Source of the DNA: an uncultured Bacteroidaceae bacterium
GTDB taxonomy: Bacteria > Bacteroidota > Bacteroidia > Bacteroidales > GCA-2748055
Assembly: GCA_964538375.1 (NCBI GenBank)
Contig: CAZIFQ010000002.1
Span: 3,434-67,433 of the forward strand
Reading direction: 5' to 3'
DNA length: 64,000 nucleotides
The notes below the pieces were generated by a model, which was not told where the DNA came from, made no database searches, and saw nothing but the letters and a program-made list of their open reading frames with translations. Made by a program: the position numbers and the translations under genes. Shown here one piece after another: positions 1 through 64,000 of this stretch. Each line of letters opens with the position of its first letter. The first letter of the stretch is position 1.

Positions 1-1691
1 CACAGGGAGCCGAAGCGGAAACAACCGCTCTCAGCAGGTCACTCGGCGTAGCCAAGCCCCTGGCAAACCTCCTTGTACAAAGGGGTATACGGACTTTTGA
101 TGATGCAAAATCCTTTTTTCGTCCCGACCTGAATGATCTTCACGATCCCTTCTTAATGAAGGATATGGACCTGGCAGTTGAACGCATTGAAGCGGCCAAA
201 ACTAACAATGAAAAGGTACTCGTTTACGGCGACTACGACGTGGACGGAACCACGGCCGTTTCCCTGATATATTCCTTTCTGAAAGATCATTTTGCTGAGA
301 TTGATTATTACATTCCTAACAGGTATTCAGAAGGTTATGGGGTGTCAAAAGAAGGTATCGATTATGCAGCTAAAAATGGTTTTAGTCTTGTCATTGCTCT
401 CGATTGTGGAATCAAAGCAGTAGACAGGGTTGCCTATGCAAAATCGCTGGGAGTAGACTTCATTATCTGTGATCATCACAATCCCGGAGACTCATTGCCA
501 GGTGCAAGTGCAGTACTGGATTCAAAGCGTGCAGATTGCTCTTATCCCTTTAATGAACTGTCCGGTTGCGGTGTTGGGTTCAAACTGATACAGGCCATGG
601 CTCAAAAATTAGATCTTGGCTTTGAAGCAGTAAGACCTTTCCTTGACCTGGTTGTGTTAAGTATTGCCTCAGATATTGTTCCAATTACGGGAGAAAACCG
701 GATACTCGCATACTACGGATTGCAGCAATTGAATAAAGCTCCAAGAACAGGACTGAAGGCCATCATCAATATCTGCGGTATAAGTCAGAAAGAAATTACG
801 ATTGAAGATATCGTTTTCAAATTGGGACCACGCATCAATGCAGCCGGAAGAATGGAGTCAGGAAAAATGGCGGTTGACCTGTTAACCAGCCAGGAGGATG
901 CCGAGGCCCTGGAGTCCAGTAAAAACATCAATATTATCAATACCGAACGCCGCGATGTGGATACATCCATCACGAAGCAGGCCATTGATATGATAAAGAC
1001 AGATAAATCACTTCAGGATAAAAAGGCAACGATCCTTTATAACCCGGATTGGCACAAGGGAGTGATTGGTATTGTGGCCTCTCGTCTGCTTGAAACATAC
1101 TATCGTCCAACTATTATTCTGACAAAATCAAACGGATTCGCAACTGGCTCAGCCAGGTCGGTAAATGGATTTGATCTCTACCAGGCCGTTGATGCTTGCA
1201 GCGATCTGCTGGAGAATTTTGGGGGTCATAAATATGCGGCTGGACTTACCATGAAGGTGAGTAACATCAAAGAGTTTACCCAGCGTTTTTACGCCTACGT
1301 TGAAGAGAATATCCACCCCGATCAGTTAGTGCCGGTGGTGGAGATCGATACAGAGATCCAACTACAGGATATTGATGATAAATTTGTGCGAGTATTGCAA
1401 CAGTTCCAACCCTTCGGACCAGAAAATATGGCTCCGGTATTTCTCACTGAAAATGTGGGTGATAACGGATACGGTAAAAAAGTTGGTGGTGGGGGCGAGC
1501 ACCTGAAGCTTAACCTTGTGCAGGAGTTAAATCCATATCACGTATTTCCGGCCATCGCATTTCAGCAAGGAAAGAAATTCGAAAAGATGCAGGGTGGCAA
1601 GGGCTTCGACATCTGCTATTCCGTGGAAGAAAATGAATTCAAAGGACACGTTACAACCCAACTCAATATTAGGGATATAAAATTCGATTAA
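1..1691 (+). CDS. recJ: Single-stranded-DNA-specific exonuclease RecJ (5' end cut by window edge)
   Basis: The frame is open from base 3. Residues before the listed Met (LLVQRGIRTFDDAKSFFRPDLNDLHDPF) already read as RecJ N-terminus. DHH-family motifs are present: YGDYDVDGTTA, LDCGI, IICDHH and DHHA1-type FGGHKYAAG. Confidence 0.9.
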   Translation, partial: QGAEAETTALSRSLGVAKPLANLLVQRGIRTFDDAKSFFRPDLNDLHDPFLMKDMDLAVERIEAAKTNNEKVLVYGDYDVDGTTAVSLIYSFLKDHFAEIDYYIPNRYSEGYGVSKEGIDYAAKNGFSLVIALDCGIKAVDRVAYAKSLGVDFIICDHHNPGDSLPGASAVLDSKRADCSYPFNELSGCGVGFKLIQAMAQKLDLGFEAVRPFLDLVVLSIASDIVPITGENRILAYYGLQQLNKAPRTGLKAIINICGISQKEITIEDIVFKLGPRINAAGRMESGKMAVDLLTSQEDAEALESSKNINIINTERRDVDTSITKQAIDMIKTDKSLQDKKATILYNPDWHKGVIGIVASRLLETYYRPTIILTKSNGFATGSARSVNGFDLYQAVDACSDLLENFGGHKYAAGLTMKVSNIKEFTQRFYAYVEENIHPDQLVPVVEIDTEIQLQDIDDKFVRVLQQFQPFGPENMAPVFLTENVGDNGYGKKVGGGGEHLKLNLVQELNPYHVFPAIAFQQGKKFEKMQGGKGFDICYSVEENEFKGHVTTQLNIRDIKFD

Positions 1692-3688
1692 AACGTCAGC
1701 TGTAGCTGAAATTCGATATCGAATACCTGATCGCCATCACGGATTTCTACCCCTGAACCAGTCTCCCATTTATCTGAATAATGAATGTGTCCCAGCCTGC
1801 ATCTGAGGCTTATCCACCTGCTAAATTTGCTGCTGATGACAAGCGTATTTTTTAAACCCGTGCGATAATAGGAGGGAAACAAAAAACTGTATCTCAAGCC
1901 GGGCTCGTAGCAATATATCCGATTATCCCAGGAATCTATATCGAAAAGAAGAATCCTGTATGTCATAGATAACCAGTCGCTAGACTTAACCTTAACCTGT
2001 TGATACATGAGGAATCCATAGTCTTTCTTTCCTGAGACGGCCAACGCTGTTCTTCCTGAAAGTGTAAAATTTTCAGTGACAACATATGAATAATGTAAGC
2101 GCCATTGCTCCCTGGTTTTTATTGTCGTTATTTTTGTTCCCGGTGAATTTCGCAGGGCATCAACTTCCCTGCTTTTGATGCTATACTTTGCAGTGATTTC
2201 CTGACCGCCTTTGAATTTGTAGGTGAATTCTACTTTGCTTCTGTAATTGAAACCCGGAGTAGACAAATAGTAGGAAGCCGCCGGAAAATAACAAACATCA
2301 TTGTCCAGCATAATTTTTGCATTCCTGAAGGGGATGATGAGCAACCCTGTGTTCAGACCAATCTCGTTATTTATTTCTGAGCCCGTTCCATAGGCCCCTG
2401 GAATCTGACTGGTGAAGTCCGGGTTGTAATAGCGAAATGAGGAATACATGGAGAGCGCTGGATTTAACTCAATATTACCGCCTATCAATAGCGCAGGAGT
2501 AAGTTCTTCATTGATGGCATATTCTCCATAAACTTCAAATTTCTCTCCATAAGCAATGGCATATACCGATAGGTTCCCTGAAGTGTTTTTTGCTTTGGTG
2601 ATGAATGGGACTGAATCTCTCAGAACCTTAGTGGTTTTCATTTTAGATCCGGAGGCAGATATTCCATAGTTTACATGGAGATGATTCCTGTTGAGGGATA
2701 TTCCTGCAGCATGTTGCCATGCCAGATCTCTTCCATTTAACTCTGAAGCGGTTCTGTGCAAACCAGTTTCCCGTTTTGCTTCAAGTAAATTGTTAGTTTG
2801 GTTTGAATCCTTCATACCAAACAGGGAAATATCTTCAAGTTTACAAGAGTAGAAGCCGGTGCAACTCCACTTTTTTATTCCAATCTCCGCCAGAACACCC
2901 CTGTAATAATTATACTCCGCAGTGGAGGCCTTTGGTTTGGACCAGGAGGTTCTAAAACCATTCAGCTGCACTCCGTTTCCGTTGCTGTTGAATCCCAATC
3001 CATGTACCAATCCTATTCCGGTGTGAATTCCGAAATTGCCAAGCGTAAGGTTTTTCAGAATCTTCCCTGGTGCATATCTGAAATAGCCAGTGGTATGTTC
3101 CGGTTTTTTGTTTTGAAACATTCTTTCTCCAGCATCCTTTTCATAGGCAACACCTAGCGTGATATTCTTTCCAATTTCGTATTTGAAACGACTACTTATC
3201 TTGAACGGTGATCCGGGAAAAGCAGGTTGTATTGAATCATTGGATAGATAAGCCTTGGATTCAGGAAACTTCTGCTGAATATTCGTTAATACCATTCCCT
3301 TACTGTTCTTGTGTTTTTTATTTGGAGATTCTTCCTCTTCGAAAACTACCAGGTATTGGATGTTCACCAGGAAGCTCTTTTTAAAACCGGGTATAGTTGC
3401 CAGTTCATATATGCTAAAGAAAGGTCCGTAATCCTGGAGGTGTTTAAGAATTCCAAAAACCTGGTATGGAGTGAAAAGTCCACAATCAAGCAGCTTTTGC
3501 TCATTGCACGAATTCAGGTTAACAGGATTTTGGAGAAGCTCCTGAATTGTTTCCTGTAAATCCAGTGTGCCCCGTTCATTATCATTTTCAACCGCTAAGG
3601 AAGTAAGGGTTTCTAATAGCATATCTTCCTGCGCTACTAAAAGGACGGAGCATCCTGCGAAAAGTGATATGAGGAGAAGTTTTCTCAT
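1688..3688 (-). CDS. Signal-peptide protein with helix-hairpin-helix (ComEA-like) segment and long beta-rich region; putative outer-membrane protein
   Basis: 666-aa ORF with signal-like N-terminus MRKLLLISLFAGCSVLLVAQ. It has an HhH-like stretch NEQKLLDCGLFTPYQVFGILKHL...ELATIPGF. The remainder is an alternating beta-strand pattern ending in FQLQLTF. It overlaps the upstream ORF by 4 nt. Confidence 0.55.
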   Translation of the reverse strand: MRKLLLISLFAGCSVLLVAQEDMLLETLTSLAVENDNERGTLDLQETIQELLQNPVNLNSCNEQKLLDCGLFTPYQVFGILKHLQDYGPFFSIYELATIPGFKKSFLVNIQYLVVFEEEESPNKKHKNSKGMVLTNIQQKFPESKAYLSNDSIQPAFPGSPFKISSRFKYEIGKNITLGVAYEKDAGERMFQNKKPEHTTGYFRYAPGKILKNLTLGNFGIHTGIGLVHGLGFNSNGNGVQLNGFRTSWSKPKASTAEYNYYRGVLAEIGIKKWSCTGFYSCKLEDISLFGMKDSNQTNNLLEAKRETGLHRTASELNGRDLAWQHAAGISLNRNHLHVNYGISASGSKMKTTKVLRDSVPFITKAKNTSGNLSVYAIAYGEKFEVYGEYAINEELTPALLIGGNIELNPALSMYSSFRYYNPDFTSQIPGAYGTGSEINNEIGLNTGLLIIPFRNAKIMLDNDVCYFPAASYYLSTPGFNYRSKVEFTYKFKGGQEITAKYSIKSREVDALRNSPGTKITTIKTREQWRLHYSYVVTENFTLSGRTALAVSGKKDYGFLMYQQVKVKSSDWLSMTYRILLFDIDSWDNRIYCYEPGLRYSFLFPSYYRTGLKNTLVISSKFSRWISLRCRLGHIHYSDKWETGSGVEIRDGDQVFDIEFQLQLTF

Positions 3689-4527
3689 TTACCAGCAGGA
3701 TAAGTGACGGTCAGGGCGGGTATGACCCCACACCTGGTGGAGTATGCCATAGCAAAAGCAACGGAAACTGGTGCAAAGACGATTTCTGTTCCAAAGGAGA
3801 GCCACATGGGATTGGAGCGATAGCCCGCACGTAATACCAGCTTATCAACGCATTGGTAATCTGCAGCTATGTGAATTTGTAAACCCGATGCTGAGTGATA
3901 AGATATTTCACTTAGAAGAAAGGAAGATGCATAGATTTCTTTTCGAAGGCCGAAGGTGATGATTGAAGGGAAAATGCTGCCGTAAGCCGGGTAGTTGCTT
4001 ATCGTTACCGGATTGATAATATGTGCTGCCAGAAGAGTTGACTTACTGACTTTAACAACTACTCCACCGGAAAAACCTATGGCCCTTAGATAGCTCAACT
4101 CACCTTGCGAAATAGTATTGTAATACCTGAATCCTACTCCTGCGAGAATTATTTCTGAAAGTTTCAGCCCATAGCCAAGTGAAGAATTTACTTGCTGGTA
4201 TCCAGGAATTCCATACTGCTGTAATTCGATATGCATATTCCCGGGGAAGAGCGGAAATTGCATACTGACTGAGCTTACTCCAAGTTCCTTGATCACAAAT
4301 GGACGAACATGTGAAACCTGGAATATTGTTGAACTCTCGTAACCGAGAATTGCCTCATTGTATATTCCTGCCTGGCCTCCGGCACCGATAGAATAGCACC
4401 CGGCTAGGGCAATACTCGCCGCATCTGTGTTGTACAACTGAGCATAGCACCCCGGAAATAGAGACAAAAAAAAGACCGGGATGATTCCCAGTCTTCTCAA
4501 TGTCCATTGTTTAGATGGACTTTTCAT
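3685..4527 (-). CDS. Putative outer-membrane beta-barrel protein
   Basis: 280-aa ORF with an N-terminal hydrophobic signal (LGIIPVFFLSLFPGCYAQ). Gly/aromatic-rich alternating strands run throughout. It is translationally coupled (4-nt overlap) to the 666-aa ORF. No family was recognised with certainty. Confidence 0.45.
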   Translation of the reverse strand: MKSPSKQWTLRRLGIIPVFFLSLFPGCYAQLYNTDAASIALAGCYSIGAGGQAGIYNEAILGYESSTIFQVSHVRPFVIKELGVSSVSMQFPLFPGNMHIELQQYGIPGYQQVNSSLGYGLKLSEIILAGVGFRYYNTISQGELSYLRAIGFSGGVVVKVSKSTLLAAHIINPVTISNYPAYGSIFPSIITFGLRKEIYASSFLLSEISYHSASGLQIHIAADYQCVDKLVLRAGYRSNPMWLSFGTEIVFAPVSVAFAMAYSTRCGVIPALTVTYPAGK

Positions 4528-4539
4528 ATTGTTTGTATT

Positions 4540-4579
4540 AATGAGTCAATGAGTTAATGAGTCAATGAGTCAATGAGCA
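4540..4579. repeat. Five tandem 8-nt units AATGAGTC (variants AATGAGTT, AATGAGCA)
   Basis: The direct reading is aatgagtc aatgagtt aatgagtc aatgagtc aatgagca. It lies in the 77-nt gap between the purE stop and the ATG (4527) of the downstream minus-strand ORF. Unit junctions create palindromic TGAGTCA heptamers. Confidence 0.7.
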
Positions 4580-4604
4580 ATTGTATTCAATAAATAGATG
4601 CTTT

Positions 4605-5117
4605 TTAGTTCGTTTTAAACTTAAACTTCACTTCTTTCAGCTCCTCATTCGCTTTCACGATCTTTGTTTCCAGTCCTGCTTTATAAGTTTTTACTTTTTC
4701 AAGTATGTCTTCATCACCTGTAGCCAGGATTTGTGCAGCCAGTATTCCTGCATTTTGTGCACCATCGATTCCAACCGTTGCAACTGGTATTCCAGGAGGC
4801 ATTTGTACTATGGAAAGCAGTGAATCCCATCCATCTAATGATATGGATGCCTTGATAGGCACTCCGATTACCGGGATAGGAGTGAGTGCTGCAATTACAC
4901 CAGGTAGATGTGCTGCTCCACCTGCCCCAGCTATTACCACTCGTATTCCACGTCCGTATGCTCCACGTGCAAAGTCCATGGCCTGTTGCGGTGTGCGGTG
5001 TGCAGACAATGCATTGATTTCGAATGGAATTTCAAATTCGTCGAGGATCTTTGCTGCCTTCTCCATGATGGGCAGATCAGATGTGGATCCCATTATAATA
5101 CTTACTCTTGGTGTCAT
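4605..5117 (-). CDS. purE: N5-carboxyaminoimidazole ribonucleotide mutase (class I PurE)
   Basis: 170 aa with SIIMGSTSD and AGGAAHLPG motifs and typical PurE length. Confidence 0.95.
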   Translation of the reverse strand: MTPRVSIIMGSTSDLPIMEKAAKILDEFEIPFEINALSAHRTPQQAMDFARGAYGRGIRVVIAGAGGAAHLPGVIAALTPIPVIGVPIKASISLDGWDSLLSIVQMPPGIPVATVGIDGAQNAGILAAQILATGDEDILEKVKTYKAGLETKIVKANEELKEVKFKFKTN

Positions 5118-5370
5118 AGTGTTTAGCGTTTAAAGTTCAGCGTTCAGCGATCAATAGCTTTAGGCACTCCAAGTACTCAAGGCACTTCTCCTACTTTACC
5201 CCTTAATGTGATGAAAGTATAAATTATCGCACTTTCAAGCGACAAATTTCGGATTTTTTGATGAAAAATATATATCAGCAAGGCAAAAGAGCCAAATATT
5301 TATCAAAAAAAGTTCAAAAATGAAAAATATATATTTTTCTAAACATCAGTAAAACAATTAGATAAAACTC

Positions 5371-5409
5371 ATTAATTACGTAATTAATTACATAATTAAT
5401 TATGTAATT
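5371..5409. promoter_or_regulatory. Two abutting perfect palindromes in the purE/hpt divergent intergenic region (candidate operator)
   Basis: ATTAATTACGTAATTAAT (5371-5388, perfect 18-bp palindrome) overlaps AATTACATAATTAATTATGTAATT (5386-5409, perfect 24-bp palindrome). They lie about 120 bp upstream of the hpt ATG. Confidence 0.35.
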
Positions 5410-5527
5410 CTTTTTATTTTCTTGTTTCAGGATATTAGGCACTGAATACCAGGATCTGGATGCTTGATATTGGGCTCTTTACTTTTTTCCACTTTCACAA
5501 ACAATCCTTATCTTCGCCTAAATTTTC

Positions 5528-6079
5528 ATGCCCATGCCTAAAAATCAAATCAGGGTTATCGACCTGAACTTCGAAACATCCATTCCTGAAGAAGCAATTC
5601 ATGCAAGAGTGAAAGAAATCGGGGAGCAGATAAATAATGATCTTGCAGATAAGAACCCTATCTTCCTGGGAATTCTGAATGGAGCTTTCATGTTCGCCAG
5701 CGACCTCTTCAAGCAGATTACAATTCCCTGCCAGATTACATTTTTAAAATTGGCTTCCTATGAGGGAACCAAGACTACCGGGACAGTGAAACAGTTGATT
5801 GGAATCAACCAGGAATTAAAGGATAGAACAGTTGTAGTACTCGAGGATATTGTTGATACAGGGATAACCCTTGATACCATTGTCCGCCAGCTTAGCGGTT
5901 ACCAGCCAAAAGAGATATTGGTTGCCACTTTGTTGCACAAACCTGAAGCAACAAAAAGAGAGGTTAAACTGGATTATGTAGGATTTGAAATTCCCAATGA
6001 GTTTGTTTTGGGGTACGGACTTGATTATGACGGGTATGGCAGGAACCTTCCAGAAATTTACACCCTGATAAAAGACTAA
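5528..6079 (+). CDS. hpt: Hypoxanthine(-guanine) phosphoribosyltransferase
   Basis: 183 aa with PRPP-binding loop VVVLEDIVDTGITL and C-terminal KLDYVGFEIPNEFVLGYGLDY. Met3 (5534) is an alternative start. Confidence 0.9.
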   Translation: MPMPKNQIRVIDLNFETSIPEEAIHARVKEIGEQINNDLADKNPIFLGILNGAFMFASDLFKQITIPCQITFLKLASYEGTKTTGTVKQLIGINQELKDRTVVVLEDIVDTGITLDTIVRQLSGYQPKEILVATLLHKPEATKREVKLDYVGFEIPNEFVLGYGLDYDGYGRNLPEIYTLIKD

Positions 6080-6094
6080 ATCATAGTGTTTGTA

Positions 6095-6116
6095 GAGACG
6101 CGATTTATCGCGTCTC
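6095..6116 (+). terminator. GC-rich hairpin after hpt (GAGACGCGA-TTTA-TCGCGTCTC)
   Basis: Perfect 9-bp stem with a 4-nt loop, 16 nt after the hpt stop. No clear T-run follows, so intrinsic-terminator function is uncertain. Confidence 0.45.
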
Positions 6117-6287
6117 ATCTATCCCGTTTATATATCTGTTGTTGCATAAGTAATCGCGTTTATTCTTAAAAACATAAGTTAATTTGTTTCTAAAACAGGA
6201 ATAATAAGCAGCTTGTTTGTTATTGAAGGTAAATCTTTTGTACTTTTACATTATTAAAGGATTATAAAAATTTAAACGGCAAATTAT

Positions 6288-6860
6288 ATGTTAAATATCG
6301 TATTGTTCGGACCTCCGGGTTCAGGGAAAGGTACTCAGGCAGAGAAACTTATTGAAAAGTATAATTTAATTCATCTATCAACTGGTGACCTGTTGAGAAG
6401 TGAAGTGGCGGCGCAAACCGATCTGGGTATGCAGGCAAAAGCTATTATGGATAAAGGAGAATTGGTTTCTGATGAGATTGTAACTAAAATGGTTGAAAAG
6501 AAATTGATTGAGCATAAGAGTGCTCCTGGTTTTATTTTCGATGGTTTTCCAAGGACGGTTGAGCAGGCACGTGAATTGAGAAATACATTGGTTGATCATC
6601 GTACAAAAGTTACAATGGTAATTTCTCTTTCCGTTGAACGCGAAGAGTTGATGAAGCGATTAGTGAAGAGAGGTGAAGAAACAGGCAGAAGCGACGATAA
6701 CGAGGAGACCATAAGTAACCGAATTGATGTGTATGGAAGACAGACTATTCCGGTTACATACTATTATGATAAAACACACATTCACCATCCTGTTGATGGA
6801 ATTGGTAAGGTCGATGAGATCTTTAAAAGAATCGTGGATGTAGTAGAGAAAAACAAGTAA
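6288..6860 (+). CDS. adk: Adenylate kinase
   Basis: 190 aa with P-loop GPPGSGKGTQ, LSTGDLLR and DGFPRT. The short lid has no Cys4 zinc motif. Confidence 0.95.
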   Translation: MLNIVLFGPPGSGKGTQAEKLIEKYNLIHLSTGDLLRSEVAAQTDLGMQAKAIMDKGELVSDEIVTKMVEKKLIEHKSAPGFIFDGFPRTVEQARELRNTLVDHRTKVTMVISLSVEREELMKRLVKRGEETGRSDDNEETISNRIDVYGRQTIPVTYYYDKTHIHHPVDGIGKVDEIFKRIVDVVEKNK

Positions 6861-6904
6861 AAAGTAAAAAGGAAAAAGTAGGGCTACTTTTTCCTTTTTA
6901 CTTT
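6861..6904 (+). terminator. Perfect 21-bp-stem hairpin immediately after the adk stop
   Basis: AAAGTAAAAAGGAAAAAGTAG-GG-CTACTTTTTCCTTTTTACTTT. Arms 6861-6881 and 6884-6904 are perfectly complementary, and T-rich sequence follows. Confidence 0.55.
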
Positions 6905-6921
6905 ATCCTTTATCCTTTATC
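6901..6921. repeat. Tandem heptamer CTTTATC x3 just upstream of obg
   Basis: ctttatc ctttatc ctttatc, followed by cttg, ends 8 nt before the obg ATG (6930). The first unit overlaps the 3' arm of the adk hairpin. Confidence 0.6.
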
Positions 6922-6929
6922 CTTGTACC

Positions 6930-7919
6930 ATGAGCAATTCCAATTTTGTTGATTATGTAAAAATATTCGGTCGCTCCGGGAACGGGGGGAGCGGATCTGC
7001 GCATCTTCGTCGGGATAAGCTTACCAGCAAGGGTGGCCCTGATGGTGGTGACGGAGGACGTGGTGGACACCTTATTTTAAAGGGTAATCAACAGTTATGG
7101 ACGCTTCTGCATCTGAAGTATAGAAAACATATTTTTGCTACTAATGGCGAGAGTGGAAGCTTGTCATTAAAAACCGGGGCAGATGGTGATGATGTTATAA
7201 TTGAAGTGCCCCTGGGAACCGTGGCAAGAGATGCAGAAACCCAGGAAATTCTCTTTGAAATTACTGAAAATGACGAAGAAATTATTCTCATGGAAGGTGG
7301 CAGAGGTGGCTTAGGGAATGACCATTTTAAATCTTCTACTTTTCAAACACCTAGATTTGCCCAACCGGGGGAAGATGGTTTAGAGGGATGGGTTATACTT
7401 GAACTAAAGCTATTAGCTGATGTTGGTCTTGTTGGTTTCCCAAATGCAGGTAAATCAACCTTGCTTTCAGTCGTTTCAGCTGCCAAACCTAAAATTGCAG
7501 ACTATGCCTTTACAACCCTCGTTCCGAACCTGGGCATTGTGAAATACAGGGATGACAAATCCTATGTAATGGCTGATATACCTGGTATTATTGAAGGAGC
7601 TAGTGAGGGTAAAGGACTGGGACATAGATTTCTGAGGCACATTGAAAGAAATTCCATGTTGCTCTTTCTTGTCCCGGCCGACAGTGATGATATTAAGAAA
7701 GAATATAATATTCTTGTCAATGAGCTGAAAGAATACAATCCCGAATTGCTGGATAAGGAGCGACTGTTGGCTATCTCAAAATCGGATATGCTGGACGAGG
7801 AACTGATTGAAGAGATCAAACCAGACTTGCCTGATATTCCCTATGTATTTATCTCTTCTGTGGCTCACCAGGGTCTGGTCGAGTTGAATGACCAGGTTTG
7901 GAAACTATTGAATACCTAG
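6930..7919 (+). CDS. obg: GTPase Obg/CgtA
   Basis: Gly-rich Obg-fold N-domain ([26 protein letters not shown]). G1 is [10 protein letters not shown]3 is DIPG and G4 is SKSD. Confidence 0.95.
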
Positions 7920-7936
7920 CTAGTTGCTTTGTGCAG

Positions 7937-7962
7937 CTCTGTGTAATAGCTATTGCACAGAG
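7937..7962 (+). terminator. Hairpin after obg (CTCTGTGTAATAGCTATTGCACAGAG)
   Basis: Near-perfect inverted repeat (one T/G position, G-U compatible) 18 nt after the obg stop. It is followed by a further CACAGAG copy (acccacagagtgac). Confidence 0.45.
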
Positions 7963-7991
7963 ACCCACAGAGTGACACCGAGAAGATGTAA

Positions 7992-8639
7992 ATGTTTTTT
8001 TCCTTTCCCCTTTCCCCTTTTCCTTTTACCTTTACATCTATGTTAGAGAATTTGGTAACACTCGACAAAGATCTGTTTTTGTTTCTCAATGGCCTGCATT
8101 CTGAAGCAATGGATCCGGTGATGTGGTGGATTTCCGGGAAGATTACCTGGTGGCCATTTTATCTCCTTTTACTTGGTTTCCTTACCTGGACACGCAAATG
8201 GCAGATGATCCCCCTGCTTATTTTTATTGCCCTGTCTCTTACTGTTACTGATCAAACCTCAGTGCATCTCTTTAAGGAGGTATTTGAACGTTTAAGACCT
8301 TGTCACAATCCAGAATTACAAGGACTTGTACATATAGTGAATAATAAATGTGGTGGGCAATTCGGCTTTGTTTCATCCCACGCTGCCAATAGTTTTGGTA
8401 TTGCTATGCTGCTGGCAATGGTGATAAGAAGAAAATGGTTCTGGGTGCTAATATTTTTCTGGGCTGCACTTGTGAGCTATAGTAGAATCTACCTTGGAGT
8501 GCATTATCCGGTTGATATTTTGGGCGGTGGCATATTGGGAATGGGATGCGGATACTTGATATTTTTACTGTTCAGGTTCCTGGTGAATAAGCTTCCCTCT
8601 CAATGGAAAATGAATTTTGAACCACTCACTGATGCATAA
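7992..8639 (+). CDS. PAP2-family lipid phosphatase (undecaprenyl-diphosphatase/PgpB-like)
   Basis: PAP2 motifs are KEVFERLRP, SSH and SRIYLGVHYPVD, with multiple TM helices. The first 16 codons (MFFSFPLSPFPFTFTS) translate a polypyrimidine tract, so Met17 at 8040 is the more likely start. Confidence 0.8.
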   Translation: MFFSFPLSPFPFTFTSMLENLVTLDKDLFLFLNGLHSEAMDPVMWWISGKITWWPFYLLLLGFLTWTRKWQMIPLLIFIALSLTVTDQTSVHLFKEVFERLRPCHNPELQGLVHIVNNKCGGQFGFVSSHAANSFGIAMLLAMVIRRKWFWVLIFFWAALVSYSRIYLGVHYPVDILGGGILGMGCGYLIFLLFRFLVNKLPSQWKMNFEPLTDA

Positions 8640-8644
8640 GATTA

Positions 8645-9625
8645 ATGATTTGTATTAAAGACCATAGAACAGATCCCTATTTTAACCTGGCAGCAGAGGA
8701 ATACCTGCTCAGGAATTCAACAGAAGAATATTTTATGCTCTGGCAAAACGAGCCCTCCATTGTTGTTGGAAAGCATCAAAATGCCCTGGCGGAGATAGAC
8801 CTGATGTATGCCCGCGAAAAGGGCTTTAAGGTGGCTCGCCGAATTTCCGGGGGTGGAACGGTTTTTCACGATCTTGGGAATCTTAATTTTTCGTTTATCA
8901 GCAACGGGGAAGAGGGAACACTTATCAATTACAGAAAATTTGCTACTCCAATTGTTGAGGTGCTGGGAAAGTTGGGTGTAGAGGGAACATTCAGCAAGAG
9001 AGACGATATCCTGATTGATGGAATGAAGATTTCCGGTAATGCCAGTCATGTATATAAACAGCGAGTTCTGCACCATGGCACACTTCTCTTCTCTTCGGAC
9101 CTTGCAGACCTTTCCAATGCCTTGAAGACTAGTCCTGGCAGTTTCAGTGATAAGGCCGTGAAATCTGTTCGATCAAAGGTGACAAATATTAGTGACTACC
9201 TGCCACGGGAGATGGATGTTTCTGAATTCAGGGACACCATTATGAATCATATTCTTGAAAGCCGGGAAGGAACAGCAGCGTATGAATATAGCGATGCTGA
9301 TGTCGTGGCAATTAATCGATTGAGGGAGGAACGTTTTTCAACCTGGGAATGGAATTTCGGATATTCTCCCAGGTATGTCTTTAAAAAGGAAGGAGCTGCC
9401 GGAAAAGGGAAGTTGACTGTGGAGATGAAGGTTGTCAGTGGTATTATTGAAGAGCTTTTTATTCAATGTAATTTCCTGGGAAGAACAGATACCATTATGC
9501 TTGAAAAACTACTTTCAGGCATTCGCCACGATCCCCTGTTTATTGAGGAGAACCTTCGGAAAAATGAAATTGAGTTAGAAAGGATTGGCCTATCAATCGA
9601 AGAGCTTAAACGTTTTTTTCTTTAG
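8645..9625 (+). CDS. lplA: Lipoate-protein ligase A
   Basis: 326 aa with RRISGGGTVFHDLGNLNFSF and GNASHVYKQRVLHHGTLL, typical of the LplA/BPL_LplA_LipB catalytic domain. An LplA-type C-terminal domain is also present. Confidence 0.85.
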   Translation: MICIKDHRTDPYFNLAAEEYLLRNSTEEYFMLWQNEPSIVVGKHQNALAEIDLMYAREKGFKVARRISGGGTVFHDLGNLNFSFISNGEEGTLINYRKFATPIVEVLGKLGVEGTFSKRDDILIDGMKISGNASHVYKQRVLHHGTLLFSSDLADLSNALKTSPGSFSDKAVKSVRSKVTNISDYLPREMDVSEFRDTIMNHILESREGTAAYEYSDADVVAINRLREERFSTWEWNFGYSPRYVFKKEGAAGKGKLTVEMKVVSGIIEELFIQCNFLGRTDTIMLEKLLSGIRHDPLFIEENLRKNEIELERIGLSIEELKRFFL

Positions 9626-9676
9626 AAGACTAGGTATCTTTTGATCAATGTCACATCTTCACACTGTTTCTATGTC

Positions 9677-10183
9677 TCACCGACGAATTATCGACTCCAG
9701 TCGCTCATCAACATTGTTCAGCCCATCTACAATCACATCAGCTTTACTGTAGAATGCTTCACGAATATTTAATATCTCTTTGATGGTCTCCAGCATCTCC
9801 TGTTCAGACTTTCCTGCCAGCAGTGGTCTTTCGCTCTTAGAATTTTTTAGTCGACTCAGCAATGCTGCTGGTGCAAGTTGCAGGTATATTGTGAGGCCGG
9901 AAGATTTTAAGAGTTCCATGTTTTCAGCGTGACAAGGGGCTCCTCCACCTGTTGAAATAACGATATTTTTTTCCTTACTCAATGCGTGGATTGCTTCTGT
10001 TTCCATTTTCCGGAATGCTGCTTCACCTTCTTCTTTAAAGATTTCCGGAACCGTTTTTCCAGTCTCCTTCTCGATCCATTGGTCCATATCCGCAAACCGG
10101 TACTCCAGTTTCCTGGCCAGTTTCTTCCCATGGGTGGTCTTCCCTGAACCCATAAAGCCGATGATGAAAATACGCGTATACAT
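9677..10183 (-). CDS. aroK: Shikimate kinase
   Basis: 168 aa with P-loop GFMGSGKTT and ISTGGG. Size is typical of AroK. Confidence 0.9.
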   Translation of the reverse strand: MYTRIFIIGFMGSGKTTHGKKLARKLEYRFADMDQWIEKETGKTVPEIFKEEGEAAFRKMETEAIHALSKEKNIVISTGGGAPCHAENMELLKSSGLTIYLQLAPAALLSRLKNSKSERPLLAGKSEQEMLETIKEILNIREAFYSKADVIVDGLNNVDERLESIIRR

Positions 10184-10227
10184 GATTGAAGATTCAAATT
10201 CTATACTAATCTTGAAACAGTTTACAT

Positions 10228-10268
10228 CTTCCCCTTTTGAAGGGGAAGTCCCTCACGCAGTGAGGGGA
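10228..10268. repeat. Double-hairpin intergenic element, copy A
   Basis: CTTCCCCTT-TTG-AAGGGGAAG, then T, then CCCTCAC-GCA-GTGAGGG, then GATGGG. It lies between the parC stop and the aroK start. It has the same architecture as 17413-17451. Confidence 0.65.
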
Positions 10269-10275
10269 TGGGATT

Positions 10276-13146
10276 CTAGAACATACTCATCTGTCCGTTA
10301 GATCCTTCCGTATCGTCCTTCTCTTCCTCGGGTTTTGAATCTGGTTTCTTTTTTGGAGCTTTTGCCTCAGAAGCCACCTTTTTAGAAGCTTTTTTTGCTG
10401 CCGGCTTTTCGTCCTTTACTTTTTTTTCAATTTTTTTAGCAGGTTTTTTCTTTACCGGCTTCTTCCTGCTTACTGCTTCCTCCTCTTGACTGTCTTCTCC
10501 TGGCTGACCCACAATTTCCAATGGTATTTCTTCTACAACAGGGTCGTCTGCATTCACTTCTTCTACAATAGTTTCATCTTCGACAATATCCTCATCAACA
10601 GGTTCGCTGTCTGCAATAAGTGGTTCTAATTGTTCGATGATCTTCACCTCGTAGTTCGACAACCTCTTTCCTCTTGCTTTGGAGCTTTTTACACCTATGA
10701 AGTCTGCCACTTCAATAATTTCTGCTTCCCTGTCTTTATTCTTCCCACCGAATTTGAGCTCTAGCCGTGGATATTCCACCTCCATAATCTGCATCAATCT
10801 CGAGTCAGGATTGTCACCAATAAAGCCGGAAGGTTTTTCCGTTGGCTCTACATTGAATCGCTTGATATAATAGTATTTATGTTCCGCATCATAGTATGCT
10901 GCGGACCAGATTTTCTTAGCGCGATATTTTTCAACGATCTGAACATCATCTTCAAAATGATTGGAGAGATCGAAATTGGTGGTTCTGAAGTATCCTGATT
11001 TGGTGACAACCAGGATCTTATTCTCCCCTGAAAATTCACCAAGGAATATTCCCCTTGCATCTGCATTGAGCCGGTTCACATCTTCATCGAACCAAATCTT
11101 CCTGCCACCGAGGGTAGAAACACCTTTTTCTTTCATGGTGATTTTATGAACCGAATTCTTGGTGAGGATGTTCCCCATTGAATTTCTCCCCTTTATTACC
11201 AGCTCACTGAAATTCATCTCGAAGACCAGCTTCTTCAATCGTGCTTTTGGCTTAAGGTTAACCTTTACAGTTTCTGCTTCACCATTCGGATTAACTGTCA
11301 TATACAAGACCTTCGTGTACTTGTGGGCACGGCCAATATTGTACATTTTATCCCTTGTAACACCTGTAATGGAACAACGCTTCATCAGGGTATTTCCACT
11401 GTTTCCATCGTAATAAACCACATTGTAGATGGTGCGCTTATCCTGTTTTTTGAAAACTCCGACGTGGATAATATTTTTTCCAACAAAGAATTTGTCACTT
11501 ACCTTATTTACTACGTATGTTCCGTCTTTCAGGAACACAATTATATCGTCAATGTCTGAGCAGTCACAGACATACTCGTCTTTCTTAAGTCCTGTTCCAA
11601 CAAAACCATCCAGCTTATTAACATATAGCTTTTCATTGGCTACAACTACTTTCGTGGCAACAATATTTTCGAAACTCCGGATCTCAGTTTTACGGTCCCT
11701 GCCTTTTCCGTGTTTCTTCTTAATCTGCTTGTAGTAGTTGATGGTATATTCTACAATATGTGACAGGTGGTTTTTGACTTCACTGATTTCCTCTTCAATT
11801 CCTTTGATCTGCTCGTCAGCTTTTTTCACATCAAATCTCGAGATCCTCTTGATTTTGATCTCGGTGAGTTTAAGGATGTCTTCTCTTGTTACTTCCCTTT
11901 GCAGTAGCTTCTTAAATGGATCCAATCCCTTATCGATAGCATCAATTACTGCTTCCCATGTTTCGCACTCTTCAATGTCGTGGTAGATCCTTTCCTCAAT
12001 GAAAATTTTCTCCAGTGAAGACATGTGCCAGTTTTCCATCAATTCACCTAACCTGATCTCCAGTTCCTGCTGCAGCAGCTCCTTGGTGTTCTCAGTGTTC
12101 ACTCTCAGCACCTCACTGACGCCTGTAAATTTTGGTTTATTATCTTCAATGACACAACAGTTGGGTGAGATGGAGACCTCGCAATCTGTAAATGCATAAA
12201 GTGCATCTATTGTTTTGTCGGAAGAGATATTTGGACCAAGATGTACCTGGATCTCTACGAATTCAGCAGTATTGTCATCGATCTTCTTGATTTTGATTTT
12301 ACCCTTCTCATTGGCCTTGATAATAGATTCTATCAGTGTGCCGGTTGTTTTCCCAAAGGGGAGATCGTGAATAACCAGTGTCTTTCTATCCTGTTTCTCA
12401 ATCTTTGCTCTTACCCTGATTGCCCCGCCTCGTTTACCATCGTGATACCTGCTGAAATCGGCATACCCGCCAGTGGGGAAGTCTGGATATATTTCAAAAT
12501 TCTTTCCTTGCAGATGAGATATGGAAGCATCAATTAATTCATTGAAATTGTGTGGAAGGATTTTTGATGAAAGCCCTACAGCAATACCCTCGGCTCCCTG
12601 TGCAAGAAGGAGAGGAAATTTCACGGGAAGCGTCTGTGGCTCTTTGTTTCTGCCATCATAGGAGAGCTTCCAGTTGGTAGTTTTTGGGTTGAAAACTACA
12701 TCATTGGCAAATACAGAAAGTCGTGCTTCAATATATCTTGATGCTGCAGCACGATCTCCTGTAAAAATATTTCCCCAGTTTCCCTGCATATCAACAAGCA
12801 ACTCTTTCTGTCCCAACTGGACAAGTGCATCTCCAATAGATGTGTCGCCATGAGGGTGAAATTGCATGGAATACCCAATGATGTTGGCTACCTTATTGTA
12901 TCTGCCATCATCAAGCCGCTTCATGGCATGCATGATTCGTCGTTGCACAGGTTTTAGTCCATCGGTAATATGGGGTACAGCCCTCTCAAGAATTACGTAG
13001 GATGCATAATCGATGAAATATTCTTCATACATCCCTGTAAGGGCGGAGATTTTCACACCTTCCTTGCTCTGTCCGTCTTCGAAGTTGCCATCGAAACTAG
13101 TATAGTCGTTTGGAATTATATTCTCGTTGTTTAAATTGTCACTCAT
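10276..13146 (-). CDS. parC: DNA topoisomerase IV subunit A (GyrA/ParC family) with long acidic/Lys-rich C-terminal tail
   Basis: DGLKPVQRRI signature and catalytic-Tyr region AASRYIEARL. It sits directly downstream of a short GyrB/ParE-type gene. I saw no GyrA-box (QRRGGKG). The last ~110 aa are low-complexity (DE-rich, then KKPVKKKPAKK...). Confidence 0.85.
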   Translation of the reverse strand: MSDNLNNENIIPNDYTSFDGNFEDGQSKEGVKISALTGMYEEYFIDYASYVILERAVPHITDGLKPVQRRIMHAMKRLDDGRYNKVANIIGYSMQFHPHGDTSIGDALVQLGQKELLVDMQGNWGNIFTGDRAAASRYIEARLSVFANDVVFNPKTTNWKLSYDGRNKEPQTLPVKFPLLLAQGAEGIAVGLSSKILPHNFNELIDASISHLQGKNFEIYPDFPTGGYADFSRYHDGKRGGAIRVRAKIEKQDRKTLVIHDLPFGKTTGTLIESIIKANEKGKIKIKKIDDNTAEFVEIQVHLGPNISSDKTIDALYAFTDCEVSISPNCCVIEDNKPKFTGVSEVLRVNTENTKELLQQELEIRLGELMENWHMSSLEKIFIEERIYHDIEECETWEAVIDAIDKGLDPFKKLLQREVTREDILKLTEIKIKRISRFDVKKADEQIKGIEEEISEVKNHLSHIVEYTINYYKQIKKKHGKGRDRKTEIRSFENIVATKVVVANEKLYVNKLDGFVGTGLKKDEYVCDCSDIDDIIVFLKDGTYVVNKVSDKFFVGKNIIHVGVFKKQDKRTIYNVVYYDGNSGNTLMKRCSITGVTRDKMYNIGRAHKYTKVLYMTVNPNGEAETVKVNLKPKARLKKLVFEMNFSELVIKGRNSMGNILTKNSVHKITMKEKGVSTLGGRKIWFDEDVNRLNADARGIFLGEFSGENKILVVTKSGYFRTTNFDLSNHFEDDVQIVEKYRAKKIWSAAYYDAEHKYYYIKRFNVEPTEKPSGFIGDNPDSRLMQIMEVEYPRLELKFGGKNKDREAEIIEVADFIGVKSSKARGKRLSNYEVKIIEQLEPLIADSEPVDEDIVEDETIVEEVNADDPVVEEIPLEIVGQPGEDSQEEEAVSRKKPVKKKPAKKIEKKVKDEKPAAKKASKKVASEAKAPKKKPDSKPEEEKDDTEGSNGQMSMF

Positions 13147-13170
13147 AAATCAAAAATTCTTCTTCAATCT

Positions 13171-15009
13171 TTAACTTGCAATTACATCTTCTTCAATCCT
13201 TAACCTTTCAATAATAAAATCCTGCCTGTCAGGGGTATTCTTACCCATATAGAACGACAGGATATCATTCAGGTCATCATCGCGCTTCAATTTAACAGGT
13301 TCAAGGCGGATGTCCGGTCCAATGAAATGCTTGAACTCACTCGGGGATATTTCTCCCAAACCCTTAAATCTCGTTATTTCTGGATTCTGTCCAAGTTTTG
13401 CAATAGCTTTATCCTTCTCTGTATCTGAATAGCAATAAATGGTTTCCTTTTTATTTCTAACCCTGAATAACGGAGTTTGAAGTATATACAGGTGTTTATT
13501 TCTAACGAGATTTGGGAAGAACTGTAGGAAAAAAGTGAGTAGCAATAGCCTGATGTGCATTCCATCAACATCAGCATCGGTGGCTATGACTACATTTTTA
13601 TAGCGCAATCCGTCAAGATCATCTTCAATATTTAGCGCGGCTTGCAATAGATTGAATTCCTCATTTTCGTATACCACTTTCTTGGTTAGTCCATAAGAGT
13701 TAAGTGGTTTTCCCCTTAAACTAAAAACAGCCTGAGAACTTACGTTCCTTGATGTTGTGATTGAGCCGGATGCTGAATCACCTTCCGTAATAAAGAGAGT
13801 TGATTCGTTTTTCTTCTCATGATTGGTATTGTAATGTACTTTACAATCTCTCAGTTTTTTATTGTGAAGATTTGATTTTTTAGCTCGTTCCCTTGCCAGC
13901 TTCTTAATTCCCGAAATGGCCTTTCGCTCTTTTTCATTATCATGAATTTTTTTCAGCAGTAAGTTAGCCGTATCAGCATGTTTGTGAAGATGGTCATCGA
14001 GTTTTGTATTAAGAAAATTCATGATGAAGTTTCTCACACTAGGCCCTTTTGGACCGATATCTTTTGATCCTAATTTTGTTTTTGTTTGCGATTCAAATAC
14101 AGGTTCTTCAACCTTGATACTTACCGCAGCAATAATGGATGTGCGAATATCTGAAGGATCATAATCTTTTTTATAGAAATCACGCATGGTTTTTACCAGC
14201 GCTTCCCTGAATGCAATAAGGTGTGTTCCTCCCTGGTTGGTGTGCTGACCATTTACAAAACTGTAATATTCTTCACCATATTGGTTTCCATGTGTGATGG
14301 CTACCTCAATATCACCATTTTTTAAATGTATGATAGGGTAGAGGCCTTCGCCACTCATATTTTCTTCCAGCAGGTCTTTTAATCCATTCTTAGAAATAAA
14401 TTTCTGTCCGTTATAGTCAATGGTTAACCCGGTGTTCAGGTAGGTATAATTCCTGAGCATTGCTTCCACGTACTCATCATTGAATCTGAACTTACCAAAC
14501 ATCGTTTCATCTGGAACAAAGGTTATCAGTGTACCGTTTTTCTGATCGGTATCCATTTCAGGATTGTCAGTCAACAAATTTCCCTGTGAGAAATCTACCA
14601 GTTTAGCTTTTCCTTCACGATGAGAAGTAATTACAAAAGAGGAGGATAAGGCATTCGCGGCCTTTATACCAACACCGTTCAGGCCAACTGATTTTTTAAA
14701 AACCTTTGAATCATATTTTGCCCCTGTATTCATTTTTGAGGCCACATCCAGGACCTTGCCTAGAGGAATCCCTCTACCAAAGTCCCTTACAGAAACTTGT
14801 TCTTCGTTGATTGATATTTCAATGGTCTTTCCAAACCCCATCATATATTCATCGATGGAATTGTCCAGTACTTCTTTAAGAATGACATATATTCCATCAT
14901 CCTGCGAGGAGCCATCTCCAAGTTTCCCAACATACATACCCGGCCTCTTGCGGATATGCTCTTTCCAATCCAGCGTGCGGATAGTATCTTCTGAATAATT
15001 CGCTGACAT
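13171..15009 (-). CDS. parE: DNA topoisomerase IV subunit B
   Basis: 612 aa with a GHKL ATPase motif (EVLDNSIDE) and TOPRIM motifs ([23 protein letters not shown]). It is shorter than a typical GyrB and lies 24 nt upstream of parC. Confidence 0.88.
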
Positions 15010-15166
15010 CTACTTCTACTTCAAATTGTTTGATAATGATTGTGGGAATTCTTAAAGTTGAGTCTTTCCCAGCACACCACAAATATAGTTAAAACAGCAC
15101 GGGTTGCACTATTCAGTTATTAACAAAGAAATCAACAATGACGGGCTTCGACTGTGAAGCTTATGC

Positions 15167-15940
15167 TTACCATTCGATGGCCTTAACCTTCATTTTTGTT
15201 TGACGATCACGATGGTAAAAGCCGGATAAATCGAAATCCCATATCCAAGATTCTGATCGAAAGGATCCTGGTAAATTTACATGCTGCAAATCATAGGATT
15301 CTGTCATTTCGCCATCTCTAAAATTCATTTCTACAATATCTGAAATCAGGCATCCGGGTTTGCTGGAGATCCACCCGACATGAAATTGCTGTATTTTTTT
15401 TCGGAATGTATGGAAATGATCCTCTGTAAGAGCTGAATTAATATCTTTCAAGTAATCTACCAGGAGAATATCCAGTTGATTCAGGATATTTACTGAGATA
15501 AAAGCATCAACATCAATTGCTAAATCCGGAATGACTGGTTCAAAATCGTTGAGAAGGTTTTCAAGAGAATCAGTTTTCGCTTTTCTCATGTTCCAGGCAT
15601 GCTCAATCCCTCCACCTGTTAAGTCAATTTCCTGGAATAATATGTTTGGGTATTTCTGGGTGCTATTTTTTATCTGCGGAGGATGATGAATATCCAGAAG
15701 CAATATTTGCTCAAATCGTTCAGCGAGATAAGCCAGTGGGAGATCCAAAAGCCATCCACTTCCCAGTATAGCAACATTCTGTATTTCTTCATCCTGTAGA
15801 GCATTAATCATGAAGTTTTTTGTGTGTTGAACGTGAGAATCCCAGTTTGTCTTTTCCCTCAAATACCGGGTCATAATTCCCTCCTGGTCGGAGAAGAAAT
15901 TCATCTTCCTTAGCATTTTTCTATGTGCTCCTGAATTCAT
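15167..15940 (-). CDS. Hypothetical protein, Rossmann/class-I-methyltransferase-like
   Basis: 257 aa. VAILGSGWLLDLP then LLLDIHHP then FQEIDLTGG resembles SAM-MTase motifs I, post-I and II. Its start overlaps the plsC stop by 1 nt (TGATG). The family assignment is tentative. Confidence 0.4.
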   Translation of the reverse strand: MNSGAHRKMLRKMNFFSDQEGIMTRYLREKTNWDSHVQHTKNFMINALQDEEIQNVAILGSGWLLDLPLAYLAERFEQILLLDIHHPPQIKNSTQKYPNILFQEIDLTGGGIEHAWNMRKAKTDSLENLLNDFEPVIPDLAIDVDAFISVNILNQLDILLVDYLKDINSALTEDHFHTFRKKIQQFHVGWISSKPGCLISDIVEMNFRDGEMTESYDLQHVNLPGSFRSESWIWDFDLSGFYHRDRQTKMKVKAIEW

Positions 15941-16710
15941 CAGCTTATCTTTGCTTTTTCTTGATTTTCCAATGATGTAATTCCGCTTTCCAATAAATCA
16001 TAAACATGTTTTTTTATCTCTTCAACCTCCATTTCTTCCACTTTTTCCGCACTTACTTCATCCAGCACATTAATCATGATCCTGGCTTTGCTTTTTACTA
16101 TCCATGCTTGTTTTCCGGGATGTAGCGTATTTTCAGTTCCAATGTGGGCAATAGGAATAATTCCGCATTTCATTTTCTTTGCCAAAACAAAGGCCCCATC
16201 CTGAAAGTTCCTCATCTTGCCTGTTTTTGATCTTGTTCCTTCAGGAAATATCATGACGGAAGATCCTTTTTTCATCTCTCGTTCTGCCTGGCTGATAAAT
16301 TGCATGCCTGCACGAAAATTTCCCCTTTGAATTTTAACACAGTTCGTAAGTGATAGCACCATACCAATAAATGGTATTTTAAAATTGTCGGCTTTGGACA
16401 CCCATTTAAAAGGTCTTCTCACTTTATATAGCGCAAGGATATCTACAAATGACCGATGATTGGCTACCAAAACTACCGGCCTGTTCCATGGAATTTTCTC
16501 TCTCCCTGTTAGCTTTAGTCTCCAAAAAATAACGAGCGATTGATAATGCCAGGCCCAGAATGTCCCCATCATGTGACTGAAGATTCTTCTTTTATCCCAC
16601 CAGAATGTCCAAACCCAAACCAAAAGAAAGAATGGAGTTATAATTATTGAGGTAAGTGCCATGGCTATCCATGCCAGGACGGAGTATATTTTTAAAAATG
16701 TTTTTTGCAT
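15940..16710 (-). CDS. plsC: 1-acyl-sn-glycerol-3-phosphate acyltransferase
   Basis: Has the HX4D motif NHRSFVD and FPEGTRS, plus an N-terminal TM segment. Confidence 0.85.
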   Translation of the reverse strand: MQKTFLKIYSVLAWIAMALTSIIITPFFLLVWVWTFWWDKRRIFSHMMGTFWAWHYQSLVIFWRLKLTGREKIPWNRPVVLVANHRSFVDILALYKVRRPFKWVSKADNFKIPFIGMVLSLTNCVKIQRGNFRAGMQFISQAEREMKKGSSVMIFPEGTRSKTGKMRNFQDGAFVLAKKMKCGIIPIAHIGTENTLHPGKQAWIVKSKARIMINVLDEVSAEKVEEMEVEEIKKHVYDLLESGITSLENQEKAKIS

Positions 16711-16746
16711 GCTTTTTTATAAAGGGGCTGCAAATTAATTATTTTA

Positions 16747-17364
16747 ATGCGAAGGGCAATGAGGCACTTTGCACAATGCTATCAAAAATATATCTTTACA
16801 TTCATGGTCGCAGAGAAGGAATTACATATCCATGGTGAAATTGACAAGCATGCTTTTGAGGAGCTTTTCCGAAAATTCTTCCCTGCATTGATGTCATTTG
16901 CGGGAAAGTTTTTGTCCGATGAGGATGATGCCAGGGAGGTGGTCCATAAAGTGTTTATCAAGCTTTGGGAAAAAAGAAACTCGCTGGATACATCAACATC
17001 ATTAAAATCCTACCTTTTCAGATCGGTTCACAATAGTAGTTTAAATGTGATAAGAGACAGAAAGAAATTTGTCAGTGATGAAGTTCCTGATGTAGCTTCC
17101 GATATAGATATTGATTCACAGATGGATGCCATGGAACTGGAAGACAGGATCAACCAGGTAATTCAAGGATTGCCTGAGAAATGCAGGGAAGTATTTAAGA
17201 TGAGCCGCTTTGAAGGATTAAAATACAATGAGATTGCAGACAAACTGGGTATTTCAGTAAAAACAGTGGAAAACCAGATGTCGAAGGCCTTAAGGGTATT
17301 GCGAGAAAAATTGGCAGATTACCTGGCTTTGGTGGTCTGGCTCTTATGGAATGGCTTGAACTAA
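16747..17364 (+). CDS. ECF-type RNA polymerase sigma-70 factor
   Basis: Has region 2 (VVHKVFIKLWEKR) and a region 4 HTH (LKYNEIADKLGISVKTVENQMSKAL). Met20 at 16804 is the more plausible start, because TATCTTTA lies just upstream. Confidence 0.85.
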   Translation: MRRAMRHFAQCYQKYIFTFMVAEKELHIHGEIDKHAFEELFRKFFPALMSFAGKFLSDEDDAREVVHKVFIKLWEKRNSLDTSTSLKSYLFRSVHNSSLNVIRDRKKFVSDEVPDVASDIDIDSQMDAMELEDRINQVIQGLPEKCREVFKMSRFEGLKYNEIADKLGISVKTVENQMSKALRVLREKLADYLALVVWLLWNGLN

Positions 17365-17412
17365 TTTAGAAGTTCTACATTTATTGAAAAGCTATAAAGA
17401 ATCGATCTACTT

Positions 17413-17451
17413 CCCCTCCTTTTGAAGGAGGGGTGTCCATCGCAGATGGAC
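17413..17451. repeat. Double-hairpin intergenic element, copy B
   Basis: CCCCTCCTT-TTG-AAGGAGGGG, then T, then GTCCATC-GCA-GATGGAC, then GGGGTGG. It lies in the 129-nt gap between the ECF sigma and FecR genes. Confidence 0.65.
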
Positions 17452-17493
17452 GGGGTGGTTATAGGGGTAAACGTCACCTCATGTGTGATATAG

Positions 17494-18501
17494 TTGAACG
17501 TTATGGGACAAGAAGAACAACATATCGAATTTAAAGGTCAGATTGCCAGATACCTGGCAGGAGAGATGACTGTTTCTGAGAAGGAGCAGTTTGAGCATTT
17601 GTTAGAAGCTGATAAGGAACTCTTGTCTCAATTTTCAGAGTTCCGGAAAATTTGGGAAGGTGTTGATCAGCTGGCTGCAAGAACAAAATATGACATGGAC
17701 AGTGAGTGGTCAGTGTTAGCCGGCAAGATAGATTTCTCTGAAGAAAAACAATATTCTCCCGCTCGCTCAATCAGGATGACAGTGATGCGCATTGCCGCAA
17801 TCCTGGTGATTGGACTGCTTGTTGTTGCCGGTTGGTATGGGGGAAGAGAGCTCTTAATGTTTGACCGGGTTGCCGTAGAAACAGGTACGCAGCTTATTGA
17901 ACTGCCTGATGGGACCAAAGTAACGCTTAACAGTGGATCAACAGTAAAATATACCAGGAATGAATCGCTAAACTATCGAAAAGTAAAACTGAATGGGGAG
18001 GCATTTTTTGAGGTTACACGAGATACCACCCGACCTTTTATTATTGATGCGGGTCCGGCCCAAATTAAGGTTTTGGGTACAAGTTTCAATGTTAATGCTT
18101 ATCCAGAGAATAAGAGCGTGGAGGTAACTGTGAGTGCCGGGTTGGTTGCCATGTCTAGCTTACATGAAGATGGAAATCAAATAGTATTAAATCAGGGAAA
18201 TACTGGAATTTATAGCAAGAATAGGGATGAACTGAAGCTTATTGTTTCAGGAAGAGTAAATGCCAATGCATGGCTAACTCAAAAGTTAGAGTTTACAGAT
18301 ACGCCTCTTGAAGAAGTTATTGAAGTATTGAATCACACCTACCAGTCAGAGATTGTTATACAAGATCCCAGTCTGGCCAATTATACAATTACCGTTTCAT
18401 TCAATAAGCAGGAGCTCGACGCCGTTTTAAAAGTATTGGCAAGTACACTTGACCTGAAAATAGAAAAAGACGGTGAGCAAATAATCATTGAATCTGAATA
18501 A
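17494..18501 (+). CDS. FecR-family anti-sigma factor / transmembrane sensor
   Basis: Cytoplasmic N-terminus, single TM (AAILVIGLLVVAGWY) and periplasmic FecR-like domain (VTLNSGSTVKY...GEAFFEV). The listed start is TTG; ATG at 17503 is an alternative. Its stop overlaps the receptor start. Confidence 0.85.
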   Translation: MNVMGQEEQHIEFKGQIARYLAGEMTVSEKEQFEHLLEADKELLSQFSEFRKIWEGVDQLAARTKYDMDSEWSVLAGKIDFSEEKQYSPARSIRMTVMRIAAILVIGLLVVAGWYGGRELLMFDRVAVETGTQLIELPDGTKVTLNSGSTVKYTRNESLNYRKVKLNGEAFFEVTRDTTRPFIIDAGPAQIKVLGTSFNVNAYPENKSVEVTVSAGLVAMSSLHEDGNQIVLNQGNTGIYSKNRDELKLIVSGRVNANAWLTQKLEFTDTPLEEVIEVLNHTYQSEIVIQDPSLANYTITVSFNKQELDAVLKVLASTLDLKIEKDGEQIIIESE

Positions 18502-21158
18502 TGATTTTAAAAAGGGGATATATCATCTTTTGTATTCTTCTACTCTCAATAGTTCCACATATCTTAAAAGCTCAGGATGGCGGGAAGCGTTTTACGGTTC
18601 ATGTGGATCAAGTCCCGCTGAGACAAATTTTTGATGTCCTGGAGAAGGAGTCAGGACTCATCTTTTCATACAGCAGCCGAGTTGTCGATGATCAGTTGCT
18701 TAGCTCACTGCATATGGATCAACAAACATTGGATGAAGCAGTAAAGATTCTGTTTAAGGATATGGAGATCAATGTCCGTTTTGTTGAGGAACAAGTTGTT
18801 CTGAAAAGAAAAAGGCGAAAAGACAAAATCATAGCTGGTGAAGGAGTCACTGAACAGGCCAAAGTGCTGCAGTATACAATTAGTGGCTATGTCAAAGATT
18901 TCTCAACAGGAGAAGTATTAATTGGGGCCACTATCTCTGCAAATGGGGGCTTGTTGGGGACCATATCTAATAATTATGGCTTTTTTTCTCTCACATTCAG
19001 CGGGCCTGTCGATTCAGTTATTTGTTCCTACATTGGATATCTGAGCCAGGTGAAGCATGTAACTCGTATGGATGCACAAATCTCTTTTCAGCTGGTGGAG
19101 CGGCTGACGGCCATTAAAGAAGTGGTAATCTATGCCTCAGATTCTGAGGATCTCATCAAAACTTCAAGGAGCTCAGAGCAGAAGATCAGGCCTGAGCAAG
19201 TAAGAAAAATGCCAGCCCTTTTTGGAGAAAAAGATGTGATTAAGTCGCTGGCGGCCATACCCGGAGTAAAATTTTTTGGTGACGGATCAACTATTTTCTA
19301 TGTCAGAGGTGGAAGCCGGGACCAGAACCTTATCACCATAGACGAAGCTCCTGTCTATAATCCCACGCACCTGTTGGGCTTTTTTTCAACCGTGGTACCG
19401 GATGCGGTGAAGGAGATACAGGTGTTTAAAGGAGACTTTCCCGCCAATTACGGCGGTAGATTATCTTCCCTGGTTGATATCAGAACAAAAGATGGCAACA
19501 TGCAACAATTTGGGATGGATGGCAGTATGGGACTGCTCTCTTCACGGCTGTCTGTTGAGGGGCCACTATGGAAGGATCATATTTCTTATTTTATTTCGGG
19601 AAGGCGATCATATATTTTGAGACCAATTCAAAAGGCAGCTGAAAATTTAAAAGATCTGCATTTTGCCGACATTCATTTTAAATTGAACTATCGGGTCAAT
19701 GATAAAAATCGCTTCTTCTTTTCTATTTATAATAGCGTTGATAACTACGAAGCATATGATAATTCTGGTCGGATAGCCGGGATCAATTGGCAGAATGGAA
19801 CGGCCACTTTACGCTGGAACCATCTCTTCAGCGATAAACTTTTTTCAAATACAACAATGTATGCAAGCAGGTATGATACATACTTAAACACGAATCTCAT
19901 GGAGGGTGACTATTGGAATTCGCATATCGATAATTTTAGTTTGAAGACAGATTTCACCTGGTATATCAGTCCATCGAATACCCTGCGTTTCGGTGCCAAG
20001 CTGGCTGAGCATTTCATAAATCCAGGGAACTATTACGATAACCATACACTTCTTCAACTCCCATATGCTATATCCACTAAGAGATCTAATGAGAGTAATC
20101 TATATTTGAGCGACCAGGTAATTTTTTCGAACAGCTTATCCTTGCGTGCAGGAATCAGGCTTACTGCATGGAACAGTGTTGGGCCTGCTGTTGAGTACTC
20201 TTATGATGCTTTGCCCTATGACTCTATACATTACCAGAGTGGCGAGTTATATAATACCTATGTCCGGATAGATCCGCGCTTGAGCTTGGTATACAGAGCG
20301 GGAAACAATGATTTATTGAAGCTTAGCTATAGCAAAACCAGTCAGTTTGAGCATCTTATCACAAACTCTATTAGTCCTTTTACTACCCTGGAGGTGTGGT
20401 TGCCAAGTGGTCCGAATATCTTGCCGCAAAGAGCAGACCAGGTAACGCTTGGTTATTCCCACAAATTTGCTGGCAGTGGAATACAGGCTGAGGCGGAGCT
20501 CTATTACAAGAGGATGAAAAACCAAATCGATTACCGGGATCATGCTAAAATGCTCATGAATCCTTTTGTGGAAAATGAACTGCGCTTTGGAGAGGGTAAT
20601 GCTTATGGATTGGAAACGATGTTGTCAAAGAAATACGGAGGATTAAGCGGTTGGATTTCATACACCTATTCCAGGTCAATACTCACTGTTGAAGATATAA
20701 ACGGAGGAGACCCATACCCCTCATATGGTGACAGACCCCATGATTTATCTTTGTTTTTGTCTTATAAGATAAGTCCCTCACTTGAGTTGTCGGGAAACTT
20801 TATCTACATGACCGGAGCACCCTTCACCACGCCAACAGCATTTTACTATTATGAGAACTACCAGGTGCCTATTTATTTTAAGAGGAACAACGATCGCTTA
20901 CCAGATTACCATCGCTTAGACCTGGCTCTGACCTGTGATTTGCGGAAGAAGGAGGGGAGATTTGACCATGAACTGATTTTCTCCATCTACAACGTATATG
21001 CAAGAAAAAACCCGGTTGCCATACATTTTAATAAAATTGAAAATCAGTCCGGACAGCTGGTTGTTCCTTACAATTATTATGAATCGCCAAAACTTATTCC
21101 GACACAGTTTTACATATACAGGATGGTTCCTTCATTGAGCTATCATTTTAGTTTCTGA
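18501..21158 (+). CDS. TonB-dependent receptor with N-terminal STN signalling domain and CarboxypepD_reg-like domain
   Basis: 885 aa with a signal peptide. It has an STN-like segment (FTVHVDQVPLRQIFDVLEKESGLIFSYS), YTISGYVKDFSTGEVLIGATI, a plug, then a barrel ending in an aromatic residue (LSYHFSF). Confidence 0.9.
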   Translation: MILKRGYIIFCILLLSIVPHILKAQDGGKRFTVHVDQVPLRQIFDVLEKESGLIFSYSSRVVDDQLLSSLHMDQQTLDEAVKILFKDMEINVRFVEEQVVLKRKRRKDKIIAGEGVTEQAKVLQYTISGYVKDFSTGEVLIGATISANGGLLGTISNNYGFFSLTFSGPVDSVICSYIGYLSQVKHVTRMDAQISFQLVERLTAIKEVVIYASDSEDLIKTSRSSEQKIRPEQVRKMPALFGEKDVIKSLAAIPGVKFFGDGSTIFYVRGGSRDQNLITIDEAPVYNPTHLLGFFSTVVPDAVKEIQVFKGDFPANYGGRLSSLVDIRTKDGNMQQFGMDGSMGLLSSRLSVEGPLWKDHISYFISGRRSYILRPIQKAAENLKDLHFADIHFKLNYRVNDKNRFFFSIYNSVDNYEAYDNSGRIAGINWQNGTATLRWNHLFSDKLFSNTTMYASRYDTYLNTNLMEGDYWNSHIDNFSLKTDFTWYISPSNTLRFGAKLAEHFINPGNYYDNHTLLQLPYAISTKRSNESNLYLSDQVIFSNSLSLRAGIRLTAWNSVGPAVEYSYDALPYDSIHYQSGELYNTYVRIDPRLSLVYRAGNNDLLKLSYSKTSQFEHLITNSISPFTTLEVWLPSGPNILPQRADQVTLGYSHKFAGSGIQAEAELYYKRMKNQIDYRDHAKMLMNPFVENELRFGEGNAYGLETMLSKKYGGLSGWISYTYSRSILTVEDINGGDPYPSYGDRPHDLSLFLSYKISPSLELSGNFIYMTGAPFTTPTAFYYYENYQVPIYFKRNNDRLPDYHRLDLALTCDLRKKEGRFDHELIFSIYNVYARKNPVAIHFNKIENQSGQLVVPYNYYESPKLIPTQFYIYRMVPSLSYHFSF

Positions 21159-21159
21159 T

Positions 21160-22032
21160 ATGGAAAGAAGAAGATTAAATAAAGATATAGGTAAGAAGCA
21201 AAGAAGGAAATTTTTTTTCCGGCTGTTGCTCATCATCGTTTTCATTTTTCCCGCATGCCAGGAGAAAATAGATTGGGAGCTGGAAATGGAAAACGAATTG
21301 CGCCTTGTTGTGGATGCAAAGTTGACAAATGAAAAGCAAGCACACGAAGTAAAATTATCACTGCCAGTATATGAAATTAATGGTGAGTCAAAACCGGTGA
21401 GAAGGGCTGATGTAACCTTGTCTGATGGTGATAATCCCATTGAACTTAATGAAGATCCCCTGCGCCCGGGTGTGTATTTGACCGAGCCGGATGTGCAAGG
21501 GGTCGTGAATAAGATCTATACACTTAACATAAAAGTGGAAGGATTTGAATGTTGGGCACTGGCAAAGATGGAGGGAGTAACACCTATTAACTATCCGGGT
21601 TATTATAAGGTTTCTAATGATCCGGAATTATACGAGGTGTATTTCGGAGGAAGTGATGCTCCTTCCGTTATTAAACTGGAGCTTGACTGGTCTGGTGTTG
21701 AGGGCTATGAAGATTTGCCGGGTGAAGAAAATCACGCTGTTGTTTTTGGATATTACTTCAGTGTGCTGACAGTGGATGCGAATGAGTTGTTTGCCTCAAA
21801 TCACGACAGGGTCAGGTTTCCGCCTGGCACCCAGGTTATAATTACAAAGGAGTCCTTATCAGCAGGTTACCAGGACTATCTGAGAGGCATGCTGTCAGAA
21901 ACTACATGGAACGGTGGGATGTTTGATGTAAAACCCGGCGATCCATTTTCCAATCTCAGTGCAGGCGCCATTGGCTATTTTGCAGCCACCTCGGTGCTAA
22001 GAGATACTATCACCTTCATTCCTGGTATATAG
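21160..22032 (+). CDS. DUF4249-like lipoprotein (receptor-associated)
   Basis: 290 aa with lipobox FIFPAC. LVVDAKLTNEKQAHEVKLSL...ADVTLSDGDNPIELNE...PGVYL...YTLNIKVEG matches the DUF4249 pattern usually found after such receptors. It starts 1 nt after the receptor stop. Confidence 0.6.
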   Translation: MERRRLNKDIGKKQRRKFFFRLLLIIVFIFPACQEKIDWELEMENELRLVVDAKLTNEKQAHEVKLSLPVYEINGESKPVRRADVTLSDGDNPIELNEDPLRPGVYLTEPDVQGVVNKIYTLNIKVEGFECWALAKMEGVTPINYPGYYKVSNDPELYEVYFGGSDAPSVIKLELDWSGVEGYEDLPGEENHAVVFGYYFSVLTVDANELFASNHDRVRFPPGTQVIITKESLSAGYQDYLRGMLSETTWNGGMFDVKPGDPFSNLSAGAIGYFAATSVLRDTITFIPGI

Positions 22033-22299
22033 TTCCCTATGGTCCTTCGTGTTTCTCTCTGAAAATCTGTGCCGTAGCTCTGGTGTCCAGATTCCGAACT
22101 CCTCATCTCACCTTCCCATCTCCCCATCAGTACATCACCCCATTTTCATAACTCACACATAATCAAATACATAAAAAAATATTCTTTTTTTTTATGTTTT
22201 TACGTAGGGGTCTCCCCCCACCCGCCGTGTGCTATAGATGAAGACGCTTAAAAAGTTGAAATCAAAACAAAAATTTAGTAATAATTAAAATTTAAGATC

Positions 22300-23445
22300 A
22301 TGAACCGAAACAAAGTTGAGTTCAGTAAGGCCAAGGGCCGAACTAAAAAGTTAAGTTTAATTTCCATTTTTATTTTTTTAGCCGGAGTATTATTTTTTAC
22401 CTCTTGCGAAACTGACCCGCTAGGACAAAATCCTGACAACAGTATTCTTCCCGACAAATTTTCTGTTGATATTCCTGATGCTATTTCACAGGAAATTTCA
22501 TCTAAGAAAAGCGTTGCCATAGATACCATGAAAGGCAATAACGTTTATGAGCACCTTACCTTTTTCATACATGTTGGAGAGGAAGCGGCTGAAATTGTTG
22601 AAGGAATTATTAGAGGGATTAGTATGTATGACATCGATCGTATTATCACGCTCACATATGAAGGTGAAGATGATGGCAGAATTAAAAATCTTGTGGTAGA
22701 GGCAGTCTCTGAATATGAAGACAGGGTTTGGGATTATGGTTTGACCATTACTGATGCAGAATCAGAAGTAAATGAAGATGGTGGTAAAGCCGTTCAGATT
22801 TTCTGGAATGAAAGTCCACGAGAGGGCATCTCCATATTAAAGCCGTACAATATTGACCGTACTGGAGCAAATTTTCTGGATGCCATGTTCCGCATCGATT
22901 ACAGTGAGGCAGGAGAGATGGGTTACGATGCACACATGATAGTTTCTATCTTCGATCTTCCATCAATAGATCCTTTGTTGGAGCCATTTGCAATGAATGC
23001 TATGAAGATGTTTGTGGGTAAGAAAGGTGAATATGTTGATGTATATGGAAACTCAAGCCATCCCAATGCTAAGTTTTTGACAAGCACAACTGGTTACAAC
23101 TGGGCTTTTGTTGCTTCAGGCGAAGATAACAGGGATGTTGCAGCAGCTGAGGTTGGACTTCCGCTCAGCACTTTGGATGCAACAGGGCGTGCAGTTCTTC
23201 TCGAAGAGTATTCAATTAAGAATGTATTTACAAATGAAGTTAAAACCGTATGGCCTTCTGCAAGTGATGAATTAATTGCAGCGTGGTTAACCAATACTGA
23301 GTCTCCTGGTTTCTTCGATGATAATGGATTTGTTCAAGGAGGAATACTTCCAGGTGATGAGTACAGCGCAGTTGCTGAAAGACTTACAGGATTGTCACCG
23401 TATAATCCTAAGTCAATCGCTAATCTTGAAATTTCATTTAAATAG
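22300..23445 (+). CDS. Hypothetical lipoprotein
   Basis: 381 aa with a signal plus lipobox (LFFTSC). No family was recognised. Confidence 0.5.
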   Translation: MNRNKVEFSKAKGRTKKLSLISIFIFLAGVLFFTSCETDPLGQNPDNSILPDKFSVDIPDAISQEISSKKSVAIDTMKGNNVYEHLTFFIHVGEEAAEIVEGIIRGISMYDIDRIITLTYEGEDDGRIKNLVVEAVSEYEDRVWDYGLTITDAESEVNEDGGKAVQIFWNESPREGISILKPYNIDRTGANFLDAMFRIDYSEAGEMGYDAHMIVSIFDLPSIDPLLEPFAMNAMKMFVGKKGEYVDVYGNSSHPNAKFLTSTTGYNWAFVASGEDNRDVAAAEVGLPLSTLDATGRAVLLEEYSIKNVFTNEVKTVWPSASDELIAAWLTNTESPGFFDDNGFVQGGILPGDEYSAVAERLTGLSPYNPKSIANLEISFK

Positions 23446-23486
23446 GAAAGCTGACCAAATAAGTTCATCCAAAAAAGCGATCCTTG

Positions 23487-23517
23487 GGGAGGCTGTGCAA
23501 ACAGTCTCCCTTTTTTT
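23487..23517. terminator. Rho-independent-type terminator between convergent genes
   Basis: GGGAGGCTGT-GCAA-ACAGTCTCCC (one mismatch) is followed by TTTTTTT. It sits after the lipoprotein gene and abuts the stop of the minus-strand YhhQ-like gene. Confidence 0.65.
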
Positions 23518-24334
23518 ATTGGTTGAGAATCAAATCCTTATCAAAAAGGTTTTTATCATCATCATCTTTGTCGCGGTACTCCTTGGTGGGATCCAGCTGT
23601 AGATATTTTGATAAAAGCCTCACTCCAAGATAGAAAGGTCCGGTATCAAGAAGTGCAGACACCATTTTATACATATAATTTGAAAAAATCAAAATCATTA
23701 ATCCATGAAGGATAGTTTCTCCTTTCATGATGGTAATGGTATCCGCAAAATGGTAGGTGATTAGTATTACTGCAACTGAGTCGACCATTTGACTTATCAA
23801 TGTAGAACCATTATTTCTGAGCCACAAGGCTTTTCCTTTGGTCATTTTTTTCAGGAAGTGAAAGATCTGAACGTCTACAAACTGAGCAGTCAGGTAGGCA
23901 ATCATTGATCCAACAGTTGCGAGTCCGGTTAACCTCCTGATATTGAAGAAGGTATAATTTGAATCATCCAGGGCTGGTAAACCATTCTCCATTAGTTCCG
24001 GATGAGGGGGTAGCGCACCACCGAGCCAGACAATAAAAAGCACCCAAATATTGAGGATTAAGCCGATCCAAACAACCATATTTGCCCTTTTCTTGCCATA
24101 TAACTCGCTGATAAAGTCTGTACAAAGGAAGGTAATCGGGTAGGGTAGAACACCAACAAAGACTACAAAAGGAATGTGAGTATTACCAAGATTAAATGAA
24201 AAATCAAGTTGTCTTGAAATTCCCAAAACATTAAACACAGCAAGGGTTCCCAAGAATATACCCGCCAGAAAAATAAAAACAATTTCTCGTCTCTGAGCAA
24301 TTTTTATATCTACGACTTCATCGGCTCCAAACAT
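23516..24334 (-). CDS. yhhQ: Queuosine-precursor transporter family protein (YhhQ/DUF165)
   Basis: 272 aa, polytopic. LPYPITFLCTDFISELYGKKRAN is typical of the YhhQ/VUT family. Confidence 0.75.
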   Translation of the reverse strand: MFGADEVVDIKIAQRREIVFIFLAGIFLGTLAVFNVLGISRQLDFSFNLGNTHIPFVVFVGVLPYPITFLCTDFISELYGKKRANMVVWIGLILNIWVLFIVWLGGALPPHPELMENGLPALDDSNYTFFNIRRLTGLATVGSMIAYLTAQFVDVQIFHFLKKMTKGKALWLRNNGSTLISQMVDSVAVILITYHFADTITIMKGETILHGLMILIFSNYMYKMVSALLDTGPFYLGVRLLSKYLQLDPTKEYRDKDDDDKNLFDKDLILNQ

Positions 24335-24609
24335 AATTTAATGTTTGTGGGTTTGATTTCTTAAAATTATTAAAATATTTAACATATGAAACTAGTTTTT
24401 GTTGAATAGCAGAAAAATTAATGGATTAAAATCAATAATCTGATGCTTTTGTAAATGCTAGAGTGTATTAAAATATTTAGTTTGAGGCCTGTTTTTTATT
24501 TGAATTTTCTTAAATTACTCCATTAATTCAGCCGGAGGAGTTTTTTTCCGGGTTATTTAGTGTGGATAAAGTTTATATTTTGTCCTATAAAAATGCCTAA
24601 ATCTAAAGT

Positions 24610-27600
24610 ATGGCTCTTAACATTGCCAAGGCTCTGAATATTGAAAAACAGGAGCGAAGCGTTGTTTTTTTATTACTAACTCAATCGGTTTTCCTTGGAG
24701 TTTTCGCAGGGGCACTTGATGTTGGTGCTAATGCATTGTTTCTTGAGAAATATAGTGCAGATCTGATTCCCCAGGCATTTACATTATCGGGAATAGTGGG
24801 AATTATTTTTACTTCCATGTATGCATTCTTGCAGAAGAAAATCCCATTTAAATTCTTTACTATAATCAATCTTTTTGTGGCTATAGCATGCATGGCTGCA
24901 TTGCGTTTTGGATTTTCTTACATAGAAGCAGATTGGCTGGCATTTGCTGTATTTGTTATGATGGGACCAATTATTATTATAAGTATGCTTGGTTTTTGGG
25001 GTACAGCAGGAAGGTATTTTACCTTAAGGGAAGGGAAAAGATTATTTGGTATTATAGATACCGGATCTGTGGTAGGAATGATCCTTGTATTTTATGCTGT
25101 ACCGGTTTTAATGCAGTTTAACTTCGAGGTTTACAATACCCTCATGATTGGATTGGTAAGTCTGATTGCTGCGTTGTTGTTTCAGCTTATACTTGTCAGG
25201 AAACACAAATTTCTGGCCATTGCAAAAAAGGATACTTCGGAAAAAAAGAAACGAACTGGCTTTTTTAGCTTATTCAGGAAAAGGTATACTTCCCTGATGG
25301 CCCTTTTTGTTGTAATGAGTGTAATAACTGCATTTTTTATTCATTACTCCTTTATGTGGGCCACTGAAGCAAATTATTCTGACAGCAAGGAATTAACAGG
25401 ATTTATTGGTGCGTTTTTTGGTACAATGATGATTTTTACGGTGATCATTAAGAGTACACTATATGGATGGTTAATGAAAAACTATGGCTTGCGTGTGGCG
25501 CTGCTCATCTCCCCTGCCCTGCTTCTTATTCTTACTGTGATTGCTGCACTGGTAGGTGGTATATTTGGATACACTGCAGAAGCAGCTAGTTTTACTTTGT
25601 TCTTCCTGGTGATATCTCTTTCAAAACTCTTTAACAAATCATTGAAGGATGCCATCGAAAGCCCTTCGATGAAGATTCTTTATCAATCTCTTGATTCAAG
25701 CGAAAGATATGATATCCAGGCCAGAATTGACGGTATCGTAAATGAGATGACTGCATTTACTGCGGGCCTGCTGATGGCCGGATTGCTGATGATAAGTTTT
25801 GTAAAGGTTATTCACTTCTCATATATCCTAATTGCTATCCTTTTCTTTTGGGTAATATTAGGCGTGTGGTTATATAAGTCATACAGGAAAACCCTGAATG
25901 ATTCCCTGGCTTCTGCCCGATCATCAGTTAAAAGTACCGATGAGGAAAAAGAGACGGAACTTCCTTCCCTATCTCAAATACCAAATTATAATGAATGGAT
26001 AAAGTTAAATCCTTACTTCTATCATGTTGTTTCAGAAAGAGAAATGGATGGAATGCTTGAGAATTCCAATATCGATATTCAGATGTTGGGTTGGGAGGTC
26101 ATATCCAATACACTTTATTCCCTTAAAGAAAGTGAAGTGAAAAAGATTAAGGACAAGACAAAAAACAAGGAACTGATTGGCTTGATAGATAATTATCTGA
26201 GAAGGAACCACCTTTCAAATAAAGACATTGATGCTGCATTTCGTTCGACGGATAAAAATGAGATTTTTGCAGCTCTTGTTCAGACTGCGGTCAAAAAGGA
26301 AAAAGAGCATGTTCCTCATATAATTTCACTTCTAAGAGACAGGGACCTAATCCTTAGATCTGCCGCTATAGAAACTGCAGGGCTGTTGAATGCCAGGGAA
26401 CTTGGGGGCTATCTGGTCGATTATCTGGGTCATCCTAGTTTATATGCTATTACATGGTCATCTCTTGTAAAAATGGGAGAGGGTATCCTGGAGAACCTGG
26501 AGAATGCTTTTCATAAGACTGGAGCCCCGGAGAAAGTACAACAGAGAATTATCTCTGCTATGATTGCCATTGGGGGTGAAAAAGTGAATGAATACCTCTT
26601 TACAAAAATCAACTATCACCAGCGATTCATTCGTGAGGCAGCTATACAGGGTTTATATAAGAATGATTTTAAGGCAAATGAGCAGCAGATTCCAATTCTT
26701 CAATCAGTTATTTATGATGCTGCACTCGCAGGATCATGGACCATGACTGCAGAATTTGTTGTTCACGAAAATAATCCTGAAAATGGTTTATTAGAGGCCA
26801 TTAGTGAAGAAATGCAGCAGATCAATGAATTGCTATTTACTCTCCTTGCAATTACTTATGACAAGCACGCCATCGATCATGTGAAAAGTAGCTTGATGGA
26901 TGCTGAAAATGAAGACACAGGTTTCGCAATTGAATTGTTAAATCTGATTGTTGATGACCAGGTTTATGCGTATCTCGAGCCATATTTTGAGCAGATGGCA
27001 GTGCCTGATAAGGTAAGGAAACTTCAGAATGAAATGCCGGTGGAAATCTTGCCGTATGAGACACTCTTGACTGATCTGATAAGTCGTGATAGTTTGTATA
27101 GCGGAAATTATCCAAGACTATGTGCTATTAATGCCATCGGCATGAACAATGAACTGGATGCAAGCACCGAACTGGCGGCACAGGTTTTTCATCCACACGA
27201 GATTCTCAGCGATTCTGCCTTTACAATTTTGTCCATGAAGAATGAAGAATTATCGAAGGACATTGCTTCCCGTTTTCCTGAGGAGAGGATTGATACTTTT
27301 GGAATGAATGGTGATCAAAAAGGAATGCACCTCCTGATGATAATTGTAGACACCTTGAAAAAATGGCCTGCCTTTTCATCTGTGAAATTGGAGACCTTGT
27401 TTCTGTTTGCAAAGAACTTTGTGATTTCCAGGGAAGCAGATTTTGCTGACAAGAAACTGGTATCCTTTGTGCATTCTGATATGCCTGGTTTACCTGGATC
27501 GTTGAAGCACGGTTTGACGGTTTATGCTGCAGACTATCACGGATTAGACAATCAGTTCACAGAGATGATGAATCAGAAAGAGCTTGCTGTATTTCAGATT

Positions 27601-27714
27601 GACAAAGATATTTTTCGGGAGTTGGTGTTTGACAATCGGGATTTACTGGATGCATTTACTAGTATGTGTCTAAAAGATAGCATAGAGCAAATATTTATTA
27701 AACAAGAAGACTAA
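24610..27714 (+). CDS. Fusion protein: N-terminal ~440-aa polytopic MFS/ATP:ADP-antiporter(TLC)-like transporter domain, HEAT-type repeats, and a degenerate cNMP-binding-like C-terminus
   Basis: 1034 aa with about 12 predicted TM helices in the first 440 aa. HEAT-like helical repeats follow (LLRDRDLILRSAAIETAGLL..., REAAIQGLYKN). The C-terminal segment (...ELAVFQIDKDIFRELVFDNRDLLDAF) resembles the end of a cNMP-binding domain, but FGE/RSA motifs are not visible. Confidence 0.6.
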   Translation: MALNIAKALNIEKQERSVVFLLLTQSVFLGVFAGALDVGANALFLEKYSADLIPQAFTLSGIVGIIFTSMYAFLQKKIPFKFFTIINLFVAIACMAALRFGFSYIEADWLAFAVFVMMGPIIIISMLGFWGTAGRYFTLREGKRLFGIIDTGSVVGMILVFYAVPVLMQFNFEVYNTLMIGLVSLIAALLFQLILVRKHKFLAIAKKDTSEKKKRTGFFSLFRKRYTSLMALFVVMSVITAFFIHYSFMWATEANYSDSKELTGFIGAFFGTMMIFTVIIKSTLYGWLMKNYGLRVALLISPALLLILTVIAALVGGIFGYTAEAASFTLFFLVISLSKLFNKSLKDAIESPSMKILYQSLDSSERYDIQARIDGIVNEMTAFTAGLLMAGLLMISFVKVIHFSYILIAILFFWVILGVWLYKSYRKTLNDSLASARSSVKSTDEEKETELPSLSQIPNYNEWIKLNPYFYHVVSEREMDGMLENSNIDIQMLGWEVISNTLYSLKESEVKKIKDKTKNKELIGLIDNYLRRNHLSNKDIDAAFRSTDKNEIFAALVQTAVKKEKEHVPHIISLLRDRDLILRSAAIETAGLLNARELGGYLVDYLGHPSLYAITWSSLVKMGEGILENLENAFHKTGAPEKVQQRIISAMIAIGGEKVNEYLFTKINYHQRFIREAAIQGLYKNDFKANEQQIPILQSVIYDAALAGSWTMTAEFVVHENNPENGLLEAISEEMQQINELLFTLLAITYDKHAIDHVKSSLMDAENEDTGFAIELLNLIVDDQVYAYLEPYFEQMAVPDKVRKLQNEMPVEILPYETLLTDLISRDSLYSGNYPRLCAINAIGMNNELDASTELAAQVFHPHEILSDSAFTILSMKNEELSKDIASRFPEERIDTFGMNGDQKGMHLLMIIVDTLKKWPAFSSVKLETLFLFAKNFVISREADFADKKLVSFVHSDMPGLPGSLKHGLTVYAADYHGLDNQFTEMMNQKELAVFQIDKDIFRELVFDNRDLLDAFTSMCLKDSIEQIFIKQED

Positions 27715-27725
27715 AACTAAGCGGT

Positions 27726-29750
27726 TTGGATAAAAGAACAACCATATTTAAGCAATTGATTCTGAATGTAGTTATTCCGGCTATCCTGGCGATGATGGCA
27801 TTGGGTATTATTAATGTTCAACAAACCTGGAGCATATTGTCTGAGTCCAGTGAGAATAAAAGCACAATTATCAGCGAAGAGATCCGTCAGATTCATGAAT
27901 TGCAGGATATGGCCATGCGGATACTTGAACAACAGATAGATCCTATTCTTGAATTCAATAGTAAGAGACTTGTAAATGAGGTGTTTAGAACATCAAAAGA
28001 AATTGAATCTGCAAATTTAGATGATATCCGATTAGAATTAGGCATGAATCCTGCTCATGAGGATATATACATAATCAACCGTGAAGGGGTAGTAGTGAAC
28101 TCCACTTTTGAAAAGGACCTGGGATTGAATTTATTTGCATTTGGAGAGGAACACAGGGAAATGCTTGAAGCAGTCTGGCATAATGATAAATTCATAAGCG
28201 AAAAGTTCACCATTGAAAATTCAACCAGGCGCTTAAAGAAATTTACCTATATCCCTACCCTGGATGGAGAATACCTTATTGAGCTGGGTATTTATTCAGC
28301 TAAAGCCGATAGTATCATCGATTTTGTTAAGGAACGTATGAATACAATGTCTTCAGGACAAAAGAATATTATATCGGTTCACCTTTTTATTAGTAAGGAA
28401 AATCCTATTCCATTAAATGGAGAAGGACAAATTGAAGATGAATACCTTGATGTATATCAGAATGTGATGGAGACACATGAGAGGCAAACAATTGATGACA
28501 GAAGTTCAAAACCTCCTGTAAGAAGGGATTACATCTTTATGGACAGGCAGAACACCAGTTTGTATAAGGAGTCAGTAATAAGGATCATCTCTGATACAAG
28601 TGAAGAGATTTCTGTTGTTAGAAGAGAGCTGTTCAAATTTCTTCTCATTTTTCTTGTTACAGTAGTAATTGTCATCATTCTTCTTTACAGGAAAACAAAA
28701 GTTATTACAGATCCGATAAAGAATCTTGTATCGAATGTAAACAGAATTACAGCAGGTCATTTGCATGAGCGTGCTGATGTGATTGGTAATAATGAAATCA
28801 CTTCACTCTCTGAGCAATTCAATGAAATGATTGCCCAGCTGGAGAGTTACTATAATGAATTGGAAGAGAAGGTTCGGGTACGTACAGCTGAAGTTGTTGC
28901 TCAGAAAGAAGAGATTGAAGCACAGAGAGATACTTTGCAGGAACAACGGAATATGCTGGAAAAAGTGAACGAATCCCTGCAGAAAGCATATACTGAGATT
29001 GAGGATAGCATTCACTACGCAAGCAGGATTCAAAATGCAATACTTCCGCCGGATGATTATCTGAAAAGGGTAATTCCAAACGCAGTGTTCTTCTATAAGC
29101 CAAGGGATATTGTGAGTGGTGACTTCTATTGGGTAGCAGCGAAAGACGATAAGGTGATTATTGCAGCAGTTGACTGTACCGGTCATGGTGTTCCTGGTGC
29201 TTTCATGTCAATTGTAGGTAATAATACCCTGAACTATGCATTGAATGTCAAGAATGCTACCCAGCCATCAAAAATTCTTGCCTACCTCGACCAGGGAGTC
29301 TCTGATACGCTTCGTCAAACCCAGAGTGAGTCATCAGTCCATGATGGAATGGACCTGGCTATGGTTACCATTGACAAGAAGACCGGAATATTACAATATT
29401 CTGGTGCGTTTAACCCGCTAATATTGATTCGTGACGGGGAAGTAGAGAAGATTAAGGCAGATCGAACTGCTATTGGAGGTCATATTGTAAAAGAGAAAAA
29501 GAGTTTCACAAATCATGAATTTGAGTATAAAAAAGGAGATGTAATTTACATGTATTCTGATGGGTATGCAGACCAGTTTGGGGGAGAAAAGGGTAAAAAG
29601 TATATGTCAGGGAAATTTGTAAAATTCCTGCAAAGTATTCATCATCTGTCACTTGAGGAGCAATATGAAAAGCTTGATCATGAATTGATTAACTGGAGAG
29701 GAGAGGAACCGCAAATAGATGATATACTTGTCATTGGTGTGAAATTTTAG
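27726..29750 (+). CDS. Membrane sensor PP2C/SpoIIE-family Ser/Thr phosphatase (TM, ~270-aa extracytoplasmic domain, TM, HAMP, coiled coil, PP2C)
   Basis: 674 aa with two TM helices (res ~10-30 and ~300-320) and a HAMP-like linker (DPIKNLVSNVNRITAGHL...LSEQFNEMI). PP2C motifs are VSGDFYWV, DCTGHGVPGA, YSDGYADQ and IDDILVIGVKF. The listed start is TTG, and no in-frame ATG precedes the first TM. Confidence 0.8.
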   Translation: MDKRTTIFKQLILNVVIPAILAMMALGIINVQQTWSILSESSENKSTIISEEIRQIHELQDMAMRILEQQIDPILEFNSKRLVNEVFRTSKEIESANLDDIRLELGMNPAHEDIYIINREGVVVNSTFEKDLGLNLFAFGEEHREMLEAVWHNDKFISEKFTIENSTRRLKKFTYIPTLDGEYLIELGIYSAKADSIIDFVKERMNTMSSGQKNIISVHLFISKENPIPLNGEGQIEDEYLDVYQNVMETHERQTIDDRSSKPPVRRDYIFMDRQNTSLYKESVIRIISDTSEEISVVRRELFKFLLIFLVTVVIVIILLYRKTKVITDPIKNLVSNVNRITAGHLHERADVIGNNEITSLSEQFNEMIAQLESYYNELEEKVRVRTAEVVAQKEEIEAQRDTLQEQRNMLEKVNESLQKAYTEIEDSIHYASRIQNAILPPDDYLKRVIPNAVFFYKPRDIVSGDFYWVAAKDDKVIIAAVDCTGHGVPGAFMSIVGNNTLNYALNVKNATQPSKILAYLDQGVSDTLRQTQSESSVHDGMDLAMVTIDKKTGILQYSGAFNPLILIRDGEVEKIKADRTAIGGHIVKEKKSFTNHEFEYKKGDVIYMYSDGYADQFGGEKGKKYMSGKFVKFLQSIHHLSLEEQYEKLDHELINWRGEEPQIDDILVIGVKF

Positions 29751-29770
29751 AATAGTTTAATCTATATAAT

Positions 29771-32700
29771 ATGAGTGATATGCCGTCATCTGTCGGAAAA
29801 ACAGGGACCAATTTTAATCCTTTTCCGGGTTTGCGCCCTTTTACACAGGATGAATCTCACTTGTTTTTTGGGAGGGAAGGGCAGAGTAAATCTGTTCTTA
29901 ACTCTTTAGAAAACAATAGGTTTGTTGCGGTAATTGGTGCTTCCGGAAGTGGAAAATCTTCGTTAATTTATTGCGGAGTTGTCCCTGAGCTAGAAAAGCA
30001 GTCTTCAAAAAAATGGATTACGGTAACAACAAGGCCGGGATCGACACCGTTGAAAAACCTTGTCGAATCTTTTTCTGCAGCTTTTCCTGGAAAGTTTGAA
30101 GCAAAGGATGAAGAAGCCCTCCTGGATGGAAATCTAAAACTGCAAGATTGGCTAAAAGGGAAGAAGCTTGGAGACCAATCTTTGTTGCTTATAGTAGACC
30201 AGTTTGAAGAGATCTTCAGATTTACAGGAGCAGGTGCTGCTGAAGACCTGGTAACCCAGATTAACCGATTCGTTGATTTGATCTATAGCGGATCAATATC
30301 TGAATCTATGCCTATATTCATCGTTCTGACTATGCGCTCAGACTTTATTGGAGAATGTGCCATATTTCAAAACCTGACAGAATTAATAAATAAGAGCAAC
30401 TACCTGATACCTCAAATGACAAGGGATGACTTCAGGAATGCCATTGAGGGGCCAATTGGTATTGGTGGTGCCAGCATTGATTCCGAGCTTCTTGAGCAAT
30501 TGCTGGATGAGGTTGGTAATAATACTGATCAATTGCCCGTACTTCAGCACTCTCTTATGCGTACATGGGAATACTGGAAACTACAAAACGACTCCAATAA
30601 ACCAATCTCTATCGGTGACTATGAGGCCATCGGAAGGATGGAAAAAGCCCTTTCAGATCATGCCAATGAGGCATATGATGAACTCAACGAAAACCAGCGG
30701 GTAATCTGCGAGAATATCTTCAAAACACTTACAGAAAAGGGAGGAGACAACAGGGGAGTACGACGCCCTAACCTTGTTAAAAAAGTGGCGGAGATTTCTA
30801 AATGTACTGTTGAGGAGATCGTGGAAATCGCTGAACTGTTCAGGACAAAAGGTAGAACATTTCTTACCCCATACAAGCCGGTTGAAATTACTGAGGATAC
30901 CACCATTGACATTTCTCATGAATCGCTTATGCGAATTTGGGACCGCTTGCGTCTATGGGTTGATGAAGAGGCATCTTCGGTGCATATGTACAGCAGGTTG
31001 TCTGAGGCATCAGAGCTATACCAGGAGGGAAAAACAGGATTGTGGAGACCACCGGATCTTCAATTGGCTTTAAACTGGCGTAATAAACAAAAGCCCAGTG
31101 CTACCTGGGGTGTCCAATATAATCCTGCCTTTGAGAGGTCAATGGTTTATCTAGACACAAGTGATAAGGAATTTAAGAAAGAAGAAGAAAATAAAATACG
31201 TTTGCAGCGAAGGCGGCTGAAGATAACCAGGTCGTTTGCCCTTGTACTGGGTGGAATTGCGGTTTTGGCTATGGGATTGTTCCTTTGGACGAGGGACCTG
31301 CAGAGCCAGGCGGAAAAATCAGCTGCTGATGCCCTTGCATCGGAGGCTATTGCCACTACAAAGAGTGAGGAAGCTGAAAGACAGAGAATCCTGGCTGATT
31401 CAGCAGCTGCTAATGCAATACAGCAACAGATGTTCGCAGAAGTCGCAAGAAATGAAGCAGATACTGCCAAGGAAGAAGCCCTTGTTGCCCTGGAAGAGGC
31501 AAATTACCAGCGAGCCCAGGCCCTGAGAAATCAGCAGGAGGCAAGAAGACAGGAGAGAATAGCTGTGGCGAATGAAAAAACTGCCAATGAGGAGAGAATA
31601 GCGGCTGAAGAAGCACGTGAGGATGCAAACAAAAGGAGAATGCTCTCTATCGCCAAATCAATGGCGGTGAAGTCATTGACCATTGCTGACGATCCTGATT
31701 TGCAGGCACTCCTTGCTTACCAGGCATATAATTACAATGTTGAGTTTGGCGGGCCTATGCATGAAGCAGATATTTATGCCGGATTGTATAGCGCCAGGAA
31801 GACTTTGCTTGGTGATCAATACAATGTGTATGGAGGGCATACCCAGTCCATTTATGGATTGGTGTTCCATCCATCGAAAAATGAATTTTACACAGCAGGA
31901 ACAGACGGTCAGTTACTTAAATGGTCACTGGCTGATACCTCGAAATCTTTTGAAGTGCTTTCTCAAACTCCGGTCTTGCTAAAAGCACTCTCAATAAGTG
32001 CAGATGGTGAGAAATTGGCAGTGGGTACTGACCGGAACGGTATTATGATTTATGAAACTGAGAATCCTTCGAAGTTGCCGTTAAAACTTAACGGGCATGA
32101 TGGGATCATTCGTGACCTGGAGTTCGCTGCCAGCGGTGAGTTGTTTTCAATCGGGATAGATAAGCAAATATTGAAATGGAATATTTCAAGGAATTCTTCG
32201 GAAGTCTTTTCCAGCTCCGAATTCAGGTACAATGATATTTCTGTTTCCCCTGATAGTCAGATTATTTGTGCATGTGACAGATCTGGTAACATCTACGTGA
32301 TCTCTAAGTTTGACCCTGCAGAACCTGTCATTATTCCCGGAACAGAAGCGAATGTCACTTTTTCACTTGATTTCAGCAACGACGGCAAGTTCCTGGCAGC
32401 AGGAGATGGCAACAATAATGTTAGAATTTTTGACACAGAAGATTGGAAGGAAATCAATAGTTTAAGAGGGAACAAAGCCAGGGTCGTAGATGTGAAATTT
32501 AGTCCGCGCAGTAACTACCTCGCTTCTACAGGAAATAATGGACAGGTATTGATGTGGGAAATGGCAGATCTTAACAGTTCTCCATTTGTGATGGAAGATA
32601 ATGAGGGACGCGCACTTGCAGTTGACTTTAGCCCTGATGAAAAAATAATGGTGAGTGGAAGTAGCGAGGGAAGCAGGTTAATTGCCAGACCCGTTCGTGC

Positions 32701-32827
32701 CGACCTGCTGATAGAAGGGTTTTGTTCTATGATAAACAGGAATTTTACAAAGGAAGAGTGGGATGTGTATGTTGGTGTTGATATTCCCTATTCAGAAACA
32801 TGTCCGCTTTTAGTAACAGAAAACTAA
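29771..32827 (+). CDS. STAND-type P-loop NTPase (nSTAND/NACHT-like), single TM helix, Ala/Glu-rich coiled coil, WD40 beta-propeller
   Basis: 1018 aa. N-terminal NPFPGLRPFTQDESHLFFGRE, Walker A GASGSGKSS and Walker B LLLIVDQFEE. The helical/winged-helix region includes HESLMRIWDRLRLWVDEE. A hydrophobic helix FALVLGGIAVLAMGLFLW is encoded at nt ~31234-31290. Multiple WD-type repeats follow (HTQSIYGLVFHP...LLKW, HDGIIRDLEF...ILKW, ...VRIFD, ...VLMWE). Confidence 0.8.
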   Translation: MSDMPSSVGKTGTNFNPFPGLRPFTQDESHLFFGREGQSKSVLNSLENNRFVAVIGASGSGKSSLIYCGVVPELEKQSSKKWITVTTRPGSTPLKNLVESFSAAFPGKFEAKDEEALLDGNLKLQDWLKGKKLGDQSLLLIVDQFEEIFRFTGAGAAEDLVTQINRFVDLIYSGSISESMPIFIVLTMRSDFIGECAIFQNLTELINKSNYLIPQMTRDDFRNAIEGPIGIGGASIDSELLEQLLDEVGNNTDQLPVLQHSLMRTWEYWKLQNDSNKPISIGDYEAIGRMEKALSDHANEAYDELNENQRVICENIFKTLTEKGGDNRGVRRPNLVKKVAEISKCTVEEIVEIAELFRTKGRTFLTPYKPVEITEDTTIDISHESLMRIWDRLRLWVDEEASSVHMYSRLSEASELYQEGKTGLWRPPDLQLALNWRNKQKPSATWGVQYNPAFERSMVYLDTSDKEFKKEEENKIRLQRRRLKITRSFALVLGGIAVLAMGLFLWTRDLQSQAEKSAADALASEAIATTKSEEAERQRILADSAAANAIQQQMFAEVARNEADTAKEEALVALEEANYQRAQALRNQQEARRQERIAVANEKTANEERIAAEEAREDANKRRMLSIAKSMAVKSLTIADDPDLQALLAYQAYNYNVEFGGPMHEADIYAGLYSARKTLLGDQYNVYGGHTQSIYGLVFHPSKNEFYTAGTDGQLLKWSLADTSKSFEVLSQTPVLLKALSISADGEKLAVGTDRNGIMIYETENPSKLPLKLNGHDGIIRDLEFAASGELFSIGIDKQILKWNISRNSSEVFSSSEFRYNDISVSPDSQIICACDRSGNIYVISKFDPAEPVIIPGTEANVTFSLDFSNDGKFLAAGDGNNNVRIFDTEDWKEINSLRGNKARVVDVKFSPRSNYLASTGNNGQVLMWEMADLNSSPFVMEDNEGRALAVDFSPDEKIMVSGSSEGSRLIARPVRADLLIEGFCSMINRNFTKEEWDVYVGVDIPYSETCPLLVTEN

Positions 32828-32833
32828 GCTCCA

Positions 32834-33901
32834 ATGAGAAAATTTATACTTATTCTTACAATTGCTGCTTTCTCAGTCAATATGATGGCTCAACAGGAGT
32901 GCGCTTTCGTATTGCAGGAAGCTCAGGAGATGTTTGATGCCGGATTGATCGAAACCATTCCTGATAAATTGGCGGGATGTCTGAAAACCGGTTTTACAAA
33001 TGAGGAACTCCTACAGGCCCACAAGTTAATTGTTCTCTCATACCTGTTTGATGATAATGTAGAGATGGCAGATGAATCCATGCTGAAATTCCTGACCGAC
33101 TTTCCGTCATATGAACCAGTAGCTACTGACCCAAGAGAGTTTGTTGCGCTGATGGAAACCTATAATACTGATCCTGTTTTGATGCTTGGAGTTGGTGTAG
33201 GTGCTAATTTCTCATTCCCGATTATGAGAGAAGAGATGGGAGTACATAACAATTTGCTTCATGGCGGAAATCTTGCTCCCGGTGGTGCGGGATTTCATGG
33301 GAGTTTTATGGTTGAGAGGGAATTAATTCAAAATCTTAACCTGTTGGGTGAGCTGGGTGTTGCTAATATTTTATATGATACCTACCTGGATGATGAAAGT
33401 GAAATAATAGAACCATCCGCAGAGATAACCGATTTTTCAATTATCGAATACTACGAAACTCAAACCCAGATAAGGTTACCAATAAGCGTGTCATATAATT
33501 TTACTGAAACGGATTTTAAACCTTATGTGAGGGTAGGAATTGTTCCAGCTATCTTGCTTGTTGCCAAGGCGGAAGCAAACAGATCATACATCAACACAGG
33601 TAACACTTATCTTGACCCACTGGAAGTTGCCAATGTAGATATTATGAACGGCAGAAGATTTATTAACCTTTGGGCTTTTGCTGGTGCTGGCTTTAATTAT
33701 AAGCTCGGACCGGGAAATTTTTTCCTCGACCTGAGGTATTATATGAATTTGCTCAACCAGGTAAAGCCGGGTAGCGATCCATTTATGTTTCCGGACCTTA
33801 CATTTAAAATTTATTATGCAAACGATGAGTTCTTCCTGAATAATTTAACTGTTACGGCCGGTTATATGTTTCCTCTTTACAGACCTAAAAAGAAAGACTA
33901 A
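32834..33901 (+). CDS. Putative outer-membrane beta-barrel protein with N-terminal helical (TPR-like) segment
   Basis: 355 aa with signal peptide MRKFILILTIAAFSVNMMAQ. About 90 aa of helical region are followed by a Gly/aromatic beta-strand pattern. The gap from the upstream gene is 6 nt. Confidence 0.5.
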   Translation: MRKFILILTIAAFSVNMMAQQECAFVLQEAQEMFDAGLIETIPDKLAGCLKTGFTNEELLQAHKLIVLSYLFDDNVEMADESMLKFLTDFPSYEPVATDPREFVALMETYNTDPVLMLGVGVGANFSFPIMREEMGVHNNLLHGGNLAPGGAGFHGSFMVERELIQNLNLLGELGVANILYDTYLDDESEIIEPSAEITDFSIIEYYETQTQIRLPISVSYNFTETDFKPYVRVGIVPAILLVAKAEANRSYINTGNTYLDPLEVANVDIMNGRRFINLWAFAGAGFNYKLGPGNFFLDLRYYMNLLNQVKPGSDPFMFPDLTFKIYYANDEFFLNNLTVTAGYMFPLYRPKKKD

Positions 33902-33905
33902 TAAG

Positions 33906-35099
33906 ATGAAAAAGACATTTCAGTATATGGGCGTTTTTCTGCTTGCAATCTTTCTGAATTCTTGCTCAGAAGGATTGTCAGACTACCAGAAAAAATCATT
34001 TATAAAATTTTATGGCAGTTACCAGACAGATATTGGGAAAGATGTAGTGCCATTGTCCGGAGGGGGGTATGCCTTGACTGGATGTATGATCCCGGATTCA
34101 ATTCCTCAAATGTTTCTGATTATCACAGATGAATTCGGCAATCAGACCGAGAATTCACCAAATTATTACGGAGGTGAGTTGGCATCATCTGGGAATAGTA
34201 TTCTTGAGATTGACGATGGAGGATTCCTTATAGCAGGAGAAATTTCTGACACATTAGGCATGGGTATTGATGTCTTCATTGTTAAAACAGACGCTTCCGG
34301 TGAAGTAATATGGTCTGAAACATACGGAGGAGCAAACAAGCAAACTGCGGCACATATTATTAAACGCAACAGTGGGGGATATGTCATTGCAGGAAAGTCG
34401 GAAGTAAATAATGGTGTTAAGCTGCAGGAGGACCTTTGGATTATCATGATTGATAGTGACGGAAACAAGATATCCGAATTTACCGGTAACAACCAGGAAG
34501 AGGATGATGAGGCGTGTTTTATTCATAATACAGGAACAAGCTATCTAGTGGCTTGTACCTATAATGATGGTGCTTTTGAGGGGAAAGATAATATGGTTCT
34601 GAACCTTGATGAGAATTGTAACCTGTTTGATGCAATAGCCATGGGGACTGACTTCGATGACTTTGCAAAAAGTATTGTAGTCTATAATGGGGCCTATCTT
34701 CTGATGGGAAATTCAGATAATACAGTCAGAGGATATGATGAAATTGGCCTCTATACATTTTCTCTCGAAGGAAATTTGATCAAAAATGCAACGAAGATTG
34801 CAACCATTTTTGAATCAAAAATAGACTTTACAGGAGAGGCTTGTGTTATTAGCTCTAATGGAAACATTGCTGTGGTTGGTGACAGGTATGAAGTTAACAA
34901 TGACATCAGAAGTATGCTACTGCAATTTGTTGACGGTTCAACCATTGGTGAGCAAGTTCTTTTTGGCCAGGAAGGGGTCCAGTCAGGATATGGCATAAAG
35001 AAAACGCTCGATGGTGGATTAGTCCTCGTTGGATCGAATGGTCTGGGAGGAAATAGTGTAGTATCTCTTGTTAAAACAGACGCAAAGGGAGCATTTTAG
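33906..35099 (+). CDS. Lipoprotein with ~7 propeller-like repeats
   Basis: 397 aa with lipobox FLNSC. A recurring motif is seen: SGGGYALTG, DDGGFLIAG, NSGGYVIAG, YNGAYLLMG, GNIAVVG, LDGGLVLVG. The gap from the upstream gene is 4 nt. Confidence 0.5.
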   Translation: MKKTFQYMGVFLLAIFLNSCSEGLSDYQKKSFIKFYGSYQTDIGKDVVPLSGGGYALTGCMIPDSIPQMFLIITDEFGNQTENSPNYYGGELASSGNSILEIDDGGFLIAGEISDTLGMGIDVFIVKTDASGEVIWSETYGGANKQTAAHIIKRNSGGYVIAGKSEVNNGVKLQEDLWIIMIDSDGNKISEFTGNNQEEDDEACFIHNTGTSYLVACTYNDGAFEGKDNMVLNLDENCNLFDAIAMGTDFDDFAKSIVVYNGAYLLMGNSDNTVRGYDEIGLYTFSLEGNLIKNATKIATIFESKIDFTGEACVISSNGNIAVVGDRYEVNNDIRSMLLQFVDGSTIGEQVLFGQEGVQSGYGIKKTLDGGLVLVGSNGLGGNSVVSLVKTDAKGAF

Positions 35100-35123
35100 T
35101 AAAAAATAAAAAAACATATACCC

Positions 35124-38100
35124 ATGAGAACCAGGTTAAAAAGTTTCCTGCTATTTGCTTTACTGGGAATTACTTCGGCGTCTTTTGGCCAAAGTGCCAC
35201 GTGGACAAAGGATTTTAACAACGAATCAGAAGTCAGGAATAGTACAGACTATGAAATTGTTGTTGTATTGACTGATGAAACATTTAGCGCCACAGTTGAA
35301 AGTGTCGATGGCGATGCTGCAGACCTGGTAGACGGAATGTCTGGCTTTAGTACAGCCTGGGATAACGTATTGGGCTCCATTAATGCCGCTGATATAACTC
35401 TATCTGCGGCAAATTCAGTTGCTACAATACGAATTGAGCAAGAGCTTGCTTATTATCTTATAGAAAATGATTCCATTGGATTTCTAATACCTGCTGGTTC
35501 TCTGACAGGGACTGGGGTGATCCAATTGCCTGATAGTCTAATTATCAATAACCAGGAAACAAGCGTTAGCTTTAGCGGGACTTTATCTGGTGGCGTGGAT
35601 GAATCAGACATCAGGAATGGTGACAATACTTTAATCTTAACACTTACAAACAACAAATGGGGGGCTGCTGATGCTGCTGCATTAAGTATTGTAAAGTCCA
35701 TGTTCTCAGTGTCAGGGGGCTCGGAATTTGCAGGACAAGTCAGTGCCCTGTCAGTTGGCGATCTGGGCTTGAACGGTAGTTCAGATGTTTTGACCATTAT
35801 ATTCGATGAAGATGACAACTTCTATATTCCAGCAACAGAAACTGTATCTGTTGAAGCACGACAGACCTTGCTACAATACAGCGAGAAATATGCTGACTCA
35901 TTAGCGACTTTTGATGTTAGTAATGAGGTTCCGGTGATAGCTATTTCAGACTCGACAATCACTGAATACACAATTAAACATGAAGCTGTATCTTTCCTGA
36001 TAACATTATCTGGAGATATTTGGGAAGAGCCACTTGACGCGAATTTTAAAGATCAAATTTCAAGTGGCGGAGCATGGGATGCAATTATCAGAAATGATTT
36101 AACTATTCTAAGAGTAAATGATACTTTGATTAAGGTTACCACTCCTATTAAGCTAACTTATGAAATTTCTTCGAATGAAACAGTTGAAATCAGTATTGAC
36201 CCGATTAATCTGGCAAATACTACTGGCGCCAATATTGATGCTACCGGTACGAAAACAATTGCTGCGTCGCCGGCAGGATTAACTCCTGGAGGTACTTTTG
36301 CAACTACGCTTAGTGAGGGTGATCTCAGGACTGCCCCTGGCTATGTCATTGAATTGAGCATTTCAGAGGATACATGGATTGCTACTATTTCTGATCCTGC
36401 GAACCGTGATGCGCTTATTAACAGCATCACCAGTTCCCCTGCAGATGCTGGGTTTACAGCTCTTATTAGTGCCATCATTGCAGAGGGTGATGTTGTTCGC
36501 TCGGGAGATGGAACAAAAGTTACCATTGCCGTACCGGTGATAAGCGATTTTGACATCACACAAAGTATTGATTTAAGCTTTACTGATGTGCTTGGAACGC
36601 TTTTTGAGACAACTTCAACAGACCTTTCAACTGGTGTTTTTACAACAATTGAGCGCATAAAACCTTATATCGTTATCACCACAGATCCGCCATCACCATT
36701 GTTAGAACCAGAAGTAAATGATGCAATACTAATCGTCAACCTGTATGAGGATACTTTTAACAGTACATTCAATGATGGGAACTTTACCTTTACACCTGAT
36801 CCGGGAGTCCCTACTGAACTTAAAGTGGATCCATCATCTGCCTATACACTTATTGGGGATGATTCACTGAGAATTGGTATCAGATTAGACGGGAATATTA
36901 CTGTGGGTTTTGATTTTGGATTAGAGATTGACGCAAATGAATTACCCGGAACTGATAATGTTGAAAATAAACCAGGTAATGTTATTGGAGTCTCCGCTCT
37001 AGTTTTACCCGTAATTAACTCAGTATCGATTCTTAATGATTCTATGAAAATTGGAGATTACGTAGAGATTACAATTATTATTGATAAGGCAGGTAGTGAT
37101 ATTGATTATACCAGTGGAACTGTTGCTGATCGTATTCTTACTGATTTTGAACAAGTATCAGCTTTTGAATATCATGCCTACTTCACAGTTCTTGAGGGTA
37201 CGACTGAATATTTTGCAGGTGATGATATCCCAGTCACAAATCTGATATTAAACAATATGGGTTATGACGGGGACTCATTTACTGATTTGATTGAGCAGGC
37301 AAATGACCCTATCGATACAGATTATCCGGTAGTCGATCTTATAAGTTTTAACAATGGGGAATATAAAATTGGTGAGCAGGTAACAGCTGTTATCCATGCA
37401 ACAGAGATTGGTCTGAAATTTGATAAAGATTTGACCAAGATCAATACCATACCGCTCAGTGCTGTTAATGTAACAAGCAATGAGTCAGGATCAGGGATCT
37501 ACCAGTTATATTACACTGTTGCTAGCACAAACCCAGATCTTTTCTCAGGAGATATTGCTGTAGATGTTGTAATGAAAGATTCTGTTGGCAATGAAAATTC
37601 TGTATACCAAACAATTTCCGGCACCAGTCCTAAAATCGATGCACACTACCCTGTTATTACTTCGGCTTCGGTAAGTACAACTGGAGTGAAAAAACCCGGC
37701 GATATTATCGAAATAGATATTTTATCTACCGAAATCATACATAAGCTGGGAGCTGGTTCTCACGTGAATAATGTGTCAGCTAGTGGCGGAGGCCCGGGAG
37801 ATGGAGTAATAAATATGGTAAGTAATTTGGATAATACTTATACATTGACTTATACCGTTGGATCGGAGGATGATGAGGTTGAAAACCCCGGCGAGATGGA
37901 AGTGCTTATCATTTTGGAAGATGAATTTGGCAATCAAACTCAAATCACTACCCTGGATCTGGTTGTAAATAATGTTGAGATAGTAACTTCAGGACCAATT
38001 GCACAGATCTTCGGTGGCGGAGATGTATGTCCGGGAGAGTCAGTTGAAGTATTTGTCACCTTATCTGGAGAGCCCCCATTTGCGCTCAAAATTAAGGAAA

Positions 38101-41100
38101 ATCCTACCGGCACGGAAGTGGATCATGTTGCGCCAACAACAAATTATAGCTTCATAGCGAGTCCTTCAGGGGCTGGAGATTTTGAGTACACTGTTACTGA
38201 GGTGATAGATAATTTAGGTCTTACTGGTACGTCTTCAGGAGTGGCACATGTAGAACGCCATCCTACTCCAGATGTAAGCATAACCAATACTAGAGAACAA
38301 TACCAGATAACTGAGGATTCAATACTTTTAACTGCAAATAAAGGTCCCGGGTTATTTACCGGACCCGGAGTAGTTACTTCTGAAAAGTTGTTTTACCCGA
38401 AAGTGGCAGGTCTCTCAACTGCCCCACATCATACGATCTACTATGATTACACAGATACAATCACAGGATGCACAGCACAGGATATAATAATTTTTGAAGT
38501 AGTTGATGCGGAGGCAAATATAACCTTTTCAGATACAAAACTTTGTTACAATGATCCGGAAATGACGGTTACCGGAAATAATTTATCAGGTGAAGGTGGA
38601 CCAGGTACATTCACTTTATATGAATATTTGAATGGGGGTCATTATTATATTCCAGAAGGAGAGGGAATTACTGGTGGTACTATTGCCGATGACAATGCGG
38701 TTATTTCACCTGGCAGTCTTGAAGGCGGAGAATACCGGGTGTATTATTGGTATAATTATCTCGACTCAATACCTTCATATATCTTTGAAACCTTCACACT
38801 TGAAAAGATTCCTGAAGTTGAATTCTTAAAGCCGGCGGATCATGACATTCTCAAGAGCAATAGCTTTGAAGTTTGTAACGATTGGGGTGCACTTGAACTT
38901 AAAACAAATCTGGATGCTTCCTATCCAGGTATCTATACCATAGGTCCAGATACTATGGAATATAATATTAATGATGATAGATGGTATTTTGTTCCCAGTA
39001 CAGCTAATACAGGGTATCTGACAATCAATTATGAAGTGACTTCTGAAGGTGAGTGTACGCAATCGGACTCATTTAGTTTTTATAATTATCCGGTTCCAAC
39101 GGTTGACTTCAATCCACTAGCGATCTGTATACCAGAAAACGGGGGTCCAATCGAATTTGAAAATTTTACAAGTGATGATGATTTGGTTAGTGAGTATCGA
39201 TGGGAGTTTGATGATTTAAATAGTGCTGACAGGAACACGGACACCGTCTACAACAATGATAATTATGTGCATCGTTTTTCTGCTCCTGCTCAACGTAACG
39301 TTAGCCTGGAAGTGCTTACAACTTCAGGGTGTATTGCCAAGCATAGCTCCCTCATAGATTTTGGAGATCGTCCGGTGGCATCATTCACCTGGGTGAGTGA
39401 CTGTTGGCTGGCTGATGACATGGTAGCAATTCAAAATGAGTCAACAACTGAAACACCATGGAAAGATTTCCATTGGGACTTTTATGATATAGACGGCCAT
39501 GACACCATATTGCTCACCTCAGTTGACTCATTAGCAAATGATAATGTAGTTCCTCTGAATACAGATTATGAATTTGAGGAGGAAGGAAAATATTTGATAA
39601 GATTGATTGTTAATAATAACCTGGATTGTTCAGATGACACAGTTAGGGTGATATCACTGAAGCCGACTATTCCTCTTATGAATTCAGATGAGCCTTATTT
39701 TGATGATCTTGATGATTACCTGACAGATGATCCGAGAAAATGGTCTGAAGAAGCAGAGTCAGGCTATGGTACATCAGTATGGAAGCAAGGAGAAATTAAC
39801 CATGAATTTGCATTAGATGATGGTATGCCATCAGATGAGAACATTGGTTGGTATACAGATTTGATATACAAACAGCCTACCAGGTCGTGGATCCAGAGTC
39901 CGTGTTTTGATTTTTCCGGGACTGAACGACCAATGATTCGGCTCAATATAGCAGGAAGTTTTGAGAGTTATCGTGATGGGGCTGTTTTGCAGTATACACT
40001 TAATGATGGAGTGGATTGGACAACCCTGGGTAATACTACTGATGGAATCAATTGGTATAATTCTTTTGAAATTATTGAGACCCCGGGTGGTGGGAATGGT
40101 ACGAGTATAGGATGGTCTGGAGATGTCGATGGAGTAGATGAAGAATGGGTCACTGCTGCTTTTGATCTGGATGATTTAATAGACCAGAGTGGAGTAATAT
40201 TTGGGCTTTTCTATGCGACATCGGGTTCTGTAAAAGAATATAATGAAGGTTTTGCTGCTGATAATATCTATATTGGAGAAAGAACAAAGCGGGCATTGAT
40301 AGAGCATTTTACTAACTCTGGTTCAGCTAATGCAATTAGTGCAGATGATGCTATAGATAACTTCACCTCTGCCAATAGCCTGGATGTAACGAATCTGCAA
40401 TACCATATGCATTATCCTTTTGAAGATCCTATGAATGAGAATAACTCTTCACCTGGATCCTCCAGGGCATTCTACTATGGCGTTTCACAGGTTCCATATG
40501 CCTTGATGGACGGTGGAACTGATGCTACCTACAAGTATGATTTTAGCCCGTCAACTCCTACTGCAATTAGCCTGAAAGAACTTACGCTTGATGTTCCTCT
40601 TTTTGCGATGGACATTACTTATAAGTTACATGCCAGCAGGTTAGCAACCAAGGTGGAGGTTAAGGCATTGAGTGATATTGATTCAACTGATGTCATATTG
40701 TATGTAGCGGTTATTGAGAAAACAATGGATAAATTCACTGAAATAATAAATGGAGATACAGAATTTAAAAATGTAGTGATGGCCTTGCTGCCAAGTACTG
40801 CTGGTCAGCTTTATTCAAGGGGATGGGGTATAGACGAAACAGTGAGCGAACAGTACAGCTGGACATACAAGGGAGAAGAAGATAAGAGTGAATTAATGGT
40901 AGTTGCTTTTTTACAGGACAGGCAGACCAATAAGGTGCTGCAAGTGACATCAAACGATGTGCCTGAATTTGGGGTGGGAGAAGTTTTGCATCAATTAGAT
41001 GCAATACATATTTACCCAAATCCTGCAAGAGATCTTCTGTACGTTGAATTCGCAGAAGCTACAACTGGTGAAGGTATAATTGAGATAACAGACATGACAG

Positions 41101-41246
41101 GTCGTGTTGTAATGATCTCAGAAATATATGACAGGGAGGGAGTTATAAAACTGGACATTAGCTTGTTACTGGATGGTTCATACATACTTCAAATAAAGGA
41201 GAATGGGAATATAAGAAGCAGGACAAACTTTATAAAGGTGAGATAG
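35124..41246 (+). CDS. Giant (2040-aa) secreted multidomain surface protein with T9SS type-A C-terminal sorting domain
   Basis: Has a signal peptide and long Ig/PKD-like repetitive beta regions. A MAM/LamG-like region occurs near WYTDL...SPCFDFSG...GWSGD. A thioredoxin-fold/Omp28-like segment is ALIEHFTNSGSANA. The C-terminus IYPNPARDLLYVEF...GSYILQIKENGNIRSRTNFIKVR is a typical T9SS CTD. Confidence 0.8.
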   Translation: MRTRLKSFLLFALLGITSASFGQSATWTKDFNNESEVRNSTDYEIVVVLTDETFSATVESVDGDAADLVDGMSGFSTAWDNVLGSINAADITLSAANSVATIRIEQELAYYLIENDSIGFLIPAGSLTGTGVIQLPDSLIINNQETSVSFSGTLSGGVDESDIRNGDNTLILTLTNNKWGAADAAALSIVKSMFSVSGGSEFAGQVSALSVGDLGLNGSSDVLTIIFDEDDNFYIPATETVSVEARQTLLQYSEKYADSLATFDVSNEVPVIAISDSTITEYTIKHEAVSFLITLSGDIWEEPLDANFKDQISSGGAWDAIIRNDLTILRVNDTLIKVTTPIKLTYEISSNETVEISIDPINLANTTGANIDATGTKTIAASPAGLTPGGTFATTLSEGDLRTAPGYVIELSISEDTWIATISDPANRDALINSITSSPADAGFTALISAIIAEGDVVRSGDGTKVTIAVPVISDFDITQSIDLSFTDVLGTLFETTSTDLSTGVFTTIERIKPYIVITTDPPSPLLEPEVNDAILIVNLYEDTFNSTFNDGNFTFTPDPGVPTELKVDPSSAYTLIGDDSLRIGIRLDGNITVGFDFGLEIDANELPGTDNVENKPGNVIGVSALVLPVINSVSILNDSMKIGDYVEITIIIDKAGSDIDYTSGTVADRILTDFEQVSAFEYHAYFTVLEGTTEYFAGDDIPVTNLILNNMGYDGDSFTDLIEQANDPIDTDYPVVDLISFNNGEYKIGEQVTAVIHATEIGLKFDKDLTKINTIPLSAVNVTSNESGSGIYQLYYTVASTNPDLFSGDIAVDVVMKDSVGNENSVYQTISGTSPKIDAHYPVITSASVSTTGVKKPGDIIEIDILSTEIIHKLGAGSHVNNVSASGGGPGDGVINMVSNLDNTYTLTYTVGSEDDEVENPGEMEVLIILEDEFGNQTQITTLDLVVNNVEIVTSGPIAQIFGGGDVCPGESVEVFVTLSGEPPFALKIKENPTGTEVDHVAPTTNYSFIASPSGAGDFEYTVTEVIDNLGLTGTSSGVAHVERHPTPDVSITNTREQYQITEDSILLTANKGPGLFTGPGVVTSEKLFYPKVAGLSTAPHHTIYYDYTDTITGCTAQDIIIFEVVDAEANITFSDTKLCYNDPEMTVTGNNLSGEGGPGTFTLYEYLNGGHYYIPEGEGITGGTIADDNAVISPGSLEGGEYRVYYWYNYLDSIPSYIFETFTLEKIPEVEFLKPADHDILKSNSFEVCNDWGALELKTNLDASYPGIYTIGPDTMEYNINDDRWYFVPSTANTGYLTINYEVTSEGECTQSDSFSFYNYPVPTVDFNPLAICIPENGGPIEFENFTSDDDLVSEYRWEFDDLNSADRNTDTVYNNDNYVHRFSAPAQRNVSLEVLTTSGCIAKHSSLIDFGDRPVASFTWVSDCWLADDMVAIQNESTTETPWKDFHWDFYDIDGHDTILLTSVDSLANDNVVPLNTDYEFEEEGKYLIRLIVNNNLDCSDDTVRVISLKPTIPLMNSDEPYFDDLDDYLTDDPRKWSEEAESGYGTSVWKQGEINHEFALDDGMPSDENIGWYTDLIYKQPTRSWIQSPCFDFSGTERPMIRLNIAGSFESYRDGAVLQYTLNDGVDWTTLGNTTDGINWYNSFEIIETPGGGNGTSIGWSGDVDGVDEEWVTAAFDLDDLIDQSGVIFGLFYATSGSVKEYNEGFAADNIYIGERTKRALIEHFTNSGSANAISADDAIDNFTSANSLDVTNLQYHMHYPFEDPMNENNSSPGSSRAFYYGVSQVPYALMDGGTDATYKYDFSPSTPTAISLKELTLDVPLFAMDITYKLHASRLATKVEVKALSDIDSTDVILYVAVIEKTMDKFTEIINGDTEFKNVVMALLPSTAGQLYSRGWGIDETVSEQYSWTYKGEEDKSELMVVAFLQDRQTNKVLQVTSNDVPEFGVGEVLHQLDAIHIYPNPARDLLYVEFAEATTGEGIIEITDMTGRVVMISEIYDREGVIKLDISLLLDGSYILQIKENGNIRSRTNFIKVR

Positions 41247-41247
41247 C

Positions 41248-42453
41248 TCAGGATTCGTTCCTGAGCATTTCACCAAATTCTTCGCCAAATTTGATAAATT
41301 CTTCGGCCTTTTCACCATTAGGGTAGAATTTGGCTGCGAGCGTATTTTTAACTATTAGCTTAAGATTACCGAGATGATCTTCAATGATCTTCACGGCTTC
41401 ACCACTCCAGCCATATGATCCAAATACAGCTGCAGGTTTTCCTTTGTCCCTGATTGGATTAATGACGCTGAAAAGTTTGTATATAGGTAGCAGGGTATTT
41501 TGATTTATCGTTGGAGAGCCAACAATAAGCGCATCAGCCCTTACCAGTTTCTCTTCCAGTTCGCCCAGGAGAATATTTTCTATATCTACGATGTCAATCT
41601 CAAATTCACCTGCCTTTCGCAATCCATCAGCTATTCTGTTAGCCATTTCCTGGGTATACCCATAGGCCGAAACGTAGGCAACAAGGACACGGTTTTTCTT
41701 TTCTGTGTTTTTTAAATATTCAGATGAAATCGCCCTGCTTCTTTCGACCTTTTCTTTCCAGGTTGTACGTAAAATAGGACCATGTCCAGGGCAAATACAA
41801 TCAATTTCAATACCATCAAGTTTGTCGATGGCTTTGAGCATGAATTTGCTGTATGGCTTTAGAATAACATCGAAATAGTAGTCGAAGGATTCTTCATAAT
41901 CTCCAACGAGATCGTCAAACATAAGGTCATTGGCATAATGTGCTCCAAATGAATCGCAGGTAAACAATACCTTTTCCTGCTCCAGGTAGGCATATATTGT
42001 GTCCGGCCAGTGAAGGTTTGGAGCCCCGATAATGCGAAGCTGTGAATCACCTAAATCAAGCACATCTCCATTTTTTACTTTCTTCCACTTAAAGGGTTTT
42101 TCAAGCATTTCAGTGAGATAATTGATGGCCTGTCCGCTGCCTACAACTGTGGCGTTAGGAGCTAGTTCAAGAAGATATTTCAGAGAGCCAGAATGATCAG
42201 GTTCAGTATGGGTGCAGATGATATATTCAAGTTCTTCAGGATTAACCAAAGTTTTAAGCTTTGAGATATAGGTATCCCAAAATGTTGATTTCACGGTATC
42301 GATGATTGTCTTCTTTTCGGCAGAGATGAAGTATGAATTATAAGTTGTTCCAAACTTTGTCTCCATGACAATATCAAAAGTGATAATATCATAATCCAAT
42401 ACACCGATCCATTCAACCCGATCACTAACCTTTAAAGTTCCAGTTTTGCTCAT
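41248..42453 (-). CDS. fprA: Flavodiiron protein (metallo-beta-lactamase-like di-iron domain + flavodoxin domain; O2/NO reductase type)
   Basis: 401 aa with di-iron motif HTEPDHSG and a C-terminal flavodoxin-like domain (VLVAYVSAYGYTQEMA, LIVGSPT). Its stop lies 1 nt from the stop of the convergent 2040-aa gene. Confidence 0.85.
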   Translation of the reverse strand: MSKTGTLKVSDRVEWIGVLDYDIITFDIVMETKFGTTYNSYFISAEKKTIIDTVKSTFWDTYISKLKTLVNPEELEYIICTHTEPDHSGSLKYLLELAPNATVVGSGQAINYLTEMLEKPFKWKKVKNGDVLDLGDSQLRIIGAPNLHWPDTIYAYLEQEKVLFTCDSFGAHYANDLMFDDLVGDYEESFDYYFDVILKPYSKFMLKAIDKLDGIEIDCICPGHGPILRTTWKEKVERSRAISSEYLKNTEKKNRVLVAYVSAYGYTQEMANRIADGLRKAGEFEIDIVDIENILLGELEEKLVRADALIVGSPTINQNTLLPIYKLFSVINPIRDKGKPAAVFGSYGWSGEAVKIIEDHLGNLKLIVKNTLAAKFYPNGEKAEEFIKFGEEFGEMLRNES

Positions 42454-42472
42454 TTGTCAATACTATTTGATG

Positions 42473-42480
42473 CAAATATA
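42473..42480 (-). promoter_or_regulatory. Candidate Bacteroidota -7 promoter box TATATTTG upstream of the flavodiiron gene
   Basis: This is an exact match to the TAnnTTTG consensus, read on the minus strand, 19 nt upstream of the ATG at 42453. It is bracketed by TTGTCAATACT (42454-42464) and TTGACAATACT (42502-42512). Confidence 0.3.
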
Positions 42481-42520
42481 GAAAGTAAAAAGCATGTTTC
42501 ATTGACAATACTTATTAAAA

Positions 42521-42550
42521 AAAGCTGCCTCATTGAAATGAGACAGCTTT
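42521..42550 (-). terminator. Rho-independent-type terminator for the small minus-strand gene
   Basis: The minus strand reads AAAGCTGTCTCAT-TTC-AATGAGGCAGCTTT (one mismatch), followed by a T-run (plus-strand A-run 42515-42523). Confidence 0.6.
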
Positions 42551-42604
42551 CAAAACTCACAATCTGACAGTAACGAACCTAACTAAATCGTAAAGTGATT
42601 TCAA

Positions 42605-42844
42605 TTATTTTGAACCATCACATTTCTTTTCACAATCTTTTGCTGCTTTTGCATCGCAATCAGCAGATTTTTTTTCTGCAGGGACATCGCAATCAGCAGA
42701 CTTCTTTTCTGATTTCTTTGTTTTCTTAGGATCATCATCCTGCAAACTGATCGTTAATAATTCTGCATTATTTGCAGCAAATACGGGGGCAGTAATTCCT
42801 CCCAGGAAAAATGAAACTACTAGTATGGCTATAATTTTTTTCAT
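42605..42844 (-). CDS. Small secreted Lys/Cys-rich repeat protein
   Basis: 79 aa with signal peptide MKKIIAILVVSFFLGGITAPVFA. The mature part contains a KKSADCD x2 repeat, KDCEKKCD, and 5 Cys in the last 30 aa. It has its own terminator. No family was recognised. Confidence 0.5.
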   Translation of the reverse strand: MKKIIAILVVSFFLGGITAPVFAANNAELLTISLQDDDPKKTKKSEKKSADCDVPAEKKSADCDAKAAKDCEKKCDGSK

Positions 42845-42941
42845 GATATGTCAATTTAACTTAATTAATAATGATGCAATTTAGTTAAACAGGCAGATTT
42901 AGATGTTAAGCAGATGTTAAAAAAGACAAGAAGGTATTCTA

Positions 42942-43607
42942 TTATGAAAGAAGAGCGATTTCAGTTATTCCTCCCCTGGTCTTTTCACCCATTTCAACAA
43001 GGATTTTTGAGTCTACCGGAAGAAGAAGGTCCAGGCGAGAGCCAAATTTGATGAATCCCAATTCCTGGCCTAAATCAACAGATTTACCTTGCACAGAATT
43101 ACATACTATCCTTCTTGCAACATAACCGGCAATCTGTTTGACCAGGATTTCTTTATTTCCATGCTCAATAACCGTTGAGCTATGTTCGTTAAGTAAAGAA
43201 GACTTTGGATGTCTTGCCACCAGGTATTTTCCGGGGTGATATTTGTAGTACTTGATTTTTCCTGATACAGGATACCAATTGATATGTATGTTATGTATAC
43301 TCATAAAGATAGAAACCTGGATTCGCTTGTCATTGAAATATTCATGCTCATCTACGGTTTCAATAGCAACAATAATACCATCAGCTGGAGCTATAACAGT
43401 ATTTTCTTTAATGGTATATATCCTATTAGGAATTCTGAAGAATCTGAAGATAAGAAAGATAAGAATAAGCAGTGCAAGTTGAATCAGCAAGTAGGGCAAA
43501 AGTGAAAATAACAACAAAGCTCCGGCAGACAGCAGCAGTATTATTGTTGTGAAAATCAAAAGAATATGTCTTCCTTCTCGGTGAATACGTTTCATAATAC
43601 TTCCCAA
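42942..43607 (-). CDS. psd: Phosphatidylserine decarboxylase proenzyme
   Basis: N-terminal TM helices, with GFIKFGSRLDL containing the G-S self-cleavage site. Met5 (43595) forms an ATGA overlap with the cdsA stop and is the likelier start. Confidence 0.85.
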   Translation of the reverse strand: MGSIMKRIHREGRHILLIFTTIILLLSAGALLLFSLLPYLLIQLALLILIFLIFRFFRIPNRIYTIKENTVIAPADGIIVAIETVDEHEYFNDKRIQVSIFMSIHNIHINWYPVSGKIKYYKYHPGKYLVARHPKSSLLNEHSSTVIEHGNKEILVKQIAGYVARRIVCNSVQGKSVDLGQELGFIKFGSRLDLLLPVDSKILVEMGEKTRGGITEIALLS

Positions 43608-44410
43608 AGAATTAGTAATCCATAAAATATCGGTGCGCTGAAAAACAGGGAGTCAAACCTATCAAGCATACCACCGTGCCCGGGAATTAGATTCCCAGAA
43701 TCTTTTACCCCGGCCTCCCTTTTTAGTTTGCTTTCGAACAAATCCCCTGCTACAGCTGATAAGCTAAGAATTATTGCAGCGATTATCCAGAATAAAGATG
43801 AATATGTATCAGTTATCTCATAGACCAACCATCCTGCAACAGCAGTAAAGACTATTCCACTGATAAAACCTTCCCAGGTTTTCCCAGGGGATATAACCGG
43901 AGAAAATTGTCTTTTTCCAATCAGTGATCCGGCCAGGTATGCGCCGGCATCATTTATCCATATCAAAAATAAAAGTATTATTGGCAAAAGAGCTTCGTAC
44001 TGACCTTCATTTATCCTCCATCCCGCTGCCAACACAAATATTGATGACCCAGATATCCATATCATCGAAAGCGTTAGTAAACTAACATCCCTGAAAGTAA
44101 CTTTTTTGCTGAAAAGTGTTAGTAAAATTAACAGGGATATAGCTAAAATTGAATAGCATGTAATCCAGGCAATGCTAATATGCTGATCTAAATAAAGATA
44201 AAACAGAACAATCAAAATTATTCCAAGAAAGGTGAGCAGCATAAACAGGGTATTATCACCCATTTTAAACATTCGCTTAAATTCAAGGAAACTAATAGTA
44301 AATACCACTAACATAAGTAGCATGGCAGAGAGGCCGCCCAGAATAAATGCAAGGGTAACCAATGCAACCAGTAGCACACCTGAGATCGAGCGTATAATCA
44401 ATGTTCTCAT
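43592..44410 (-). CDS. cdsA: Phosphatidate cytidylyltransferase
   Basis: Polytopic, with the CdsA signature GDLFESKLKREAGVKDSGNLIPGHGGMLDRFDS. Confidence 0.9.
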   Translation of the reverse strand: MRTLIIRSISGVLLVALVTLAFILGGLSAMLLMLVVFTISFLEFKRMFKMGDNTLFMLLTFLGIILIVLFYLYLDQHISIAWITCYSILAISLLILLTLFSKKVTFRDVSLLTLSMIWISGSSIFVLAAGWRINEGQYEALLPIILLFLIWINDAGAYLAGSLIGKRQFSPVISPGKTWEGFISGIVFTAVAGWLVYEITDTYSSLFWIIAAIILSLSAVAGDLFESKLKREAGVKDSGNLIPGHGGMLDRFDSLFFSAPIFYGLLILWEVL

Positions 44411-44673
44411 TGGTCTTCAAACTCTTGAATTAGAAGTTTAGATCGCATGACATCCTCCCTGAGAACATGAATCTCAATATCTCCAAATTGATAAGCAGAA
44501 TCCATTTTATTCAACAAAAATGAGTTGATGCCATGATCTCCCAAAATTTGTCGGACAATCTCAGCTTCATACATTTTGTTTGTCGTATAAACGGCTACTC
44601 TGTCACTTGTCATCCTTCTTGTCTGATGTATCGATTTTATTTGATTCTTCTTGTTTTGCTGGTTTTTCAGCAA
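44407..44673 (-). CDS. Small DUF2007-like (putative signal-transducing) protein
   Basis: VAVYTTNKMYEAEIVRQILGDHGINSFLLN...IEIHVLREDVMRSKLLI fits the DUF2007 pattern. The listed start overlaps the ftsH 3' end by 71 nt. Met21 (44613) would reduce the overlap to 11 nt. Confidence 0.5.
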   Translation of the reverse strand: MLKNQQNKKNQIKSIHQTRRMTSDRVAVYTTNKMYEAEIVRQILGDHGINSFLLNKMDSAYQFGDIEIHVLREDVMRSKLLIQEFEDQ

Positions 44674-46696
44674 CTTTTTTTACTGGTTTCTTTTTCGCTT
44701 TTGGCTTTTCAACCTCTGGCTGTCTTAATAATACTTCTTCAGGATTCCAGGGGCGCTTCCCAAAAATTACTTCAAGGTCATCACTGAAGATTACTTCTTT
44801 TTCCAATAGCTTTTCAGCTAATTTGGTCAACCCGGCTTTATTCTTCTTCAGAATATCAATAGCTCTTTTATACTGCTTATCAATAAGTGCTTTTGTCTCA
44901 TCATCAATCATTTCAGCAGTCTTCTCACTGTACGGTTTATTAAAAGAGTATTCATTTTGTCCGGAAGAGTCAAAATAACTTAGGTTACCAATTTTGTCGC
45001 TCATACCAAAGTAAGAAATCATGGCATAAGCTTGCTTGGTTACTTTCTCAAGGTCGTTCAATGCTCCTGTTGAAATCCTGCCAAATATAAGGGCCTCTGC
45101 AGCCCGCCCGCCCAGGGTGGCACACATCTCATCCAACATTTGCTCGGTAGTTGTAATCTGTCTTTCCTCAGGCAGGTACCATGCAGCTCCAAGCGCACGT
45201 CCACGCGGAATGATTGTAACCTTTACCAGTGGGTTTGCGTGTTCCAGCAACCAACTTATAGTAGCGTGACCACCTTCGTGAAATGCAATGGTGCGTTTTT
45301 CTTCCTTTTTAATGATCTTATTCTTCTTTTCCAATCCGCCAATTATCCGGTCAACAGCATCAAGAAAGTCCTGTTTCTGAACCGCCTTCTTATCATGTCT
45401 TGCTGCAATAAGTGCTGATTCGTTACAAACATTGGCTATATCAGCCCCGGAAAATCCTGGTGTTTGCTTTGCCATAAAGTCCAGGTTAACGGAATCATCC
45501 ATTTTCAAGGGCTTAACATGTACTTCAAATATCGCCCTCCTTTCATTCAGATCGGGAAGCTCAACATGAATCTGACGGTCAAATCGGCCGGCCCTCAGCA
45601 ATGCTTTATCTAAAACATCTGCCCGGTTAGTTGCAGCCAGAATGATAACGCCACTGTTTGAGCTGAATCCATCCATCTCGGTAAGCAACTGGTTAAGCGT
45701 GTTCTCACGTTCATCGTTTGCTCCAAAATTCGGATTTTTACCCCTGGCGCGACCCACAGCATCAATCTCGTCAATAAATACGATACATGGAGATTTCTCT
45801 TTGGCTTGCTTAAACAGATCTCTTACCCTTGAAGCACCAACACCCACAAACATTTCTACAAAGTCGGAACCCGACATGGAAAAGAAGGGTACATTTGCTT
45901 CACCTGCAACGGCTTTTGCAAGAAGAGTTTTACCTGTTCCCGGGGGGCCAACAAGAAGAGCACCTTTTGGTATCTTACCTCCCAGTTCTGTATATTTTTT
46001 GGGGTTCTTAAGGAATTCAACAATTTCCCTGATTTCTACCTTTGCCTCTTCAAGTCCCGCAACATCGGTGAAGTTGATAGTTACACTTGTTTCCTTGTCA
46101 AATATCTGGGCCTTGGATTTACCAACACTGAAGATGTTGCTGGCGCCACCTCCGCCTCCTCCGGCACCACCCCCCATTCTGCGAAGCATGAATATCCATA
46201 TCCCAAGAATGAGTAGGAAGGGGAAGACCCATACAAGCATGTCACCCAGGACATTTTTACGGGTCACTGTTGTGAACCCTGGTTTATTTTCAGCGGGTAA
46301 GCTGTTAATTATAGCGTTCAACTCCTGCCCAAAAACATCGGGAAAAACAATGGAAAAATAGTATTGTGGAACACTCTGTCCAAAGACAGTATTCTTGCTT
46401 TTCTCTTTTATATCGCTGTATTTAGCATCCGTTAACTTCTCCGGCTTAATGTAGATTTCAACTTTTTCTTTATTTACAATAACAATCTTTTCTACTTCAC
46501 CATCTTTAAGCATCTCAAAGAAGGAGTTGGAATCTGTTTCTGTAACGTTCCCGGTATTGCTAAGAAACTGCACACCCAGGAGGACAAGCAGTATGATTCC
46601 TACAATCCAATAGGAATTAAATTTTTGTTTTCCTGATTTGCCTTGTCCAGGTTTACCCAAAGGATTTAGCGATTTTTTTTTATCTTTTTCTGACAT
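44603..46696 (-). CDS. ftsH: ATP-dependent zinc metalloprotease FtsH
   Basis: Two N-terminal TM helices, Walker A GPPGTGKT, Walker B IVFIDEID and Zn motif HEGGHA. It has a Lys-rich C-terminal tail ([18 protein letters not shown]). Confidence 0.95.
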
Positions 46697-46710
46697 GATT
46701 TTTTTAGTAT

Positions 46711-47085
46711 TTACTTTTCACCTTCTATGCGCTCAATCTCACCGTCTGACCATAAGTCCTCTAGATTGAAAAATGATCTTTTCTCTTCAAGAAATATATG
46801 TACCAATATATCGAAATAATCAATGAGTACCCACTCGCTGTTATTAGTCCCCTCTATATGATGCGCCCTGATATTGGATTCTTTTTTCAATTTATCCTGT
46901 ACGCTATCAGCAATAGCATCAACTTGTGTTGTTGATTCACCATGACAAATTACAAAATAATCGCTGATTGAGTTGTTTACCTTTTTTAGGTTTATAGATA
47001 CAATCTGTTTTCCTTTTTTTTCCTTGATAGCTTCAAGAATTATTTTGAGCTTATCCTGAATATTAATTTCTTTAGTGTCTATCAT
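46711..47085 (-). CDS. rsfS: Ribosome silencing factor RsfS
   Basis: 124 aa with DYFVICHGESTTQVDAIADSV...WVLIDYFDILVHIF, typical of RsfS/IojAP. It lies directly upstream of ftsH, which is a common arrangement. Confidence 0.85.
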   Translation of the reverse strand: MIDTKEINIQDKLKIILEAIKEKKGKQIVSINLKKVNNSISDYFVICHGESTTQVDAIADSVQDKLKKESNIRAHHIEGTNNSEWVLIDYFDILVHIFLEEKRSFFNLEDLWSDGEIERIEGEK

Positions 47086-47217
47086 TTAGTATACCTACTC
47101 AAAGGTACTGTTTTTTAATTATTTCGCTTCTTTGCCTCCGTGTAACAAATTTACCTCTATTTTTACATTGTAATATGAGAAAGCGACTACGCTGCAACAG
47201 AGATCAAATATTATACC

Positions 47218-47949
47218 ATGGAATACGCACCTATTCATTTATCAACAGTTAACTCAAGTAATAGTTTTGCAAAAAAGCTGTTGGCAGGTGAAGAATTAGC
47301 AGAGAATACTGTAGTTATCACTGACTATCAGGATAATGGCAGGGGTCAGGGAAAAAATAGATGGGAGAGTGAACCAGGTAAAAACCTATTATTTACATGG
47401 ATTGTTTTTCCTGCATTTTTGGCAGTCTCTGATCAGTTTATGCTGTCAAAAACGGTATCGCTTGGGATTGCTGATGCTTGGAGTGAGTTAGGATTAAGTA
47501 TTCAGATCAAATGGCCAAATGATATTATTTGTGCTGATAAGAAGTTGGGAGGGATACTCATAGAGAATACCATTCAAGGAGCGATTTTGAAAAACTCAAT
47601 AGTTGGAATTGGTCTGAATATGAACCAAACGACTTTTCCTGGGTTTCCGTTTCCCGCTACTTCTGCAGCAAATGAAACAGGTCAGCAATATGATAAAAGG
47701 GAAGTGCTGGATCTACTTATGAAACATTTAATTACCAGGTATAGCCAATTGGAGGGGAGACTTAACCAGGAACTTGATAAAGACTACCTTAACTGTTTAT
47801 ACAGACGAAATACCTTCGGCATGTTTCAAGCTGAGAATGAAAGCTTCGAGGGAAAGATTATAGGGGTGAGTGAATTAGGAGAGCTTGAAATTGAAGTTTC
47901 AGGAGAACGTCGATATTTTGGGTTCCACTCGATAAAGATGATTAGTTAA
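47218..47949 (+). CDS. birA: Biotin-[acetyl-CoA-carboxylase] ligase (class I, no HTH)
   Basis: 243 aa with biotin-binding loop GRGQGKNRWES and KWPNDI. Confidence 0.85.
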   Translation: MEYAPIHLSTVNSSNSFAKKLLAGEELAENTVVITDYQDNGRGQGKNRWESEPGKNLLFTWIVFPAFLAVSDQFMLSKTVSLGIADAWSELGLSIQIKWPNDIICADKKLGGILIENTIQGAILKNSIVGIGLNMNQTTFPGFPFPATSAANETGQQYDKREVLDLLMKHLITRYSQLEGRLNQELDKDYLNCLYRRNTFGMFQAENESFEGKIIGVSELGELEIEVSGERRYFGFHSIKMIS

Positions 47950-48358
47950 GATGCCCGAAATCGAAAATTTCAATTTGATCAATCAAGGAATCTACAAATT
48001 GCTTCAAGGGTGTTTTCACCATTGGGATTAACACCTTGTTTATCTCTGGTTCCAGGGTAATCTTCACTCTTGAATCAGTGTCTCCCACTTCCTTGATCTG
48101 TATCCACATTGTAAAATTGTATTGAGAAACTGCTGGATCGCTGATAATCTTGACCATGCTACATGGTTCTTTTTCAAAAATTCTCATTTTTATTTTTCCC
48201 ACAACATCAACTTTGAAGCTACAGCTATCCTGATCTGCTTGCCAGTTGCTGACTTTATCCTGAGGAACGATATTTTTAAAATTCCTGAAATCGGTAATGA
48301 AATTATATATCTTTTCAGAGCCAGTAGCAGATTTACCGATTTTACTCTCTATTTTCAT
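47942..48358 (-). CDS. SRPBCC/START-like small protein
   Basis: 138 aa. Size and beta-rich pattern are consistent with the SRPBCC fold. This is a weak call without an HMM search. Confidence 0.4.
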   Translation of the reverse strand: MKIESKIGKSATGSEKIYNFITDFRNFKNIVPQDKVSNWQADQDSCSFKVDVVGKIKMRIFEKEPCSMVKIISDPAVSQYNFTMWIQIKEVGDTDSRVKITLEPEINKVLIPMVKTPLKQFVDSLIDQIEIFDFGHLN

Positions 48359-48386
48359 TAGGATGAATTGTATAAATTATGCTTCT

Positions 48387-49016
48387 CTATTTACCGGTCC
48401 AGTTTGCGGGATCCATCCTCCATTGCTGGAGCATCTCTACCTGATCGGGCTGAATATATCCACTATCGAGTGCTTGTTGCAACATACTTTCGTAATCTGA
48501 AAGGGTAACGATATCAACCTGGTGATCGGCGAAATTTTTCTCTGCAAGATCGAATCCGTAAGTAAATGTTGCTACCATACCAAGCACTTTGATTCCAGCT
48601 TCCCTGAGAGCTTCCACTGCTTTAAGTGAACTTCCACCTGTCGAGATAAGATCTTCGATAACAACAACTTGTTGGCCTTTTTCATAGAACCCTTCAATGA
48701 GATTTTCCATGCCGTGTTTCTTGGCACTGCTTCTTACATAAACAAATGGGAGATTCATTTGATCGGCTACGAGAGCACCCTGAGCGATAGCCCCTGTGGC
48801 TACTCCGGCAATTAAATCCGCACCGTCAAAATTGCTTCTTATGGCCTCAACATATTGATCCCTTATGTAAGATCGGGTATCTGGAAATGACAGCGTTTTT
48901 CGATTATCGCAATATATAGGTGATTTCCAGCCAGAAGCCCACGAAAACGGACTTGCAGGTTCTATTTTTATTGCTTTACTTTGCAATAGGAATTCAGCTA
49001 TTTGTCTCTTATTCAT
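48387..49016 (-). CDS. pyrE: Orotate phosphoribosyltransferase
   Basis: 209 aa with PRPP loop VVVIEDLISTGGS and KSPIYCDNR. Confidence 0.9.
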   Translation of the reverse strand: MNKRQIAEFLLQSKAIKIEPASPFSWASGWKSPIYCDNRKTLSFPDTRSYIRDQYVEAIRSNFDGADLIAGVATGAIAQGALVADQMNLPFVYVRSSAKKHGMENLIEGFYEKGQQVVVIEDLISTGGSSLKAVEALREAGIKVLGMVATFTYGFDLAEKNFADHQVDIVTLSDYESMLQQALDSGYIQPDQVEMLQQWRMDPANWTGK

Positions 49017-49023
49017 TCAGCAA

Positions 49024-49638
49024 ATGTATAAAGTTTTTTTTAAGGACAGAACAGTATATTTTGGGGATGATTTTTCAAAGATATTTGAAAGAAACAGTGG
49101 TCTATTCTATAAATACAACAACATCCATGAGCTGACTGAATTGGTTCATGCTTTTTATTTCCTGAAAAAGATTGATAAACTTTTTATTTTCCACGACGAT
49201 ATCCTGACCTTATTCGATGAGTTTAAAGCATGTTTTAAATATGTTGAAGCAGGAGGCGGAGTTGTATTTAATGGAAAGGGTGAATTTCTCGTGATTAAGA
49301 GAAATAATATCTGGGATCTTCCCAAGGGAAAACTCGAAAAAAATGAAAACTTTGAATCTGCTGCTCTTAGGGAAGTGGAGGAGGAGACCGGGCTGGATTC
49401 AATGAAAATTAAGCAACCGATTTTATCTACATATCATACATACCAGGAAGCAAATAAGATGATCCTGAAAAAGACAAAATGGTATGAGATGAGGTATAGT
49501 GGGGATAAAGACCCCGTTCCTGAAGAAAGAGAAAATATTACAGATACAAGATGGGTTGCTCCAGGTAATATAGATTTTATTCGGAAAAACACTTTCCCAA
49601 GCATTTTAGATGTGCTATATCTCAGAGATCTCCTCTAG
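49024..49638 (+). CDS. NUDIX hydrolase
   Basis: Has Nudix box GKLEKNENFESAALREVEEETGL. About 80 aa of N-terminal extension are of unknown function. Confidence 0.8.
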   Translation: MYKVFFKDRTVYFGDDFSKIFERNSGLFYKYNNIHELTELVHAFYFLKKIDKLFIFHDDILTLFDEFKACFKYVEAGGGVVFNGKGEFLVIKRNNIWDLPKGKLEKNENFESAALREVEEETGLDSMKIKQPILSTYHTYQEANKMILKKTKWYEMRYSGDKDPVPEERENITDTRWVAPGNIDFIRKNTFPSILDVLYLRDLL

Positions 49639-51049
49639 ATCTCATGATTCTGAACAATTGTTGCTCCAGTCCTTCCGTCGGCAGTGTTGCTGGTGACTGT
49701 ATTAATTTTCCATCGGGGCCAATCAGATAGCAGGTTGGGTAAGCACGAATTTTGTATGTTAGCAGTAATTCCTCGTTATTTTCATAAAAAAGACTGGTCC
49801 AGTTGTATTTATTTTTCTTCATGAAATCTTTCATTTCAGAAAATGATTCTGTGATCATAACCGTGACGATCTCCAGGTAGTCTTTATGCTTCTCATGCAT
49901 TGCTTTTAGAAACGGATATTCCTTCATACAGGAATAATTGTTAGGCGTGCAAAACATAAGAAGAATGTATTTACCACTGAAGTCATAAATGCTGATCTTT
50001 TTTCCATATTGATTGAGGAGTGAAAATTCAGGCGGATTGGTTCCAATCATTAAATTGGTCAGTCCTGCACGAATATCAAAGGCATAATCTGCATAAATTG
50101 GTAAGCTGGGGTCTGCAATTAATGAATCAAGAATCATTAATAGTGCCTCCTTGTAAAAAAAATCTCTGTAGAATGATTCATTCACCTCTTTCAGGATAAC
50201 AAGGTCGGCGATGGTATCATTGGGAATAGAACTATGCTTCTTCAGCTCATATCGCAATGAGTGTAAATTATGTTCAAAGTTTACTACTTGATTCAGATTT
50301 TTGCCATCCTCTGTTCTGGAAAAATAGTAGAAGAACTTTTCATACATTTTGTTAAAGAGTTCAAGATAAGCAGGGTTATTAATCTCAGGGTAGTCAACTG
50401 CCAGGTACCTGTCAAACATCCCTTTCAATGATTTATTGCCACTATTCATCTGAATCAGCCCGTAGCGATAATTTCTATATTTAGAAAAGTAAGTGGAGGG
50501 AATACTATCGTATTTCTCCTCAATAGAACTTATGAGTGAATCTATTGGATAGAGCACATTCTGAGTCCTGGCTACCAGCTGTTCTCCATTGATTCTGAAC
50601 AGCATGGTGTCGAATTTGAATATCTCCGAGTTAAGATCAGGAGCATTTTCATCTTTGTCACTCACTTCAGCAGAAACTCTTAAGTGAACAATCATTTGCT
50701 CAAAGAATGGACTTCTGATCTCCTCTTCAGTTTTATCTCTTCGGGAAGGAAGCGATATTTGATACATATATCCTGGTTTAACCATCAGCACACACTTATA
50801 AATGCCTAGATTCATTTCTATCCAGCAAAGCTCCTTTATTTCAAATTCAGTAGAAAAATAACCGCTCTTATGCACTACAATAGTGTCCAGGTTCCGGGTA
50901 TTTCCGGTAATCGGATTATATACCATTTCCACAGGAATATTCATGCCTGCATATTCCTTAGAGGTACCATGTATAATTGTAAGTTGGCTGAAGGAATAAG
51001 ATGACAGAAGCAGCAGCAAAAAAGAAATCGTGCTTCGAAATTTTATCAT
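49622..51049 (-). CDS. Secreted protein with C-terminal thioredoxin-like (TlpA/redoxin) domain carrying a variant active site
   Basis: 475 aa with a signal peptide. In the C-terminal ~140 aa, LLMFCTPNNYSCMKEYPFL aligns with FWASWCGPCRKExPxL of TlpA-like proteins. That places Asn at the first Cys position. Its start overlaps the coaD stop by 1 nt. Confidence 0.55.
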   Translation of the reverse strand: MIKFRSTISFLLLLLSSYSFSQLTIIHGTSKEYAGMNIPVEMVYNPITGNTRNLDTIVVHKSGYFSTEFEIKELCWIEMNLGIYKCVLMVKPGYMYQISLPSRRDKTEEEIRSPFFEQMIVHLRVSAEVSDKDENAPDLNSEIFKFDTMLFRINGEQLVARTQNVLYPIDSLISSIEEKYDSIPSTYFSKYRNYRYGLIQMNSGNKSLKGMFDRYLAVDYPEINNPAYLELFNKMYEKFFYYFSRTEDGKNLNQVVNFEHNLHSLRYELKKHSSIPNDTIADLVILKEVNESFYRDFFYKEALLMILDSLIADPSLPIYADYAFDIRAGLTNLMIGTNPPEFSLLNQYGKKISIYDFSGKYILLMFCTPNNYSCMKEYPFLKAMHEKHKDYLEIVTVMITESFSEMKDFMKKNKYNWTSLFYENNEELLLTYKIRAYPTCYLIGPDGKLIQSPATLPTEGLEQQLFRIMRSRGDL

Positions 51050-51519
51050 TACAGGTAGTTGTTAATATCAATAGATGATGGCAGGAATTGAGATGCATCT
51101 CCGCGATTTCGAATAATATCCCTTATGATAGTAGAATTTACCGGTGTATGTTCCGGGTTTGTTAAAAGAAAAACTGATTCAACTCCAGGCAGCATCCTTT
51201 TATTTATTTGAGCAATTGCCCTTTCATATTCGAAGTCTGCAGCAGTCCGGATTCCCCTTAACATATATCCGGCATTCACATGCTTGCAAAAGTCAACAGT
51301 TAAACCTTCAAATGAATCAGTTGATACCTTTGACTCATTCTTGAAAATTTCTTCAATCATTTTTACTCTTGACTCGACTGACAAGAGGGCCTTCTTACCT
51401 GAGTTAACCCCAACGCCAATGATAATTCTGTCAAAAAGGTCTAATGATCGCAATACAATTGATTCGTGACCAATGGTGAATGGATCGAAGGATCCCGGAA
51501 ATATGGCAATTTTACTCAT
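51049..51519 (-). CDS. coaD: Phosphopantetheine adenylyltransferase
   Basis: 156 aa with FPGSFDPFTIGH and a typical CoaD C-terminal ISST-like region (VNSTIIRD). Confidence 0.9.
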   Translation of the reverse strand: MSKIAIFPGSFDPFTIGHESIVLRSLDLFDRIIIGVGVNSGKKALLSVESRVKMIEEIFKNESKVSTDSFEGLTVDFCKHVNAGYMLRGIRTAADFEYERAIAQINKRMLPGVESVFLLTNPEHTPVNSTIIRDIIRNRGDASQFLPSSIDINNYL

Positions 51520-51578
51520 CTTGGTATTATTTAATCTTTATTTTTCAGGATAAAATTAAGAGTTTTTTATATACTGTG

Positions 51579-53804
51579 CTATTTGATTTCCTTTTCTTTG
51601 TTGGAGCTTACAAAAAGAATGTTGCCCAGTTTATCATAACCGGTAAATACATCATAGCCGGTAGTTTTTATTTTTTCACTGTTGAATCCAATAATTGTCA
51701 GATCCGCATCTATTGATGTATTGGCAATCTTCTCTTTTACTTTATCAGGTTCTTTCATATGTATCAAATTGATATTTTTGAAAGATATTGGGAGTCTTCC
51801 GGTTTTTATTAACTCTCTGATCTCTTCACTCTTGCGTTCAATCTCCATGCCATCATATAAGGCAAATATTTTAATATATCCATCTTTCCATTCAGGATGT
51901 CCCATTAATATATAGCCAAGGAGAATCATTAGGTTGGCATTTTCAAAATCGGAAGGCGAGATCCAAATGTGAATCTGCTTTTTGTACCCAAAGCCCTTGT
52001 AGGAGGTACTTAGCACACATATGTCAAAACCGGTGTCACGCAGAATATCATGAGTATTTAATGCATCTTCTAGAGTTTCGGGATGATTCTCGGAGAACTC
52101 AAACAGAATCATGTTATTTCCTTTCCCGGAGATACCAGAAAGCTGGATGACCTGTGCAATAGCAGAAGTGTAGGATGGGCTGATAATTGTATCCAGGTAA
52201 ACCCTGTTTTTACTGCCAGCTGCCAGGTGAAGGAGTTTACGGAGTACGTCTTTTGAGTCCTTATTGGTTTTGTCTGAAAGAAATCCCTTGATGTAGTGGA
52301 TGTAAGTACCAAATCCATATTTGAAAGAAATCCACCGAAGCATATCGAAGGCGCTCCTTCTAAGGAAAGTATCCTCAGTAATACAGATGGTGAAAGGCCT
52401 CCAATGCGTATCAAGATCTTCTTTATCAGCTCGTTGTGCCAAAACCTGTAATTGGCGGCTAAGTTGGAAAATTACTCCCCGGAACAGGTTTTCAATTCCT
52501 TTCTCCTTTGATTTATAAGAGGAGACCATGACATATATCAATACCATAATTAGGAGAGAAAGAATGGCGTAAGGAGCATTCATTTTGAACATCAACCAGA
52601 ACGAAGTAACTGCTCCCAATAAACTTATATACCAACGTGAACGAAAAGTTGGACGATAGGAGGGGTCTGCAGCAAAGTGTTCAAGCAGGGAAATCAAACA
52701 GATGGCACCGTAAGTGACCATGAAGAACATAGAGATGATTCGTGCTACAAAATCTATATCTCCCACCGATACAAAGATAAAAGCAATAATAATAGTGATG
52801 ATACTGCTGTTGATGGGCTCATTCGTGTTTTTCTTCCCGCTGGAAATCCATCCATTCATTTTCTTTCCGGGAAAGACATCATCAAGTCCAATGGCCTGTA
52901 ATGTCCTGGGTGCAATCATAATTGAACCAAGTGCAGAGGATAAAGATGCTGCGGCCAGGCCAATAGGAATAATGGGCCCCCAGATGGCAATTTTCTCCAT
53001 GATCATCTGGTCTGAAGCTAACTCTTCAGGAGAAGCACTGATTACTAGTTTATACGCCACCAGTATGTAAATTACCAGGCCAGCGAAAGTTGCCCATAAG
53101 GTACCTTTTGGAATGGATTTTCCTGGGTTTTTCAGGTCTCCCGATAAACCCAGGCCAGCAATTAAGCCGGTAAATGCAGGAAATATAATGGTAAATACAT
53201 AGAAGAAACTGTCAGGGTTGGAGATTTGTATATTGAAGTTGATAGTTTCTGGTGGATCCACTGATTTACCCATGAAAAACATAAGCAGTGACGTGAAAAG
53301 GATGGCAACAACAAAATAGAGTGCCTTCACACCTATATTGGCACCTTTGGTAAGCATGAGTATCGAAAGGATAGTCATACTCCCAATTCCTATCCACCTT
53401 TTATCAATGAAGGGGATACCGTATTCATAATGAAGGTGTTGAAGCAGAGGTTCAAATGCTTCTGAGAATGCAATTATATAAAAAGCGACACTGATGGCCT
53501 GTGAGAGATAAAGGGTTATACCAATGGCGGCACCAATATTTAATCCGAATGATCTGCTGATGATAAAGTAGGCACCTCCTCCCTGTACCTTTTGGTTGGT
53601 TGCTATTTCTGCAACAGCCATCGCGGTCGGAATTGTCACAAGATGTCCAAGCAATATGAGTCCTAAAACGCCAATAAATCCTTGATGTCCAACTGCATAA
53701 CCAAAGCGCAGAAACAAGATTGCTCCCAGGATGGTTGATATGGCAGTAAAGAAGACCGGGGCGGTCCCGAATCCTGGACTATTTTTTTGCGATCCGTTGC
53801 TCAT
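51579..53804 (-). CDS. APC-superfamily permease with large cytosolic C-terminal domain (cation-chloride cotransporter/SLC12-like)
   Basis: 741 aa. An amino-acid-permease-type core of about 12 TM occupies the first 460 aa. A soluble domain of about 280 aa follows, as in CCC-family transporters. Confidence 0.7.
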   Translation of the reverse strand: MSNGSQKNSPGFGTAPVFFTAISTILGAILFLRFGYAVGHQGFIGVLGLILLGHLVTIPTAMAVAEIATNQKVQGGGAYFIISRSFGLNIGAAIGITLYLSQAISVAFYIIAFSEAFEPLLQHLHYEYGIPFIDKRWIGIGSMTILSILMLTKGANIGVKALYFVVAILFTSLLMFFMGKSVDPPETINFNIQISNPDSFFYVFTIIFPAFTGLIAGLGLSGDLKNPGKSIPKGTLWATFAGLVIYILVAYKLVISASPEELASDQMIMEKIAIWGPIIPIGLAAASLSSALGSIMIAPRTLQAIGLDDVFPGKKMNGWISSGKKNTNEPINSSIITIIIAFIFVSVGDIDFVARIISMFFMVTYGAICLISLLEHFAADPSYRPTFRSRWYISLLGAVTSFWLMFKMNAPYAILSLLIMVLIYVMVSSYKSKEKGIENLFRGVIFQLSRQLQVLAQRADKEDLDTHWRPFTICITEDTFLRRSAFDMLRWISFKYGFGTYIHYIKGFLSDKTNKDSKDVLRKLLHLAAGSKNRVYLDTIISPSYTSAIAQVIQLSGISGKGNNMILFEFSENHPETLEDALNTHDILRDTGFDICVLSTSYKGFGYKKQIHIWISPSDFENANLMILLGYILMGHPEWKDGYIKIFALYDGMEIERKSEEIRELIKTGRLPISFKNINLIHMKEPDKVKEKIANTSIDADLTIIGFNSEKIKTTGYDVFTGYDKLGNILFVSSNKEKEIK

Positions 53805-54055
53805 ATATGCAATAACTATCTTTAAAGGTAAGAATTATACAAAAAGAATCTATCAATTGCGTCCATAGTCTTTTTTTTATGATGATTTATTGGCTTAGCA
53901 GTGATAAAAATCAATTTTACGCTTTCAATTATATTAAATATCTGTCCAATTAGTGACTTGATTATGTCAAATATGGAAATTTATAATAAGTTTGTATTTA
54001 TCAATTGTACGAAAAGCTTTTTCGTATGAATCATTAACACTTTCATTGATTAACA

Positions 54056-54796
54056 ATGATAAAAATACTCATTGTAGATGATGAAGAAGAAGTAAGAGAA
54101 TTACTTGAAATTTTTTTACGTAGTTATTCCGATGCCCAGGTTATTGGATCAGCTTCAAATGTTGACGAAGCACTTAAGATAAGTGCTAAGCTTAGTCCGG
54201 ACCTGGTACTGTTGGATATATCAATGCCTGGCAGGGATGGCTTTGGTTACATATCAGAAATCCAGGAAAAGAAATTATACCCCGGAATAATATTTATCAC
54301 GGCCTTTGAGAACTATGCGATTAAAGCCATAAGAAGTGCGGCTTTTGACTATCTTCTTAAGCCAGTGGACAAGATGGAATTATTTAATGCGATTGACAGA
54401 TTCAGGACATTTAAGGAGAGTGATAAGGAAACCGAATATTCAAAAATTATTGAGATACTTACTAAATCAAAGCATGGAAGAATCCGGTTAAATACACGGA
54501 CTGGGTATTTCTTTGTTGATCCCGATGATATAGTTTATTGTGAAGCTGACGGAAACTACAGTCACATCACCCTGGCTCAAGGGAAGAATGAGATCAGTAC
54601 TGTAAATCTTGGCAACCTGGAGAAGATACTTGAGCAGCATAGGTTTTTTCGTATCAGCAGGTCATTTATCATCAATCTAAAGTACCTGGCAAGGGTTGAC
54701 AGGCGCCAAAATTTATGTGAGATGGAGTATAACGGTCTTTCTCAGCAGCTTAAGGTGCCTGCTCAGAAAATTAAATTGCTTGAGGGCTATTTTTAG
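54056..54796 (+). CDS. LytTR-family response regulator (REC + LytTR DNA-binding domain)
   Basis: REC motifs are IVDDEEE, LLDISMPG and LLKP. The LytTR region is FFRISRSFIINLKYL. No cognate histidine kinase is adjacent. Confidence 0.85.
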   Translation: MIKILIVDDEEEVRELLEIFLRSYSDAQVIGSASNVDEALKISAKLSPDLVLLDISMPGRDGFGYISEIQEKKLYPGIIFITAFENYAIKAIRSAAFDYLLKPVDKMELFNAIDRFRTFKESDKETEYSKIIEILTKSKHGRIRLNTRTGYFFVDPDDIVYCEADGNYSHITLAQGKNEISTVNLGNLEKILEQHRFFRISRSFIINLKYLARVDRRQNLCEMEYNGLSQQLKVPAQKIKLLEGYF

Positions 54797-54976
54797 ATTC
54801 CTCTAATGGTTTATTTTTCTACAATCCCCATTTTTCTGCTTCATACAAGTTTCCATAGGGTTCATAAGGAAAAACCCCCTCTTCATACAATAAGTCTGCA
54901 TTCTCTTTTATTTGGGAACTAAGCAATCTAAATTTACTGCAGATATCTTCCTTAAATATAACTAAACTACTACTTA

Positions 54977-55165
54977 TGGTCGAAGTATACAATTTGGAAG
55001 GAATGCCGGTATACAAATACCGTTCAGAAACCAATAAGACGTTTGAAGTTTCAGAACTAGAGTCAAAAGGACTTCCCTGTGGTGTTTACTTTGTTAAGAT
55101 CAAAACTGCCATGGGAATTGAAACCGCAAAATTACTTATTTGCTAATCCTTTACATCAGAAATGA
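54977..55165 (+). pseudogene. Orphan T9SS C-terminal sorting-domain fragment (remnant of a secreted-protein gene)
   Basis: My own translation is MVEVYNLEGMPVYKYRSETNKTFEVSELESKGLPCGVYFVKIKTAMGIETAKLLIANPLHQK (62 aa). It carries the characteristic GVYFVKIKT...KLLI pattern of Por_Secre_tail domains. An in-frame stop lies at 54959-54961, and no upstream body exists. It is not in the supplied ORF track. Confidence 0.45.
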
Positions 55166-55169
55166 AATT

Positions 55170-55195
55170 AAGGGCTGTTTGTAGCCCTTTTTTTT
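55170..55195. terminator. Hairpin plus T-run between the CTD fragment and the lon stop
   Basis: AAGGGCT-GTTTGT-AGCCCTT is followed by TTTTTT on the plus strand. It abuts the lon stop codon (55194-55196), so it may act bidirectionally. Confidence 0.55.
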
Positions 55196-57641
55196 ATGCA
55201 ATACTCAGAGCGTTTCTAACCTTTTCATTGGTGAGCGCATATTTCAATACATCAGTGATATCTTCCACATACTGGAAGCTCAGGCCAGCCCGGTATATTT
55301 CTTTTATTTCTTCAACATCCTTTTGATTCTCCCTGGAAACGATCAGGTGTTTTATACCTGCCCGTTTTGCAGCAAGGATTTTCTCTTTTATACCTCCAAC
55401 CGGCAACACTTTTCCGCGTAAGGTAATTTCTCCTGTCATTGCCATGTGCTTTTTTACTTTTTGCTGCGTAAATGCAGAGGCAATGGAGGTGATCATGGTA
55501 ACTCCTGCAGAGGGCCCGTCTTTAGGAATCGCCCCTTCCGGGACATGGATATGTACATTCCAGTTAGAGAAGATATTACTCTCCAGGTCTAAGGTTGTTG
55601 AGTGCGACTTAAGAAATTCGAGCGCAATAATAGCCGATTCCTTCATTACATCTCCGAGGTTTCCTGTAAGGGTTAATTTCCCTTCTCCCTTACTTAAGGA
55701 TGTCTCCACAAACAAAATCTCACCACCGGTAGCTGTCCAGGCCAGGCCTGTTACAACTCCTGCAAAATTATTGTCAAGGTATTTATCCTTTAAGAACCTT
55801 GGTGGACCGAGTATTTCCAGTATTCTTTCTACGGTAAGCTTTTTCTCTATCTTTTCATCAAAGGCCAATTGCTTGGCAACAACCCTTAATACTTTGGAAA
55901 TTCGTTTCTCTAATTGTCTCACTCCTGATTCCCTGGTGTAGTCTTCCACCATCCTTTCGATTACTTTTTTCGGGAAGAAAATAAGCTCTTTCTTAATCCC
56001 GTGATTATTCAGCTGTTTTGGAATGAGATGTCTTTTTGCTATTTCAACCTTCTCCTCAACAATATATCCTGAAACATCAATGATTTCCATCCTGTCTAGT
56101 AAGGCTGGATGAATTCCGGCTGTTGTATTGGCTGTGGCAATGAACATAACTTTAGAAAGGTCATATTCAAACTCCAGGAAATTATCATGAAACATGGCAT
56201 TCTGCTCAGGGTCAAGAACTTCAAGAAGTGCGGAGGCGGGGTCTCCATGGGCATCTTTGCCCACTTTGTCGATCTCATCCAACACGAAAACAGGATTTGA
56301 TGTTTTTGCTTTTTTAAGATTCTGTATAATTCTTCCAGGCATTGCCCCGATATAAGTTTTTCTGTGTCCCCGGATTTCAGCTTCATCGTGTAACCCACCC
56401 AGTGACATGCGGATATATTTTCGGCCAAGTGCCTCGCCAATAGATTTTCCCAATGATGTTTTACCGACCCCGGGAGGGCCTACCAGGCAAAGTATCGGCG
56501 ATTTCATATCACCCTTAAGCTTGAGGACTGCCAGGTGTTCCAGAATTCTCTCCTTAACTTTGTCCAGACCGAAATGATCTTTTTCAAGAATCTTACTAGC
56601 GCGGACCAGGTTGAAATTGTCTTTTGTATATTCATTCCAGGGTAGCTCGAGCATGGTTTGAACGTAGTTTACCTGTACAGAATATTCGCCTGTTGCAGGA
56701 TTGAGGCGTTGCAATTTCTCAAGTTCTTTCAAAAAACCCTCTTCAATCTCTTTTGACCATTTTTTGGTTTTGGATTTTTTCCTGTAGTCTGTGATTTCCT
56801 GGTCAAGCGGACTTCCTCCAAGTTCATCCTGGATAGTCTTCATTTGCTGGTGTAAAAGAAACTCCCTCTGTTGTTGATCAAGGTCCGTTTTTACCTTAGA
56901 TTGGATATCACTTTTGAGTTCAAGCATCTGAACTTCTTTCGACAGGTGTTCTAAGAGGTACAAGCCTCTTTTGGATACACTGTTCATTTCCAGAAGCTTC
57001 TGTTTTTCTGATAGTTTCAGTTCGCTGTTCGAAGCAAGGAAATTGATTAGGAAAGCTGGGCTTTCAATATTTTTTACAGCAAATGTCGCTTCAGTAGGAA
57101 TATTTGATGAAAGCTTGATAATCTTTATAGCAAGGTCTTTAAGTGCTGCGCCTATTGCTTTCGCTTCCTCCTTTGGATCTTTCGAGCTGTCTTCCAGTGT
57201 TTTAACCTTGGCAACGTGATAGGGCTTAGTAGTAAGAATGTCTTCAAGCTGGAAGCGTTTTTTTCCCTGGATGATTACGGAGGTGGATCCATCGGGCATC
57301 TCAAGGATCTTCAAAATATGGGCTACGGTACCAATGCTATGCAGATCTTTCTTCTGTGGGCTCTCAACAGATGAATCTACCTGGGAAATGGCTCCAAGAA
57401 TCTTATTTTTCTTATATACGTCCTGAACCAGCTTCAAGGACTTGTCTCTTCCAACAGTAATAGGAATTACTACGCCAGGAAATAAAACTGTATTTCGCAA
57501 CGGAAGCAAAGGGAGCACATCCGGGACATTCATTTTACTTAAATCCTCTTCTTCTTCTTCAGACAACAATGGTATAAATTCTGCATCTTCATCCATGGGT
57601 AGTAAAAGATCACCTAAACTTTTTTCAAATTCACTCTTCAT
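55194..57641 (-). CDS. lon: ATP-dependent Lon protease (LonA)
   Basis: 815 aa with a LON N-domain, Walker [10 protein letters not shown], Walker [10 protein letters not shown] and protease Ser motif PKDGPSAG. Confidence 0.95.
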
Positions 57642-57755
57642 TCTTCACAAATTGTATGTAATAGCCAAAATGGCAGTATGTTTTTTAAAAATATGGTTTT
57701 ACCTATATGACAATAAGTATGCCAAACAATAATACGTTTAAGATAAGGATTTGTT

Positions 57756-58940
57756 CTAAATATATGTGACAGAAACTTCCTTAAGAAATTTCTCTTCGAG
57801 TAGACGAGCCATTCTTTTCACTACCGTTCTGCGTATTTCTAATTCAACGGGCAGGTTTGGATCCTGGTGTGCAATATTGATTCTCGTTCCAATGATGATA
57901 TTGATTTCATCACTTTCTTTTACCAATTTCACTATCCTGTCAGCAGGCCCGTTTCCTAGCGAATATGAGGGAGAATAGTCTTTCAGAATCCTGGTGACCT
58001 TAGTAATGGTAAGTATTCCTTCAGTTACAAGGTCAATTCCAGGCATACTGGAGATAGGAGGTAATTCCGGGTCAATGAAGTCGATGCTATCTTCAATAGT
58101 AACCCCTGTTTCACGGGCTATGATATCTGCGGTTGTAGCACCGCAAACGATCTTTTTACCTTTAAATTCTTTTACAGCTTTTCCTAGTTTGACATCATTT
58201 TCTTCTTCGAACGGAGGTCCGGTAGAAATCAATAATTTCCTGGGCTCTCTGAAATATACTGAGGCGCAGGTTGTGTCATCTTTAGAGAAATAGTTATCGT
58301 TTCTATGCGCCGTATTAACAATTTTCTCAGATAGCATGGCAGCTGAGATATGGGGTGAGTTTTTTAGCAAGCTCTCCGCATATTGCTCAAGGTTTTCAAG
58401 TCCCCAACCCAAAGGAAATTTTTCTGTACCGAGACCCGATTGTGTAATCCCATCTGTGCAAAAGATGATTCTATCTTCCTTCTGTGGTTTGAAACGACAG
58501 GTGCGAATTTCTTTTCCTTCGTTTTTTGCTGTATGAAGCACAGTATATTGCCAATTCGGATCGAATAATTTATTGTTGCGAATCACGATGGCCTTAGGGT
58601 TGTCATATTCCAGTATGGTTGTCATACCATCCGCTTCTATGTCCAGTACTGTAAAGGTTGAATAGCTCATTTGACGCTCACTACATACCGGGAGGGTATT
58701 CATGATGATATCAGCAATCTTCTCAGGATCTTTGTGCTCAGCTGTGAAATTGATCGACATTGTTGAGGTAAGCGTTGCCAGCACATTGGCTTTTACCCCA
58801 TGCCCCATACCATCTGACAAAACAGCGATGGTGCGGTTTTCTTCAATAATTTTCCTACTCAGGAATACATCACCACAGATTCTTTCGTTCCCGTAATTTC
58901 GTTGCTCACAAACTAATTCTATATAGAAAGTGTCATTCAT
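57756..58940 (-). CDS. PP2C/SpoIIE-family Ser/Thr phosphatase with ~160-aa uncharacterised C-terminal domain (HfsC-like)
   Basis: 394 aa with PP2C motifs ICGDVFLS, LSDGMGHGV, FCTDGITQ and KDDTTCASV. It lies 9 nt downstream of the HydS-like gene. Confidence 0.75.
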   Translation of the reverse strand: MNDTFYIELVCEQRNYGNERICGDVFLSRKIIEENRTIAVLSDGMGHGVKANVLATLTSTMSINFTAEHKDPEKIADIIMNTLPVCSERQMSYSTFTVLDIEADGMTTILEYDNPKAIVIRNNKLFDPNWQYTVLHTAKNEGKEIRTCRFKPQKEDRIIFCTDGITQSGLGTEKFPLGWGLENLEQYAESLLKNSPHISAAMLSEKIVNTAHRNDNYFSKDDTTCASVYFREPRKLLISTGPPFEEENDVKLGKAVKEFKGKKIVCGATTADIIARETGVTIEDSIDFIDPELPPISSMPGIDLVTEGILTITKVTRILKDYSPSYSLGNGPADRIVKLVKESDEINIIIGTRINIAHQDPNLPVELEIRRTVVKRMARLLEEKFLKEVSVTYI

Positions 58941-58949
58941 CTGTGGTTC

Positions 58950-60794
58950 CTATTGCTTTGATTTATAAGACTCAATAATAGAATTCAACATCTTTTCTGT
59001 TTCAGAAGCACCTTCTCCAAGAACAAAGCCAATTTGCTGCACCAGGCTAAGGTTTTTGTCCACAACCTCAGTAAGTCGCTTGACAACCTCTTCTTTCTGC
59101 ACCTCAGGAGATGAAAGGTCCCTTATGACTGCTCCAACGATTTTGTCTTTCCTTATTACAAATACAGACAAGCTGTATTGCGATTCATTAAAAATGATAT
59201 CCCGATTTGTAATATTTTCATTGTTAGCGAGAACATAAGTAAATAGGTTATAGATGTTGTACGGTAAGAACTTTTTCAGATCCGCACCTGCCAAACCGGG
59301 AATTACCTCGTTGATCTCCAGCGCATCTTCACCAAGTAACTGAATAAAACTCTGATTGGCCTGGTGAATTTTCAGGGTTTCATCGAGAATCACTACACCC
59401 GATGGCAATTTCTGCAGCATCGTTCTCGTAATCTCAGATGCTTCCCTTGCTGCCTGTTTCTCCCGTTGTGCTATTTGTTCTGATTCTTTCAGGGCCTCTT
59501 TCGCCTGTGCAAGTTTCTCATTGCTGATTTTCAGCGATTGGATATGATCCTTCCTGCTTCGGGCGGCATAAGAGGTACACATCTCTGCTACAGCTAGACC
59601 TTGTGCAATGGCTACAGCAAAATCATTGCATGAAGGATATCCGCAGGCACCACAACCTCTTTCAGCAGTTTCAGAATTGTTTAGCTCATCAAGTATTTGT
59701 TTCACCTTCTGTTCTGAGGGATCAGGCAGTCTCTGATCATCGTTTCGAAATTTCCTGCTGAGATCGATGTCAGCATATTCCTGTAGTACTTCCTGGTGCT
59801 CCAAATCGTTATAAGTTGAAGATCTTTTATTAAGATACTTTACCAATTGACTTCTGCGTAGAAATTTTTTTCCACCCGGCGAAGTACCCCTTCCCATGAT
59901 AAATTCCTTGTAGAAAATATTGAAGTGTGATTTGATCTCCGTGATATTCTCCTCGAATTCAACAATGGCGTCAAATATTAGGTCGCCTTCAACAGTAATA
60001 ACTTTCGAGCTTAAGATGTGCTGATCAATTTCGGCCGCTTCAAGTATTCCACTTGACAAGGGAAATAGTGATCCACTGTAAGCAATTGGATCGTCAAACT
60101 CGCTGTATTCCAGGTTCTTTTCATCGATCTTGAATTCTTTGAATAACTCCCTGAGTTCAATAAATGTCAAAACTACATCGATAGGTTCTTCAGCTGACAA
60201 ACGGACCGCTTCTTCTTTACTTGCGATAAGAGGAGTTATATATACCAGTTTGACATCCTTGCCATGCTGTTTTCTCACAACCTTCGCTGTGGCAATACAT
60301 GGAGGCATTATTGGGGCAAGATTTTTAATTAATCCCGGCTTATATTTCTCAATATACATCACTGATACCGGACAGTTTGTGAAAAGATAATATTTCCCTT
60401 TGCTATTGTCTATCAGGTCCTTATACTGATTGGCCACCAATTCAACACCAAAGGCAACTTCCTGGATGATACTGAATCCAAGTTTCCTGAGCATGCTTAC
60501 AAACTTCCTGTAATCAGTGATATCCGGGAACTCTCCTGCAATAGACGGATCTACAATAGCAGCAATCTCCTGCTTACTATTCAGAAGTTTCTTGAGTGCT
60601 TCCTTTGAATCGCGGATAATGATAGCATTCTCAGTGCAGGCAGCATGACAATTACCGCAACCAATGCATCGCTCATGTACAATTCTGGGTTTTGGGTGAT
60701 CAGGTTGAACTTTTATAGCATTCACCGGACAAGCCCTGACACAGGCATAGCACGCTGTACATTTCTCCTGGTCTATCTTTAGTAAAGGATTCAT
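58950..60794 (-). CDS. HydS/HfsB-like sensory [FeFe]-hydrogenase homologue: 2x[4Fe-4S] ferredoxin domain, hydrogenase large-subunit-like domain, Cx2Cx4Cx16C cluster motif, coiled coil, PAS
   Basis: 614 aa. The N-terminus has CTACYACVRACP and CIGCGNCHAACT. H-domain homology includes FTNCPVSVMYIEKYKPGLIKNL, DVVLTFIELRELF and SGSLFPLSSGILEAA. It has CGACGYPSCNDFAVAIAQGLAVAEMC and a C-terminal PAS-like region. Canonical H-cluster Cys positions look substituted (see findings). Confidence 0.75.
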   Translation of the reverse strand: MNPLLKIDQEKCTACYACVRACPVNAIKVQPDHPKPRIVHERCIGCGNCHAACTENAIIIRDSKEALKKLLNSKQEIAAIVDPSIAGEFPDITDYRKFVSMLRKLGFSIIQEVAFGVELVANQYKDLIDNSKGKYYLFTNCPVSVMYIEKYKPGLIKNLAPIMPPCIATAKVVRKQHGKDVKLVYITPLIASKEEAVRLSAEEPIDVVLTFIELRELFKEFKIDEKNLEYSEFDDPIAYSGSLFPLSSGILEAAEIDQHILSSKVITVEGDLIFDAIVEFEENITEIKSHFNIFYKEFIMGRGTSPGGKKFLRRSQLVKYLNKRSSTYNDLEHQEVLQEYADIDLSRKFRNDDQRLPDPSEQKVKQILDELNNSETAERGCGACGYPSCNDFAVAIAQGLAVAEMCTSYAARSRKDHIQSLKISNEKLAQAKEALKESEQIAQREKQAAREASEITRTMLQKLPSGVVILDETLKIHQANQSFIQLLGEDALEINEVIPGLAGADLKKFLPYNIYNLFTYVLANNENITNRDIIFNESQYSLSVFVIRKDKIVGAVIRDLSSPEVQKEEVVKRLTEVVDKNLSLVQQIGFVLGEGASETEKMLNSIIESYKSKQ

Positions 60795-60801
60795 CCTGCT
60801 G

Positions 60802-61047
60802 TTATTTGAAAGTTTGCTCTAGTATGTCCTCAATGCTTTCAGCATTCACCTGTTCATACAATTTATCACCAATCTTTACCACCGGTCCTTTTGCACAATC
60901 ACCAAAACAATGGTTTCCTTTCAGAACAACATCATTTTCCAGGTGATTGTCTTTCAGGTATTTCTGAATAGTTTTTAGTGTTCCGCCGTTCCCCCTGCTG
61001 AAACATGAACTCCCTAAACATATTTCTATTACAATCCGGTTTTGCAT
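60802..61047 (-). CDS. Small thioredoxin-like [2Fe-2S] ferredoxin
   Basis: 81 aa with CLGSSC ... CFGDC (Cx4C...Cx3C) followed by AKGPVV, as in NuoE/HydC-type 2Fe-2S folds. It lies 7 nt upstream of the HydS-like gene. Confidence 0.7.
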   Translation of the reverse strand: MQNRIVIEICLGSSCFSRGNGGTLKTIQKYLKDNHLENDVVLKGNHCFGDCAKGPVVKIGDKLYEQVNAESIEDILEQTFK

Positions 61048-61071
61048 AGCTTAAGTAAGAATAAGAATTCA

Positions 61072-61089
61072 AAGTTAATAAATTCACAA
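61072..61089. promoter_or_regulatory. Candidate Rex/CRP-type half-palindromic site AAGTTAATAAATTCACAA
   Basis: The right half TTCACAA is an exact Rex-consensus half (TTGTGAAnnnnTTCACAA). The left half GTTAA is partial. The site is 25 bp upstream of the ferredoxin ATG on the minus strand. Confidence 0.25.
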
Positions 61090-61220
61090 TGAATACTTTT
61101 ACAGATTATTATAGACAAAAGTATGTTTTTTTCTCCAAGAGTAACTTATCGGCTAATTACTTTAGAATCAGTATATATAGAGCTAAATTTGTTAATTTTT
61201 AAGAATGAGTGTTGTAATAT

Positions 61221-61238
61221 ATGTTATATTTATAACAT
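61221..61238. promoter_or_regulatory. Palindrome ATGTTATA-TT-TATAACAT upstream of hydC (candidate Rex- or CRP/FNR-type operator)
   Basis: Has 8-bp perfect arms. The core TGTTA-N6-TAACA resembles TTGTTAAnnnnTTAACAA-type Rex boxes. It lies 66 bp upstream of the hydC ATG. A second dyad, ATTGTT-N8-AACAAT, follows at 61237-61256. Confidence 0.3.
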
Positions 61239-61303
61239 TGTTTTAGAAATAACAATAAGCTTACTTAAAGTGAAGCATATTTCAAATTAGATGATTAAAG
61301 ATA

Positions 61304-61765
61304 ATGGACAAAACACAAGAGATTCTTGATCAATTTCCCCAGGTTACGAGAGATGTACTGATTCCTATGCTTCAGGCAGTTCAGGATGAAATTGGATTTC
61401 TCACAGAAGAGGCCATTGAAAAAATTGGGATTCACCTGGATTTGCCAGCCAGCAAAATTTACGGATTGGCTACCTTTTACAACCAGTTTCGCTTTTCTCC
61501 AACAGGAAAATTTCACATCCAGGTTTGCAATGGTACCGCGTGTCACCTTGACCACTCAGTAGCCATTTTGAAGGAATTGCATAAACTACTGGGAATTAGT
61601 GACGGAGAGATTACGCGGGATGGAATGTTTAGTCTGGAAGTTTTGGCTTGTATCGGTGCCTGCGGACAGTCGCCGGTAATAGCTATCAATGGAGTATACT
61701 ATCCAAAAGTTAAGCCGAGGATGATAAAAGATATCCTTGAAACAACAAAAATGAAATATAGTTGA
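61304..61765 (+). CDS. hydC: NuoE-like [2Fe-2S] subunit of NAD(P)H-dependent/bifurcating [FeFe]-hydrogenase (HydC)
   Basis: 153 aa with VCNGTACHL and ACIGACGQSPV, the NuoE/HydC cluster motif. Confidence 0.85.
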   Translation: MDKTQEILDQFPQVTRDVLIPMLQAVQDEIGFLTEEAIEKIGIHLDLPASKIYGLATFYNQFRFSPTGKFHIQVCNGTACHLDHSVAILKELHKLLGISDGEITRDGMFSLEVLACIGACGQSPVIAINGVYYPKVKPRMIKDILETTKMKYS

Positions 61766-61766
61766 T

Positions 61767-63716
61767 ATGGTGAATTCAATTAATACACGGGAACTCAGGG
61801 AGCTGGTTCAGGAGGTCGCCATAAAACAGTCTTCTGAGTACGATGCAAAACTATCGAAAAGCATTGAATTGCTGAGCAGACAGCGGGTTGAAAGACCACT
61901 GATTATGATTGGCCTGAATACTTCAGGGCGGATAGCTGGAGGGGACCGCGTTAAGGATGCAGTGGAAGAGTATGTAACAGAAAGAAATCTGGATGTTGAG
62001 CTGGCTGAGACAGGTGCAATAGGATTGGCTTCGAGAGAGCCGATACTGAGTATTCAAATGCCGGGGCGAACACGTATTCTTTTTGCCGGTCTGAATGAAG
62101 AAGATGTTCCGATCATATTGGATGATATTTTTCACCAGATCATTCCTGAAGAGAAAATTCTCGGGCAGATTAGAAATGAAAAACATGATCCATGGATGGA
62201 TGTGCCTTTTATAGATGAGATTCCATTTTTTGCCCTTCAGGAACGATTGCTGTTAAGAGATTGCGGGACCATTGATCCACTTTCAATTGACGAATATATT
62301 GCCAGGGGTGGCTACAGGGGTTTTCTGAAATCAATCAGGTACCATACTTATGAAGAGGTATGCACCATGATGCTGGACAGCGGACTTAGAGGGAAATCCG
62401 GAAGCGCTTATCTGACAGGAGAAAAATGGAAAGAGGCATACAATACTTCCTCTGACCAGAAATACCTGGTTTGCAATGCCGAGGAGAGTGACCCTGGCGC
62501 ATTTATGGATCGTGCACTGATGGAGGGGAATCCACACCAGCTCATTGAAGGCATTTGTATTGCTTCCTATGCAATCGGGGCCACAAAGGCATATATTTAT
62601 ATACGCTCTGAATATCTTGAATCTATACGTAAACTTGAATGTGCCATTGAAGACGCCCGGGATTATGGCTTGCTGGGTCACAATATATTTAATAGTGGAT
62701 TTAATTTAAGCATTTCTATCAGGAAAGGACCGGGGGCTTTCATTTGTGGAGAGGAAACTGCATTGATTGCCAGTATGGAAGGCAGGCGGGGAATGCCCCA
62801 ATCAAAACCTCCATATCCTTCAAGCATGGGTTTTCACCGTAAACCAACTGTCATAAATAATGTTGAAACACTTTCTAATGTGCCTCACATTGTAGTGAAT
62901 GGTCCGGAGTGGTTTGCTGGTGTTGGAAAAGGCCACTGTTCAGGAACTAAGATTTTCTCAGTTTCGGGAAGAGCCATGCATACTGGTCTGATTGAGATTC
63001 CCTTGGGAACGAATCTTAAAACGCTTGTATTTGACATTGCAGGGGGAACACGAGAGGGAAGAAAATTGAAGGCTATTCATATCGGGGGGCCTTCTGGATG
63101 TCTCCTTCCGGCTGATAAACTGGATGTTAAAATATGCTTTGAAGAATTAAAAAAGGCCGGAGCTATCATGGGGGCAGGAGGAATACTCATTCTGGACGAA
63201 AAGGTGTGTATAGTGGACCTGGTAACCTATTTTATGAACTTCATGAAGCAGCAGAGCTGCGGGAAGTGCATTCCCTGCCGCGAAGGAACAAAACGAATGT
63301 CTGAAATTCTGAATAATATCACCCGAAAAACAGTAGGAGATGATAATCAGGATGCGCTGGAAAGGTTCAAGAGTCTTACACGGCTGGAAACCCTGGCAGA
63401 AGTTATGCGGGACACCTCTTTGTGTGGTCTCGGACAAATGGCTCCAAATCCTTTAACTTCTGCTTTGAAATATTTCAGAAAGGAATTTGAGGAGCACATT
63501 TTTGACAGAAACTGCTCATCGAATGTGTGCAAGGAACTGAGGACCTATTACATTGATGTGGAATTATGTACAGGTTGCACAATATGTGCAAAGAAGTGTC
63601 CTGAAGATGCAATTATAGGAACTGAAAAACATCCCTATTTCATTGTTTCGGAGAAGTGCACCGGTTGCGGAATTTGCAAAGACGTATGCAAATTCAGTGC
63701 AGTATTTTATAATTGA
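61767..63716 (+). CDS. hydB: NuoF-like flavoprotein subunit (HydB) with C-terminal 2x[4Fe-4S] ferredoxin domain
   Basis: 649 aa with an FMN/NADH-binding NuoF core (GLRGKSGSAYLTGEKW, NAEESDPGAF, ICGEETALI), the SLBB/4Fe-4S motif SCGKCIPCREG, and C-terminal CTGCTICAKKCP and CTGCGICKDVC. It starts 1 nt after hydC. Confidence 0.85.
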   Translation: MVNSINTRELRELVQEVAIKQSSEYDAKLSKSIELLSRQRVERPLIMIGLNTSGRIAGGDRVKDAVEEYVTERNLDVELAETGAIGLASREPILSIQMPGRTRILFAGLNEEDVPIILDDIFHQIIPEEKILGQIRNEKHDPWMDVPFIDEIPFFALQERLLLRDCGTIDPLSIDEYIARGGYRGFLKSIRYHTYEEVCTMMLDSGLRGKSGSAYLTGEKWKEAYNTSSDQKYLVCNAEESDPGAFMDRALMEGNPHQLIEGICIASYAIGATKAYIYIRSEYLESIRKLECAIEDARDYGLLGHNIFNSGFNLSISIRKGPGAFICGEETALIASMEGRRGMPQSKPPYPSSMGFHRKPTVINNVETLSNVPHIVVNGPEWFAGVGKGHCSGTKIFSVSGRAMHTGLIEIPLGTNLKTLVFDIAGGTREGRKLKAIHIGGPSGCLLPADKLDVKICFEELKKAGAIMGAGGILILDEKVCIVDLVTYFMNFMKQQSCGKCIPCREGTKRMSEILNNITRKTVGDDNQDALERFKSLTRLETLAEVMRDTSLCGLGQMAPNPLTSALKYFRKEFEEHIFDRNCSSNVCKELRTYYIDVELCTGCTICAKKCPEDAIIGTEKHPYFIVSEKCTGCGICKDVCKFSAVFYN

Positions 63717-63732
63717 AAGATATTGGATTACT

Positions 63733-64000
63733 ATGATAAAAATTGAGGTTAATAACAGGACTGTGGAAGCGAGAAAAGGTGAGACAATTTTGTCGGCACT
63801 TAATAATTGCGGGATACACGTACCTACATTATGCAGTATGGCAGAATTATCGCCAACAGGAGCTTGCAGGATGTGTGTTGTTGAGGTGGAAGGCCATGAA
63901 AAGCTTGTTCCGGCTTGTTCATTTCCTGTTAGTGAGTGGATGAAGATAAAAACCCATTCTCCCCGTGTATTGCGGGCCAGGAAGACCAATGTTGAATTGC
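63733..64000 (+). CDS. hydA: [FeFe]-hydrogenase catalytic subunit / NuoG-like N-terminus (HydA), 3' end beyond window
   Basis: My own translation is MIKIEVNNRTVEARKGETILSALNNCGIHVPTLCSMAELSPTGACRMCVVEVEG..., the plant-type 2Fe-2S N-domain of HydA/NuoG. The frame is open to the window end. It is not in the ORF track because no stop is reached. Confidence 0.75.
   Translation, partial: MIKIEVNNRTVEARKGETILSALNNCGIHVPTLCSMAELSPTGACRMCVVEVEGHEKLVPACSFPVSEWMKIKTHSPRVLRARKTNVEL

Follow-up and report, generated by a model that had tools for sequence, protein, structure and literature searches.

The window, a stretch of 64,000 nucleotides from an uncultured Bacteroidaceae bacterium, carries six plus-strand genes, g1 to g6 (Table 1), for which an ORF check reproduces both the coordinates of a preliminary description and the gaps of 11, 20, 6, 4 and 24 nt between successive genes. 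The 275-nt AT-rich, promoter-like region noted there before g1 has a GC content of 24.7% (cluster and window, 40.1% each) and includes a Bacteroidota -7 box close to the consensus, TATATTTTG, at 24574-24582, ∼28 nt 5' of the g1 ATG. Of 7 orthologous loci, 5 keep the box AATTTTGTATTTTG 25-45 nt 5' of g1, and a hairpin in the same region (24532-24551) shows no conservation among them. As described earlier, terminator-like hairpins are absent from all five junctions, and the convergent neighbour has its stop codon at 41248, 1 nt past that of g6. Terminator-like sites (16 found, 12.4±3.3 expected), sigma-70-like sites (58 found, 56.4±8.1 expected) and the Bacteroidota -7 motif TAnnTTTG (55 found, 64 expected) occur at chance frequency in the region as a whole. 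Gene junctions overlap in orthologous cassettes. Judged from the spacing, the six genes are likely to be carried on one transcript.

Table 1. Positions of the genes and features of the cassette in the window
Feature	Position	Strand	Description
Upstream non-coding stretch	24335-24609	.	divergent promoter region between Vut_1 gene (- strand) and g1
g1	24610-27714	+	inner-membrane NTT-like domain, HEAT solenoid, degenerate cNMP-binding-like tail
g1 NTT-like domain	∼24652-25884	+	nucleotide-transporter-type membrane domain, ∼12 TM
g1 HEAT solenoid	∼26047-27249	+	cytoplasmic
g1 tail	∼27307-27669	+	degenerate cNMP-binding-like
g2	27726-29750	+	TTG start; TM-HAMP-PP2C sensor phosphatase
g2 periplasmic domain	27813-28628	+	∼270 aa, between TM1 and TM2
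g2 HAMP	28701-28844	+	after TM2; 39.2 bits
g2 PP2C/SpoIIE	29145-29744	+	SpoIIE 78.7 bits; coiled coil between HAMP and PP2C
g3	29771-32827	+	nSTAND1 NTPase, single TM, spacer, WD40 propeller
g3 nSTAND1 NTPase	29819-31030	+	cytoplasmic; PF20703 311 bits
g3 TM helix	31232-31291	+	single
g3 spacer	31292-31636	+	115 aa, Ala/Glu/Lys/Gln-rich
g3 WD40 propeller and Cys-Cys tail	31637-32824	+	periplasmic; WD40 repeats
g4	32834-33901	+	signal-peptide outer-membrane protein
g4 helical domain	32897-33154	+	periplasmic, two invariant Cys
g4 beta-barrel	33173-33880	+	small
g5	33906-35099	+	lipoprotein (lipobox Cys20), seven- or eight-bladed beta-propeller
g6	35124-41246	+	2040-aa T9SS cargo with signal peptide
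g6 N-terminal part	35124-38891	+	∼1250 aa, fast-evolving
g6 basal module	38892-41003	+	PKD, jelly-roll, Omp28-like; conserved, ∼750 aa
g6 type A CTD	41010-41237	+	TIGR04183 46.6 bits, Por_Secre_tail 41.5 bits

Domain content and topology of the products

The products had been read as a polytopic transporter-HEAT fusion, a two-TM HAMP-PP2C phosphatase, a single-pass STAND ATPase-WD40 protein, a signal-peptide beta-barrel with a helical N-domain, a propeller-like lipoprotein and a T9SS-sorted protein of 2040 aa, and all six assignments hold up. The g1 product has at least 10 hydrophobic helices and scores against MFS_1 (32 bits) and HEAT_2 (27.8 bits), and the top PDB match of its membrane domain is the NTT1 ADP/ATP carrier (9j3j, E 8e-11). 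It belongs to the NTT-HEAT(-cNBD) fusions, an already named, uncharacterised family (Major, Embley & Williams 2017, PMC5381601), with which it shares the 12-TM NTT-like domain and the HEAT solenoid. In other cassettes the C-terminal part of the g1 homologues is a cNMP-binding domain, as in this family (PF00027 is present in those of L022, L020 and L018), whereas that of the window is degenerate, its tail containing deletions and giving no PF00027 match. The g1 subfamily is further distinguished by its tie to a STAND cassette, and the family has not been reported in such a setting (PMC5381601).

With 72-84% identity among orthologues, g2 exceeds all other genes of the cassette in conservation. 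Its TTG start is backed by the orthologue start MEKRTTIF, and its TM helices span residues 11-29 and 302-320. Its TM-HAMP-coiled-coil-PP2C architecture is common to SiaA of the Pseudomonas SiaABCD system and to the RsbU/SpoIIE-type partner-switch phosphatases. The SiaA model aligns with the C-terminal 380 aa of g2 (E 6e-76) at 256 bits, far under the 700-bit equivalog cutoff. In contrast to these systems, the periplasmic domain of g2 is unrelated to theirs, and no SiaB/C/D or STAS/anti-sigma partner genes lie near it.

The Walker A residues G/K/S and the Walker B residues D143/E146 of g3 are unchanged in 39/39 full-length homologues, each of which also has the TM helix. Since the ATPase must be cytoplasmic and one TM helix separates it from the WD40 domain, the latter is periplasmic. 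The basic stretch KIRLQRRRLK preceding the helix fits an N-in orientation, and the Cys pairs in the g3 tail (C985/C1011, kept in 37/39 homologues) and in the g4 N-domain (C23 and C49, invariant in 72/72 sequences) fit an oxidising compartment. Among the 39 homologues the spacer is 102-145 aa long (median 121) and alternates between helical A/E/K/Q/R-rich and Pro/Ser-rich composition; such keeping of length with switching of composition is expected of a periplasm-spanning tether, as in TolA and TonB.

The AF2 model of g4 (pLDDT 92) consists of a helical N-domain, whose sequence fits a disulfide-containing periplasmic domain, and a small outer-membrane barrel with Foldseek matches to the OmpA, OmpW, Ail and Pla barrels. 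At least 1061 clusters (50% identity) match g4 at E<=1e-30; it scores 23.8 bits against PF13568, under the 27-bit cutoff, and a domain search gave no PorP/SprF match. For g5, where the domain search gave no Pfam family, the AF2 model (pLDDT 93) is an all-beta propeller of ∼30 strands, preceded by a signal peptide with Cys20. Among PDB structures the CylK propeller matches it best (TM 0.76), with further matches to BamB and to BtuG, a surface lipoprotein of Bacteroides. The domain matches of g6 include PKD_4 and Omp28. Cargo proteins encoded by independent cassettes can be aligned to residues 1257-2030 of g6 with 26-27% identity (E 8e-69 and 8e-40). Among orthologues g6 is the least conserved gene, with 35-46% identity against 70-85% for the flanking genes.

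Gene order and the variable enzyme gene

The locus survey covers 80 metagenomic loci retrieved with g4 as bait, and its counts are conditional on the presence of g4; the loci fall into 42 clusters at 70% g4 identity. In the evaluable loci, g3 is directly 5' of g4 in 72/73, g5 is directly 3' of g4 in 71/71, and a long signal-peptide ORF of g6 type follows g5 in 21/21. This is the order of STAND-WD40, outer-membrane protein, lipoprotein and T9SS cargo for which a synteny check had been proposed, and the alternative of that check, homologues dispersed without synteny, is clearly rejected. All ten complete downstream genes encode the basal module and T9SS CTD of g6. The cassette is also found in the cultured Fulvivirga imtechensis and Aureibacter tunicatorum and in MAGs, with unrelated flanks, and the same gene order recurs in at least five differing flanking contexts. 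Taken together, the arrangement turns up in dozens of genomic settings unrelated to each other, beyond what chance would give. In the lineage of the window it occupies one fixed chromosomal site among housekeeping genes in at least nine genomes, where the flanking genes are conserved as well, so that collinearity within this lineage is uninformative. The invariant core of the cassette is g3-g4-g5-g6. The core is accompanied by g1 in 19/24 evaluable loci (missing upstream of g3 in 4/24) and by the PP2C gene g2, a minority accessory, in 4/24. Of the six-gene unit proposed in the preliminary description, the co-directional, tight packing stands, and a uniform set of six genes does not.

The patchy presence of g1 and g2, the wide occurrence of NTT-HEAT fusions among bacteria without this cassette (PMC5381601) and the uninformative collinearity in the window lineage would all be compatible with g1-g2 and g3-g6 being independent units, or with all six genes being unrelated neighbours. 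We regard this as highly improbable, because g1 homologues adjoin the core in the 19 surveyed loci and, with flanks that differ from case to case, in Fulvivirga, Aureibacter, L022 and L025 as well, and gaps of 4-24 nt are too small for regulatory elements; for the core, with its near-constant adjacency, it is largely refuted. The earlier statement that no described system is matched agrees with PADLOC, where none of the models hits a product of the six genes or a TIR partner, and with the literature searched, which holds no description of such a cassette.

Directly 5' of g3, 16/24 evaluable loci carry a TIR+DUF4062 NADase-like gene, and the enzyme gene at this place sometimes overlaps the g3 start by 4 nt. 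TIR/DUF4062 and PP2C occur together in three loci. Ten of the cassettes examined have neither, with nothing recognisable upstream in L007, L021, L043, L047, L055 and L095 and g1 alone in L018, L092, L097 and L099. The cassette of the window has no TIR/DUF4062 gene. As g3 itself has no fused effector domain and these ten cassettes lack both enzymes, the output need not use them. DUF4062 is a TIR-like NADase acting in phage defence, and DUF4062-NACHT-WD40 is the domain architecture of NWD1 and TEP1.

A candidate trans-envelope signalling device

The reading we favour, at about even odds, is that the cassette passes signals from outside to inside across the whole envelope, as an NLR-like device whose sensor lies in the periplasm. 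The gene linkage, the domain content, the g4 and g5 folds and the logic of the membrane topology are shown above, and for the protein contacts, signal direction, stimulus and cellular output we infer the following scheme. The basal module of g6 would join a g4/g5 outer-membrane complex, the state of which would be read by the periplasmic WD40 propeller of g3 via the g4 helical domain and/or g5, and the single TM helix would transmit this reading to the cytoplasmic STAND switch. By analogy with other STAND/NLR proteins, switching may involve a change of nucleotide state and oligomerisation. Activated g3 would then engage the cytoplasmic enzymes of the genes just 5', which here would be the membrane-bound HAMP-PP2C protein g2 and the NTT-HEAT protein g1, and in most sister cassettes a TIR/DUF4062 NADase-like protein. 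Counted against this scheme are the lack of a fused effector in g3, of a PP2C substrate gene in the cluster and of a TIR gene in the window, the degenerate cNMP-binding domain of g1, and the fact that cargo with a type A CTD normally has A-LPS as its anchor and is not known to require a barrel of its own (PMC9143113).

Like nSTAND1 conflict systems (Kaur et al. 2021, PMC8195603) and Avs, g3 has an nSTAND1 P-loop with intact Walker motifs and C-terminal WD40 sensor repeats, and sister cassettes likewise have TIR-type partners. Unlike in these systems, a TM helix and a ∼120-aa spacer place its sensor in the periplasm, away from the NTPase, and its N-terminus bears no fused effector/EAD domain. 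The g3 gene comes in obligate linkage with those for an outer-membrane barrel, a lipoprotein and a T9SS cargo, in a cassette that lacks a PADLOC match and sits at a fixed chromosomal site. The exposed, fast-evolving g6 could also be a decoy or sentinel receptor in anti-phage or anti-predator abortive infection, with g3 sensing attack on g6 and bringing about NAD+ depletion (through TIR/DUF4062) or growth arrest, and with the window copy being a derivative that retains the PP2C branch alone. We consider this quite unlikely: the TIR+DUF4062 genes abutting g3, the phage-defence role of DUF4062 NADases, the definition of nSTAND1 from conflict systems (PMC8195603) and the rapid evolution of g6 speak for it, but PADLOC recognises neither the six proteins nor the TIR partners, a TIR gene is missing from the window, no effector can be recognised in ten cassettes, and the site, which is fixed among housekeeping genes in different species and matches its surroundings in GC content, is not a mobile defence island.

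The signalling scheme can further be compared with the eukaryotic NWD1/NWD2/TEP1 proteins (DUF4062-NACHT-WD40) and the bacterial DUF4062 NADases ('Swarozyc', bioRxiv 10.64898/2026.05.01.722283), since sister cassettes contain the NWD1/NWD2/TEP1 domain logic in split form, with TIR+DUF4062 before, and overlapping, the STAND-WD40 gene. Unlike these proteins, the window copy has no DUF4062 gene, the NTPase of g3 is nSTAND1 and not NACHT, and its WD40 domain is extracytoplasmic. RcsF-OMP-IgaA, FecA-FecR and TonB/TolA are trans-envelope signalling or force-transducing systems. They offer an analogy in which an outer-membrane barrel and a lipoprotein would connect to a single-pass inner-membrane protein via a long periplasmic tether; no component is homologous to those of the cassette, and the cytoplasmic module is a STAND NTPase in the cassette versus an anti-sigma factor, phosphorelay or proton-driven motor in these systems.

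An outer-membrane barrel gene likewise lies beside a giant T9SS protein gene in PorP/SprF systems with type B CTD cargo such as SprB (PMC9143113). Here, in contrast, the barrel protein g4 is small, of the OMP_b-brl_2 type and extended by a helical domain, g6 has a type A CTD, and an inner-membrane STAND ATPase is added. By analogy with these barrels, or with TonB/TolA-type force transduction, the cassette might be a machine that assembles or anchors a giant adhesin from the inside out and serves it as a dedicated accessory module of the T9SS. The STAND ATPase, helped by the NTT-HEAT protein, would then draw on cytoplasmic nucleotide, and its action by way of the periplasmic propeller and the g4/g5 complex would license, energise or position the adhesin's export, anchoring or movement. 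Cargo-specific barrels have T9SS precedent (PMC9143113), and the ever-adjoining cargo gene with its conserved basal module, the tether-like length of the g3 spacer, the stable housekeeping site in at least nine genomes and the ten cores without TIR or PP2C would suit such a machine. It is nonetheless unlikely in our view, as known STAND NTPases are switches or oligomerisation platforms and not motors, g4 gives no PorP/SprF match, for a type A CTD (TIGR04183) no need of a dedicated anchor is known, and the TIR/DUF4062 NADase-like gene of most cassettes is hard to fit.

The cassette is thus a widespread, so far undescribed feature of Bacteroidota, of which the six genes here are one copy. Read from gene content, its TIR partners would favour a role in NLR-like sensing and cell-fate signalling over one as a module for surface-protein assembly or anchoring.

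Gene layout and genomic surroundings

The layout proposed in the preliminary description holds in full: the six cluster genes (g1-g6) lie on one strand with spacers of 11, 20, 6, 4 and 24 nt, a terminator scan found the junctions free of terminator-like hairpins, the 275 nt 5' of g1 are AT-rich (24.7% GC, compared to 40.1% in the cluster and in the window), and the convergent neighbour, a flavodiiron-like gene, ends 1 nt past the g6 stop. Numbers of terminator-like and sigma-70-like sites across the region equal the shuffled expectation (the sigma-70 model being ill-suited to Bacteroidota), and the Bacteroidota -7 motif TAnnTTTG occurs region-wide at chance level. A near-consensus -7 box is located ∼28 nt 5' of the g1 ATG and is kept in 5/7 orthologous loci.

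Coordinates of features in and around the six-gene cluster
Feature	Position	Strand	Assignment
Topoisomerase IV/gyrase genes	10276-15009	-	A- and B-type subunits
Trans-envelope unit	16747-22032	+	separate unit, just 5' of the cluster region
205-aa ORF		+	first gene of the trans-envelope unit
FecR	17494-18501	+	anti-sigma-like protein
TonB-dependent receptor	18501-21158	+	CarbopepD_reg_2 and Plug domains
DUF4249 protein	21160-22032	+	
381-aa ORF	22300-23445	+	no Pfam family at E≤1e-5
Terminator-like hairpin	23486-23511		after the 381-aa ORF; 11 pairs, 6 GC; strongest of the region
Conserved block, ∼32 nt	24359-24390		25-56 nt 5' of the divergent Vut_1/YhhQ-like transporter gene
Terminator-like hairpin with T-run	24532-24551	+	inside the g1 leader
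g1	24610-27714	+	NTT-HEAT protein
g2	27726-29750	+	HAMP-PP2C phosphatase
g3	29771-32827	+	nSTAND1-WD40 protein
g3 spacer	31292-31636	+	115 residues, Ala/Glu/Lys/Gln-rich
g4	32834-33901	+	outer membrane barrel
g5	33906-35099	+	propeller lipoprotein
g6	35124-41246	+	T9SS surface protein
Lon protease gene	55194-57641	-	

The hairpin inside the g1 leader, which has no + strand gene before it to terminate, was considered as a regulatory element and dropped; it is not kept in orthologues and is therefore probably fortuitous. The ∼32-nt block further upstream (CTTAAAATTATTAAAATATTT.ACA...GAAA) is nearly invariant in seven orthologous loci, has no Rfam match, and may be the promoter of the Vut_1/YhhQ-like gene or a leader element. 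The first gene of the separate trans-envelope unit may encode an ECF sigma factor. Scans of the whole window for tRNAs and Rfam families gave no match. The GC content is even along the whole window, giving no suggestion of a recently acquired island, and the housekeeping flanks fit an ordinary chromosomal location of the region.

Conservation of the cassette across genomes

Same-lineage Bacteroidales relatives keep all six genes together with both flanks (Vut_1; ODP-flavodoxin, PSD, CdsA and FtsH). Because the flanks are kept as well, collinearity there proves nothing, and the informative loci are the distant ones. A scan of genome contigs with the g4 alignment gave seven loci among the matches listed, six of which belong to the window's lineage, have identical flanks and are uninformative.

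Two distant loci are from cultured bacteria. Fulvivirga imtechensis (locus L020) encodes a g1-like protein, a TIR+DUF4062 protein, g3, g4, g5 and a 4604-aa T9SS protein, while Aureibacter tunicatorum (L018) encodes a 3231-aa T9SS protein, a g1-like protein, g3, g4 and, in the g5 position, a 390-aa gene without a BLAST match to g5. Directly 3' of the latter gene (12500-16984 of L018) is a 1494-aa protein with a strongly matching tape-measure domain of contractile injection systems (CIS_TMP, E 3e-90). Locus L022, flanked by sigma-54 and ECH genes, encodes g1 (with a cNBD), TIR/DUF4062, g3, g4, g5 and a T9SS cargo, and locus L025, flanked by topoisomerase and shikimate kinase genes, encodes g1, HAMP-PP2C, g3, g4, g5 and a g6-like N-terminus. 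Two loci from MAGs (L007 and L021) contain g3, g4 and g5, with nothing recognisable upstream. Weak g5 matches in an archaeal-type context (L009/L010) were discarded as propeller-repeat similarity only.

HMMs built from the distant loci above were used to annotate 80 further loci from a metagenome scan with the g4 alignment; these are the best 80 of 121 matches, and form 68, 42 and 20 clusters at 90, 70 and 50% g4 identity. In these best 80 of 121, where the counts are conditioned on the presence of g4, g3 is directly 5' of g4 in 72/73 evaluable loci, g5 is directly 3' of g4 in 71/71, and g5 is followed in 21/21 by a long same-strand ORF encoding a signal peptide; the ten complete copies of this ORF (933-2041 aa) all contain the g6 basal module (the conserved C-terminal part with PKD, jelly-roll and Omp28-like domains) and a CTD. 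The neighbourhood check suggested earlier, whether STAND-WD40 protein, OMP, lipoprotein and T9SS cargo co-occur, thus finds them syntenic. Support for the predicted functional linkage of g3-g6 reaches the limit of what comparative genomics can give, and is slightly weaker for that of g1 to the cassette.

Immediately 5' of g3, a variable enzyme is encoded, whose gene in some cases overlaps the start of g3 by 4 nt. In the 24 loci evaluable upstream of g3 (among the best 80 of 121 g4 matches), the arrangements are g1-TIR (12), g1-PP2C-TIR (3), g1-PP2C (1), g1 alone (3), TIR with g1 out of reach (1), and none of these (4). Loci L034, L045 and L091 carry both HAMP-PP2C and TIR/DUF4062, in the order g1-PP2C-TIR-g3, so that one enzyme does not simply take the place of the other. 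The 64-kb window contains no TIR/DUF4062 gene anywhere, and the lineage to which it belongs seems either to have lost the gene or never to have gained it.

Proteins of the cassette

The preliminary description had assigned the products as a polytopic transporter-HEAT fusion (g1), a two-TM HAMP-PP2C protein (g2), a single-pass STAND ATPase-WD40 protein (g3), a signal-peptide beta-barrel with a helical N-domain (g4), a propeller-like lipoprotein (g5) and a 2040-aa T9SS-sorted protein (g6), and domain matches, membrane helices and structural models agree with each of these assignments.

The g3 protein consists of an nSTAND1 NTPase (PF20703, 311.2 bits against a cutoff of 27.1, residues 17-420 covering profile positions 1-374 of 379), one TM helix (residues ∼488-507), the spacer, a WD40 propeller and a short tail. 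The Walker A/B residues (G56, G61, K62, S/T63, D143 and E146) are invariant, and the TM helix present, in 39/39 full-length homologues. The ATPase must face the cytoplasm, and the basic stretch KIRLQRRRLK preceding the TM helix agrees with an N-in orientation, which predicts a periplasmic location of the WD40 propeller. Two Cys of the post-propeller tail are conserved in 37/39 homologues and two in the g4 helical domain are invariant across 72 sequences; both pairs agree with a location in an oxidising compartment.

The g3 spacer has a length of 102-145 aa (median 121) in the 39 full-length homologues and falls into two classes, one Pro-free with 53-72% A/E/K/Q/R (helical) and the other Pro/Ser/Thr-rich. 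Such a fixed length with free composition would be expected of a periplasm-spanning tether, to which TolA and TonB offer an analogy. The Pro-free helical spacer accompanies TIR and/or PP2C genes, and the Pro-rich spacer coincides with cassettes that lack both (Aureibacter being the single exception), giving two cassette subtypes.

The nSTAND1 family was defined in conflict systems (PMC8195603). In those described by Kaur et al., an effector or effector-associated domain is fused N-terminally, whereas g3 has no domain before the NTPase, and the enzymes of the sister cassettes are encoded by separate genes 5' of g3. PDB sequence searches with the nSTAND1 module and the TIR partner gave no match. 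Named g3 relatives occur in Cyclobacteriaceae, Fulvivirga, Ohtaekwangia, Chryseosolibacter, Ekhidna and Bacteroidales; their usual NCBI/JGI labels ('High-affnity carbon uptake protein Hat/HatR', 'EcfA2', 'ABC transporter ATP-binding protein') are legacy or P-loop-driven names that misdescribe nSTAND1-WD40 proteins.

The g1 protein has at least 10 strongly hydrophobic helices, and its only solved relatives in the PDB are NTT-type ADP/ATP carriers (best 9j3j, E 8e-11; another, E 1e-7). It scores 32 bits for MFS_1, slightly below the cutoff of 33.4, and one orthologue has a weak TLC match. HEAT_2 repeats lie C-terminal to the transporter domain, scoring 27.8 bits in the window (cutoff 27.7) and 62.6 bits in the homologue from L022. 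In other cassettes, g1 homologues terminate with a genuine cNMP-binding domain (PF00027, 40.4 bits in L022), with which the window g1 tail can be aligned, but with deletions in the beta-roll; residues 880-1034 have no PF00027 match even at E≤1, and no functional cNMP-binding domain was detected in the window g1. Because of the NTT relatives, the HEAT repeats and this alignable tail, g1 is assigned by sequence to the NTT-HEAT(-cNBD) fusions, a functionally uncharacterised family reported by Major, Embley and Williams (PMC5381601), with which it has the transporter and HEAT regions in common, differing in the lack of a detectable PF00027 domain.

In g2, TM1, a ∼270-aa periplasmic domain, TM2, HAMP and a coiled coil precede the PP2C domain (PF07228, PP2C/SpoIIE, 78.7 bits against a cutoff of 25), in which the metal-binding Asp motifs VDCTGHG, SDGYAD and IDD were read by eye. 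The likeness to SiaA is confined to the C-terminal half (equivalog NF038263, aligned only over residues 297-674), and identity with SiaA was rejected, the score of 256.3 bits being far below the cutoff of 700 and SiaB, SiaC and SiaD being absent beside g2; its neighbours are g1 and g3, and the cluster contains no kinase, STAS or GGDEF gene.

The AF2 model of g4 (pLDDT 92) comprises a signal peptide, a helical domain (residues 22-107) and a small barrel (114-349) with Foldseek matches to OmpA, OmpW, Ail, OmpX and Pla at probability 1.0. The window g4 scores 23.8 bits for PF13568 (OMP_b-brl_2, cutoff 27) and has no NCBIfam match; many homologues score above the cutoff, and NCBI gives some of them the name 'PorT family protein'. 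The family contains at least 1061 clusters at 50% identity (E≤1e-30). The g5 model (pLDDT 93) is a propeller behind a lipobox cysteine, with the CylK propeller (TM 0.76), BamB and the Bacteroides surface lipoprotein BtuG as the nearest solved folds.

The g6 protein begins with a signal peptide (N-terminus MRTRLKSFLLFALLGITSASFGQ, seen in the sequence). A stretch of ∼1250 aa in which no domain is recognised comes next, then PKD and Omp28-like domains; g6 has a CTD at the very C-terminus (TIGR04183, 46.6 against a cutoff of 23; PF18962, 41.5 against 27, residues 1963-2038 of 2040), and is predicted to be a T9SS type A cargo. Residues 1257-2030 align with the L022 cargo (27% identity, E 8e-69) and the Aureibacter giant protein (26%, E 8e-40); the N-terminal part is alignable only in close lineages and L025. 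Of the cluster genes, g6 is conserved least among orthologues (35-46% identity, compared to 72-84% for g2, 54-75% for g1, 57-69% for g3, 44-74% for g4 and 43-63% for g5), and its best-kept part is the jelly-roll region (residues ∼1560-1800). This pattern agrees with a base that is conserved and an exposed portion that varies, and g6-type cargo is probably specific to the cassette.

On a rival view, the g3-g6 core would be a device that assembles or anchors this giant surface protein. This view is kept alive by the ten cassettes that lack a recognisable effector, and PMC9143113 gives a T9SS precedent for cargo-specific barrels. However, the candidate assignment of g4 to PorP/SprF was rejected for want of a Pfam or NCBIfam match to that family, and the CTD of g6 is of type A; both count against this view.

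Possible signalling across the envelope

DUF4062 domains are TIR-like NADases, and NWD1 and TEP1 have a DUF4062-NACHT-WD40 architecture (bioRxiv 10.64898/2026.05.01.722283). Together with the definition of nSTAND1 in conflict systems, these parallels make the sister cassettes look like a split NLR with its sensor moved to the periplasm. Several points nevertheless speak against a classical defence system. PADLOC-DB 2.0 gave no significant match of cassette components, only P-loop-level noise (mad3, E 1e-4, 32 residues), with no match at all for g1, g4, g5, g6 or the TIR partners; the cassette position is fixed and vertically inherited among housekeeping genes; and ten cassettes have no recognisable effector.

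As to contacts, direction of signalling, stimulus and output, we infer an outside-in scheme, in which the state of the g6 surface protein and the outer membrane complex would be read by the periplasmic g3 propeller, which would control the cytoplasmic STAND switch and so engage the partner enzymes. As the window cassette has PP2C and no TIR gene within 64 kb, its output is more likely phospho-signalling than NAD+ depletion.

A more specific form of the outside-in scheme, which we advance tentatively and with low confidence, is a bacterial NLR guarding the cell surface, a new immune or cell-fate pathway. The giant, fast-evolving T9SS protein would serve as antenna or sentinel, the barrel and lipoprotein would hand its state to the WD40 sensor, and the STAND switch would trigger NAD+ destruction (TIR/DUF4062) or phospho-signalling (PP2C), possibly joined by the nucleotide-transporter-like NTT-HEAT-cNBD protein as an effector. 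If this is true, a STAND receptor for immunity or cell fate would for the first time be seen wired across both membranes.

Every single domain family of the cassette is already known, and STAND proteins that combine TM segments and extracytoplasmic sensor domains are mentioned in passing in PMC10907252. Literature searches (nSTAND1, STAND+WD40+T9SS, STAND+periplasmic, and Aravind-lab surveys) found no description of the cassette, which with incomplete coverage is absence of evidence only. We rate as new the trans-envelope configuration of an NLR/STAND signalling system with dedicated outer membrane and T9SS partners. The cassette provides a concrete context for three orphan families: the NTT-HEAT(-cNBD) transporters, unexplained since 2017, the stand-alone TIR+DUF4062 proteins, and the T9SS cargo family with a conserved basal module. 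Since there are cultured carriers (F. imtechensis, A. tunicatorum and, going by annotation, further Cytophagales), genetic work, NADase assays and biochemical study of the envelope are feasible. The current picture of STAND/NLR proteins is one of cytosolic sensors. If a large STAND family has its sensor propeller in the periplasm and is invariably encoded alongside an outer membrane barrel, a lipoprotein and a giant adhesin-like secreted protein, NLR logic would extend to cell-surface surveillance.
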